In this document: positions 1 through 64,000 of the stretch, piece after piece
How positions within the stretch are numbered: the stretch's first letter is position 1
Layout: each line of letters begins with the position of its first letter
Assembly (NCBI GenBank): GCA_012295275.1
Contig: CM022670.1
Location: 24,242,001 to 24,306,000 of the forward strand
Length of the DNA stretch: 64,000 nucleotides
Origin: Chrysomallon squamiferum
Taxonomy: Eukaryota > Animalia > Mollusca
Reading direction: 5' to 3'
Notes under the pieces: model-generated
The model's database searches: none
What the model was told of the DNA's origin: nothing
What the model saw: the letters and a program-made list of their open reading frames with translations, nothing else
Made by a program: the position numbers and the translations under genes

Positions 1-1270
1 ACAAACTGAAAACATAAAATAAATAAAATTTCTTGAAGCGGCATACTGGAATATAAGGAGATTATAAGATTTAGAAAACTGTACAGACTACTTTGGAAAT
101 AACCGAGTTCAAATAAATCTGCACAACGCAGGCTCATACAAATCTTGAATATTGTTAGAAACACTTACAATATATTCCCTGTTATGTAGAGCTTTACAAT
201 AATAAAATACGTATGAAAACCTGTTATAAATAAGTAACGTTTTTAATTCCAACATCTTACTGAAATCTGTTTTAAATATGAATATAAGCACGCACAGATA
301 TATATAATCGTATGTACTGGACGTATTACAGTTCAGTCAGTTTGTTTGTAAATCCACAAACAAGGAAAACAAATAATATCTATCTATATATATATTTATG
401 AAATTATAATTTCGATGTTAGTAAAATAAAAATATAGACATTTGAAAGAATTTTGTTGTTGTTGTTTTTTGTTATTTGTTTTTGTCATTCGCGTTTCCTC
501 TGTTTATTAGTATTTAAAAATATTTTCCAAATCGTTATATGTGTCGAAACAACAGTTTGCCAGTAAATTTACTGCTGGTATTTAAATAATAAAAACAATA
601 ATAATTAGATGATTTTTTTCGGGTTATTTTCACCTCACCAAATAAATATGTATATAAAGCTGTAGCAATATATCGTATCGTGAACTTTAGATACATGCAG
701 ACTTTTCTTAATCAAAAATCTGAATCGCACACTAAAAGCAAAATAATATACGATATAAACACACACATATACACACACACACATACACACACACACACAC
801 ACACACATATATACATATATACACATTTATGCACATGTAAATATAAACTTTTGTATGAAATGCTACTTACGAATATATTATAAAAGAGTTTATGAAAAGG
901 AAAAAGACTTATCTATTGAATTAAAAATTTTAATAATTTGTTTCTTTGCATGGAAATGAATAAAATATATGCTTTGTACTCATCAAATGCATTTGCTTGC
1001 AATTATAGAAAAAAGAAAAGCAACATTATTTTAATACAATTTTTATTTTGTTGTATTCGTTTTGACTGATGCTATATAAAAATGTTGTACATACATACAT
1101 ACATAGAGACATACGTACATACATACATACATAAATACATACACATACAAACACACACACATACATACATATAATTAGTAAAAATTTAAAGAGGAATATT
1201 TTTTATATTATTATGTAAATTGTCTCAACAGCTGTTACTAAATCTACTTAGTAAAGTAACATAATTATTT

Positions 1271-1310
<40 letters not shown>

Positions 1311-1352
1311 CATACATACATACATATATATTAATATGCATTGATATGTGGG

Positions 1353-1398
<46 letters not shown>

Positions 1399-1948
1399 GA
1401 TTCCTGAAAATTTCGAACATTAACACATAAACACAAATAACTAGAATACCAGAATAGTATACATTATATTTATTATTCTAATAATAAATATATTTGTCAT
1501 GGATTATATATAATATGCAGTAGAATTTTAATGGAAACGAAAGGATTAGTCATATAATAATAAATAATATAATTTTTGTTTAGCATAGTGACAAGTGATT
1601 GAATGAATCAGAGGAAGCTTGTTAAGTAAAACAACATAATACTCTTTTGAGGAAATATAATAAGTAAGTAAATAAATAATTGTTTTTCTCGTAGTCATAT
1701 GATGGGATGCTTCTGACGTCCAAGGGAAGAACTGAATCATAATCTGTTAAATGGTTACTTACACCTTCGCCTTTTAGCAATACTGGTAACATAGCGAATG
1801 GCTTTTCACATACATTTCCCCATATTTCCTTTTCAGTTCGTGAAATAACAACATTCTGAAGTTAAATCATTCGTCTTCAAAACAGTTATTAATTTCGAAT
1901 ACCTTCGTATTTAAAAAAAAAATAATGGTTCCATTTTTATAATTACTG

Positions 1949-2962
1949 CTATAGGTAAGTATAACAGGGTTCTATACCAGGCCAACTGTTGCTGAAGGAC
2001 TGCGTTTGTCTGGTGTTAATGGAAGAGTTAACAGCAAACGACTGAAAACCTGGCAGTGCTGTTTGTTCTAAACGTACACCTGGGTTTGGAATTTGAAATG
2101 CACTTCCATACATCGTACCGTCACTGTCACAATTCGGAGTTCCCTGAGAGAAGTTACATGCATTCGAACTGTCCTCTGAACTCGCCGGGTACATACCAGC
2201 AAGATGTCTGTTCACTCGCGGGGACCAGTCCAAAGACGAAGGAGAAGGAGACCCACACGTGTAGCGATCTGAGGAGTCTGAGAAAGAGTTCGGGCTGCAA
2301 GTATCAACGCTTCCTGGCGTGCTGGCAGAATCCCTGTGTTGATCTTGCCACGAACCAGAAAGTAGTTCATTCAGTTCGTTGTGTCCCAGAATCGATTCCA
2401 GAGTGTCTGTGGGTAAAGTGGGACAATGTCCACTGGTCTCGTAACCTATCATCCCGAAAGGGTTAGGTAATAACAATGGCGGCACGGAACTGTCGCCGTC
2501 GTAACAGTCTTCGTGATTTCTGAGGGGCTCCGTGAAAAACGATGCAGGTAACTTTCTCGATCTCATCGGTTGTTTAGGTCCGCATGGAACTTTAGACGAT
2601 TCAGAACAACACTTGTCATGAAGGGTTCTGGGATCGAACAGCGCCTGCAACGACTTGATCTGGAGTCCGATCTGAGACGATTCTTTTCTCGATGATTTGC
2701 AGTTGCCACCGTGTGTTTTCAGATCTCCCGCCTTCGTGTCGCAGCCGCCTTTAGGTGACGTGCCGCAGCGCTTCAGCTGTTTCTGTAAATACTTCCTGTG
2801 GTTGACTTTCCTCTTTGACTTCGAAGGGCGATCTAAGGCCATCTTTATGTTGCTGGACGCCATGTCAACAAAATTCAACAAACTCGCCGTGTCGTCGTCC
2901 TCGTTGCTGACGTTTTGCGCCATTACGGAGTGGATGGTTTGTGCTTGCAGAACATTTGTCAT
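1949..2962 (-). CDS. FAM181: FAM181-family protein, 337 aa, single coding exon
   Basis: The N-terminal block [38 protein letters not shown] is the FAM181 signature. It is followed by an LxxLF helix (LQALF, 2636-2650), a TEAD-binding omega-loop-like motif [15 protein letters not shown] (2525-2569) and a Ser/Pro-rich C-terminus. The start could be the second Met (MAQNVS). Confidence 0.93.
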
Positions 2963-3399
2963 CCTTGAGTTACTGAATAGTTAAACAACAGCACAAAACA
3001 CTAAACGTCAAAGTTTTGCTCCTGTTTAAATGTCAGAAAACAAACTACTGTCGTTAACTAAAGACACACTGGTACCCGACTGAAAAATATCTAAAAAAAT
3101 ACTTCATTCAGAACAAATCTGAATATAAAACGACGTAACGATAGTTAAGTTATTTGTCAAAACCACAGCTGTTTTAAGATGCAATAAATATTTTAGACAA
3201 AAAAATTTGTTTCGTCTTTTATTTATTTATTAATTTTTTTTTTTTTTTCTGAAAGACTCCCGTGATTCTGTTAATAAATATTCATCAGTTTATTATTCAA
3301 GGCCAACAAAATATCTCAAACTTTCCGACTGTTGAATTTTCTGTAGTCTTAACAATTGCAGTGGACGAATAAACAATCTTTGTGATGGTATGAAAGAAA

Positions 3400-4330
3400 A
3401 AGAAAAATAACGCAACGGTAACGATATTCTTCTCGTGTGAGAGAATTAGATACAGCTCGTCCTAATCCTCGTCCACGAATCGATTGCCGAAACAGCACAG
3501 ACCTCCTACGTGGTCACACAGCGTTCAGGTGTGCTAGTCAGTCGGCAGAACGTGTGTTATTGTGTCTGCTATGTCCAGGTCTGCGTGGAAAACCAAACAT
3601 TTTCTACAAACACGGATTTACATAGTCAAGAGCTGGTTCCGGTCTTGTGCACTCATTTCTAATGGAAGAACTGCTCGGCTTTTTGCACGCGACGTCAAAG
3701 GCTTTCGTCATGTGACGGCAATAATATCGTCTGCTACAAGTTTTTATGCTTTTGTGGGTGTGGCCGAGATGTGTTGGAAATCTTAAGGGGTGGTCCTCGG
3801 AGTTGAAAAGATTATTTCAGTACTCGTCGTAGAAGGTTTTTGCCGTTATATCGCTTAGCTTCTAACATAATGGATTCGCCCATAATTCAGCGTAAAGACA
3901 CTTTTGAACGGCACGTCGTAAAGTTAATAGCGCCACAGAGCAGAAAAGCCGAGGACCTTACAGAGAAACAGTGACTTTCGGTAGAAAACGCGGACAAAAA
4001 AACTCATGAGCTGTTTGGCCGCGCAAAGTGCCATAAACTTAGAGAAAAGCACGAACCAGCGTTTTGTGTGATTGCTATAAAAGTTCGTTCGTCCAGTGGC
4101 AAAACTTGTGATAGCTGCCTTTTCTCAGCGGGAATCGACGTCTGTTTATGACAGAGACGACAACTACGAAATATATTTTGGGGGGTTTCGTTTTAAAATC
4201 ATCGTTAAGTTACAGTTATTAACTCTTACGCACTTGGCGATATTGCACAGAAAGTGAACCTGATGCACTCTAAAATGAAGTATGAACTGACGCCAGTGTT
4301 GTTTGTGTACCATTTCGAGAACATACTTTA
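3400..4330 (-). promoter_or_regulatory. CpG-rich putative promoter/proximal regulatory region of FAM181
   Basis: GC- and CpG-rich island directly upstream of the ORF in an AT-rich background. Contains GACGTCA (~3691), palindromic GTCATGTGAC (3707-3716) and TTTATGACAG (~4145). TSS not determined. Confidence 0.5.
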
Positions 4331-4963
4331 TTGACTTAGTTATTTTGCGATTACGTTGTAATAAATAACGAAAATGTCCATAAGACCTCCCGGTGAAATA
4401 TAATTAAATTTATGCCTAACAACCAAACCAAACAAGCATAATTACAATGTCGTCACAGGAAATAACAAATATTTAACTGATCCAATAAATAACATAATGG
4501 TTATAATAAAAAGTATGGAAGGTGCTAAAATACTTCTTAGCCGATTGAATTCATTCCACCTCTGTTTATGGTAGAAGATATTTACAGCGCATTTCTCACC
4601 GTTTTTCTTGTTAGTTTACTCCTTTAAAAAATAGATGTTTAATATAAACACACGAGATATTTTGTATCTCAATAAAATAACATTCTAACATTAATTATTT
4701 TGTTGTATATATAAATATATATGTCTAAAATTAATTTGGATTTTTTTTTTTTACTGTTTGCTAAAGCTATATTTTATACATGCAGCAAAAGGGTTATTAG
4801 GAAGATAGACGATTTAAAGATTACAACAAGAACGTATGTTTTATAGTAAATTGGAACAAAAAATAAATACACGGAATATATCTCATGAAAATATAAATAA
4901 TGCATGCATAAAATATACCGGTATGGGTGTGTGAACAAAATCACACACACACACATACACATA

Positions 4964-5083
<120 letters not shown>

Positions 5084-5953
5084 GTGTGGGTATTATTATT
5101 ATTATTATTATTATTTGTGATCGTGATAGTTTTAAGAATGACTTCCCTCTTTTCAGTCTATTTTTACTTTAACCTTTCTGCACCTGACATAAAACTTTGA
5201 ATGCGCCCGCATCACAAACCGAATTACGAAATTAACTTTATTATTTCATGTTACTGTATGGAAACTGAAAGTTAAGCTTAAAGGAAATAGATAAAGAGCA
5301 TTATTTAATAATAAAACAGCTAAAAAAAAACCTTTGGAACTGTCATTTCGAAGTGCTGGTAAATCAATGATCTGTTGTCGCGAAAATTATTATTATTATT
5401 ATTATTATTTATTATTATCATTATTATATTATTGTTGTTGTTGTTGTTGTTACTGTTATTTATTTATTTATCAATTATTTATACACATGCATTTCCTTTT
5501 CTTTTCTTATTTTTTTTTTTTTTTGATTTCTAAATTACAGTCAGTGATACAGAAGACAACAATCGATATCTGTTATGATAAATATTTTAAATTAAAATAA
5601 ATTAATAATCTTCGGAATGATTGTGTACCATCAGGGGCGTGCAGAAGTTTCCTGATACCCCGGGGCCAACTCCTTAATTGTATACACCCCCGCTCCAAGA
5701 CTCAAGTACAGGGCCTAGTACTCAGAAATGTGAGAAAGGAAAGACATCTTACGTGTGTAAAATTAATAAATTAAACTCCTTATTCAAAATAAATATAAAT
5801 TGTCCACATTAATCTCGTTCGATGCCTAAAATTAAATCTCCTGCCAAACAAGATTTGGAATACTTCGTTTTTTTTTCTTCTGATGACAGGAATTTTATTC
5901 AGTGCTGATTAAAAATAATCAGTCGCTTTTGTGACATGGAAGACTTCAAATAA

Positions 5954-5985
<32 letters not shown>

Positions 5986-6473
5986 TTTTATTTATTAATT
6001 TCAGCTTTGAAAATGACCTTTCCCAAATTGCTGTTGAAAATGCGACAATAAGCAGTGGTGTATGTTAAAACACGGACACACAATTAACACCAGCTCGAGC
6101 AATGTATCCAACGAATTAACTGAAATAAATTCAAAAAAAATTTCAAAAAAAAAAAACCCCGTCATTTTAGTTTTACGGTTTGATTGGATGCCCTCCTGAT
6201 TCTAATAGAAAATAACAGTACTAACGGTAGTAAGATTATTTTATTTTTATTTATTTGTCTCTGTTATAATAATATACCTTTCTAATTAGACTCCGTAATT
6301 GTGATTTTGCATACAGGGATACAAATATCAGTTCAGTGAGTAGTTTTGCCAGAAAATATGAGTAAGTTTTTTATAATTAAACTTTATTGAAATAAATTGT
6401 ATTCATGAAGTACAAACTGTCTTCAAAATAATACGTTTATTGTAAACAATTAAACTAATGATTCTTTTAATAC

Positions 6474-6510
<37 letters not shown>

Positions 6511-6794
6511 ATTTATTGTTATTATTATTATTAGTTTTAACTGTATTTAAAATTAAGCATTTTCTCCGTATAATAATATGCATGGACACTTTTTTCTTTT
6601 CTTTCATTTCTTACAATCTGCGTACTTCATAACGAACATGTACGAATATCTTTCTTATCCGTTATGTCTAGCTGTATTTAACGGTATTTTATGAGGGATA
6701 CGCTTGAAATTAAAACAATTACTCATTTTAATAGTCATTAAATCTCATTTTGATTATCTACGCCCTCAAATTAGCCTGGAAATCTTTACGTTTT

Positions 6795-6834
<40 letters not shown>

Positions 6835-7346
6835 CTCTGCCTACAGAGAGAGAAACAAAACGCCCGGGTGAGGTGAAATGATATTATGAGTTCTAAATGG
6901 ATCCTTTGACGAAACATTATCACCTTTAACTGGACGCTAGCATCAAATCCGAGCAAATTACGGCTTTGCTTTTATCTCTCACTGTCTTTGGTGTCGCCGC
7001 GTTTAAAGAGACGCTTTGCTTGATTGAGTCAATCAAAAGAAGTCGCCTCTTTAGACCCCTCAGAAAAAAGGTATTATTTTATTTACACCTCCCTCGATCT
7101 TGCCAAAAAAGATGTAATTCCTTGGCGATCAAAGGAAGACTGTATTTGACTTGGAGCTTTTATTGGGTGTGAACCGAGTAATGAGAGTAGCACCTGAAAT
7201 GACCCGTAAAACTGGCTGTTCACCCGTTCCGATTTTCTCTCATTTAAATATCATTACAGGCACTTATTTTTTTTTTTTTTTTCATTTTTTGTACGAGTTC
7301 GTCTTCATTTACTAATTTTTAAATTTAGTGATGGTTTTGTTTTTTA

Positions 7347-7397
<51 letters not shown>

Positions 7398-8888
7398 CAT
7401 AATAATAATTTTTTCTTAAAAATGAATCAAGTTGAATCAAAGAAAGAAAGAAAAACATAGTTAATTACGGTATTAGAAAACTGAGTATAACAAAGATTTC
7501 TCAACTTCTTTTTTTTTCTTCAGTTTGTATATATATATATATATATGTGTTGTTTTTTGTTTGTTTTGTGTGTGTGTTTTTGTGTTTAATATCAGCCATC
7601 ACATTATACTGACTTTAAGAAGATGTTAACAGCTCTGTATTGTGTTATTATGTTAATATTAATGCATGTTTGAATATCGAATATCTCCTCTGTAACGTAG
7701 CGTTCTGAAGTATAATCAACATACACTATACACAGATAAACACAAAATTCTCTGAACGGTCTCCCACCATTCATTCTTCTTTTCTTTCTTTTTTTTCTAC
7801 CTCTTTTTCCACCATGCAAACATAAAACATCATTTACGTTAAAAAAAATAAATCATATTATTAATATTTACAGATAAAATAAATCTTTATGTAGTGAAAG
7901 AACGCGAGATAAAAACATCTCTCGATGTTCGTTCATTACTAAATGATCTAAACTGCTTTTTCTTTTCCATACAAAACAGAAATGTTGAAATTGTCTGTAA
8001 CTGGTTAATGGTAATAATAATCGTTACAAAATCAGTGGACCAGTGGCTTTTTTGTACTTGTTCTTTGAGTGTATTGCAGTGCTGAACTGATACAAGACTT
8101 GGCTGAATGGCGTCAGGTATAATACAAGACTTCGTTCGCTTTTTAACACATCTGTGGTGCTACTGTCCTCACTCGACCGTTTTCCAAACACGGGTTATTC
8201 TGTGTAACGGTATTTAGTACAATATAATGGACGAACGCTGAAAAACGAGTTATTAATGCCGATTTAACAACTTACTCAACCAAACATGTTGATACACAGA
8301 ATGAGAAGTGTTAAATATACATTAATGGATAAAAGTTTTATTATTTATTTTTTAATTTTATGTAATCAGTTTTAAAAAGGATAACCGCAAATAAAAAAAT
8401 ATTAAAAAAAATTAATAGAAAATATTACTCATAACTTTAACAAAGGTTTTATTTTTCCTGTTTCTTCGTCTATTTGTTCTTCTTGTTATTGCTGCTGTTG
8501 CTGTTGTTGTTGTTGTTGTTGTTAATAGTAGTAGGCGGAGAAGGATTATGTTAGTATCAATGTCGTATTTACGCTGTAAGAACGTCCCATCTAATAAAAC
8601 GTGTTATTACGCTGAGCGTGATCTCGGTTTATGTCGTTGTTTACTGTTCACGTTAGAATATCGCTCGACATAAAGACTGGCGAGAGACCAATTAAAAATA
8701 ACAGCGATGCGAACATGCCGAAACTGCTGTATTTTAATGCGTGGTCATAATACATGTATTCATTCACAGAGACATTCAAAACAAGATGTAATAGCGAAAT
8801 GATAGGGAAAATAAAAATTATTTTTCTTCTTCTTGTTGTTGTTCTTAATTTTGTTGATGACGTTAGTTGCCTTTAAAATGTTATTCTG

Positions 8889-8920
<32 letters not shown>

Positions 8921-8970
8921 CCTAATTCGTATTACTACGACGTTTTGGTTACAACTGTCATTACTGTTGC

Positions 8971-9001
<31 letters not shown>

Positions 9002-9283
9002 CTGGAAGAAATAAAGACTGAAATTCTGAAAATAATTCTGTGGTAAATAAATGAATAAACAATTCAATTAATTAAATAGAGAATGATAATTTCGAATCAT
9101 TATCAAAACTGTTTTATTGTTATTAATGAACCATATACATAGTTTATTTTAATTATTCAAACAGTAGCTTTGTGTAATTTGTAAACTTTCAGGCGTAAAA
9201 TATTTGTCTGATATAATATCTTCGTTTATACTTGAATATTTCATAAAAATTGTATATGTGTATTGGTAACATACAACACCCCC

Positions 9284-9362
<79 letters not shown>
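9284..9362. repeat. compound (CA)n(GA)n microsatellite
   Basis: Read directly. Confidence 0.95.
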
Positions 9363-9364
<2 letters not shown>

Positions 9365-10039
9365 TAAAAATCTTAAAACTGTTTCTAACAGATAACAAAA
9401 TACAAAAAAAGGAAAGAAATCAAATAAAACATTCAGCCATGTTTAAGATAGGAAGTAATAACATGTATCAAACTGGGAACTTGGATAATAAAGAAAACAG
9501 AAAAATTCCCGTTACAGTGAAAGAAGTATCAAAGTCCTATTAATTATTTCCGGCTACGAAATAAAGAGATTTTAAAAACACAGCAATAATTTTTAACCTA
9601 GCGGAAAAAAATAAAATAAATAATAATAATAATAAACGTGAAACAAACATGTAGTGAATATATTTCCCTCCTAACAATGAAAGAATGTTTTCTGTTACAA
9701 TGCGTGTATCAACGGTACATCGTTTTTATGCATTAATGGACGCCCGCGATTTGTTAGAATAATATTAAAAGTGACAAGACAAAATAAAACAATAAATAAA
9801 ATATCGTCATAAATGGAAGTCATTGCATGGAACAAATTATTAAGATCTTTCCTGCTCAGAGCGTGCTGGGACTTCCCTCTGTGACTTCTATAACACTGTA
9901 AGACAAAACAAAACTGTTCAAACATGAAACAAAGCAAAGCAAAACATCACCAAGCTGCCATAAACGGTTAACCAAAAAAAACAACAAAAAAATAAATAAT
10001 AAATAATAAAAATATAAATTTTAAAAATAAAATAAAATA

Positions 10040-10132
<93 letters not shown>
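10040..10132. repeat. (AAT)n microsatellite
   Basis: Read directly. Confidence 0.95.
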
Positions 10133-10383
10133 CGGTATCTGTAGCCGTGATACTTGGTTTTTTAAAGGATGTAATATTGTTAATTCTGCATCTGTTCTGA
10201 CTTGAACCGAGGACGTTGTGCGGCGCCGTATGCGACTTTGTTCAGTCTTGTAGAAACCTGTCACAGGTTGACTTTATTATCTGCTTTTAACGGTCGACAG
10301 TATAAAACATACAACAGCATAACTTTTATGTGTTCTGGCAAATACAACGACAATAACATGTTATTTTTTTCTGTTATTTATAT

Positions 10384-10491
<108 letters not shown>

Positions 10492-11620
10492 TAAAATAAA
10501 ATAAAAATAACGATAGAAATAAACAGGTATCCAAAGAGATAGAGATTAAAAAAAAAATAATAATAATTATAAGAACATAATGTAAAAGATTAATAAAACT
10601 TACAGAGAGATATAACCCTTTACTGTATGTTTGTATGTGTATGGATATGTATATATATATATGTATATATGTATGTATGTATTATGGATGTATGAACGTA
10701 TGTGTGTGTGCACATATATACCTGTATGCATATGAATACGTGTATACATTCATTACTATAGGTATGCAAGCATGTATGTATGTATCTATTTTTATTTAAA
10801 CAATATCTCTATACGTATACAAGTATGTGTAAAGATAAGTGTGTCTGTATGTTTTTAATATATGAGTTTGTGTATGATTTTACATATAAATGTCTGTGAT
10901 GTATGATCGTACAGATGTCGAACCTGTTAATAAAAAACAAAACAAAGAAACAAAAATGAAATATATTTGTGCATATGTACATTTAGATGTGTGTCCACAA
11001 GAAAATATTTTTACAAACGGGAAATATTCAAACACGAATCTCTCTCTTCTCAACCATGTCCAAAAGTAGCCATCATCCGAGGGCATTAAAATATCCTTTC
11101 TGTGACTTTTATTTTTGGTGATCGGAGATGCGTGACGGTAAACATGTAGGTTTTGTTAGTATATCAGGAAAGAATACGGCTTATACTCGGTGATTTTCTC
11201 AACAAGAGACAAAACAAAACAAAAAAAAGAAGTGAGGGAGGAGTTTTGTGGAAAAACTGCCGTGAGAAAGTTGACGTTTTTCTACAACGATTTGTCAAAT
11301 ACTTGATGGAAACGATACGAGTGTTACATTCGACAGTTTGCGTGTTTGCTTTGAACTATTCAGTAAGTCAGATTACTATAAGTCTTGAAATTTTGCACGT
11401 TAGTTAAAATGATTCATACCAACAAAATTCCATAAAAATAAATAAATAAATAAATATAATAATAAGAAGAAGAAAAGAAGAAGAAGAAGTAGAAAAGAAG
11501 AAGAAAAACATGAATAAAAAACTGAACAAGTAAATAAATATTATACACTGTTTAATAATAAATATGTCCTTCTTTATTAACTATTCTTCCACTATTAAAA
11601 AGCTACTTCTACTGCTACTA

Positions 11621-11740
11621 TTTCTGCTGTTACTACCTCTGTATTTACTACTTCTGCTGATACTACCTCTATATTTACTACTTCTGCTGATACTACCTCT
11701 ATATTTACTACTTCTGCTGTTACTACCTCTATGTTTACTA
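11621..11740. repeat. 30-bp minisatellite, about 4 copies
   Basis: Unit cttctgctg(a/t)tactacctctatatttacta repeats with 30-bp period inside a CTA/CTG-rich tract. Confidence 0.85.
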
Positions 11741-12615
11741 GACTGCTGTTACTACTGTTACTAGACTGCTGTTATTACTATACCTACTTCTAGTTTTACT
11801 ATTTCTGCCTCAGCAAATTTACTATTTCTGATGCTGCTGTTAATACTTCTTCTACAACCATTACCACCATCACCACAACCACTACTACTACTATTACTGC
11901 TGTTACTACTACTATTACTACTAATAATAATATCTTCAAATATTAATAAAAGTTCGAAAAAATAAATTATTTTATTAATTTTGTTAAATATTCAGACTTG
12001 TTAATAATGCTTTAAGTAATAGCAAATGGAAAAAAAAAAAAAAAAACTATTTGTCTGTATAAATTTATATAGAAAATATTTGTATCTATCTATACAAATT
12101 TAGTACCATCTGTATCCATATAACACAACTATCTATATTTCCCTATATATATATTAATGCACCCTATCTATATTTTTCTATATAAATTTCGTATAACCTC
12201 TCTATAACAATTTAATATTAAAAAGAACAAAAACAAATTATTTATATTTCTAAATATACGATTTAAAATCCTGTTCGGAAATTACCAAAGTAAAATGAAA
12301 AATCTAGTTAAAATTGTAAAAACCGTAGAGTCACGACTGTATGAAAAAAAAAGGTCTGTGTCAGATACGATTACTTAAAAGACCGAGACTCATAAAAACT
12401 GACACTGATGTTAAATTTAAAAGATGAAAGAGGAGTGTTGGAAGAACTTTAAAATGTTGATGACTGTTCGGCGCGGCAGTAGCTGTCAGGAGGAACAAGG
12501 AATCAAATAAAACATTCATAAACTCATCAGGGTGCGTTTCCTTTATAACCTACGACTCATAAAGACCGGCCAAAACAGCTCTGATATAAAGTGGTTAAAT
12601 AAATAAATTAAAAAA

Positions 12616-12650
<35 letters not shown>

Positions 12651-14767
12651 GTTAAATAAAACTCCTGAGTTTTCCCAACTGAACACGCTTTAGGGTAATT
12701 GACAATACAACCTTAAAATATCATCACCATCATCATCATCATCATCATCATTATTGTTAAGAACACAGCCTGTACAGCCACCATCACCAAAATTAATATA
12801 CTACTGTTAGTGTCAGTAGATTACGCAATTGCAGTACTAGTAATAATAGTAATAGTAGTAGTAATAGTAATAGCATCAGTAGTATATATATATATAGCAT
12901 AATACATAGCGAAATAAAACAACGTTATTGTACGGTTAACAGAATGCTGTTTGTTTTGAAATACGAGTTATACCGGCTCATTGGTGAACTGGTTGACCGT
13001 GTCCAAGTCAAACAAACAACGAGCCTCCACCTAGAAACCCGCCGCAATAGCCATTACTTCTCCTGTTAACTCCGTATAACAAAGCTATGAATTACAAATG
13101 AGTTAACGTGAATTATAAAATTAAATATTTTACTCTTCTGTTAACGTCAAAGAGATTTTTATTTCTTGGTTTCTTTGGCTGGACCTTTGAAAAATTATTT
13201 TGCTTAAAAAAAAAGTTTTTACGTGACTTTATAATAATGTGTTCTTGTATTTATTTATTTATTATTTTTAATATATTGTAATTACAGAGTTTGAGAGAGG
13301 CAATGGTGAGTTTATAGCCAGTTGGTAAAGTCACAGAAATCAGATTAAGGATTGTTAGTGATAAATAAAATCTAATAATTTGAAAGAAAAAGAAAAAAAT
13401 TATGTATCTTTACTTTTCATTACAGAATCTGTTGTCTGGAACAGTTAATTATTGTTAAATGATATAAAAATTGTTTTTATTGTATTCATAAGCAGTTAAC
13501 CAGACATTCGAAATATCAAACAGGACTTGTAACTCTGAATGTCTACAGCAACAGAGCATTTTAAGCGCTAATATTTATAATCCTCTTAATAAATTAATAG
13601 CTGCTGCTATAATTTATTATACTAATTTCATTTTGGTTTATTCGATTTGAAGTAAATAATACAAAAGGCATAATACTTTCTTTCTTTTTTTTAAATACAT
13701 CCAGCTCAATAAAGTAAATAAAATTGTTTATTTGCTATGAAAATGTCACAAAAGGATACTGTAATAATTTTTGTTTTTTTCCGATGGTCTTTATGTCTGT
13801 GAAATCGTATTTCAAAAATTAATTAATTTATTAATTATTTATTCATTCATTCAGTAGACTTCGTGCTTATTTTCACGTATTTGTTTTATGCCAATAATAC
13901 TTTTATAATGTGAAGTGTGAGCATGACCTTCTGTGTGGGAGGGTGTGCTTTGGAATCGTAATATATTTCAGAATCCGCAACAGCGTGTGTCATTATTTGT
14001 GAGAAAAGAAATCCAACGCATTTACTTCAGGACGCAGAGAACGAAAATAATGTTTTCGCAAAGATATGAATGGTCGTAGTATTATTCAGCCTAATTCAGT
14101 ATTTCCACAACAAAGACTGGAAGCTCATGCTAACATTGTGATGTGCTTTTGTCCAAGTGACATGAAACAGGTAATAATAAATTTGGATGTGAATCCAATT
14201 CAATAAAACATCTTATCATCCCGTATTTGCCAACACTTGATGTTCAATGGACGCATTCGTCTGTATTTCCGTTATATAATGTAGAGCTTAAGTGATTTCT
14301 AAGCGCCAAGCATCTTACATTATATTGTCAGTCAAAACTACTGTATTTACTCTTTCCCCTCGACACTTATAAAGACGAAAATGTGTTGTATAGAACCCCA
14401 GCGTCAATAGACTGCTTTTGGAAAAATATTTTTATTTGATGCTCTTTCAATAGCCTATACATATCATACATTTTTATTTTTTTATTTTTTAGTCTTATTA
14501 TTATTAATACTTTTTTTCTTGTTAAAATAACAAATTAAAAAGTTTATTATTATTATTATTATTATTATTATTTTTTTTATTATTATTACTTTTTGTTTCA
14601 CACTGATAAAACAATAAATTCTTAAAATTAACTTAATGTATATTTTTAAAATGAATAATTACCACTTAATGGAAATTTACGAAATCTTACAGACTTTTTC
14701 CTTAAAAAACTGTTAACAAAAGAGATTTAGTTGCACTTCCACAAAAATATTTTGATTAGTTTTAAAT

Positions 14768-14798
<31 letters not shown>

Positions 14799-17700
14799 TT
14801 GCAGCTTAAATAAATAATAAAAATAGATTAGGTACGAATTAAAAGGTAATTTATATATTTCAAAAGATGAATCATTATGTATATTTATTTAATAGTACAG
14901 CAGGGCTAGTAATATTAATTATTGTGCTAGTTATAGTAGTAATAGTAGTAGTAGTAGTAGTAATATTTGTTGTTCTTACCTTTTAAACTGCATAATTTGC
15001 ATAAAGTAAAATTAACAGTACTAAACAAACTTACGTCATTTGTTTATTACGTCATAACGTAGTCAAGTTTACTGTCGTCAATAATGTGTTGATTTTTTTT
15101 TCGTTTTGTTTATTTTTTTGTTTATTTTTTGTTTTGTATGTGTGTGTGTGGAGAAGACATTTCAAAAAATTATTTTGAGGCATATCAATTTTTTTATCAT
15201 GTTAGTATCTGCTTTGGAAACGTTATCACATTCATAGTAAATGAAGTTATCCGATAGCTGTAACCTATTCAAATATAAACCATCCTATTATTATTATTTT
15301 TACTGTTGTTGTAGGTTACTGTAAAAGAAATATATGAAATCTTTTATTATCAAGAAAATACAAAAACATATTCTTCTATTGTCTTTTTATTAATTAATTA
15401 ATTTATTTATTCGTATATCTGGAAAGTTTTGAGAAATTTCGACAGTTGTCTTTAAATGCTTCATGTATCAGCTGTTGGTACAACTACTGTGTTTGCATCA
15501 CTTGCAGCGTGGTACCCTACAGGTTTAAACTGACACCAGAGTAATATTTTACTTTCCAACGTCAAAAATAGATAACCAAAAGTTGCATTTTCGGCACGTA
15601 ATACTTGTTGTCTTCTTTAAAACGGGTGAAACGTATAAAGCCATTTGTAAAGTACCTGCCGAGGTGAATCAACGGTTTGAAGATGTTGCAAAATTCAAAA
15701 TCGGCGATTTCCTTTTCTGTTCTATTTTTTTTTTTTTTTTTTGTATCTCTCTTCTTTTACTTATTGACTTCTTTCTTCAATTTTCAGACGATATCGCAAG
15801 AAAAAATATTACATACAGTATAATACAACGTCAGTTTTAGTTAATTGTTTTACTGAAACACCTCGATATTAACGATTTAATGAAACAGTTCTAATTTAAC
15901 ATTTCCATCATCATCAAAAAAAACCACATCACATAGTCGTCTTATTATGACTTGTTTATTAGTCAATAGGCTTAACACATTAAAAAAAGCAGACGACAGT
16001 ATAAATAATCGTATACGACACCCACCTGCTACAGTGTTTGACATTTTCGGATGAGAACATAAAAATTAATCGAGACTGTTATTACTCGGTTCCGTCACTT
16101 TTCCTCCTTTCGACTGCCTCTACTAACTTTTACTATTAATTTACTGCTCTGTAAGCAGCTCCTTAATTTTTATCATGAATCCACCACTGGGGAAATTATG
16201 GTTCGGTGTGTAAAATAACTGTCGCGAATTAGTATCAATAACTTATTTCAGTGGGAATAACTGGAGACAAAAGCTGTCTTGTCTCGAATTAAAATCCACT
16301 TAACAGACAGCGACTTTACGTACGGCATTCCGCTCGACTAGTTACAGGATTAACAATCATGTAAACGTCCATCGCTGAGCTTGTCTCTAAGCTCATTTTA
16401 TTTGATCATGATTGATAGTTTTACACCTGAAAGTTATTTACGTCTTTCCAGTATACCTGAAGCCAGCGCTCTGCAGGTGGGGACAGACTGAAAATACCGG
16501 TCGCTTACGCAACTCGATCATTCAACACTGGCAAACAGATCGGAATAATGTTGACAGATGGCGTCATGTGACCACCATCATCAGAGATGGTATTATGGCT
16601 TGTTAAACATTTTTCAGCCGATATTGATATACTAATTAATTATCGTGGTTCTTTTTTTTTTTTTTTTTTTTTTATTATTATTTTTTTTTTTTTGATCTTT
16701 ATTAATTTATTTTTAAAATTTGTTATTTCCGTAAGAACTGAGATACATCCCGCTGTTGCAACTCTATAGTCCAGTCTTTTTGTCAACAGCAAGAGATCTC
16801 TATAACAAAGAAATATATTTGAATCACTAAGCTTTGATCGCTAGCTATTTTTATCATAAATCTGATTGTAAGTATCCATAATTAACCGAACTCCGTGTAC
16901 CTGAGGTAACTTCTGTTCTTTAAAAAAATAATAAAGCAAAATACAGATGTATCAATTATGAAAAGCTGTAATTTCTGCTTTTTGCGCGCGCGAACGCTGT
17001 CGCGTATGTAAGAAACACTGGCATGGCCATGTTTCAAAAAGATGGTCTTTTAGAATACAAAAACGAATACAGAATAACGCTTCTTATATTCAAAGCAGTA
17101 CTCAATAATAGTCTTATCAACAGGGAGATAACTCTTATTTGCGTTCTAAAATTATAGTTACTCTAAGTTATTCTTTTTGAGAATAATCGGTCTAAAACGC
17201 TAGACACATTTTGGTTAAAAGTGTAACTGGTATGTTCATAATCCTCTAAATAAACAACAGCGACAACAAACAAAAATAAAAATGTATATATATGTACTCA
17301 CATCCACAACAATGTATGTAATACGATCAGGTTATTACTATTGTTGTTGTTGCTGAATATCTCTCTTATTTAGATTTCAAATAATTGTTTTATTGGTGCC
17401 TTTGGCCATTATACAGATATGCAGACACATATTAAGATATTAAACAATTTTATCTTCTTATTCTTTATATATTTATTTCTATATTTGTTTATTTATTATT
17501 TTTAAAATTATTATTTATAATTAATCAGCAAAAATATAAATTTTACAAAAAAGAGAAAATGCTGAGTAATTTATTCTTGATTTATTTATTTACGCTGGTT
17601 CTAGACGCTAGTGGTCAGCCAGATGAATTAGCTGCAAATCATAAATCAACGTCTGTCGAAATTAACACGTAATTACTATAAAATTCTGTATCGCATAATC

Positions 17701-18026
17701 ACATTTTCTCTGTAACAAGTGTGTGTTGCTTTATATCAGCAGATAAAAAAAAAAAAAAAAAAAAAAGAAGAAAATTAAAATTAATAAAAATAACAAAATT
17801 AGCTAAGCAAAAAAATAATAAAAATGGAAACAAAATTAAGTGGAAAAAAATAAAAGTCAAAGTAATCAGTTCTGATATGAAAGAAATAAAACTAAAGAAA
17901 ATGACATAACAAAATAAGGAAACATAATAGAAACATTTATTTATCTAATTAAAAATATTAGTACTAGTCATAGATCTATATTTAATATTTACAACATGTT
18001 ATATGACCTAAATATATAAAAATGTC

Positions 18027-18129
<103 letters not shown>

Positions 18130-18833
18130 GGGGTGAGAAAGAAATGCAATTTTTTTCTTGACCCATGACATCTCAGTAATGACATTCAAATGCTTTGAAT
18201 AAGTATCAAGAAAACAGATCATCCAAAATAGCGGTCGTCAACATCTGTGAATTTATTGAAATTATTTTATCTCTTCATATAATAAAATGGAGGCTTTACT
18301 TTCCGGACGTATATTTAGAAATGATTATTTATTTGTATATGTAACAAAATCAGAACACTTCACAAGGGCAAATAATGAGTAATAGTGATAATATGTGAGT
18401 TTGGTTGAAAAAACTGTTCACAATAAAATTATGAAGACACATAGAAATTGACTGATAAAAAGATAAGCTTAACAGAAAATAACACAAAAATAATATACCA
18501 AGAGCCACAAAATGAAAACAAGCTGAAATGGCAGACTGTTGATAAAAGAAATGATAACATTGGAGTATATATAATATATTTAGGCTTCTTATTCAACACA
18601 TAATTATAATTTAAAATAACCCCCAGAAATTAATACACTCACTTTACCAAGGTTATATTATTTTACTTAAAATTTTAACAATAAAAATACACAGCATGTC
18701 GTCTTTATAAACATGTTAAACTGTTTTCTCTTTCCAGCTTTTTCGTTCATAAACCAACAACGAAACACACACACATACCCCCTCCAACACAAACACATAC
18801 AAACACTTACACACCTACGCACGCCCGCATGCA

Positions 18834-18877
<44 letters not shown>

Positions 18878-19121
18878 AACTAATAACAAAATAATAATAA
18901 TAATGCCGAACCCAGCAAATTCCCATTCTGTAACATGGCGGACTACGATATCCTCGCGGCGATTTTAAAAAGAAAACCTGGCTGTGCAGTGCAGAACTAC
19001 ATCTTGTGTTTGGACATATGTAGATATTATTATAGCGTTTAGCAATGTCAGTAAGTTCAGGATCACCCCTTAGTTACACACACTCTGATGAAAAAGATGA
19101 ATAGTATGTAATGACGGAGAT

Positions 19122-21749
19122 TCAGGGTCGATCTAGTTCTTGAACAAACCGTTCCCAAAACTCATCCCTGTTTCCTTCGTGCTGAAACTCAATGTATGAT
19201 CCTTCTTCGATCATCTTTCGTATTTTATGTGGAAGTTTGCTGTATGGGAAATCCCCCAGTATAAGAAGAAATAGATTATTTCGATGTGCGGATTCTTCAA
19301 TAGCCATTCTCATTTCGAACACACACCACTCACTTTTAATGAAATTTTCCGATAGAACAAGAACTGTTTTCCTGCTTTCTTTCACCGCTTTTATTATATT
19401 TATTGTTATTGGAGTCCCTGGAATAAAATCTATTCCATGCACTGTCAGTTTCTTGTTTGCTTCTGTTACAAGCCTTTCATACATTTCTGCTTGGACTACT
19501 TCCTGATCGTCGTTGCTGTAGGAGATAAAGGCATCTTTGGGAAATCTTCCCTGACGAGATCTCTGGCGATCTTTTTTAAAACTATACCTAATGCCATAGT
19601 ACCAGTATCTGAGTTTCCAACGGTGTTGGTACGCTAGACTCGCAAAAAATACAATCCACAAAAAGGCAAACGCTAGAACAGTACCTTTTGCTACAGCAAC
19701 GTAGTTAAAACAGAAAGCCTCTAAGGATTCCACCACTGATTTAAGGTCAGCGAGGTGAACAGTGTGTCCTGATTCATTGAGACAATAGTACTCATTCATA
19801 TTCTCCAGGATCACAGGACTGGTCAGCATCCATTTCAGAAACCACAAATTTGGACATTCACACGAGATGGGATTGTGACTCAGATCTATCGCTACTGAAT
19901 GTTTATTTGCTTTTACTAGGCTGTCTAGTTCAGATGTTAATGTATCAGACAGCCATCTGATTTTGTTTCTTGAGAAATCAATTTTTCGCAAGTTTTTCAT
20001 ATGATTTACATGTATTGGTATATTATATAGATTATTCCACGACAGTATCAGAGATTCCAAATTTGAAAGTCCAGTGAAAATCTTTTCTGGTAACTGGTCA
20101 AGATTATTAAAAGAAAGGTCCATATACTGAAGAGAAGATAAGTGTTTGAATAAATCTCCATCGATGTCGTTCATTATTGGATTTTTTAACAGATTATGTG
20201 ATATATTTAATACAGTTAACGAGGGTAGGTTATCAAAGAATTCCGAGTGAAGATGCATAGCATCATTGTGCGACAAATCCAGATTTGTAAGGTTGGACAA
20301 ACCAGTAACTGGTCCCTTCCACGACGCCAGTAGATTGTACGAAACATTAATCGTCTTCAGCTCGTTCATTCCCAGAAGTAGTTCAGATATTTCAAATGCC
20401 AATTCTTCGTATGTGTATTTTAGTGTTTCCAGTTTAGGTGGGAGAAAAATAATGGGCTGACCGTTACAATTGGTTTGAGGATCAAACGGGTTGTTCTGTT
20501 CTTGGTTGAAGTGTTCTAACCATTCGTAATCAACGTCTTCCACTGCCTTGGAACAAATCTGATCTTCTTCGTCTATTTGGTCATGAAAGTTTGGTATAGG
20601 TATGTTGCGGGGTCCTGAAATACCACTGAGATCAATTTCAGTGAGATTTTGCAAAAAAACTATTTGTTCAATGTATTTACCTATAGCAAACCAGCTATTT
20701 CTCAAAGTAACTTTACGCAGTGTCCGAGGGAAAAATCGCAATGCATCAATTTCGAATATTTGAATTCTATTTCCGTCCGCGTATATTTCTTCAATTATCG
20801 TATTTCTCATATATTTCACGTTGTCTTTGGTGATATATACACAAACTTCGTGTTTTTCGACCACGTAACTAATGTTCAGGATGCGAAGTGACGAGTTTTG
20901 CCAGCCGTACGAACCATTGAACAGCCTGTCTATCTTCAGACGTCTGTTGTAAGAGATATCAAGAACCTCAAGTGACGATTTAAGCGGGACAAATGCTGCA
21001 GGTTCGATGTAGACGATGTTGCAATTTGATATATTCAGCAGCTTCACGTGGCTGATGTGAGTAAAAGTTGTGTTAAACAATGCTACAATATTGCTGTCTT
21101 CGTGTTCTCCCGCAAGACTCAGATGAGTTAGGGAAACGAGATTTGAAAATCCTTGTCCGAAACTTTGATTGGTCAAGCCATCAAGATGAAGCTGTTGCAA
21201 GGACACCAGATAGGACAATGCTTTGTCCGGATACTTCAAGTCTTTTCGTTGTCCTGAGTATGCGTTCCCATTCAGCTTTAAAGACTTTAATTTCCTCAGT
21301 GATTTAAAAATATCGGAATTGAAGACACTTTCAACATAAGGCAAAACGTTCCTCTGCAAATTCAAGACTTCTAGTTTGTCCAGGTTGCGAAGTGCCCGGA
21401 CATCTATAACTGATATCTTGTTTGAAGCCAAATTCAGTTCTAATAGATTCGTGAAGTTGATAAAACAATCATTTTCCAGCTTGTCTAAGTGATTAAAATC
21501 CAGCAAAAGTACTGAAACGTTCTTGGCGATATGCAAGTTAGGTACAGACGTCAAATTTTTATTCGTGCACACAGCTACAATGGAGCCATTGTTTTCTCTG
21601 CACAAACAGGGAGCGCACGGATCATCAAGTTGTGAAGTCTCTTCAGACGCTGGTATGACTTGAACTTCTGACTTTGTCGAAATATTGACTGAACGTACAG
21701 AGCAAGCCAACAAAAACACAAACACAGATACTCGAATGTCGTGAGCCAT
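19122..21749 (-). CDS. Toll-like receptor copy 1, intact, 875 aa, single-cysteine-cluster type
   Basis: Signal peptide MAHDIRVSVFVFLLACSVRS, LRRNT (CAPCLC..C), many LxxLxLxxN repeats, LRRCT (NPISCEC..WFLKW..C), TM helix, and TIR with DAFISYS, DFIPG and FW box 3. The ATG at 21749 lies 8 nt after a ttttgcag splice acceptor, so the ORF-track extension to 21989 is intronic. Confidence 0.95.
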   Translation of the reverse strand: MAHDIRVSVFVFLLACSVRSVNISTKSEVQVIPASEETSQLDDPCAPCLCRENNGSIVAVCTNKNLTSVPNLHIAKNVSVLLLDFNHLDKLENDCFINFTNLLELNLASNKISVIDVRALRNLDKLEVLNLQRNVLPYVESVFNSDIFKSLRKLKSLKLNGNAYSGQRKDLKYPDKALSYLVSLQQLHLDGLTNQSFGQGFSNLVSLTHLSLAGEHEDSNIVALFNTTFTHISHVKLLNISNCNIVYIEPAAFVPLKSSLEVLDISYNRRLKIDRLFNGSYGWQNSSLRILNISYVVEKHEVCVYITKDNVKYMRNTIIEEIYADGNRIQIFEIDALRFFPRTLRKVTLRNSWFAIGKYIEQIVFLQNLTEIDLSGISGPRNIPIPNFHDQIDEEDQICSKAVEDVDYEWLEHFNQEQNNPFDPQTNCNGQPIIFLPPKLETLKYTYEELAFEISELLLGMNELKTINVSYNLLASWKGPVTGLSNLTNLDLSHNDAMHLHSEFFDNLPSLTVLNISHNLLKNPIMNDIDGDLFKHLSSLQYMDLSFNNLDQLPEKIFTGLSNLESLILSWNNLYNIPIHVNHMKNLRKIDFSRNKIRWLSDTLTSELDSLVKANKHSVAIDLSHNPISCECPNLWFLKWMLTSPVILENMNEYYCLNESGHTVHLADLKSVVESLEAFCFNYVAVAKGTVLAFAFLWIVFFASLAYQHRWKLRYWYYGIRYSFKKDRQRSRQGRFPKDAFISYSNDDQEVVQAEMYERLVTEANKKLTVHGIDFIPGTPITINIIKAVKESRKTVLVLSENFIKSEWCVFEMRMAIEESAHRNNLFLLILGDFPYSKLPHKIRKMIEEGSYIEFQHEGNRDEFWERFVQELDRP

Positions 21750-22099
21750 TCCACTTTCTGCAAAAGTTAAAAGATGTAAAAAGGGTAATTGAAATGAATG
21801 AAATAACAACAACAATAATAGAAAACAAAAGCTATTTTGTATTAGGCAGGTAGTGTATTGATAGCGGGTATTACACTGTATACACACGAACCCACCCACC
21901 CATACATATAGATACTCATACACAAACGCAACTACATACATACAAACATACATACATACATACATACATACAAACATACAGACAGACATACATACAGAGC
22001 AGAAAAAAGCTATCCTATATGTTTTTTCCCACTTTGTCTAAAAATGTTTTGTGGGGATTAAAATATTATTATTAAATATGTAATAGGTTATATAACTGG

Positions 22100-22450
22100 G
22101 ATATTTCTAGCTGACTCTAGTTGTAAGTCGGTAAATATCGTGAATCCTAGACCATAGAGCTCGGGCATGGTAGAAGAAACCTCTGGATTCCTTTCAACAC
22201 TTTGTTGCAGACTCGATGTGGAAAATCTCTGACTCCAAGTCAAAGTTGTTTCTTTCAGCTTTAGTCTTCAACAGTTGAAAGGTACATTATATCTTGGACT
22301 TCGGCACGAAGAGTATTAGTATATAAAATGCCGTCAGCTTTGCTTAATTATTCCATGTTTTTAATGACAGCAAAAATAAGAAAATTGTCTCTCCGCGTTA
22401 GCTTAGAAAGATAGGTTACTTTCATCTGTAAATGACGAACAGACACAACT
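22100..22450 (-). mobile_element. Degenerate MULE (Mutator-like) transposase fragment, unit 1
   Basis: Broken minus-strand frames read RDNFLIFAVIKNME*LSKADG..YT, then FQLLK..AERNNFDL..IFHI and ..FFYHARAL. Same block in all five units. Confidence 0.55.
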
Positions 22451-22538
22451 TAGGATCATTCACACTATCTAAAGATCATTAAAAAATCAGTTCAAGAGGG
22501 CAAAAAGTTAATATTCTCCTTTAGATCAAGTGTTGGAA

Positions 22539-23025
22539 TGTTGGACTTCAGAGATGACAAGTCATGGGGGTTCCCATAATGCAGACACGCCTGTTGATAG
22601 ACAAAATTGTTTATTGTGTTATGTAATGTATCCTGTACAGCCCTTACTGCTTTACTGGTACTACTCCAGTCTGTTCAGCAAGCTACGCTGCAGTGGAACA
22701 GCAGTGTTAATCAGTTAGTTGACTGACTTTACCACAGTATTGTTTTATATTGCACCTTTTTAAAGTGTATTCTCATATCTACTGATTTCATACAAGCAAC
22801 AGCAAGAGCCTAATTATAATCTGGTAAATGCAGTTAATAAATCTACAAATAAATCTATAAATAAATCTAATTTTATATGATTTTATTCAGTATTGTGTTG
22901 TATCAGACTATTCCATTATTTACTACATGTATTATTCAAGGTAGACGGCAGGTCGTTAGTAATGCGCTCAACCGTGTCTTGAGTTTGCATTGTGGGACGT
23001 CTGTCGTTCGGGAGGACACCAGACA
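22539..23025. mobile_element. 487-bp LTR-like insertion (solo-LTR candidate), unit 1
   Basis: Absent from units 4 and 5. Begins TGTTGG, ends CCAGACA, flanked by TGGAA/TGGGA, with an internal AATAAA cluster near 22837. Boundaries are ambiguous because the flanks resemble ancestral intron sequence. Confidence 0.5.
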
Positions 23026-23049
23026 TGGGAAATAGCTTCAACACAAATC

Positions 23050-23360
23050 TTTGTAATTAAATGTAGAGCGTTCTATTATCAGTTAATTAACTAAAGACAG
23101 AAACAAAGAAAAAACATTACTTACTTACTTCGTTAAAATGCTTTAAAGGTTTCCATCTTTGATGTGTGGTAACGTGGGACAGCAAATACACAACTCCTAG
23201 TGTTTCCAGGTCACTCGTTAAAAAGGTCGTCTTACTGCACAGTCCTGACTTCCTCTGAACGAGGAAAAAAAAAAAAAAAACAATCTTTGTATAGAATCGA
23301 TCACGTTAAAAAGAATCGTTTTGAGAAAGGTAACAATTTAACTTCCTGGAATTCACCAAA
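23050..23360 (-). promoter_or_regulatory. Putative TLR promoter/non-coding first-exon module 1a
   Basis: Conserved block upstream of every TLR with a minus-strand donor GAA|GTAAGT (acttac 23123-23128) that pairs with the acceptor before the ATG. Contains TGTGGT, GAGGAAGT and TGATAA motifs. Confidence 0.5.
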
Positions 23361-23397
23361 TTAATAATAAATAAAAATAAAATGTAATGACGGAGAA

Positions 23398-23610
23398 TCA
23401 GGGTCGATCTAGTTCATTAATAAATCGTTCCCAAAACTTATCCCTATTTCCTTCGTGCTGAAACTCAATATATGAGTCTGTTTCGATTATCTTACGTATT
23501 TTATGAAGATGTTTGCTTTCTTTCACCGCTTTTATTATACTTATTGTTACTGGAGTCCCTGCAATAAAATCTTTTCCATGCATTGTCAGTTTCTTTTCTA
23601 CTTTTGTTAT
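23398..23610 (-). pseudogene. Collapsed TLR remnant 1: TIR-only fragment, 61-aa ORF at 23398-23583
   Basis: MHGKDFIAGTPVTISIIKAVKES-KHLHKIRKIIETDSYIEFQHEGNRDKFWERFINELDRP aligns to the TLR C-terminus with an in-frame 45-codon deletion. Upstream it is fused directly to intron-1-type sequence. Confidence 0.88.
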
Positions 23611-23709
23611 AAAATGTTGGACTTAACAGATGATAAAACATGGCAAATAGCCTTATCCAGTAAACATTGCGGAAGTAAATTGTTTAATTTTTAAGGAAAA
23701 ATTTTAACA

Positions 23710-24020
23710 CAATCTTTGTAATTAAAAGTCGAGCGTGTCTGTTATCAGTTAATTCACTAAAGACAGAAACAAAGAAGAAACATTACTTACTTCGTTAAAA
23801 TGCTTAAAAGGTTTCGATCTTTGATGTGTGGTAACGTGGGACAGCAAATACACAACTCCTAGTGTTTCCAGGTCACTCGTTAAAAAGGTCGTCTTACTGC
23901 ACAGTCCTGACTTCCTCTGAACGAGGAAAAAAAACAAACAATACCTTTGTATAGAATCGATCACGTTAAAAAGAATATTTTGAAAAAAGGTAACAATTTA
24001 ACTTCCTGTAATTCACAAAA
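23710..24020 (-). promoter_or_regulatory. Putative first-exon module 1b (upstream of remnant 1)
   Basis: Near-identical second copy of module 1a with the same GTAAGT donor. Confidence 0.5.
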
Positions 24021-25607
24021 TTTTACAAATTGATAAATAAATTTTAAGTATTATTTATACAATTTTATTGTCTTTGTTACATGTTAAAATACTCTTTTAA
24101 AATTTAATAATAATTTGTTTTGTTTTGTTTTTATAAAATCATTTCTTCCGAAAATACAATCGGTGCGGTCCGACTCATTTCTTTTATTTTTTTATTTATA
24201 ATTAATCAAGGAAAATTACATCAGAATAAAATATAATTTTTACAGAAAATAAAATGCCAGGTAATTTATTCTTGATTTATTTATTTACGCTGTTTCTAGA
24301 CGCTAGTGGTCAGCCAGATGAATTAGCTGCAAATCATAAATCAACGTCTGTCGAAATTAACACGTAATTACTATAACATTCTGTATCGCATAATCACATT
24401 TACTCTGTAACAAGTGTGTGTTGCGTACTATCAGCAGAAAAGAAACCTTAATGTAATAAAAATAACAAAATTATCAAAACAAAAAAATAATAAAATAAGC
24501 TAAGCAAAAAATATTAAAAATGAAAACTCCCCCAAAAAAATGTAGAAAGGGGGGAGAAAAAAGAAAATATTAAAGTAAGCAGTTATGATATGAACGAAAT
24601 AAAAATAAAGAAACTTGGAAAAAGACTAAAATGATGTAGAGATAATAATAATTATCTTGTTCACAATATATGTCATGGAATTATCAAAGTACCGAAATAA
24701 GCTCGACTATTTTTGTTTCCTAATATTGTTTATCAATCATTCTTTTCAATTACTAAGGAAATATAAATAGAAGCAGTATTCGATCAAAATCTCAACGACA
24801 TAACAAAACACGGAAAAATAATTGAAGCATTTATTTATCTAATTAACACTAGTTACATATCAATATTCAATAGTTACAACATGTTATAGGATCTAAATAT
24901 ATAAAATGTCCTGAGAGAGAGCGAGAGAGAGAGGGAGAGAGTGAAATGCAATTTTTTCTTCTTTTCTTGACATATGACAACTCAGTAATAATATTCAAAT
25001 GCCTTGAATAAGTATAAAGAAAACAGATCATCCAAAATGGCGGCGTCGGTGTCTGAAATTATTTTATTTATTGATATAATGAAGAAGAGACTTCTCTTTC
25101 AGGGCGTATATTTAGAAATGATTATTTATTTATATATGTAACAAAATCAGAACACTTGGCAAGCACAAATAACGATATGAGGGTGATATTATGTGAGTTT
25201 CGTTGAAAAAACTGTTCACAATAAAATTATGAAGACACATAGAAACTGACTGATAAAAACATCAGCTGAACAGAAAATAACACAAAAATAATATATAAAA
25301 AACCCACAAAATCAAAACAAGCTATTGATAAACGAAATGATAACATTGGAGTATGTACAATACATTTAGGCTTCTTATTCAACACATAATTATAATTTAA
25401 AATAATCCCCAAAAATTAATACACTCACTTTACCAAGGTTATATTATTTTACTTACGTTTAGTGAAACAATAAAAATACACAGCATGTAGTCTTTATAAA
25501 CATGTTAAACTGTTTTCTCTTTCCAGCTTTTTCGTTCGTAAACCAACAACCAAACACACACACATACCCCCGACACAAAAACACACAAAAACATTTACAC
25601 ACCTAAG

Positions 25608-25654
<47 letters not shown>

Positions 25655-25928
25655 ATAACAAAATAATAATAATAATGGCTCAAGTTCCCGAAGTCGGCAT
25701 GCCGAACCAAGTCAATTCCCATTCTGTAACATAGTGGATTAAGATATCCTGACGGCGGTTTTACAAAGAACACCTGGCTGTGCAGTGCAGAACTATGTCT
25801 TGTGTTTGGACATATGTAGATATTATTATAGCGTTTTACAATGTCAGTATGCCTGACAAAAGTTCAGGATCACCCCTTAGTTACACACACTCTGATGAAA
25901 AAGATGAATAGTATGTAATGACGGAGAA

Positions 25929-28555
25929 TCAGGGTCGATCTAGTTCATGAACAAACCGTTCCCAAAACTCATCCCTGTTTCCTTCGTGCTGAAACTCAAT
26001 GTATGATCCTGCTTCGATCATCTTACGTATTTTATGTGGAACTTTGCTGTATGGGAAATCCCCAGTATAAGAACAAGTAGATTATTTCGATGTGCGGATT
26101 CTGCAATAGCCATACTCATTTCGAACATACACCACTCACTTTCAAAGAAATGTTTCGATATAACAAGAACTGTTTTCCTGCTTTCTTTCACCGCTTTTAT
26201 TACACTTATTGCTATTGGTGTACATGGAATAAAATCTGTTTTAAGCAACATCAGTTTCATTCCTGCTTCTGTTGCAAGCCTTTCATACATTTCTTCTTCG
26301 ACTATTTCCTTATCCTCGTCGCTGTAGGAGATAAAGGCATCTTTGGGAAATTCTCCCTGACGAGATCTGTCGGGATGTTTTTCAAACCTATACTTAATGC
26401 CGTAGTACCAGTATCTCAGCTTCCAGCGGTGTTGGTACGCTAGACACGCAAAAAATACAATCCACAAAAAGGCAAACGCTAGAACAGTACCTTTTGCTAC
26501 AGCAACGTAGTTAAAACAGAAAGCCTCTAAGGATTCCACCACTGATTTAAGGTCAGCGAGGTGAACAGTGTGTCCTGATTCATTGAGACAATAGTACTTA
26601 TGCTTATTATCCAGGATCACAGGACTGGTCAGCATCCATTTCAGAAACCACAAATTTGGACATTCACACGAGATGGGATTGTGACTCAGATCTATCGCTA
26701 CTGAATGTTTATTTGCTTTTACTAGGCTGTCCAGTTCAGATGTTAATGTATCAGACAGCCATCTGATTCTGTTTCTTGATAAATCAATTTTACGCAAGTT
26801 TTTCATATGATTTACATGTATTGGTATATTATATAGATTATTCGACGACAGTATCAGAGATTCCAAATTTGAAAGTCCAGTGAAAATCTTTTCTGGTAAC
26901 TGGTCAAGAGCATTAAAAGAAAGGTCCATATACTGAAGAGAAGATAAGTGTTTGAATAAAACTCCATCGATGTCGTTCATTATTGGATTTTTTAACAGAT
27001 TATGTGATATATTTAATACAGTTAACGAGGGTAGGTTTTCAAAGAATTCCGAGTGAACTTGCAGAGCATCATTATGCGACAAATCCAGATTTGTAAGGTT
27101 GGACAAACCAGTAACTGGTCCCTTCCACAACGCCAGTAGATTGTACGAAACATTAATCGTCTTCAGCTCGTTCATTCCCAGAAGTAGTTCAGATATTTCA
27201 AATGCCAATTCTTGGTATGTGTATTTTAGTGTTTCCAGTTTAGGTGGTGGAAAAATAATGGGCTGACCGATAAAATTGGTTTGAGGATCAAACGGGTTGT
27301 TCTGTTCTTGGTTGAAGTCTTCTAACCATTCGTAATCAACGTCTTCCACTGCCTTTGAACAAATCTGATCTTCTTCGTCTATCTGGTCATGAAAGTTTGG
27401 TATAGGTATGTTGCGGGGTCCTGAAATACCACTGAGATCAATTTCAGTGAGATTTTGCAAAACGACTATTTGTTCAATGTATTTACCTATAGCAAACCAG
27501 CTATTTCTCAAAGTAACTTTACGCAGTGTCGGAGGGAAAAATCGCAATGCATTAACTTCGAATATTTGAATTCTATTTCCGTCGGCGTATATTTCTTCAA
27601 TTATCGTATTTCTCATATATTTCACGTTGTCTTTGGTGATATATACACAAACTTCGTGTTTTTCGACCACGTAACTAATGTTTAGGATGCGAAGTGAAGA
27701 GTTTTGCCAGCCGTACGAACCATTGAACAGCCTGTCCATCTTCAGACGTCTGTTGTAAGAGATATCAAGAACCTCAAGTGACGATTTAAGCGGGACAAAT
27801 GCTGCAGGCTCGATGTAGACGATGTTGCAATTTGATATATTCAGCAGCTTCACGTGGCTGATGTGAGTAAAAGTTGTGTTAAACAATGCTACAATATTGC
27901 TTTCTTCGTGTTCTCCCGCAAGACTCAGATGAGTTAGGGAAACGAGATTTGAAAATCCTTGTCCGAAACTTTGATTGGTCAAGCCATCAAGATGAAGCTG
28001 TTGCAAGGACACCAGATAGGACAATGCTTTGTCCGGATACTTCAAGTCTTTTCGTTGTCCTGTGTAAGCGTTCCCATTCAGATTTAAAGACTTTAATTTC
28101 CTCAGTGATTTAAAAATATCGGATTTAAAGACACTTTCAACATAAGGCAAAACATTCCTCTGCAAATTCAAGACTTCTAGTTTGTCCAAGTTGCGAAATG
28201 CCCGGACATCTATAACTGATATCTTGTTTGAATCCAAATTCAGTTCTAAAAGATTCGTGAAGTTGATAAAACAATCATTTTCCAGCTTGTCTAAGTGATT
28301 AAAATCCAGCAAAAGTACTGAAACGTTCTTGGCGATATGCAAGTTAGGTACAGACGTCAAATTTTTATTCGTGCACACAGCTACAATGGAGCCATTGTTT
28401 TCTCTGCACAAACAGGGAGCGCACGGATCATCAAGTTGTGAAGTCTCTTCAAACGCTGGTATGACTTGAACTTCTGACTTTGTCGAAATATTGACTGAAC
28501 GTACAGAGCAAGCCAACAAAAACACAAATACAGATACTCGAATGTCGTGAGCCAT
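25929..28555 (-). pseudogene. Toll-like receptor copy 2 with a 1-bp frameshift in the TIR (or a consensus error)
   Basis: 2627 bp versus 2628 bp for intact copies. The C-run at 26060-26063 has 4 C versus 5 in the other copies, giving a stop at 26018 and loss of the box-3 tail. Otherwise very close to copy 3. Confidence 0.85.
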
Positions 28556-28774
28556 TCCACTTTCTGCAAAAGTTAAAAGATGTAAAAAGGGTAATTGAAA
28601 TGAATTAAATAACAACAACAATAATAGAAAACAAAAGCTATTTTGTATTAGGCAGGTAGTGTATTGATAGCGGGTATTACACTGTATACACACGAACCTA
28701 CCCACCCACCCATTCATATAGATACACATATACAAACGCAACTACAAACATACAAACATTAGTCTATGTGGCTA

Positions 28775-29130
28775 ACTGGGATATTTCTAGCTGACTCTAG
28801 TTGTAAGTCGGTAAATATCGTGAATCCTAGTCCAAAGAGCTCGGGCATGGTAGAAGAAACATCTGGATTGCTTTCAACACTTTGTTGCAGAGTCGATGTG
28901 GAAAATCTCTGACTCCAAGTCAAAGTTGTTTCTTTCAGCTTTAGTCTTCAACAGTTGAAAGATACATTATGACTTGGACTTTGGCACGAAGAGTATTAGT
29001 ATATAAAGTGCCGTCAGCTTAGCTTAATTACTCAATGTTTTTAATGACAGCAAATATAAGAACGTTGTCTGTCTCTCCGCGTTAGCTTACAAAGATAGGT
29101 TACTTTCATCTGTAAATGACGAACAGACAC
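28775..29130 (-). mobile_element. Degenerate MULE transposase fragment, unit 2
   Basis: GETDNVLIFAVIKNIE*LS*ADGTLYT, then IFHIDSAT and CFFYHARALW. Confidence 0.58.
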
Positions 29131-29222
29131 AACTTAGGATCATTCACACTATCTAAAGATCATTAAAAAATCAGTTCAAGAGGGCAAAAAGTTAATATTC
29201 TCCTTTAGATCAAGTGTTGGAA

Positions 29223-29709
29223 TGTTGGACTTCAGAGATGACAAGTCATGGGGGTTCCCATAATGCAGACACCCCTGTTGATAGACAAAATTGTTTATTG
29301 TGTTATGTAATGTATCCTGTACAGCCCTTACTGCTTTACTGGTACTACTCCAGTCTGTTCAGCAAGCTACGCTGCAGTGGAACAGCAGTGTTAATCAGTT
29401 AGTTGACTGACTTTACCACAGTATTGTTTTATATTGCACCTTTTTAAAGTGTATTCTCATATCTACTGATTTCATACAAGCAACAGCAAGAGCCCAATTA
29501 TAATCTGGTAAATGCTGTTAATAAATCTACAAATAAATCTATAAATACATCTAATTTTATATAATTTTGTTCAGTATTGTGTTGTATCAGACTATTCCAT
29601 TATTTACTACATGTATTATTCAAAGTAGACGGCAGGTCGTTAGTAATGCGCTCAACCGTGTCTTGAGTTTGCACTGTGGGACGTCTGTCGTTCGGGAGGA
29701 CACCAGACA
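29223..29709. mobile_element. 487-bp LTR-like insertion, unit 2
   Basis: Near-identical to 22539-23025, same flanks. Confidence 0.5.
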
Positions 29710-29729
29710 TGGGAAATAGCTTCAACACA

Positions 29730-30030
29730 AATCTTTGTAATTAAATGTAGAGCGTTCTATTATCAGTTAATTAACTAAAGACAGAAACAAAGAAAAAACA
29801 TTACTTAATTACTTCGTTAAAATGCTTTAAAGGTTTCGATCTTTGATGTGTGGTAACGTGGGACAGCAAATACACAACTGGTTTTCACTCGTTACAAGAG
29901 TCGTCTTACTGCACAGTCGCAACGTCCTCTGAACGAGGAAAAAGAAAAAGAATGACTTTGTATAAAATCGATCACGTTAAAAAGAATATTTTTGAGAAAG
30001 GTAACTATTTAATTTCCTTGAATTCACCAA
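29730..30030 (-). promoter_or_regulatory. Putative first-exon module 2a
   Basis: Homologous to module 1a. Donor reads GTAATT; the GAGGAAGT motif is changed to GAGGACGT. Confidence 0.45.
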
Positions 30031-30086
30031 ATTAATAATAATAATAAGAATAATAATAAATAAAAATAAAATGTAATGACGGAGAA

Positions 30087-30299
30087 TCAGGGTCGATCTA
30101 GTTCATTAATAAATCGTTCCCAAAACTTATCCCTATTTCCTTCGTGCTGAAACTCAATATATGAGTCTGTTTCGATTATCTTACGTATTTTATGAAGATG
30201 TTTGCTTTCTTTCACCGCTTTTATTATACTTATTGTTACTGGAGTCCCTGCAATAAAATCTTTTCCATGCATTGTCAGTTTCTTTTCTACTTTTGTTAT
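30087..30299 (-). pseudogene. Collapsed TLR remnant 2 (TIR-only, 61-aa ORF)
   Basis: Same peptide as remnant 1. Confidence 0.88.
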
Positions 30300-30394
30300 A
30301 AAATGTTGGACTTAACAGATGATAAAACATGGCAAATAGCCTTATCCAGTAAACATTGCGGAAGTAAATTGTTTAATTTTTAAGGAAAAATTTT

Positions 30395-30700
30395 AACACA
30401 ATCTTTGTAATTAAAAGTCGAGCGTGTCTGTTATCAGTTAATTCAATAAAGACAGAAACAAAGAAAAAACATTACTTACTTCGTTAAAATGCTTTAAAGG
30501 TTTCGATCTTTGATGTGTGGTAACGTGGGACAGCAAATACACAACTGGTTTTCACTCGTTACAAGAGTCGTCATACTGTACAGTCGCAACGTCCTCTGAA
30601 CGAGGAAAAAAAACAAACAATACCTTTGTATAAAATCGATCACGTGAAAAAGAATCTTCAGGAAAAAGGTAACAATTTAACTTCCTGTAATTCACAAAAT
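30395..30700 (-). promoter_or_regulatory. Putative first-exon module 2b
   Basis: Homologous block with GTAAGT donor. Confidence 0.45.
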
Positions 30701-32060
30701 TTTACAAATAGATAAATAAATTTTAAGTATTATTTATACAAATTTATTGTCTTTGTTACATGTTAAAATACTCTTTTAAAATTTAATAATAATTTGTTTT
30801 GTTTTGTGTTTATAAAATCATTTCTTCCGAAAATACAATCGGTGCGGTCCGACTCATTTCTTTTATTTTTTTATTTATAATTAATCAAGGAAAATTACAT
30901 CAGAATAAAATATAATTTTTACAGAAAATTAAATGCCAGGTAATTTATTCTTGATTTATTTATTTACGCTGGTTCTAGATGCTAGTGGTCAGCCAGATGA
31001 ATTAGCTGCAAATCATAAATCAACGTCTGTCGAAATTAACACGTAATTACTATAACATTCTGTATCGCCTTATCACATTTACTCTGTAACAAGTGTGTGT
31101 TGCTTACTATCAGCAGAAAAGAAACCTTAATGTAATAAAAATAACAAAATTATCAAAACAAAAAAATAATAAAATAAGCTAAGCAAAAAATATTAAAAAT
31201 GAAAACTCCCCCAAAAAAATTTAGAAAGGGGGGAGAAAAAAGAAAATATTAAAGTAAGCAGTTATGATATGAACGAAATAAAAATAAAGAAACGTGGAAA
31301 AAGACTAAAATGATGTAGAGATAATAATAATTATCTTGTTCACAATATATGTCATGGAATTATCAAAGTACCGAAATAAGCTCGACTATTTTTGTTTCCT
31401 AATATTGTTTATCAATCATTCTTTTCAATTACTAAGGAAATATAAATAGAAGCAGTATTCGATCAAAATCTCAACGACATAAGAAAACACGGAAAAATAA
31501 TTGAAGCATTTATTTATCTAATTAACACTAGTTACATATCAATATTCAATAGTTACAACATGTTATAGGATCTAAATAAAATCAAAATCAAAACAAATGC
31601 AATTTTTTTTCTTTTTTCTTGACATATGACAACTCAGTATTGATAAACAAATGAAATGATAAAAGAAAACATTCCAAAATGGCGTATGTACAATTTTACA
31701 TTTAGGCTTCTTATTCAACACAAATGATTATAATTTAAAAAATAATCCCCAAAAATTAATACAAAAACTCACTTTAAAAACATCAGGTTATATTATTTTA
31801 TATAAAAACCCACAAAATCAAAACAAGTTTGATAAAAACAATGAAAATACACAGCATGTATTTAGGCTTTATAAACATGTTAAAATGTTTTACACTTTTA
31901 CCAAGGTTATATTATTTTACTTTTTAGTTCAATAAAAAATACACAGCATGTAGTCTTTATAAACATGTTAAACTGTTTTCTCTTTCCAAAACCAACAACC
32001 AAACACACACACATACCCCCCACACAAAAACACACAAAAACATTTACACACCTAAGCACG

Positions 32061-32099
<39 letters not shown>

Positions 32100-32376
32100 C
32101 TAATAACAAAATAATAATAATAATGGCTCAAGTTCCCGAAGTCGGCATGCCGAACCAAGTCAATTCCCATTCTGTAACATAGTGGATTAAGATATCCTGA
32201 CGGCGGTTTTACAAAGAACACCTGGCTGTGCAGTGCAGAACTATGTCTTGTGTTTGGACATATGTAGATATTATTATAGCGTTTTGCAATGTCAGTATGC
32301 CTGACAAAAGTTCAGGATCACCCCTTAGTTACACACACTCTGATGAAAAAGATGAATAGTATGTAATGACGGAGAA

Positions 32377-35004
32377 TCAGGGTCGATCTAGTTCATGAAC
32401 AAACCGTTCCCAAAACTCATCCCTGTTTCCTTCGTGCTGAAACTCAATGTATGATCCTGCTTCGATCATCTTACGTATTTTATGTGGAACTTTGCTGTAT
32501 GGGAAATCCCCCAGTATAAGAACAAGTAGATTATTTCGATGTGCGGATTCTGCAATAGCCATACTCATTTCGAACATACACCACTCACTTTCAAAGAAAT
32601 GTTTCGATATAACAAGAACTGTTTTCCTGCTTTCTTTCACCGCTTTTATTACACTTATTGCTATTGGTGTACATGGAATAAAATCTGTTTTAAGCAACAT
32701 CAGTTTCATTCCTGCTTCTGTTGCAAGCCTTTCATACATTTCTTCTTCGACTATTTCCTTATCCTCGTCGCTGTAGGAGATAAAGGCATCTTTGGGAAAT
32801 TCTCCCTGACGAGATCTGTCGGGATGTTTTTCAAACCTATACTTAATGCCGTAGTACCAGTATCTCAGCTTCCAGCGGTGTTGGTACGCTAGACACGCAA
32901 AAAATACAATCCACAAAAAGGCAAACGCTAGAACAGTACCTTTTGCTACAGCAACGTAGTTAAAACAGAAAGCCTCTAAGGATTCCACCACTGAATTAAG
33001 GTCAGCGAGGTGAACAGTGTGTCCTGATTCATTGAGACAATAGTACTTATGCTTATTATCCAGGATCACAGGACTGGTCAGCATCCATTTCAGAAACCAC
33101 AAATTTGGACATTCACACGAGATGGGATTGTCACTCAGATCTATCGCTACTGAATGTTTATTTGCTGTTACTAGGCTGTCCAGTTCAGATGTTAATGTAT
33201 CAGACAGCCATCTGATTCTGTTTCTTGATAAATCAATTTTACGCAAGTTTTTCATATGATTTACATGTATTGGTATATTATATAGATTATTCGACGACAG
33301 TATCAGAGATTCCAAATTTGAAAGTCCAGTGAAAATCTTTTCTGGTAACTGGTCAAGAGCATTAAAAGAAAGGTCCATATACTGAAGAGAAGATAAGTGT
33401 TTGAATAAAACTCCATCGATGTCGTTCATTATTGGATTTTTTAACAGATTATGTGATATATTTAATACAGTTAACGAGGGTAGGTTATCAAAGAATTCCG
33501 AGTGAACTTGCAGAGCATCATTGTTCGACAAATCCAGATTTGTAAGGTTGGACAAACCAGTAACTGGTCCCTTCCACGACGCCAGTAGATTGTACGAAAA
33601 ATTCATCGTCTTCAGCTCGTTCATTCCCAGAAGTAGTTCAGATATTTCAAATGCCAATTCTTGGTATGTGTATTTTAGTGTTTCCAGTTTAGGTGGTGGA
33701 AAAATAATGGGCTGACCGATAAAATTGGTTTGAGGATCAAACGGGTTGTTCTGTTCTTGGTTGAAGTCTTCTAACCATTCGTAATCAACGTCTTCCACTG
33801 CCTTTGAACAAATCTGATCTTCTTCGTCTATCTGGTCATGAAAGTTTGGTATAGGTATGTTGCGGGGTCCTGAAATACCACTGAGATCAATTTCAGTGAG
33901 ATTTTTAAAAACGACTATTTGTTCAATGTATTTACCTATAGCCAGCCAGCTATTTCTCAAAGTAACTTTACGCAGTGTCGGAGGGAAAAATCGCAATGCA
34001 TCAACTTCGAATATTTGAATTCTATTTCCGTCCGCGTATATTTCTTCAATTATCGTATTTCTCATATATTTCAGGTTGTCTTTGGTGATATATACACAAA
34101 CTTCGTGTTTTTCGACCACGTAACTAATGTTCAGGATGCGAAGTGAAGAGTTTTGCCAGCCGTACGAACCATTGAACAGCCTGTCCAGCTTCAGACGTCT
34201 GTTGTAAGAGATATCAAGAACCTCAAGTGACGATTTAAGCGGAACAAATGCTGCAGGCTCGATGTAGACGATGTTGCAATTTGATATATTCAGCAGCTTC
34301 ACGTGGCTGATGTGAGTAAAAGTTGTGTTAAGCAATGCTACAATATTGCTGTCTTCGTGTTCTCCCGCAAGACTCAGATGAGTTAGGGAAACGAGATTTG
34401 AAAATCCTTGTCCGAAACTTTGATTGGTCAAGCCATCAAGATGTAGCTGTTGCAAGGACACCAGATAGGACAATGCTTTGTCTGGATACTTCAAGTCTTT
34501 TCGTTGTCCTGTGTAAGCGTTCCCATTCAGATTTAAAGACTTTAATTTCCTCAGTGATTTAAAAATATCGGATTTAAAGACACTTTCAACATAAGGCAAA
34601 ACGTTCCTCTGCAAATTCAAGACTTCTAGTTTGTCCAGGTTGCGAAATGCCCGGACATCTATAACTGATATCTTGTTTGAATCCAAATTCAGTTCTAAAA
34701 GATTCGTGAAGTTGATAAAACAATCATTTTCCAGCTTGTCTAAGTGATTAAAATCCAGCAAAAGTACTGAAACGTTCTTGGCGATATGCAAGTTAGGTAC
34801 AGACGTCAAATTTTTATTCGTGCACACAGCTACAATGGAGCCATTGTTTTCTCTGCACAAACAGGGAGCGCACGGATCATCAAGTTGTGAAGTCTCTTCA
34901 AACGCTGGTATGACTTGAACTTCTGACTTTGTCGAAATATTGACTGAACGTACAGAGCAAGCCAACAAAAACACAAACACAGATACTCGAATGTCGTGAG
35001 CCAT
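32377..35004 (-). CDS. Toll-like receptor copy 3, intact, 875 aa, divergent TIR type (LLKTDFIPC)
   Basis: Same architecture as copy 1. ATG at 35004 follows a ttttgcag acceptor; 2628 bp open frame. Confidence 0.95.
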   Translation of the reverse strand: MAHDIRVSVFVFLLACSVRSVNISTKSEVQVIPAFEETSQLDDPCAPCLCRENNGSIVAVCTNKNLTSVPNLHIAKNVSVLLLDFNHLDKLENDCFINFTNLLELNLDSNKISVIDVRAFRNLDKLEVLNLQRNVLPYVESVFKSDIFKSLRKLKSLNLNGNAYTGQRKDLKYPDKALSYLVSLQQLHLDGLTNQSFGQGFSNLVSLTHLSLAGEHEDSNIVALLNTTFTHISHVKLLNISNCNIVYIEPAAFVPLKSSLEVLDISYNRRLKLDRLFNGSYGWQNSSLRILNISYVVEKHEVCVYITKDNLKYMRNTIIEEIYADGNRIQIFEVDALRFFPPTLRKVTLRNSWLAIGKYIEQIVVFKNLTEIDLSGISGPRNIPIPNFHDQIDEEDQICSKAVEDVDYEWLEDFNQEQNNPFDPQTNFIGQPIIFPPPKLETLKYTYQELAFEISELLLGMNELKTMNFSYNLLASWKGPVTGLSNLTNLDLSNNDALQVHSEFFDNLPSLTVLNISHNLLKNPIMNDIDGVLFKHLSSLQYMDLSFNALDQLPEKIFTGLSNLESLILSSNNLYNIPIHVNHMKNLRKIDLSRNRIRWLSDTLTSELDSLVTANKHSVAIDLSDNPISCECPNLWFLKWMLTSPVILDNKHKYYCLNESGHTVHLADLNSVVESLEAFCFNYVAVAKGTVLAFAFLWIVFFACLAYQHRWKLRYWYYGIKYRFEKHPDRSRQGEFPKDAFISYSDEDKEIVEEEMYERLATEAGMKLMLLKTDFIPCTPIAISVIKAVKESRKTVLVISKHFFESEWCMFEMSMAIAESAHRNNLLVLILGDFPYSKVPHKIRKMIEAGSYIEFQHEGNRDEFWERFVHELDRP

Positions 35005-35224
35005 TCCACTTTCTGCAAAAGTTAAAAGATGTAAAAAGGGTAATTGAAATGAATTAAATAACAACAACAATAATAGAAAACAAAAGCTATTTTGTATTAG
35101 GCAGGTAGTGTATTGATAGCGGGTATTACACTGTATACACACGAACCCACCCACCCATTCATATAGATACACATATACAAACGCAACTACAAACATACAA
35201 ACATTAGTCTATGTGGCTAACTGG

Positions 35225-35570
35225 GATATTTCTAGCTGACTCTAGTTGTAAGTCGGTAAATATCGTGAATCCTAGTCCAAAGAGCTCGGGCATGGTAGAA
35301 GAAACATCTGGATTCCTTTCAACACTTTGTTGCAGAGTCGATGTGGAAAATCTCTGACTCCAAGTCAAAGTTGTTTCTTTCAGCTTTAGTCTTCAACAGT
35401 TGAAAGATACATTATGACTTGGACTTTGGCACGAAGAGTATTAGTATATAAAGTGCCGTCAGCTTAGCTTAATTACTCAATGTTTTTAATGACAGCAAAT
35501 ATAAGAACGTTGTCTGTCTCTCCGCGTTAGCTTACAAAGATAGGTTACTTTCATCTGTAAATGACGAACA
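35225..35570 (-). mobile_element. Degenerate MULE transposase fragment, unit 3
   Basis: Near-identical to the unit-2 fragment. Confidence 0.58.
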
Positions 35571-35667
35571 GACACAACTTAGGATCATTCACACTATCTA
35601 AAGATCATTAAAAAATCAGTTCAAGAGGGCAAAAAGTTAATATTCTCCTTTAGATCAAGTGTTGGAA

Positions 35668-36155
35668 TGTTGGACTTCAGAGATGACAAGTCATGGGGGG
35701 TTCCCATAATGCAGACACCCCTGTTGATAGACAAAATTGTTTATTGTGTTATGTAATGTATCCTGTACAGCCCTTACTGCTTTACTGGTACTACTCCAGT
35801 CTGTTCAGCAAGCTACGCTGCAGTGGAACAGCAGTGTTAATCAGTTAGTTGACTGACTTTACCACAGTGTTGTTTTATATTACACCTTTTTAAAGTGTAT
35901 TCTCATATCTACTGATTTCATACAAGCAACAGCAAGAGCCCAATTATAATCTGGTAAATGCTGTTAATAAATCTACAAATAAATCTATAAATAAATCTAA
36001 TTTTATATAATTTTGTTCAGTATTGTGTTGTATCAGACTATTCCATTGTTTACTACATGTATTATTCAAGGTAGACGGCAGGTCGTTAGTAATGCGCTCA
36101 ACCGTGTCTTGAGTTTGCACTGTGGGACGTCTGTCGTTCGGGAGGACACCAGACA
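35668..36155. mobile_element. 488-bp LTR-like insertion, unit 3
   Basis: Near-identical to units 1 and 2, with one extra G in the G-run. Confidence 0.5.
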
Positions 36156-36174
36156 TGGGAAATAGCTTCAACAC

Positions 36175-36490
36175 AAATCTTTGTAATTAAATGTAGAGCG
36201 TTCTATTATCAGTTAATTAACTAAAGACAGAAACAAAGAAAAAACATTACTTAATTACTTCGTTAAAATGCTTTAAAGGTTTCGATCTTTGATGTGTGGT
36301 AACGTGGGACAGCAAATACACAACTCCTAGTGTTTCCAGGTCACTCGATACAAGAGTCGTCTTACTGCACAGTCGCAACGTCCTCTGAACGAGGAAAAAG
36401 AAAAAGAATGACTTTGTATAAAATCGATCACGTTAAAAAGAATATTTTTGAGAAAGGTAACTATTTAATTTCCTTGAATTCACCAAATTA
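36175..36490 (-). promoter_or_regulatory. Putative first-exon module 3a
   Basis: Homologous to modules 1a and 2a. Confidence 0.45.
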
Positions 36491-36542
36491 ATAATAATAA
36501 TAAGAATAATAATAAATAAAAATAAAATGTAATGACGGAGAA

Positions 36543-36755
36543 TCAGGGTCGATCTAGTTCATTAATAAATCGTTCCCAAAACTTATCCCTATTTCCTTCG
36601 TGCTGAAACTCAATATATGAGTCTGTTTCGATTATCTTACGTATTTTATGAAGATGTTTGCTTTCTTTCACCGCTTTTATTATACTTATTGTTACTGGAG
36701 TCCATGCAATAAAATCTTTTCCATGCATTGTCAGTTTCTTTTCTACTTGTGTTAT
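36543..36755 (-). pseudogene. Collapsed TLR remnant 3 (TIR-only, 61-aa ORF, DFIAW)
   Basis: As remnants 1 and 2 but with G>W after the BB-loop Ala. Confidence 0.88.
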
Positions 36756-36849
36756 AAAATGTTGGACTTAACAGATAATAAAACATGGCAAATAGCCTGA
36801 TCCAGTAAACATTGCGGAAGTAAATTGTTTAATTTTTAAGGAAAATTTT

Positions 36850-37160
36850 TAACACAATCTTTGTAATTAAAAGTCGAGCGTGTCTGTTATCAATTAATTC
36901 ACTGAAGACAGAAACAAAGAAAAAACATTACTTACTTCGTTAAAATGCTTTAAAGGTTTCGATCTTTGATGTGTGGTAACGTGGGACAGCAAATACACAA
37001 CTGGTTTTCACTCGATACAAGAGTCGTCATACTGCACAGTCGCAACGTCCTCTGAACGAGGAAAAAAAAAAAACAATACCTTTGTATAAAATCGATCACG
37101 TGAAAAAGAATCTTCAGGAAAAAGGTAACAATTTAACTTCCTGTAATTCACAAAATTTTA
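36850..37160 (-). promoter_or_regulatory. Putative first-exon module 3b
   Basis: Homologous block with GTAAGT donor. Confidence 0.45.
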
Positions 37161-39361
37161 CAAATAGATAAATACATTTTAAGTATTTATCTTACAATTT
37201 TATTGTCTTTGTTACATGTTAAAATACTCTTTTAAAATTTAATAATAATTTGTTTTGTTTTGTTTTTATAAAATCATTTCTTCCGAAAATACAATCGGTG
37301 CGGTCCGACTCATTTCTTTCATTTTTTTATTTATAATTAATCAAGGAAAATTACATCAGAATAAAATATAATTTTTACAGAAAATAAAATGCCAGGTAAT
37401 TTATTCTTGTTTTATTTATTTACGCTGGTTCTAGATGCTAGTGGTCAGCCAGATGAATTAGCTGCAAATCATAAATCAACGTCTGTCGAAATTAACACGT
37501 AATTACGTAATTTTTTTTTAAAATCATTTCTGAATATACAATCGGTCCAGTCCGACTCTTTTTTTTTTTCTTTTTTTTTTTTAAATTATTATTTATAATT
37601 AATCAAGGAAAATTGCATCAGCAAAAATATAATTTTTTACAAAAAAGAAAATGCTGAGTAATTTATTCTTGACTTATTTATTTACGCTGGTTCTAGATGC
37701 TAGTGGTCAGCCAGATGAATTAGCTGCAAATCATAAATCAACGTCTGTCAAAATTAGCACGTAATTACTATAACATTCTGTATCGCATAATCACATTTAC
37801 TCTGTAACAAGTGTGTGTTGCTTACTATCAGCAGAAAAAAAACCTTAATGTAATAAAAATAACAAAATTATCAAAACAAAAAATAATAAACGTAGCTAAG
37901 CAAAAAATATTAAAAATGAAAACTCCCCCCAAAAAATTTAGAATGGGGGAGAAAAAAGAAAATATTAAAGTAAGCAGTTATGATATGAACGAAATAAAAG
38001 TAAAGAAACTTGGAAAAAGACTAAAATGATATAGAGATAATAATAATTATCTTGTTCACAATATATGTCATGGAATTATCAAAGTACCGAAATAAGCTCG
38101 ACTATTCCTGTTTCCTAATATTGTTTATCAATAGTTCTTTTCAATTATTAAGGAAATGTAAATAGAAGTAGTATTCGATCAAAACCTCAACGACATAACA
38201 GAACACGGAAAAATAATATAAGCATTTATTTATCTAATTAACAATATTAGCTCCTGTCACATATCTACATTTAATACTTACATGTTATATGACCTAAATA
38301 TATAAAAATGTCCAGAGAGAGAGATGCAATTTTTTCTTCTTTTCTTGACATATGACATCTCAGTAATGAAATTCAAATGCCTTGAATAAGTATAAAGAAA
38401 ACAGATCATCCAAAATGGCGGTCGTCAACGTCTGTGAATTTATTGAAATTATGTTATTTATTGATATAATGAAGAGGAGATTTCACTTTCAGGACGTATA
38501 TTTAGAAATGATTATTTATTTGTATATGTAACAAAATCAGAATACTTAACAACGACAAATAATGAGATGATGATGATAATATGTGAATTTGGTTGAAAAA
38601 GCTTTTCACAATAAAATTATGAAGACAGATAGAAACTGACTGATAAAAAGATCAGCTGAACAGAAAATAACACAAAAATAATATATCAAAAAATGACAAA
38701 ATAAAAACACGCCGAAATGGCAGGCTTTTGATAAACGAAATGATAACATCAGAGTATGTATGTTATATTTAGGCTTCTTATCCTTAGAGCAACAGATAAG
38801 TTTACTTTAAATTAATCCAGAAAAATCAATACACTTACTTTACACACACACACACACACAGACACACAAACACACACATACATAGACATATACATAGACA
38901 TAGACATACATAAACTAATAACAAAATAATAATAATAATGGCTCAAGTTCCCGACAGACGTATTTTGGAACCGAAACAAATTCCCATTCTATAACGTGGC
39001 GGACTACGATATCCTCCCGGCGGTTTTATAAAGAACCTCTGGCTGTGCAGTGCAGCACTGTGTCCTGGGTTTTGTTTTTGGACATACGTAGATATTATTA
39101 TACCGTTTTGTAATGTCAAAATGCCTCCCAAACAACAAAATCACCTCATAAGAACACTGTGATGAAAAAGATGAATAAAGTGTCTACTATAAGCAACAAA
39201 AAAAAAAAAAAAAAATTCTTTTGAAGATGTTACAGTCGACTTAATACATGTGCCGTATCCAGTTTATATGTACATTATATACACGTTCCATACATCGGAA
39301 AATGCCATTAGTCAGCCCAGCGCTGGTCCCAGTAATACCGAGATCGAGATAATGAAACAGC

Positions 39362-39367
39362 AATAAT

Positions 39368-39448
<81 letters not shown>

Positions 39449-39449
39449 C

Positions 39450-39490
<41 letters not shown>

Positions 39491-39520
39491 AATAAATTTA
39501 AAAAAAAAAAAAAAAAAAAT
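39362..39520. repeat. (AAT)n/(AAAT)n/poly-A tract immediately 3' of the TLR copy 4 stop
   Basis: Read directly; homologous tract at 45739-45907. Confidence 0.9.
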
Positions 39521-39529
39521 GACGGAGAT

Positions 39530-42156
39530 TCAGGGTCGATCTAGTTCTTGAACAAACCGTTCCCAAAACTCATCCCTGTTTCCTTCGTGCTGAAACTCAA
39601 TATATGATCCTGTTTCCAGCATCTTACGTATTTTATGTGGAAGTTTGCTGTATGGGAAATCCCCCAGTGTAAGAAGAAGTAGATTATTTCGATGTGCGGA
39701 TTCTTCAATAGCCATTCTCATTTCGAACATACACCACTCACTTTCAATGAAATTTTCCGATATAACAAGAACTGTTTTCCTGCTTTCTTTCACCGCTTTT
39801 ATTATATTTATTGTTATTGGAGTCCCTGCAATAAAATCTATTCCATGCACTGTCAGTTTCTTGTTTGCTTCTGTTACAAGCCTTTCATACATTTCTTCTT
39901 CGACTACTTCCTGATCGTCGTTGCTGTAGGAGATAAAGGCATCTTTGGGAAATCTTCCCTGACGAGATCTCTGGCGATCTTTTTTAAAACTATACCTAAT
40001 GCCATAGTACCAGTATCTGAGTTTCCAGCGCTGTTGGTACGCTAGACACGCAAAAAATACAATCCACAAAAAGGCAAACGCTAGAACAGTACCTTTTGCT
40101 ACAGCAACGTAGTTAAAACAGAAAGCCTCTAAGGATTCCACCACTGATTTAAGGTCAGCGAGGTGAACAGTGTGTCCTGATTCATTGAGACAATAGTACT
40201 CATTCATATTCTCCAGGATCACAGGACTGGTCAGCATCCATTTCAGAAACCACAAATTTGGACATTCACACGAGATGGGATTGTGACTCAGATCTATCGC
40301 TATTGAATGATTATTTGCTTTTACTAGGCTGTCCAGTTCAAATGTTAATTTATCAGACAACCATCTGATTTTATTTCTTGAGAAATCAATTTTACGCAAG
40401 TTTTTCATATGATTTACATGTATTGGCATATTATATAAATTATTACAAGACAGTATCAGAAATTCCAAATTTGAAAGTCCAATGAAAATCTTTTCTGGTA
40501 ACTGGTCAAGATTATTAAAAGAAAGGTCCATATACTCAACAGACGATAAGTGTTTGAATAAAACTCCATCGACGTCGTTCATTATTGGATTTTTTAAAAG
40601 ATTATGTGATATATTTAATACCTTTAACGAAGGTACGTTTCGAAAGAATTCCGAGTGAAGATGCATAGCATCATTGTTCGACAAATCCAGATTTGTAAGG
40701 TTGGACAAACCAGTAACTGGTCCCTTCCACGACGCCAGTAGATTGTACGAAAAATTCATCGTCTTCAGCACGTTCATTCCCATACGCAGTTCAGATATTT
40801 CAAATGCCAATTCTTCGTATGTGTATTTTAGTGTTTCCAGTTTAGGTGGTGGAAAAATAATGGGCTGACCGATAAAATTTGTTTGAAGATCAAACGGGTT
40901 GTTCTGTTCTTGGTTGAAGTCTTCTAACCATTCGTAATCAACGTCTTCCACTGCCTTGGAACAAATCTGATCTTCTTCGTCTATTTGGTCATGAAAGTTT
41001 GGTATAGGTATGTTGCGGGGTCCTGAAATACCACTGAGATCAATTTCAGTGAGATTTTGCAAAAACCTATTTGTTCAATATATTTACCTATAGCCAACCA
41101 GCTATTTCTCAAAGTAACTTTACGCAGTGTCCGAGGGAAAAATCGCAATGCATCAACTTCGAATATTTGAATTCTATTTCCGTCCGCGTATATTTCTTCA
41201 ATTATCGTATTTCTCATATATTTCAGGTTGTCTTTGGTGATATATACACAGACTTCTTCTTTTTCGACCACGTAACTAATGTTCAGGATGCGAAGTGAAG
41301 AGTTTTGCCAGCCGTACGAACCATTGAACAGCCTGTCCATCTTCAGACGTCTGTTGTAAGAGATATCAAGAACCTCAAGTGACGATTTAAGCGGGACAAA
41401 TGCTGCAGGTTCGATGTAGACGATGTTGCAATTTGATATATTCAGCAGCTTCACGTGGCTGATGTGAGTAAAAGTTGTGTTAAACAATGCTACAATATTG
41501 CTGTCTTCGTGTTCTCCCGCAAGACTCAGATGAGTTAGGGAAACGAGATTTGAAAATCCTTGTCCGAAACTTTGATTGGTCAAGCCATCAAGATGAAGCT
41601 GTTGCAAGGACACCAGATAGGACAATGCTTTGTCCGGATACTTCAAGTCTTTTCGTTGTCCTGAGTATGCGTTCCCATTCAGATTTAAAGACTTTAAATT
41701 CCTCAGTGATTTAAAAATATCGGAATTGAAGACACTTTCAACATAAGGCAAAACGTTCCTCTGCAAATTCAAGACTTCTAGTTTGTCCAGGTTGCGAAAT
41801 GCCCAGATATCTATAACTGATATTTTGTTTGAAGCCAAATTCAGTTCTAATAGATTCGTGAAGTTGATAAAACAATCATTTTCCAGCTTGTCTAAGTGAT
41901 TAAAATCCAGCAAAAGTACTGAAACGTTCTTGGCGATATGCAAGTTAGGTACAGACGTCAAATTTGTATTCGTGCACACAGCTACAATGGAGCCATTGTT
42001 TTCTCTGCACAAACAGGGAGCGCACGGATCATCAAGTTGTGAAGTCTCTTCAGACGCTGGTATGACTTGAACTTCTGACTTTGTCAAAATATTGACTGAA
42101 CGTACAGAGCAAGCCAACAAAAACACAAATACAGATACTCGAATGTCGTGAGCCAT
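39530..42156 (-). pseudogene. Toll-like receptor copy 4 with a 1-bp frameshift mid-ectodomain (or a consensus error); BB-loop DFIAG
   Basis: 2627 bp. gcaaaaacctat at 41059-41070 versus gcaaaaacactat in copy 5 splits it into a 391-aa N-terminal ORF and a 510-aa C-terminal frame. No other lesions seen. Confidence 0.85.
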
Positions 42157-42539
42157 TCCACTTTCTGCAAAAGTTAAAATATGTATGAGTGTAATTGAAA
42201 TGAATTAAACAGCAGCAACAACAAGAATAATAGAAAACAAAAGCTATTTTATATTAGGCAGGTAGTGTATTGATAGCGGATATTACACTGTATACACATG
42301 AACTTACCCACTCACTCACATACATGCTCATACAGACATGAACTACATACATACATACATACATACATACATACAGATAAAATTAGCAGAGAAGAAAGAG
42401 ACGAAGGCATAATTTCGGAAATAAGGTATCCTATACGTAGGTTTCTTCCCATTTTATCCAAAAATGTGTTGTAGGGATTAAAATATTATGAGATCAAGCG
42501 ATAAACATGTAATAGACTATTAGACTATGAGTATAATTG

Positions 42540-42905
42540 AGATACTTTTTGTCGATTCTAGCTGTAAGTCGGTAAATATCGCGAATATTACTCCACAGAG
42601 CTCGGGCATGGTAGAAGAAACATCTGGATTCCTTTCAACACTTCGTTGCAGACTCGATGTGGAAAATCCCTGACTCCAAGTCAAAGTTGTTTCTTTCAGC
42701 TTCATTCTTCAACAGTTGAAAGGTACATTATGACTTGGACTTTGGCACGAAGAGTATTAGTATATGAAGTGCCGTCAGCTTTCCTTAATTATTCAATGAT
42801 TTTAATGACAGGGAAAATAAGAACATTGTCTGTCTCTCCGCGTTAGCTTACAAAGATAGGTCACCTTCATCTGTAAATGTCCATGCACCAACAAACACAA
42901 CTTAG
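42540..42905 (-). mobile_element. Degenerate MULE transposase fragment, unit 4 (best preserved)
   Basis: VVFVGAWTFTDEGDLSL*AN/GETDNVLIFPVIKIIE*LRKADGTSYT, then PKSKS*CTFQLLKNEAERNNFDLESGIFHIESAT and CFFYHARALWSNI. This follows the MULE motif order W-x2-T..G..ILIF..DGTF..K..F..LK..hxD(FE)xA..CFFH..ALW. Confidence 0.62.
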
Positions 42906-43142
42906 TATCACCCACAAGGTCTAACGATCATTAAAAATCAGATCAAGAAGGAAAAAAGTTAATATTTTCCTTTAGATCAAGAGTGAAAATTTTAGGTATG
43001 AAATTAGATCAGGTGGGTGCAAACCTCCTATACACGGTAACGGATACAGTATACTGACTAGTAATAGATGGATGCATTACACTGATGAAGTATTTTTATA
43101 AAAATAAATATATAGATAGATGTATAGTCACACCTATGAGCA

Positions 43143-43195
<53 letters not shown>

Positions 43196-43479
43196 TTCAT
43201 ATTAACACTTTCATATTTTGCAGAACATATTCCGGTTTCAGATACCATAATACATTGTTGTTTTAAATTTAGGTTCGTTAAAAATTAACTTGGGAAAAAA
43301 ACAAACAAAAAACAACAACCGCAAAACAATATGTATTTATACGTTTAAAATGCTTAGATTTAAAAACACATAATTTATTTATAAAATGGTGGACTTAACA
43401 GATAACATGACATGGGAAATAACCTCATCCAGTAAACATTGCGGAAGTAAATTGTTTAATTTCAAAGGAAAATCTTTAA

Positions 43480-43800
43480 CACAACTTTTTGTAATTAAAT
43501 GTCGAGCGTGTCTGTTATCAGTTAGTTAACTAAAGAAAGAAAGAAAGAAAAGGCATACTTACTTCGCTAAAATGCTTTAAAGGTTTTGATCTTTGATGTG
43601 TGGTAACGTGGGACAGCAAATACACAATTCCTAGAGTTTCGAGGTCACTCGCTGCCAGGGTCATGTTACTCCTGAGTCGCGACTTCCTCTGAACGAGGAA
43701 AAAGAAGGATGCCTTCGTATAGAATCGATCACGTTGAAAGAAACGTTTTTGGAAAGGTTTACAATTTAATTTCGTTAAATTCATAAAATTTAAAAAATAC
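43480..43800 (-). promoter_or_regulatory. Putative first-exon module of TLR copy 4 (single copy)
   Basis: Donor acttac at 43557-43562; TGTGGT ~43598; gacttcctc 43681-43689. Confidence 0.5.
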
Positions 43801-43944
43801 ACAAATATTTTATAGAATTTAAAGTATTATTTATATAAGTTTATTGTCTTTGTTACATGTAAAAGTACGTTTCAAAATTTTTTATAATAATTTTCATTAT
43901 TTTTTTTTAAAATCATTTCTGAATATACAATCGGTCCAGTCCGA

Positions 43945-43985
<41 letters not shown>

Positions 43986-45738
43986 TTATTTATAATTAAT
44001 CAAGGAAAATTGCATCAGCAAAAATAAAAATTTTTACAAAAAAGAAAATGCTGAGTAATTTATTCTTGATTTATTCATTTACGCTGGTTCTAGATGCTAG
44101 TGGTCAGCCAGATGAATTAGCTGCAAATCATAAATCAACGTCTGTCGAAATTAACACGTAATTACTATAACGTTCTGTATCGCATAATCACATTTACTCT
44201 GTAACAAGTGTGTGTTGCTTACTATCAGCAGAAAAAAAACCTTAATGTAATAAAAATAACAAAATTATCAAAACTAAAAATATTAAAAATCAAAATCAAA
44301 ATAAATAAATAAATAAATAAAAAAGGTGGGAAAAAATAAAAAATAAAGTAAGCAGTTATGATATGAACGAAATAAAAATAAAGAAACTTGGTATAAGGCT
44401 AAAATGATGTAGAGAGAATAATAATTATCTTGTTCATTATTTATGTCGTGGAATTATTAAAGTACCGAAATAAGCTCGACTATTCTTGTTTCCTAATATT
44501 GTTTATCAATAGTTCTTTTCAATTACTAAGGAAATGTAAATAGAAGCAGTATTCGATCAAAACCTCAACGACATAACAGAACACGGAAAAATAATAGAAG
44601 CATTTATTTATCTAATTAACAATATTAGCTCCTGTCACATATCTACATTTAATACTTACATGTTATATGAGCTAAATATATAAAAATGTCCAGAGAGAGA
44701 GATGCAATTTTTTCTTCTTTTCTTGACATATGACATCTCAGTAATGAAATTCAAATGCCTTGAATAAGTATAAAGAAAACAGATCATCCAAAATGGCGGT
44801 CGTCAACGTCTGTGAATTTATTGAAATTATGTTATTTATTGATATAATGAAGAGGAGATTTCATTTTCAGGACGTATATTTAGAAATGATTATTTATTTG
44901 TATATGTAGCAAAATCAGAATACTTAACAACGACAAATAATGAGATGATGATGATAATATGTGAATTTGGTTGAAAAAACTTTTCACAATAAAATTATGA
45001 AGACAGATAGAAACTGACTGATAAAAAGATCAGCTGAACAGAAAATAACACAAAAATAATATATCAAAAAATGACAAAATAAAAACACGCCGAAATGGCA
45101 GGCTTTTGATAAACGAAATGATAACATCAGAGTATGTATGTTATATTTAGGCTTCTTATCCTTAGAGCAACAGATAAGTTTACTTTAAATTAATCCAGAA
45201 AAATCAATACACTTACTTCACACAGCACACACACAGACAGACACACAAACACACACACGCATACATAGACATAGACATACATAAACTAATAACAAAAATA
45301 ATAATAATAATGGCTCAAGTTCCCGACAGCGGTATTTGGAACCGAGCAAATTCCCATTCTATAACGTGGCGGACTACGATATCCTCGCGGCGGTTTTATA
45401 AAGAACCTCTGGCTGTGCAGTGCAGCACTGTGTCCTGGGTTTTGTTTTTGGACATACGTAGATATTATTATACCGTTTTGTAATGTCAGTATGCCTCCCA
45501 GAAGTTCAGGATCACCTCATAGTAACACTGTGATGAAAAAGATGAATAAAGTGTCTACTATAAGCAACAAAAAAAAAAAAAAAAAAAAAAAATTCTTTTG
45601 AAGATGTTACAGTCGACTTAATACATGTGCCGTATCCAGTTTATATGTACATTATATACACGTTCCATACATCGGAAAATGCCATTAGTCAGCCCAGCGC
45701 TGGTCCCAGTAATACCGAGATTGAGATAATGAAACAGC

Positions 45739-45867
<129 letters not shown>

Positions 45868-45877
45868 AATAAATAAA

Positions 45878-45908
<31 letters not shown>

Positions 45909-45919
45909 ATGACGGAGAT

Positions 45920-48547
45920 TCAGGGTCGATCTAGTTCTTGAACAAACCGTTCCCAAAACTCATCCCTGTTTCCTTCGTGCTGAAACTCAATGTATGATCC
46001 TGTTTCCAGCATCTTACGTATTTTATGTGGAAGTTTGCTGTATGGGAAATCCCCCAGTATAAGAAGAAGTAGATTATTTCGATGTGCGGATTCTTCAATA
46101 GCCATTCTCATTTCGAACACACACCACTCACTTTCAATGAAATTTTCCGATATAACAAGAACTGTTTTCCTGCTTTCTTTCACCGCTTTTATTATATTTA
46201 TTGTTATTGGAGTCCCTGGAATAAAATCTATTCCATGCACTGTCAGTTTCTTGTTTGCTTCTGTTACAAGCCTTTCATACATTTCTGCTTGGACTACTTC
46301 CTGATCGTCGTTGCTGTAGGAGATAAAGGCATCTTTGGGAAATCTTCCCTGACGAGATCTCTGGCGATCTTTTTTAAAACTATACCTAATGCCATAGTAC
46401 CAGTATCTCAGCTTCCAGCGCTGTTGGTACGCTAGACACGCAAAAAATACAATCCACAAAAAGGCAAACGCTAGAACAGTACCTTTTGCTACAGCAACGT
46501 AGTTAAAACAGAAAGCCTCTAAGGATTCCACCACTGATTTAAGGTCAGCGAGGTGAACAATGTGTCCTGATTCATTGAGACAATAGTACTCATTCATATT
46601 CTCCAGGATCACAGGACTGGTCAGCATCCATTTCAGAAACCACAAATTTGGACATTCACACGAAATGGGATTGTGACTCAGATCTATCGCTATTGAATGA
46701 TTATTTGCTTTTACTAGGCTGTCCAGTTCAAATGTTAATTTATCAGACAACCATCTGATTTTGTTTCTCGAGAAATCAATTTTACGCAAGTTTTTCATAT
46801 GATTTACATGTATTGGTATATTATATAGATTATTCCACGACAGTATCAGAGATTCCAAATTTGAAAGTCCAGTGAAAATCTTTTCTGGTAACTGGTCAAG
46901 ATTATTAAAAGAAAGGTCCATATACTGAAGAGAAGATAAGTGTTTGAATAAAACTCCATCGACGTCGTTCATTATTGGATTTTTTAAAAGATTATGTGAT
47001 ATATTTAATACAGTTAACGAGGGTAGGTTATCAAAGAATTCCGAGTGAACTTGCAGAGCATCATTGTGCGACAAATCCAGATTTGTAAGGTTGGACAAAC
47101 CAGTAACTGGTCCCTTCCACGACGCCAGTAGATTGTACGAAAAATTCATCGTCTTCAGCTCGTTCATTCCCAGAAGTAGTTCAGATATTTCAAATGCCAA
47201 TTCTTCGTATGTGTATTTTAGTGTTTCCAGTTTAGGTGGGAGAAAAATAATGGGCTGACCGATAAAATTTGTTTGAAGATCAAACGGGTTGTTCTGTTCT
47301 TGGTTGAAGTCTTCTAACCATTCGTAATCAACGTCTTCCACTGCCTTTGAACAAATCTGGTCTTCTTCGTCTATCTGGTCATGAAAGTTTGGTATAGGTA
47401 TGTTGCGGGGTCCTGAAATACCACTGAGATCAATTTCAGTGAGATTTTGCAAAAACACTATTTGTTCAATATATTTACCTATAGCAAACCAGCTATTTCT
47501 CAAAGTAACTTTACGCAGTGTTCGCGGGAGAAGTTGTAGAGCACCAACTTCGAATATTTGAATTCTGTTTCCGTCCGCGTATATTTCTTCAATTATCGTA
47601 TTTCTCATATATTTCACGTTGTCTTTGGTGATATATACACAAACTTCGTGTTTTTCGACCACGTAACTAATGTTCAGGATGCGAAGTGACGAGTTTTGCC
47701 AGCCGTACGAACCATTGAACAGCCTGTCCAGCTTCAGACGTCTGTTGTAAGAGATATCAAGAACCTCAAGTGACGATTTAAGCGGGACAAATGCTGCAGG
47801 TTCGATGTAGACGATGTTGCAATTTGATATATTCAGCAGCTTCACGTGGCTGATGTGAGTAAAAGTTGTGTTAAGCAATGCTACAATATTGCTGTCTTCG
47901 TGTTCTCCCGCAAGACTCAGATGAGTTAGGGAAACGAGATTTGAAAATCCTTGTCCGAAACTTTGATTGGTCAAGCCATCAAGATGAAGCTGTTGCAAGG
48001 ACACCAGATAGGACAATGCTTTGTCCGGATACTTCAAGTCTTTTCGTTGTCCTGAGTATGCGTTCCCATTCAGATTTAAAGACTTTAAATTCCTCAGTGA
48101 TTTAAAAATATCGGAATTGAAGACACTTTCAACATATGGCAAAACGTTCCTCTGCAAATTCAAGACTTCTAGTTTGTCCAGGTTGCGAAATGCCCAGATA
48201 TCTATAACTGATATCTTGTTTGAAGCCAAATTCAGTTCTAAAAGATTCGTGAAGTTGATAAAACAATCATTTTCCAGCTTGTCTAAGTGATTAAAATCCA
48301 GCAAAAGTACTGAAACGTTCTTGGCGATATGCAAGTTAGGTACAGACGTCAAATTTTTATTCGTGCACACAGCTACAATGGAGCCATTGTTTTCTCTGCA
48401 CAAACAGGGAGCGCACGGATCATCAAGTTGTGAAGTCTCTTCAGACGCTGGTATGACTTGAACTTCTGACTTTGTCGAAATATTGACTGAACGTACAGAG
48501 CAAGCCAACAAAAACACGAATACAGATACTCGAATGTCGTGAGCCAT
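45920..48547 (-). CDS. Toll-like receptor copy 5, intact, 875 aa
   Basis: Full signal peptide-LRR-LRRCT-TM-TIR frame of 2628 bp; BB-loop DFIPG. Confidence 0.96.
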   Translation of the reverse strand: MAHDIRVSVFVFLLACSVRSVNISTKSEVQVIPASEETSQLDDPCAPCLCRENNGSIVAVCTNKNLTSVPNLHIAKNVSVLLLDFNHLDKLENDCFINFTNLLELNLASNKISVIDIWAFRNLDKLEVLNLQRNVLPYVESVFNSDIFKSLRNLKSLNLNGNAYSGQRKDLKYPDKALSYLVSLQQLHLDGLTNQSFGQGFSNLVSLTHLSLAGEHEDSNIVALLNTTFTHISHVKLLNISNCNIVYIEPAAFVPLKSSLEVLDISYNRRLKLDRLFNGSYGWQNSSLRILNISYVVEKHEVCVYITKDNVKYMRNTIIEEIYADGNRIQIFEVGALQLLPRTLRKVTLRNSWFAIGKYIEQIVFLQNLTEIDLSGISGPRNIPIPNFHDQIDEEDQICSKAVEDVDYEWLEDFNQEQNNPFDLQTNFIGQPIIFLPPKLETLKYTYEELAFEISELLLGMNELKTMNFSYNLLASWKGPVTGLSNLTNLDLSHNDALQVHSEFFDNLPSLTVLNISHNLLKNPIMNDVDGVLFKHLSSLQYMDLSFNNLDQLPEKIFTGLSNLESLILSWNNLYNIPIHVNHMKNLRKIDFSRNKIRWLSDKLTFELDSLVKANNHSIAIDLSHNPISCECPNLWFLKWMLTSPVILENMNEYYCLNESGHIVHLADLKSVVESLEAFCFNYVAVAKGTVLAFAFLWIVFFACLAYQQRWKLRYWYYGIRYSFKKDRQRSRQGRFPKDAFISYSNDDQEVVQAEMYERLVTEANKKLTVHGIDFIPGTPITINIIKAVKESRKTVLVISENFIESEWCVFEMRMAIEESAHRNNLLLLILGDFPYSKLPHKIRKMLETGSYIEFQHEGNRDEFWERFVQELDRP

Positions 48548-48839
48548 TCCACTTTCTGCAAAAGTTAAAAGATGTAAAAGGGTAATTGAAATGAATTAAA
48601 TAACAACAGCAATAATGGAAAGAAATAACAAAAAAGCTATACTCAGATACATACTCATATACACACACTTCATACATACATACATACATACATACATACA
48701 TACAGATAAAACTAGTAGAAAAAAAGAGACGAAGGCATAAGTTTCCTTTCCACTTGATCTAAAAAATATTTCGTAGGGATTAAAATATTATTAGATGAAA
48801 CGGGAAATATGTAATAGGTTATTAGACTATGTGGCTAAC

Positions 48840-49100
48840 TGGGATATTTCGAGCTGACTCTAAATATCCTGAATCCTAGTCCAGAGAGCTCGGGCATGGT
48901 AGAAGAAAAATCTGGATTCCTTTCAACACTTTGTTGCAGAGTCGATGTGGAAGAGTATAAGTAGTCAGCTTTGCATAGTTATTCTATGTTTTTAATCATA
49001 ACGAAAATAAGGAAATTGTCTGTCTCTCCGCGGTAACTTACAAAGAACGGTTACTGCCATCTGTAAATGTCCATAAGTGACCTAAGAGACACAACTTAGG
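48840..49100 (-). mobile_element. Degenerate MULE transposase fragment, unit 5 (internally deleted)
   Basis: WTFTDG../GETDNFLIFVMIKNIE*LCKAD, then a deletion joining to FHIDSAT. Confidence 0.5.
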
Positions 49101-49332
49101 ATCACCCACAAGGTCTAACGATCATTAAAAATCAGATCAAGAAGGAAGAAAGTTAATATTCTCCTTTAGATCAAGTGTGGAAATTTTAGGTATGAAATTA
49201 GATCAAGAGGGTGCAAACATCCTATACACGGTAACGGATACAGTATACTGACTAATAATAGATAACTGTATTAGACTGATAAAGTATTTTTATAAAAATA
49301 GATGTATACATACATATGTAATCACACCTATA

Positions 49333-49376
<44 letters not shown>

Positions 49377-49579
49377 CACGAACGCATGCACTGTTCATAT
49401 TAACACTTACATATTTTGCAAAACATGTTTCGGTTTCAGATACCCGCATACATTGTTATTTTAAATTTACTTTGTTAAAAAATCAACTTCCTTTAAGGAA
49501 AGGAGTAATGATAATAATAAAACAGTATGTATTTATACGTTTAAAATGCTTATATTTAAAAACGCAACGTTTATTTATT

Positions 49580-49860
49580 GTTATCAGTTAATTAACTAAA
49601 TAAAGAGAGAAAGAAAAAAAACCATTACTTACTTCGTTATAATGCTTTATAGGTTTTGACCTTTGCTGTGTGGTAACGTGGTGCAGCACGTACACAACTT
49701 CACTTTCGACGTCACTCGTTGTTAGGGTCGTCTTGCTGAACGGTCACGACCTCCTCTCAACGAGGTAAAAACGAAACAGCCTTTTGTGCAGAATCGATCA
49801 CGCTAAAAAGAACCTATTTGAAAAAGTTTACAATTTAATTTCGTTGCGTTCGTAAAATTT
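49580..49860 (-). promoter_or_regulatory. Putative first-exon module of TLR copy 5 (most diverged copy)
   Basis: Donor acttac at 49627-49632; tgtggtaacgtgg and aatcgatcacg cores are retained. Confidence 0.45.
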
Positions 49861-50133
49861 TACAACTAACATAAATAGATTTTAAAGACTTTGATGTATT
49901 ATTTATACAAGTTTATTGTCTTTGTTACATGTTAAAATACATTTTTATAAATTTAATAATAAATGGTGTTTTTTTTTGTTTTTTGTTTTTTTAAAATCAT
50001 TTCTGAAAAAACAATCGGTCCAGTCCGCCTTATTATTTTTTATACTTTTTTATTATTATTTATAATTAATCAAGGAAAATTGCATCAGGAAAAATAAAAA
50101 TTTTTACTGCCAGATTGATCGAAGAACCAAACA

Positions 50134-50187
<54 letters not shown>

Positions 50188-50299
50188 CTGAATCATATTT
50201 AACCAGTTTTTGTTATTGATATTGTTGCTTTTCATTTATTTCATGTTGTCTGTTTGCTTTAATTATTTAAGGCGTATAATTTATTTATTTATTTATTTA

Positions 50300-50345
<46 letters not shown>

Positions 50346-50753
50346 GATTTATTTATTTATTCTAGGTTTTTCCAATTTTGAATTTTTCAAATTGTTTGGA
50401 TTTCCTATATTGTAATTCACACAGTAACGACAACCACAACGACGACGACATTTGATAATGGATATATGAAAATCGAACATTCGTCAACAAAATTTCTTGT
50501 AAGCGAAAATCGATTCATATTCATTTTGATTATTTTACAGGATAGTGATTTATGTAACTAGCTATTTCTCGTTCGTTCAGAATACGATGACACCTGTATC
50601 AAAACATGCTGTGGAACATGCTGCAGTCTGTCATGCAGTTAGTGTAACAGGTGGCAATAACTCGTAGATCAACTAGCTATTTTATTATTGTTATTTATTA
50701 TTTTATTTTTGTCTCAATTTATTATTATTATTATTATTATTAAAAGACATTTT

Positions 50754-50784
<31 letters not shown>

Positions 50785-50860
50785 AATTACAATCTAGCGG
50801 TTACAAAATGGATTTTATTATATTTAGTTAAAGGCAAATCTATATTTTTAACGATTATAT

Positions 50861-50905
<45 letters not shown>

Positions 50906-51197
50906 TAGTATAAAACATATGTCATCAAGAAAAATAGACATTAATGTTTTTTTGATCAACTTAACACCTCAGTTAACAACCTGCTGTTTCACCTTCGACA
51001 GCTGTTAGAGTTGTTTCCCTTCCACATACGCACGAAAGCTTCTGTTACTCTTCTGCACATTGATATACATACTCTTCTTCTTCTGTTTCATTTTTTAACA
51101 TTCCACGTTTGACTGTCTGGGAGACCGTTGAGATCCTACCGATGTCTTAAATATAATTATCTGTTATTTATTCATTATAAATCAAAACCAGCCAGAA

Positions 51198-51317
51198 ATG
51201 GCCGTGGGAGGTGATTCGAGTTTCGGGGGATTGAAACATCCTTTAAAAATATTTGCGAATATATTTATTTCGTTTATTGGAGCTGGTGTGCTCGGTTTGC
51301 CGTACGCTTTTAAAGAG
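51198..51317 (+). CDS. Aa_trans-family amino-acid transporter (AVT3/ANT1/SLC36-like), coding exon 1
   Basis: MAVGGDSSFGGLKHPLKIFANIFISFIGAGVLGLPYAFKE, with the TM1 motif GAGVLGLPYAF; donor GTGAGT, phase 0. Confidence 0.9.
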
Positions 51318-51535
51318 GTGAGTGGGCCAGGTTAATTATCAAACATGGTTACGGTATTTATGTTGGCTATAAACGTGTATATGTTTCCAATATATGTTAT
51401 TATTTACCAGTAAGTTGTCTAAATCACAACGATCAATCCAGTTACTGACTTTAGACGGCCTTTGAATTTTTCCTTCTCGGAAATGTTACAGATCATTAAT
51501 CAAAATAAATGAATATATGTTAGATTGGAAAAGAC

Positions 51536-51583
<48 letters not shown>

Positions 51584-51675
51584 ATTAAACGTTGTATTTC
51601 AGTTTCAAAAACAAACAAGCAATACTTATAGTTTTTACTGTGACAGTCAGTGTTTTGTTTTTATTGTTTTTGTAG

Positions 51676-51725
51676 GCAGGAATCATTGAGGGAACTTTAA
51701 TAATGACAGGAGTTGGTATTATAAG
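51676..51725 (+). CDS. Amino-acid transporter exon 2
   Basis: tttgtag|AGIIEGTLIMTGVGII(S)|gtatg; phase 0 to 2. Confidence 0.88.
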
Positions 51726-52205
51726 GTATGTGACTATGTCTAATTCAAATTCATATCCCATTTTCAAAACTACTTAAAGACTGTAACATATGCTTTTATG
51801 TCTGTGTGAATCAGATACTATCTGTTACCAGACCAGGGAGTGATAATAACGGATTTCATTGTGCATGAAATATACTTGACACCTAATAATCATTAATATT
51901 TGTAACAAACCATAAATTATATTAACTCTTAAAGTAGTAAATAATGTGCTTCTTTTTAAAACATTTTAGGCTGAATTTACAAAAACAGTTCTGGTTTATA
52001 ATTATTAAAAAAAAAAAAAAGGGGGGGATGAAAGAAGGTATTTAGGAAAAGCAGCCTGCTCATATTTGGCACACTTTATTTGAAATGTTTTGTTTATTTG
52101 CTGACATTAATTAAAATTGCCTTTCTTTTTATTTATTTTATTTCAATATTCATTATTTATTTTTAATTCTTTTCTTCTTCTTCTTCTTCTTGTTTTGCTT
52201 CTTAG

Positions 52206-52401
52206 TATCAAAGCTATGCTTCTCATAATCGAGTGTAAGTACAAGCTGCTGGAAAATCAGGATTCCGTGTCCAATTACGGCAGAGTGAATGAAGAAGATG
52301 ATGGACTGAAGAGGTCACTGGGTTCAAAAGAGGAGCTGCAGGATTTGATGAGAGGAGAAGAACATCTTGTAATAAGAGTGAAAGACCCACCTCTGTCTAG
52401 G
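52206..52401 (+). CDS. Amino-acid transporter exon 3
   Basis: cttag|IKAMLLIIECKYKLLEN...KDPPLSR|gtaaga; phase 2 to 0. Confidence 0.88.
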
Positions 52402-54098
52402 GTAAGACTACAGCTGGAAATGATTCAAAATGTCTTAAAAAAATAATAGAAATGTCTTCAGTCATGCTGGTACCCTCACTCTGCATTGATTAGGTTTCTT
52501 GTGCTGAGTAATTTGCTACTGAACTGATACAAATGATTCAGATATATTTTTGATGGCAAATTTGAAAAGGGATTTTGGTAGTGATGAAAGTAATTCACAT
52601 GTTTTTTTAAGTAGGTTCAGAAATAATTTTGTGGATGATAAAAGGAACTGAAACATTTTTGGACTGATTATGTCCTTAATAAGGTTTTGGTGATAATAAT
52701 AATGACTGTTTTTGAAATAAGTCTCAGGAGGTATAGCATAATCTAATATTTTTGAGCAGAATTATACTTTTTTATTCAAGCCTATTAATACACTATTAAT
52801 AATAGACATTTTGAGAGGCTTAATAGTTATCAAATTTATTAATTTGGTTTTGTCCAGTATAAATTTTAATAAGATATTTCTATCCCTTTAATATTTCTTT
52901 GATAAAACAGTGTAGTACTTTTATTATTATTATCAGACTTGAGTTTTACATTGTTCAACATTGTTTGTTTTTGTAACACATTTTGACATTTCTTTTAATA
53001 ATTATAACATTTGTTACTCTCCTTTTGATATCTTTTATGTTATATTAGTGTATTTAAGCATAATCTAGAAATTTATAATGCTAAAGATGCTTTTGAGGGA
53101 TTTGTTTTAACCTATGTTTTTAGAAATTATTTAAATTTATTTAAAAAAAAAAAACAGAAAGAAAATTCTGTGCTTACCTAAGCTATAAAAATGGGAATAG
53201 TATCAAAATAAAACTTTTGAGTTAAGAAATATAAATTTTTGTAAAAATTCAGTATCATATATAATGATATAACTGAAAATAGTTTATAACAGTAACACTG
53301 ATAATAATTTTTTAAAGTGAAAAGAGATGACATGTTTTAGCTATAAAGTCATGGGAAAAAAGAAGAAAAAAAAGGTTTTAATTAAGTTTACTGGCATGTT
53401 TCAGCCATAAGTCATGGGACATTTTTTATTTTTTTTTTAAATTAAGTTTACTGAGATTTTTCTGCCATTTTCAATCACACACACACCTGTCACAGTTATT
53501 GTCAGTATTACCAAACACTGATGTAATACAGACAAGATGTTGCCCTGAATTCAAATTCACAGTTTAATAAGCAGTGGAACATAAAATTTATTAGCAAAGA
53601 TAAATCATTTAGTCAATAAAAACAGCTGAAATGAAAACTAACTACCATTAAAGTAAGCAATAACCAACCTCATAAATGTAATTTAAAATAAAAATATGAA
53701 GCATGTTAGTGACTGGTACATAAACTGAATGTAATAAAATAAAAAATTTATGTTAAAAACTGAATATAATGCCGTCCAGTTTATTTTTTTGATTATTAAG
53801 CATCTGTCTGAATAAAACAACTCCATGACTTGATTAAATACAAAGGTGAAGGTGGCCAATCAATATTTGTGTAGGATATTTATTGATAATGAATGACAGC
53901 TGTATTGACACTGTGTACATCTGTTGACAGAATTAGCTGACTCAGTACATTTGTTTGTTGTAAATGTAGTGAATATGTATTTTTTTTTATTGTTTTGTGT
54001 CATATGTATTTAAATGTTATTTTCTGCATGTGTTTGTGTGTGTGTGTGTGTGGTGAGAAAGACAGAAAAACAAAAAACAGAGAAAGACAGCAAAAGAG

Positions 54099-54134
<36 letters not shown>

Positions 54135-54477
54135 GTAGAGAGAGAGAGAGAGAGAGAGTGCACACACACAGAGAGAAAGAGAGTGTGAATTTTTTCGTTT
54201 TTAATTGAAAACTTAAAGAAATGTTTATTTCAGTATAGAGTTCATGGTGTAAAAGAAAGCCCAGTTGGTCTTAGATAATTAAAAATATAAATAAATAATT
54301 GCTCCTTATTTTTTTTGATTGTCATTGTTGTTGGTTTTGGTTTGAATATACATTTATACCATCACCTCATACAGCAGAATTAAACAATATCTGTTAATAA
54401 AAGTAACATGTACACCTTCATTATTCTGCAGTACACATTATTTTCAGTTATTTAATCTCATTTCTTTATATTTATAG

Positions 54478-54505
54478 GGTGAAGACTTGTCATATGGTGA
54501 TGTGG
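54478..54505 (+). CDS. Amino-acid transporter exon 4 (28-nt micro-exon)
   Basis: tttatag|GEDLSYGDV(G)|gtaag; SYGD motif typical of this family; phase 0 to 1. Confidence 0.85.
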
Positions 54506-54785
54506 GTAAGATAGTTTTAATATTATTTTCTAATTTACTGTTATTAAGTATTAATAGTACTTAACCAATATAATAAATAATTTTTATATAAATACACATA
54601 AAATCAAACATTACAAAATATATTTAAAATTAACTGTTTATTTCCTTGTACAAACACTGACACCTGCTCTGTTTTAATATGTTACTACATGTGTTTACAA
54701 TACTTAAACATCTGGTTTAAGAAAAACCGTTGTTAGGGAATTGGCCATTTGTTGTTATCATTATTATCTTTATTTTTAAACAAGC

Positions 54786-55428
54786 TGCTACTACTATTAC
54801 TACTAATACTACTAATACTTTTAACTATTACTGTTTACTACTAATACTGCTATACTATTACTACTAATACTACTACTTAAACATACTACTATTACTAATA
54901 CTGCTAAAATTACTACTAATACTACTAATACTACTAATACTGCTAGCAACTATTACTACTAATTGCTTGATATTACTACTGCTATTATCTACTAATATTA
55001 TTAATACTACTAATACTGCTACTACTAATTACTACTACTACTACTACTACTACTACTAATACTACTAATACTGCTACTACTATTACTACTAATACTACTA
55101 ATACTGCTACTACTATTACTACTAATACTGCTACTGATATTACTACTAATACTACTAATACTACTAATACTGCTACAACTATTACTACTAATACTGCTAC
55201 TGATATTACTACTGCTACTACTAATACTACTAATACTGCTACTAATACTACTAATACTGCTAATACTACTAATGCTGCTTTAATACTACTAATATGTAAT
55301 ACTACTAATGTTGTTACTGTTACTACTAATATTACTATTATTATAATATCATTGTTATTATTAATATTATTATTATAATTATCATCATTAATAATAAAAT
55401 CATGATTGACATTATTATTACTATTATT

Positions 55429-55474
<46 letters not shown>

Positions 55475-55500
55475 ACATAATCATCATTAACATTATTAAT
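54786..55500. repeat. Degenerate (ACT/AAT/GCT)n trinucleotide tract followed by (ATC)n
   Basis: Read directly; lies in transporter intron 4. Confidence 0.9.
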
Positions 55501-55532
55501 ATTATTATATTTATTTATTATTATTTTTGCAG

Positions 55533-55598
55533 GATATCAAGCAATGGGTCACACAGGAAGGTTCCTGGTTGATTTGGCTATTGTCTTATCTCAAATAG
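55533..55598 (+). CDS. Amino-acid transporter exon 5
   Basis: tttgcag|YQAMGHTGRFLVDLAIVLSQI(G)|gtatt; phase 1 to 1. Confidence 0.88.
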   Translation, partial: DIKQWVTQEGSWLIWLLSYLK

Positions 55599-56159
55599 GT
55601 ATTTACTGTGTTATAAAACAACAGCTGTCAAACCAGCAATAGTATGTAAGATAGCAAACCGTTTTCTTTCTTTGCTCAGATATATGTAGTTATAATGCTA
55701 TCTCAGATCTTCCCAGAATAAATATGAACCATTCCCTATGAAAATTTTTTTTTTACTTTTATTTTGTTTCGTATGAAATATTTTTACTGTTTGTGCCAAT
55801 GTGTTCTTAACTGAAACATAAACACAAATATAATGTTTTATGTTTTATAATATATCTGTTACAGTTTTATTCTAAATGTTTTTCATTAAAACATAAACAC
55901 AAACATAATGTTTTATGTTTTATAATATATCTGTTACAGTTTTATTCTAAATGTTTTTCATTTTAGATTGATAAGATAGTTCTTTGTTGTTTGTTTCTAT
56001 TTTCTATTTATTTTTAGATTGATAAGATAGTTCTTTGTTGTTTGTTTCTATTTTCTATTTATTTTTATTATTTTTATTTTTTATTTTTATGTTTTCATAA
56101 CTACTGAGTTTTATTTTCAGTTCTTTATTAATTATTTTTATTTTTTGTTTTTTTTTCAG

Positions 56160-56226
56160 GTTTCTGCTGTGCCTACCTCATTTTTATATCTCAAAATCTG
56201 TCTGATTACATGAAAGGAATGAAACT
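56160..56226 (+). CDS. Amino-acid transporter exon 6
   Basis: tttcag|FCCAYLIFISQNLSDYMKGMK(L)|gtaag; completes the conserved QxGFCxxYxxFI motif; phase 1 to 2. Confidence 0.9.
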
Positions 56227-56631
56227 GTAAGACTTAAGTAAAATGTTTATTTTAATTTTAATTCTTAATTTTAAATTTTTTTATGAATCTGATATCTCCA
56301 TTAATTTGTAAAAATTCTAGTTAATTTCTCACAATATTAAAACAAATATTAAATATAAATTTATGTCACTGTAACCTTAGTTAAAATGTAAATTTGATAT
56401 TTCAAAAAATATTGATATGTCAGTGTACACATGGATATGTGCATATTTGTATGTGTGAATAGTTAAACACCAGTGAATGAAATATCATTGGCAATAATAA
56501 CATGCTTTTTTCATTGATAAGAAAAATTAACTAAATACAGTATATCGTAACTGTTACAGTTATAAAATTATATTATAAATTTCCCATTAAGGTAGTCATC
56601 AGTTTAACATGACCCATCATCTTCAGATGTA

Positions 56632-56933
56632 CAGGTTGAGAATCCTTTATCTGAAATGCTTGGGACTGGAAGTGTTTCAGAATATTTAGCATTTTGGAAT
56701 ATAAGGAGACAGAATGAGAATAGAATCTACTTCTAAATATGAATTCCTTTTATTTTCATGTGCAGTTTATACAGATAGTCTGGATGATTTATTAAATGAT
56801 ATTTTTAATAATTTTGTGCATCATATTCAGGTTGTATATGCTAGAAAAAGTCTGAAAACTGAGATATTATTGAAAGTTTGAAAGTTTTGGAATTCTGAGA
56901 TTTTTGCATTTTGGATAAGGGATCCTCAATATA
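56632..56933. mobile_element. About 300-bp Tigger/pogo-type MITE resembling Tigger4/MER46
   Basis: TA|CAGGTTGAGAATCCTTTATCTGAAATGC at the left end and its inverted counterpart GCATTTTGGATAAGGGATCCTCAA at the right. Family assignment is from memory of the consensus. Confidence 0.7.
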
Positions 56934-57003
56934 CTGCTCTGTTTCACTGCAATGATATAAAATGTGTACAGAGATATTGTGACATTGTGTTTCATGTTGA
57001 CAG

Positions 57004-57084
57004 AGGTCACTGGCTGATGATATTGTTACCTGCTTTGTGTCTGCTGACAATGCTTAGACATCTTGGAAGTTTGGCAATCACTAG
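57004..57084 (+). CDS. Amino-acid transporter exon 7
   Basis: gacag|GHWLMILLPALCLLTMLRHLGSLAIT(S)|gtggg; phase 2 to 2. Confidence 0.88.
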
Positions 57085-57762
57085 GTGGGTTATTTACAGT
57101 TTACTTACACACATCCACATACACTCACAGACACACACACTCACACACACACACATAAATACTGACAAATATAGTTTGAATAAAATGTGCAAATACTCTG
57201 TAAAATGAAACATAATACATAAAAGTTGAACAAAGAAAGCAAATTAACGTTTGTTGGTCATTAATTCGTAATTACTTTTAATCTATCTAGACAAAATCAT
57301 GGTTTTAAAAATGATTTTAGTTTGTTTTATATTTTTACTCTTACTGTTGCTGCACACATGATTTCAGTTACCTAGATCTTTTCAATTGTTTTAATTACCA
57401 CTTTTAGTCTCCGTTCAGTTGTTAATTAAAACTGCCTGGCAGAGACTTCTAAACATCTAGTTACATCAGTAATGACATTGCAGTGCATACCTGTATTAGA
57501 TGAAACTATTCAGTTCTACATGCTTTGGTTGCACTTTGAAGTGTAACTATTGGCAGTGTGAAGAAATAGTCCAGATGTGTTCTGCCTATTTCAAAGATCT
57601 GTTGGGTTAATATTGTTTAATGTTTTCTGTTTTAATTTTGGTACTGATGTTGTTGGTGTTATTATAATGTTATTATCATTGTTGTTATTATTATTACTAT
57701 TATTACTATTATTACTACTATTATTATTATTGTTATTGTTATTTTATTATTTGGTTTTGCAG

Positions 57763-57840
57763 TTTAATGGCTCAGTGCTCCAACTTGATGGCTTTTGGTG
57801 TAGTCTTCTGGTTTGATTTTGAACACTTTTGGAATATAGA
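57763..57840 (+). CDS. Amino-acid transporter exon 8; gene continues beyond the window
   Basis: ttttgcag|LMAQCSNLMAFGVVFWFDFEHFWNI|gtaagt; phase 2 to 2. No further convincing exon found before 64000. Confidence 0.86.
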
Positions 57841-58784
57841 GTAAGTACAACTGTTGCTTATTTACATTATTTTATATATATATATAAAACTTGTGTCAGT
57901 AGATTAATCTGTAATATATGAGATCATAAATTCACCCTATATTGTATCTGGCATAATGTTTTGTTGATACAGGTGGAATGTTCCTTAACAGTAATAGTTA
58001 ATGTGATAAATAGAGAATATAACAGACTGCTGAATGTAATGTTATATTTATAGATACTGCTTAATCATGGGAATAAATATTCATGATGTGCAAGCTTAAT
58101 GTTACTTCATAACATTTGTACCTGATGATAATTTTTTTATCTTCTTTTTTTATGTTAGATATAAATGAAGTGAAAATAAGTATGTAAATTTTAACTGACT
58201 GATAAATTTTTGTGATTTTTTTTTGCTCTGAATTAAGAGATAATTCTAATAGCAAACTAATTAATAGTTTTTGGTAATTAAAAGTTATATAAGTAATCAT
58301 TACTAAAATGCAGTATCAATCTACTGCTGTCATAATAATAATGTGAAAGTTCTAGATTTGTTCATATTAATAGTAAAATGTTTTTATTTCTAAAGAAAAT
58401 TTCATGTAATTCAATGAAAACCAATAAAATTATTATGCCACTGCATATTATCATTAGACCACATGATGAAATCATTACATTTGTAAAATTTTATTAGACT
58501 TGTGTAATGGCTGCATTCTTTTGCTAATTTAGCCTTGTATAGTCCACCATGTGTAAACATAGCCTGTTAAATATTTAGCCAGGTTTCAAGGTCATTATGT
58601 AGAGTATTATATGGACTAATTAATTGTCAAAACAATTCTTTCTTTAGAGAATTTAAACTCAAAGGGAGACCATTCATATAAATATTACATAAATTTTCTT
58701 TTTCTTTATTTTTGTTTTTATCTTTCATTTTTTTATTTTTTATTTTTTTGTCCCACAGTATGAGAAATAAAGGGCATTTGTGTA

Positions 58785-58817
<33 letters not shown>

Positions 58818-61494
58818 CAATTAAAATATTAAGCTATTCTAAACAAAATTCACTGAACATAATTAAAAATATATATTTAAATTAATATGTATATATATTT
58901 TTTTAAATTTAAATTATTTTTGGACATATCCTTAATATTTTTTCACTTAATGTTACCAAATGAATATTTATGGTTTACATTTTTTTGTACTTTTAGTTAC
59001 TTGTTTGTTTTTTTGTCAGCAGTTTTAGTTTTTGCTAAGTGATTAAAAATTTCACAAATTTAGATACAGTTATGATTCATGTTTAATAAATAATTAATGT
59101 TTAGGATGTGATCAGTGTTGTCTTTATCTTGATGTATATAAACAGTTTATAACTTTGTTTCTGTACTTAGGTAGGTACACATAAATATGCATGCAGATAT
59201 ATGTATATGTACACACACACACTCACATACCCTCACACAGACACTGGTGTGTATATTAATGTTTTTTTATACATCTATGAATCGATCTATACATACAAAC
59301 TTTCCACATGCCCATCTAATTATCTATGCACAAACCTAATACTTACAAGTGTGTTTATTTTTTTATCTGCAAAAATATTCAGGAAGAGCAGATCATACAC
59401 ACATACAAAAGCCATCCAAACACTGACAGAGATAAGTGAAAATGTTGTTTTTACAAATGTTTGTTTGTTTCACTCATTTTGTGGTTGATTTTAATCAGGT
59501 TTTTCAGTGAACAAAAGCCCCCAAAACAAACATTTATTCATAAAAACAGCCACTTACTGAAATATTTTAATTTTTAGATATAGCAAGAAAATTTTAATTA
59601 ATTCTAGCTGGAGGTAAGAGTAAAAATATAAGTAAACTTTTCTCATATAAATATCTTCTTTTTTTTTTTCTTTTTTTATTCTTTCTGAAACTTGTATCAG
59701 AACTTGCTCAGGGTACATGCATGAATCTTTTCTTTTTGTTCAGTTTGTGCTGATGTTGAGAGTATTTTGGAGTTTCACATAATTCAGTTCTGTGATGAAC
59801 TGGTGAAGGTTACTTAGTACTTGCACTGAAATATTTATTCTCTGGTGGTTTTCTGGAACTGTGAATGATTTATCACACACACACCCACACACACCCATAT
59901 ATGTATGTGTATATGTATATATATTTATATGTGTGTGTGTGTATATATACACACATATATATATTACATATATATATATATACACATACACACATAAATA
60001 TACATGAGGGGTTTTCGTATTTTATTTCATCTGAATCTGTTTATAGTTCATGTTTTCATTTGAATTATAGCAGTAGCTTTGTTGTGAATGTAAACTGAAC
60101 TGATGATTAATAGGAAAAAAACAAAAACACCCCATGAAAAGCCTTATTTTAAACAGTTATCTGTTATTGCCATTCATTCAATTACTTTTTTTTTTTTCCT
60201 TCTATTTCTGGCCCACTTGTTTTAACTTCTGAAGTAGGCTCTGAACTGAAATGTAATAGATGCTTGGACAGAAATATGACACTGAAGATAACAGAACACT
60301 GGAATGAAATGTGATAGAGCACTAACCTAAAGTAAATAAAGCATGAAATGTAAGGTAATTGAGCTACACACTAAAACAGAGTTTCCAGTGTGTTGGCTGA
60401 CAAACAGAAAACATGGTCACACATATTTTTAAATACTGTTTTTTATATTTGCATGTAAACATATCTTCTGGTAATTGAATCTTCTTTTGTTGTGTGAAAT
60501 AAATTTCTTTTTTCACACCATTTTATTTGTCATTTCTGGGTAAGGAAAAAAAATGATACTCAGATGGTGACATATACAGATATTATATTAAGAGTGATGA
60601 GATTTGTATATTCTGTGTTTACAGGTGTTCTTTTTATTATGTCTACTTGGTTTCTTTTTACCTTGAACACACACTCTCTCTCTCCCTCTCCCTTTCCCTC
60701 CCTCTCACAGAGGGTCAGTAATATCTTTGTTTTCAAGTTTGTTTCCTCCACAAGTAGTTTAATTACCCAGAATCTGCCACTGGAAGTCTTTTCCATGTCA
60801 GCCAGTATCATCATGTTTTTTTACTGTTAAAGCTACCTTATGAATTTTACTTATTTGAAAAGTGACTTATTCAGTAAGTAAAAGTGTAATATTGAGTTTC
60901 TTCTCCAGATTTATTTTTAGACAGTGCAGTAAGTAAATGATAATAACAGATTAATATCATGTTTGTTTAGGCTGTTTTAGTTTTAATTTTAATATGAGAT
61001 TATTATAACAATTATTGTACTACTGTTATTATTATTTATTAATGATATCTTTTATTTAAATTCCTAAATAATATAAATTATTTTTTATCACTTTATTTAT
61101 TTATTTCCATTTTTACTGAATGAACACGCAGGGTTTTTTTTGGTGGAAATTTTATAATCACTTTATCTGAATATTTGTGCACTGGTTTTGTTGGTTGTCT
61201 GGTCGAGGTTTTTTCTATTACAAATGTTACATATATCCATAATGTTGTTGTTAACAGTTTTCAGGCAGAAACTGGTATTGAATATCAATATTTTTAATTA
61301 TTACTTTTTGAGGGTTCCTTTTCATTTCTTTTCTTTTTCTTTTTTTAGGGTAAATGCCTTATTTTTTCAATGTGCAAAAATGTTATTTTCAATTTATTAA
61401 ATTATTGTTTAAAAAAACAACAAAAAAAACTGTCTAGACAAAACAATTTTTTCTTAGATATTCTCTTATGCACTTTTAATTTAATTGAAATGTG

Positions 61495-61527
<33 letters not shown>

Positions 61528-61914
61528 GTATGTCTATATGTATGTGTATATGTGTGTGTGTGTGTGTGTATGTGTGTGTGTGTGTATATATGTGGGTGTG
61601 TGTGGGTGTGTGTATGAGTGTTTACTAGTACATTCTGTTGCAACACGGTTTAATTAAATCAATACCAGCTGTTGTGTTCACTTGTCCATTTAATCCTGTT
61701 TATTTTCTTTAATGTAATATTGTATCATCACAGTTGATACAGAAACAAACAGTATTTATAGCAGTAATAAACAAACTCCTGCCTCCATCTTTCACACCAG
61801 TCTACAGACAGTGTGTTTTCTGACTGATTAACTTCATTTCAACAAGAAAGTTACTTTCATCACAGCTACAGCATTCAGTCTTTTTGAATCTGCCATTACT
61901 AACAAAACCAAGAT

Positions 61915-62067
61915 TATAATAATTATTATTATTACCATTACTATCATTATTATCATCATCATCATCGTCGTCATTATTATTATTATTATTATTATTATCA
62001 TCATCATCATTAACATTATTATCATTATTATTAACATTATTATCATTATTATTATTATTATTATTAT
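61915..62067. repeat. (ATT)n/(ATC)n degenerate trinucleotide tract
   Basis: Read directly. Confidence 0.88.
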
Positions 62068-64000
62068 GTTTAGTTTTTTTGGTCTGTTTAACTGCCATTA
62101 TGGACAAATGACAGAGATACAAAAAGTAAAATGATCTGTTCAGGCTGTCAGAGTTTTATGTTCATTTTTATTTTTCCAACTACAGAATTAATAATTGTGA
62201 ATAAAAAGACAACATCTGCCTCCCAGCAGAATCAGGAGCGAGTTATTTTATAGTTGCAATTTGTTACTGGAACAAACCAGTCATCGTAAAAAAAAATTAA
62301 TTAATAATTTGTAACTGCACAAAATGTATTTAGGCATTTGTTCACACGATTACAGGTACATTCAGAAGTAATGTTTAAACAAAGATAATGTTTAAGCACT
62401 TGTTACATTTATGAATAACTGTCTGTCTGCATGTGTGTGTTTGTGTTTCATTGTGTTATTATAAAGACTGACAAACATATGTAGTTTATTTGTATGTGCA
62501 TACAACTTTATTGATATCCTACCATTGGAATAGTCTTTATAGCATTTGTGAGGCAGCAGATTTACATTGTATAACATAGTATTATTAGTTAGATAATCAA
62601 TACACATGAACAAACAAAAACAAATATACAAAAATAATAATACGGAAAAATGTATTATTTTAAAACCAGAGCATTATTGCATGGTTAAAAACTTTTGGAA
62701 ATGAAAGATGTCAAAATATCACTTTCATAACTACCATCATCATTATCAACACCACCATCATTATCAATCAACATTTTTATTTTTTTATTTTTTTAACCCT
62801 GCCCACCCCAGAACTATTATAACTGCTTTTTCTCACTGTCATAAGGTGTTTTTTTTTTTTAAACATAACCTGGGTGCATCTTCTTAACCTGTTACCAACC
62901 CATTCAGTACTGACAATTAGTTTTGTAAAAATCCATACATTCTCTCCTGGCTTTGGGAATGTATGTGAAAGATCTCTCTTACAGATAACAAATGTAGCAG
63001 CTGTGTGTGTAGTTTTTTTTTCACACTCAGTCATGTGTGTGATAACATGTAAATGTGGACTAAAATGATTATGTTTCATTAAGTAAAACGTTTCATTCTG
63101 TCTATGTGTTTGATGTCAGAATGCAGGCACGACATATCGAGTTTGAAATATGAAACATCAACAGTAGCACCGCATTTTCCCCATTCCATCAGTGCTCCAT
63201 TCATTGTTTACTACTGACCATAATTATAATAATACTACTAATAATAATAATACAGTTTATAAATAATGTATTTTTATCACACAGGTGAATGGTTATTTAA
63301 ACGTCTGTAGTTATCTGGATATGGCAGGAAATCTGCTTGGATTTCAAGTATAACTCTTTAACCTATGTAAGCCTGTGATCACCATATAGTATGGTAGACA
63401 TCTTTGTTTTGTGTGTGTATGTGTGTGTTTGTGTTTGTGTTTGTGTGTGTGTGTGTGTGTTTGTGTGTATTATTTTTATATACTAAATAATAAAAAACAA
63501 ATAAATATGCTGGAATAGTCAGAGATAGGTTTTGTAAATTTACTAATATTTATTTTTTATTATTTTTGTTTTGTTTTGTTTTATTTTATTTCAACTTATT
63601 TTATTTTATTTTATTTGTTGTTGAAACAAGGAATATATTGAAAAATAAATACAATAAGCAGTGTACTAATGATATTTATTTATTTAGTATAACTTTTATC
63701 TTTTCTTTATTCTTTATCAGCTTGATTCTTATGAGGTGGGAGGGTCTTTTTCTTTGTATTGTTATTATTAAAAAAAAATTCATAACTTTTTAAAAAAAAT
63801 ATATGTTATTCGGTTTTCTTTTTCTTTCTTTTTAATTTTCTTGTTTTTATTCCTTAGTTTTTCAGTGACATTGTTTCTGAGTAGGGTGAGAGTTTGGGTA
63901 CTTATTTCCTTCGTGCTTGTTTTTATAAGTAAATCTTTTGTTTTTTTATCACAGAATTCATCCAGCAAAGTTTCGATTTTCTGGTCTTCCATTTTTCCTG

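Follow-up and report, generated by a model that had tools for sequence, protein, structure and literature searches.

In published expansions of invertebrate TLRs the LRRs diversify and the TIR domain is conserved. In the sea urchin the ectodomain is about three times as diverse, and 2 of 170 selected sites lie in the TIR (PMC3367398). In Mytilus purifying selection is stronger in the TIR (PMC10279657). A TLR cluster in the window, i.e. the whole stretch of 64,000 nucleotides of Chrysomallon squamiferum DNA analyzed here, resembles the clusters of Mytilus (PMC10279657), sea urchin (PMC3367398) and oyster scaffold 599 (PMC4346834) in its tandem duplication, its pseudogenes and its LRR-TM-TIR organization. 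Unlike these expanded families, which are diversified in the ectodomain, it shows faster divergence of the TIR, and the pattern is reversed in its clade as well. This raises the question of whether neighbouring receptors can share one sensor and differ in output, as a preliminary description of the locus had proposed. Its interpretation is partly supported by the analysis presented here.

Gene copies at the locus

With tblastn and blastn we identified five tandem TLR genes on the minus strand, each with a single-exon CDS of 2628 nt, together with three TIR remnants. The coordinates, the two copy classes (1/4/5 and 2/3) and the motifs given previously are right.

19122..21749 (-), TLR copy 1 CDS, 875 aa, intact, class A TIR at 19122-19541
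25929..28555 (-), TLR copy 2 CDS, class B TIR, 1 base missing
32377..35004 (-), TLR copy 3 CDS, 875 aa, intact, class B TIR at 32377-32796
39530..42156 (-), TLR copy 4 CDS, class A TIR with P777A, 1 base missing
45920..48547 (-), TLR copy 5 CDS, 875 aa, intact, class A TIR at 45920-46339

In this assembly a G run at codon 831 of copy 2 (near 26064) is one base short, and copy 4 lacks a single base near 41067, in codon 364. Both copies are frameshifted, so one class B gene (copy 3) and two class A genes (copies 1 and 5) are intact in the assembly. Among the matches listed, neither gap was seen in read contigs spanning both sites. These single-base deletions had not been mentioned before.

Single-cysteine-cluster (vertebrate-type) TLRs have one juxtamembrane LRRCT and no internal LRRCT-LRRNT pair. 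Copies 1, 3 and 5 match Pfam LRR_8 with E values of 1e-37 to 1e-39. Cysteines are found at 45/48/50/61 and at 630/632/656/680, with only single cysteines between the clusters; there is one juxtamembrane cysteine cluster (LRRCT) and no internal LRRCT-LRRNT pair. A single transmembrane helix lies ahead of the TIR (the top 19-residue hydropathy windows begin at 683-690), Pfam TIR/TIR_2 score above the cut-off, and Box 1 and Box 3 are present. The predicted model of the class B TIR has a pLDDT of 92 and its best fold match is the human TLR1 TIR (TM 0.83), which indicates that class B is still able to fold. Judged from sequence and model, the copies thus appear to be single-cysteine-cluster TLRs in all features tested, namely LRR, cysteine cluster, TM helix and TIR fold.

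Exon 1 and the three remnants

The 3' end of an exon 1 was located for each copy, and spliced 5' ends were found in RNA runs X1 and X2.

23128..23152 (-), copy 1 non-coding exon 1, 3' end with splice donor
29812..29836 (-), copy 2 own exon 1, 3' end, donor GTAATT instead of GTAAGT
36258..36282 (-), copy 3 own exon 1, 3' end, donor GTAATT
43562..43586 (-), copy 4 exon 1, 3' end, equal to the spliced 5' end in run X2
49632..49656 (-), copy 5 exon 1, 3' end
35013-35014 (-), copy 3 splice acceptor
23398..23814 (-), remnant r1, non-coding collapsed gene, TIR part 23398-23619
30087..30503 (-), remnant r2, TIR part 30087-30308
36543..36959 (-), remnant r3, TIR part 36543-36764

Longer N-terminal ORFs were rejected because they continue across the intron: the splice acceptor sits 8 bases upstream of the MAHDIRV start, where the RNA is joined. 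Remnant r1 is composed of an exon 1 end, an intron start and TIR codons ~760-875 with a 135-nt deletion, and the exon 1 type of r2 is that of the spliced 5' end found in run X1. All three remnants lack a start codon, have upstream in-frame stops and carry the 135-nt deletion. Across 222 nt r1 and r2 are identical, with 2 differences in r3, so the three represent one dead gene copied three times, and the earlier view of them as functional BB-loop variants fails. Alternative 3' exons or spliced retrocopies were ruled out, since neither acceptor nor start is present. The deletion ends show a 4-base microhomology and not GT..AG, which speaks against a spliced origin.

Divergence of ectodomain and cytoplasmic part

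The two TIR classes, A (copies 1, 4 and 5) and B (copies 2 and 3), differ at a fifth of their residues. Between copies 1 and 3, 12 of 360 residues differ in codons 1-360 versus 38 of 167 in the cytoplasmic codons 709-875 (Fisher p 1.5e-11), which bears out the manual count of the preliminary description; the comparison of 39/708 with 38/167 gives p 2.3e-10. The whole ectodomain of this pair differs at 38/685 residues. Among all tandem copies ectodomain identity is 93-98% (16-49 of 685 residues differ). Changes in the ectodomain are not enriched on the concave face, as defined by 15 repeats located by pattern (8/75 vs 47/427, p 1.0).

The flanks of the two classes differ by about 0.10-0.15, and ectodomain dS (0.03-0.06) is below this flank divergence (p 2e-7 to 7e-4). 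The proposed homogenization of the ectodomain therefore holds insofar as the CDS is more alike than the flanks, but not evenly along its length: similarity is highest in the first 360 residues, whereas codons 361-685 differ at 26/325 positions (8%) for copies 1 and 3 and at up to 35/325 for copies 3 and 4. Incompatible site pairs amount to 37%, and the neighbour-incompatibility test did not show them clustering into conversion tracts within the ectodomain (p 0.31). Over 5.6 kb copies 2 and 3 share 98.2% identity, and their TIRs are identical. Although class B genes lie between them, copies 1 and 5 have homogenized TIRs, with no more than 2 silent differences in 90 sites (p 0.002). Exchange would thus extend into the TIR without erasing the A/B difference. 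Copy 1 carries a class A TIR, yet its 5' flank resembles those of copies 2 and 3.

Substitution rates between the TIR classes

For TIR codons 737-875, maximum likelihood estimates between class A and B gave dN of 0.10-0.12 and dS of 0.016-0.035 (omega 3.1-7.3). A TIR dS rising in step with dN, which had been named as an argument against the proposed reading, was thus not observed. Likelihood ratio tests against omega=1, including models with double-base mutations, gave p 0.005-0.069 in 15 model/pair combinations (13/15 below 0.05), a signal that comes from no more than two independent TIR lineages and a third, dead one, with about 3 silent differences underlying it. When the juxtamembrane codons 709-736 are added, significance is lost in 10 of the 15 tests (p 0.11-0.26), those of copies 1 and 4, and only copy 5 remains at p 0.003-0.01. 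Inclusion of the remnant lineage for codons 760-791 gave omega 6.9 (p 0.011), a value not independent of the A/B comparison.

The class-fixed cytoplasmic codons comprise 31 non-synonymous and 2 synonymous differences (binomial p 0.005-0.027), and all class-fixed codons show a ratio of 44:5 versus 67:41 for all other variable codons (p 3e-4). Given flanks about 0.10-0.15 apart, 9-10 silent TIR differences are expected if the TIR was unconverted, and 3 are seen (p 0.01-0.02). In codons 746-820 dN reaches 0.17-0.20 and exceeds the flank level (p 0.009-0.083); over the whole TIR it (0.11) equals flank divergence, as full relaxation would give.

Location of the TIR changes and Box 2

32545..32850 (-), divergent tract in copy 3, codons 719-820, 29 of 33 class-fixed cytoplasmic codon differences

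This tract covers the juxtamembrane part, alphaA, betaB, the BB loop, alphaB and alphaC, and 24 of the 28 TIR differences fall within a single 75-residue segment (scan p 0.002). With lists of BB, BC and EE surface positions taken from PMC13276377, the classes differ at 9 of 18 BB positions and at 11/22 BB+BC positions versus 17/117 others (p 6e-4). EE positions differ less often (3/19, p 0.046 vs BB+BC). An incoming MyD88 puts its EE surface onto the BB surface of the nucleator (PMC11394124). By analogy with solved mammalian assemblies, the changes would cluster on the predicted adaptor-docking face. They do not avoid conserved columns (9/47 vs 19/92, p 1.0). The classes do not differ in Box 1, betaC, Box 3 or the alphaC Trp/Glu.

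32671..32694 (-), class B Box 2 / BB loop LKTDFIPC, codons 771-778 (copy 3)
46214..46237 (-), class A Box 2 / BB loop HGIDFIPG, codons 771-778 (copy 5)

The extended Box 2 consists of an acidic alphaA residue and H-x-R-D-F-x-x-G, and the Box-2 motif is common to TLRs, IL-1Rs, TIRAP and MyD88 (PMC7075850). In 181 related TIRs Gly778 is kept in 177, Ile785 in 172, Arg773 in 161, Asn784 in 161, Glu761 in 150 and His771 in 140. Both classes depart from the canonical extended Box 2, as they lack Glu761 and Arg773, a combined absence found in 8/181 relatives; since this includes class A, its signalling is not assured either. On the 8-residue Box-2 motif class A scores 6 and class B 2 (D and F only). 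A score as low as that of class B occurs in 2/181, both from Gigantopelta aegis and from the same ectodomain clade. The BB-loop strings reported previously, DFIPG (copies 1 and 5), DFIPC (2 and 3), DFIAG (4, r1 and r2) and DFIAW (r3), were confirmed, as was the lack of the usual BB-loop Arg in every copy and remnant. The rare changes of class B are G778C, H771L, N784S and I785V, and not the Pro position. Ala occurs at that position in 37/181 related TLRs, and TRIF-like TIRs are described as limited to gnathostomes (PMC7075850), which leaves the analogy drawn earlier between Pro-to-Ala and TRIF-coupled TLR3 weak.

Relatives and clade-wide pattern

Three G. aegis proteins, XP_041366909.1 (P0001), XP_041361006.1 (P0033) and XP_041361993.1 (P0137), belong to the same ectodomain clade (support 0.999) and share 44-59% ectodomain identity with the window's genes. 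Compared with these relatives the TIR diverges 1.7-2.4x faster than the ectodomain (median elsewhere 0.62). Among pairs with ectodomain identity of at least 40%, the TIR is faster in 10/10 clade pairs versus 0/128 pairs outside. At the sequence level this inversion is clade-wide. Box 2 is intact in one of the three G. aegis members and destroyed in two, a second destruction by other substitutions.

Close pairs do not replicate the inversion. The G. aegis paralogs P0033/P0137 differ by 14.5% in the ectodomain and 13.1% in the TIR, P0002/P0191 by 0.6% and 0.7%, P0036/P0193 by 8.0% and 2.2%, and P0010/P0012 by 10.1 and 6.1; two further pairs are near-identical. The search for short or transcript-derived close relatives yielded 2 proteins, neither closer than 46%. 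The snail of the nearest named relatives houses bacterial endosymbionts and expresses TLRs in the symbiont organ (PMC7895826).

Comparison with known systems

Paired receptors of the Siglec, CEACAM and CD300 type belong to the Ig superfamily and couple through ITIM or ITAM/DAP12. Like the locus described here, Siglec-11/16 are adjacent genes whose ectodomains are more alike than their age implies and whose cytoplasmic parts are divergent (PMC5701461). Such activating/inhibitory pairs are held similar by gene conversion, and the CEACAM and CD300 pairs are reported to be of the same kind. In contrast to Siglec-type pairs, both tails are homologous TIR domains with point changes here, and opposite signalling is putative.

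IL-1RAcP and IL-1RAcPb combine one ectodomain with two TIRs, and the variant TIR cannot drive NF-kB (PMC9213720). They differ from the present case in that they arise by alternative splicing with alphaC and alphaD as key elements, whereas here separate genes differ mainly in alphaA, the BB loop, alphaB and alphaC. Human TLR10 and TLR1 are clustered paralogs with reported shared TLR2 partnering and ligands but different signalling; according to a review TLR10 is able to act in an anti-inflammatory manner and is mostly under purifying selection, and conversion conserves the TIRs (PMC12064872). Their ectodomains are old and well separated, unlike the 93-98% identical ectodomains and TIR omega >1 found here. 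Red and green opsins, paralogs that exchange sequence elsewhere, likewise have their fixed functional differences concentrated in a local peak (PMC3924837). There the introns are most homogenized; here divergence is higher in the flanks than in the CDS, and little silent divergence is linked to the peak.

Interpretation of the two TIR classes

Tentatively, and with a chance somewhat short of even, we favour a reading in which conversion homogenizes the genes, selection keeps A and B apart, and class B acts as the damping member of a paired-receptor-like system. Given the observed sequence anatomy and the low dS, gene conversion would homogenize the five tandem genes. The observed excess of dN over dS in the TIR and the location of the changes suggest that selection holds the classes apart on the predicted adaptor-docking face. 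Class A probably still nucleates a MyD88-type adaptor. Class B, which like class A is present in RNA libraries, probably shares its ligand and partner chains and may form A/B heterodimers. Since it has lost most Box-2 residues, it would signal weakly and damp the response. BB-loop mutants are known to have a dominant-negative effect by forming heterodimers that do not function (PMC1945083). Because the ectodomains differ at 16-49 residues, 8 of which fall on the 75 concave-face positions checked, the shared ligand is only putative.

A broader version, prompted by the observed clade-wide TIR acceleration, is possible but doubtful. Here a gastropod TLR clade would have kept one sensor and repeatedly rewired the TIR docking face under positive selection into a paired activating/damping system, with two or more independent origins of Box-2-dead partners (class B; P0033/P0137), possibly tuning responses to resident bacteria. 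If this is true, diversification in invertebrates extends to the output of pattern-recognition receptors as well. The near-identical receptors, about 30 TIR residues apart, are a natural experiment bearing on TIR-adaptor specificity and on inhibitory invertebrate TLRs.

Relaxed constraint with patchy conversion appears somewhat unlikely. The BB half would have stopped mattering once Glu761-Arg773 was lost, and the TIR would be a tract not recently converted, with few silent changes by chance. This agrees with a whole-TIR dN at flank level, with conserved columns altered at background rate, and with the frameshifts that the assembly shows in two of five copies and the three dead gene copies; the clade-wide acceleration suits it as well as it suits selection. 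However, both lineages must then have been free since duplication, yet non-synonymous differences make up 31 of the 33 class-fixed codons, codons 746-820 have a dN above flank level, Box 1, Box 3, betaC and the alphaC Trp/Glu are untouched, and class A TIRs are homogenized among themselves. Under relaxed constraint the receptors would work mainly via the ectodomain or as co-receptors, and the locus would still hold a TLR lineage departed from canonical Box-2 signalling.

It is unlikely that both classes signal through different partners (a MyD88 paralog or a TIR-only adaptor) or as an asymmetric A/B heterodimer in which one chain offers the BB loop. The TIR changes affect both the BB and BC surfaces and are spread over the two branches (9 derived in A, 6 in B and 13 unassigned), which fits such a split. 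The spread also exceeds what mere loss of signalling in class B would require, and so counts against our preferred reading. An oyster genome contains ten genes of the MyD88 type beside numerous further TIR proteins (PMC4346834), only TLR2, and not TLR1 or TLR6, nucleates MyD88 in TLR2 heterodimers (PMC11394124), and the duplicated fish TLR5a/b function as heterodimers (PMC9346482). The departure of class B from a widely shared motif suggests loss over retargeting, however (PMC7075850).

An arms race, in which microbial TIR-binding proteins target the BB face and two TIRs behind one sensor, both activating, hedge against a blocker, seems quite unlikely. Omega >1 on the exposed face, also with the remnant lineage included, the long-term clade-wide acceleration and the endosymbiont-bearing snail of the nearest named relatives are consistent with it. 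Escape should spare signalling residues, but class B replaces the near-invariant Gly778, Asn784 and His771.

Read evidence for the two classes

Among the matches listed, the low-depth RNA runs carry TIR contigs of class B in X1 and of class A in X2 and X4, the latter two matching despite small word shares (0.18). Lack of expression of copies 2 and 3, which would have weakened the case, is thus not seen. Collapsed or mis-joined haplotypes as the source of the classes or the copy number are very improbable: copies 2 and 3 are nearly alike and the two single-base deletions resemble read errors, but the RNA runs hold both classes and run X5 holds both together with the remnant junction. The two TIR classes are real; the exact copy number may be off. 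Run X5 shows 0-1 differences to class B and, as expected, 24 and 11 for class A, at depths of 178/139 versus 89/77.

Organization of the TLR gene array

Self-BLAST and tblastn revealed a minus-strand tandem array of TLR genes in the window, which is AT-rich DNA of eukaryotic type. The coding sequences are:

19122-21749, minus strand, TLR copy 1, 2628 nt (self-BLAST, tblastn)
25929-28555, minus strand, TLR copy 2, one G missing at codon 831
32377-35004, minus strand, TLR copy 3, 2628 nt (self-BLAST, tblastn)
39530-42156, minus strand, TLR copy 4, one base missing at codon 364
45920-48547, minus strand, TLR copy 5, 2628 nt (self-BLAST, tblastn)

The product of each copy is an 875-residue LRR-TM-TIR protein (Pfam on copies 1, 3 and 5; cysteines; hydropathy), with Gigantopelta aegis TLRs as nearest named relatives (50% identity in the TIR, 57% in the ectodomain), so that the source is probably a gastropod. 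The CDS start MAHDIRV lies 8 bases 3' of a splice acceptor, to which a non-coding exon 1 is joined in RNA contigs. Eight copies of exon 1 were found, five belonging to genes and three to remnants r1-r3, gene pieces between the copies. The remnants consist of exon 1 and about 200 nt common to the 5' end of the full gene, followed by TIR codons ~760-875; they carry a 135-nt deletion in the TIR part, lack a start codon and have stops upstream. r1 and r2 are identical, r3 departs from them at 2/222 nt, and all three are collapsed genes. Directly 3' of the stop codon, copies 4 and 5 both carry ~340 nt of inserted sequence containing poly(T)/(ATT)n (39362-39483, 45739-45860), which is absent from copies 1-3. 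A single-exon ORF of 337 aa (1949-2962, minus strand) encodes a TEAD-interacting omega loop (Pfam TEADIR3). We take it to resemble FAM181, and it would be a useful synteny anchor for the TLR cluster.

Divergence of ectodomain and TIR

For copy 1 versus copy 3, the preliminary description had counted about 12 differences in the first ~360 ectodomain residues and about 38 among ~170 cytoplasmic residues; both counts prove exact, at 12/360 and 38/167. The entire ectodomain contains 38/685 differences, 26/325 of them within its latter half. Concave-face LRR positions differ among copies 1-5, for example codon 571 (W/S/S/C/W) and codon 108 (A/D/D/A/A), so that ligand preference may vary among the copies despite their high identity. 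Copy 5 has a dense block of differences at codons 335-342 (about 47522-47545; GALQLLPR vs DALRFFPR/P), which agrees with the relatives P0002 and P0033 (GALQLLP) and is likely an unconverted ancestral patch. An acidic non-LRR insertion interrupts the ectodomain of all five copies (codons ~376-434) and could be a cleavage site or a flexible loop; P0001, P0002 and P0033 carry an insertion of unrelated sequence at the equivalent place.

The TIR domains fall into class A (copies 1, 4 and 5) and class B (copies 2 and 3). Between the classes, NG86 gave dN of 0.105-0.114 and dS of 0.033-0.046 for TIR codons 737-875, compared with 0.020-0.034 and 0.034-0.058 for the ectodomain. By the preliminary description's own criterion, its reading would fall if TIR dS climbed along with dN, as in an old tract not yet converted; no such climb is seen, TIR dS staying low beside a high dN. 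Codon ML (three non-independent class A/B pairs, five models) yielded omega of 3.1-7.3 for the TIR (LRT p 0.005-0.069, below 0.05 in 13/15 tests) and 0.44-0.86 for the ectodomain. When codons 709-736 were included, none but the 5 copy 5 tests stayed significant, an effect of four mosaic silent sites at 710-718. Class-fixed cytoplasmic codons comprise 25 single-base and 6 multi-base nonsynonymous and 2 synonymous changes, and over the gene N:S is 44:5 at class-fixed versus 67:41 at the remaining variable codons (p 3e-4). Some form of selection probably acts on the TIR, with a signal of moderate strength.

Flank divergence, with gaps and microsatellites masked, is 0.10-0.15 for copies 2/3 versus 4/5, and 0.09-0.11 downstream and 0.03 upstream for copy 1 versus 2/3. 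Assuming equal mutation at silent sites and flanks, silent differences are fewer than expected in both the ectodomain (16 and 26 vs 47; p 2e-7, 7e-4) and the TIR (3 vs 9-10; p 0.01-0.02), and dN in codons 746-820, at 0.17-0.20, lies above the flank level. In the ectodomain 37% of informative-site pairs are incompatible, and no spatial clustering of incompatible sites was found there (p 0.31). Copy 1 is copy 2/3-like upstream, yet its TIR is nearly identical to that of copy 5; class A TIRs have probably been homogenised by exchange across class B genes. The pattern agrees with the conversion divergence peak described in PMC3924837, except for the low linked silent divergence here.

Location of the TIR changes and possible function

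Within alphaA to alphaC of the predicted class B structure lie 24/28 A/B differences (scan p 0.002). MyD88 surfaces were mapped by anchors and construct range, using PMC13276377 (surface lists) and PMC11394124 (construct range). The offset was 577 for both boxes, Box 1 as well as Box 2, and 579 for the C-terminus; for betaD and alphaC, offsets were assumed. Differing positions make up 9/18 of the BB surface, 11/22 of BB and BC together versus 17/117 elsewhere (p 6e-4), and 3/19 of EE. In solved assemblies the nucleator BB surface receives the EE surface of incoming MyD88 (PMC11394124, PMC11745336).

The BB-loop strings read earlier (DFIPG in copies 1 and 5, DFIPC in 2 and 3, DFIAG in 4) are correct for all five copies. 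Conservation was assessed in 181 TIR-bearing proteins among 190 relatives. The class B changes H771L, G778C, N784S and I785V strike residues conserved in 140, 177, 161 and 172 of these, respectively; Ala777 is common (37/181). Mouse TLR4 P712H is signalling-dead, and vertebrate TLR3 has Ala at the BB-loop Pro position. Polarised by three outgroups, 9 of the 28 changes are A-derived, 6 are B-derived and 13 have no assignable direction; near-invariant sites are struck by B-derived changes. Overall, A/B differences showed no avoidance of conserved columns among 32 relatives. In TIR domains the Box-2 Arg has a partner in alphaA, an acidic residue found 12-14 positions before it (PMC7075850). Both are substituted here (V/I in class A, A/T in class B, I/K in remnants), which accounts for the missing Arg as a joint loss.

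Class A keeps H-x-x-D-F-x-P-G and N-I, and TLRs without the Glu/Arg pair exist in 8/181 relatives; class A therein resembles natural receptors and likely presents a usable BB face, which class B likely lacks. Judged from their likeness, the near-identical ectodomains would bind the same or a similar ligand and pair together. Within a dimer, a chain whose BB loop has lost its function can be dominant negative (PMC1945083), and by analogy class B would be so in A/B dimers. We tentatively favour a signalling-capable class A damped through dimers by a dead-BB class B partner. Relaxed constraint on the TIR comes next and is possible, if doubtful. A different adaptor or an obligate heterodimer would be an unlikely explanation of the same changes, and an arms race is less likely still.

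TIR acceleration across the clade

Pairwise identities were compared among 165 proteins of 700-1100 aa. TIR identity is below ectodomain identity in 10/10 pairs of copy 3, copy 5, P0001 (XP_041366909.1), P0002 and P0033 (XP_041361006.1), pairs which have branches in common and are non-independent, and in 0/128 pairs outside this clade with ectodomain identity of at least 40%. Among outside pairs of any identity this holds for 1015/11,753, all with ectodomain identity <40%. The clade is supported in trees of chosen sequences, with 0.915 for the TIR (27 sequences) and 0.999 for the ectodomain (26). The TIR/ectodomain distance ratio is 1.7-2.4 within the clade (4.2 for copy 3 versus copy 5), against a median of 0.62 and a maximum of 1.0 in 171 outside pairs. 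Since P0001 and P0002 are also top matches of a TIR-only search, the inversion is no product of ranking by ectodomain. It was not repeated in close pairs of other species. The lowest two Box-2 scores among 181 belong to the G. aegis clade members P0033 and P0137 (XP_041361993.1), with substitutions unlike those of class B; P0001, also from G. aegis, keeps all eight Box-2 residues. P0031 (G. aegis, 205 aa) has a TM segment and a TIR but no LRRs; its TIR clusters with the clade and has an intact Box 2. It is an incomplete gene model or else a signalling chain that lacks a sensor.

Transcripts of both TIR classes

Five runs from two studies match part of copy 3. Contigs of four (X1, X2, X4 and X5) were compared, covering the best 28 of 76 contigs and the best 40 of 163 difference rows. 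Among the matches listed, a 277-nt contig of RNA run X1 has 1 difference from the class B TIR versus 19-21 expected for class A, and class A TIR contigs of RNA runs X2 and X4 show 46, 17 and 8 differences, the number expected of copy 5. Spliced 5' ends in X1 and X2 are RNA-derived, since DNA cannot yield them; that of X2 carries exon 1 of copy 4. X5 covers introns and flanks and is therefore likely DNA; it contains both TIR classes at a depth of ~2:1 (class B:class A) and the remnant junction, and may be the source of the assembly. The X1 class B contig passes the deletion site of copy 2 gap-free, as does an 82-nt X2 contig (depth 6, copy 4-type letters) at that of copy 4. Contigs lose rare variants, so two sources are left for these deletions: error in the assembly or a private allele. 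With both classes in reads, an assembly artefact is a highly improbable source of the pattern.

In the X1 5' end an r2/r3-type exon 1 is spliced to a CDS like that of copies 2/3, and the remnant TIR is passed over (remnant exon 1 sites 30475-30503, 36931-36959). In copies 2 and 3 themselves the exon-1 donor (29812, 36258) is GTAATT, not GTAAGT. It may be that the class B genes took over the collapsed paralog's promoter, as judged from one contig of depth 5 with allelic differences possible.

Comparison with other receptor families

The pattern is real, expressed and unusual, shows no rise of dS with dN and reaches across the clade. The ectodomain is the diversified part in TLR families of mussel (PMC10279657) and urchin (PMC3367398), and dN/dS of Drosophila Toll-3/4 is higher extracellularly than intracellularly (PMC5850136). 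For comparison, the oyster adaptor repertoire is given in PMC4346834 and the vent-snail setting in PMC7895826. Neither this cluster nor any TLR family so inverted turned up in the literature listings searched, which cover mostly open-access main texts. The cluster is a tandem TLR expansion that may work like paired receptors. Among the nearest systems by logic are Siglec-11/16 (PMC5701461), IL-1RAcP/AcPb (PMC9213720), TLR10/TLR1 (PMC12064872) and fish TLR5a/b (PMC9346482).
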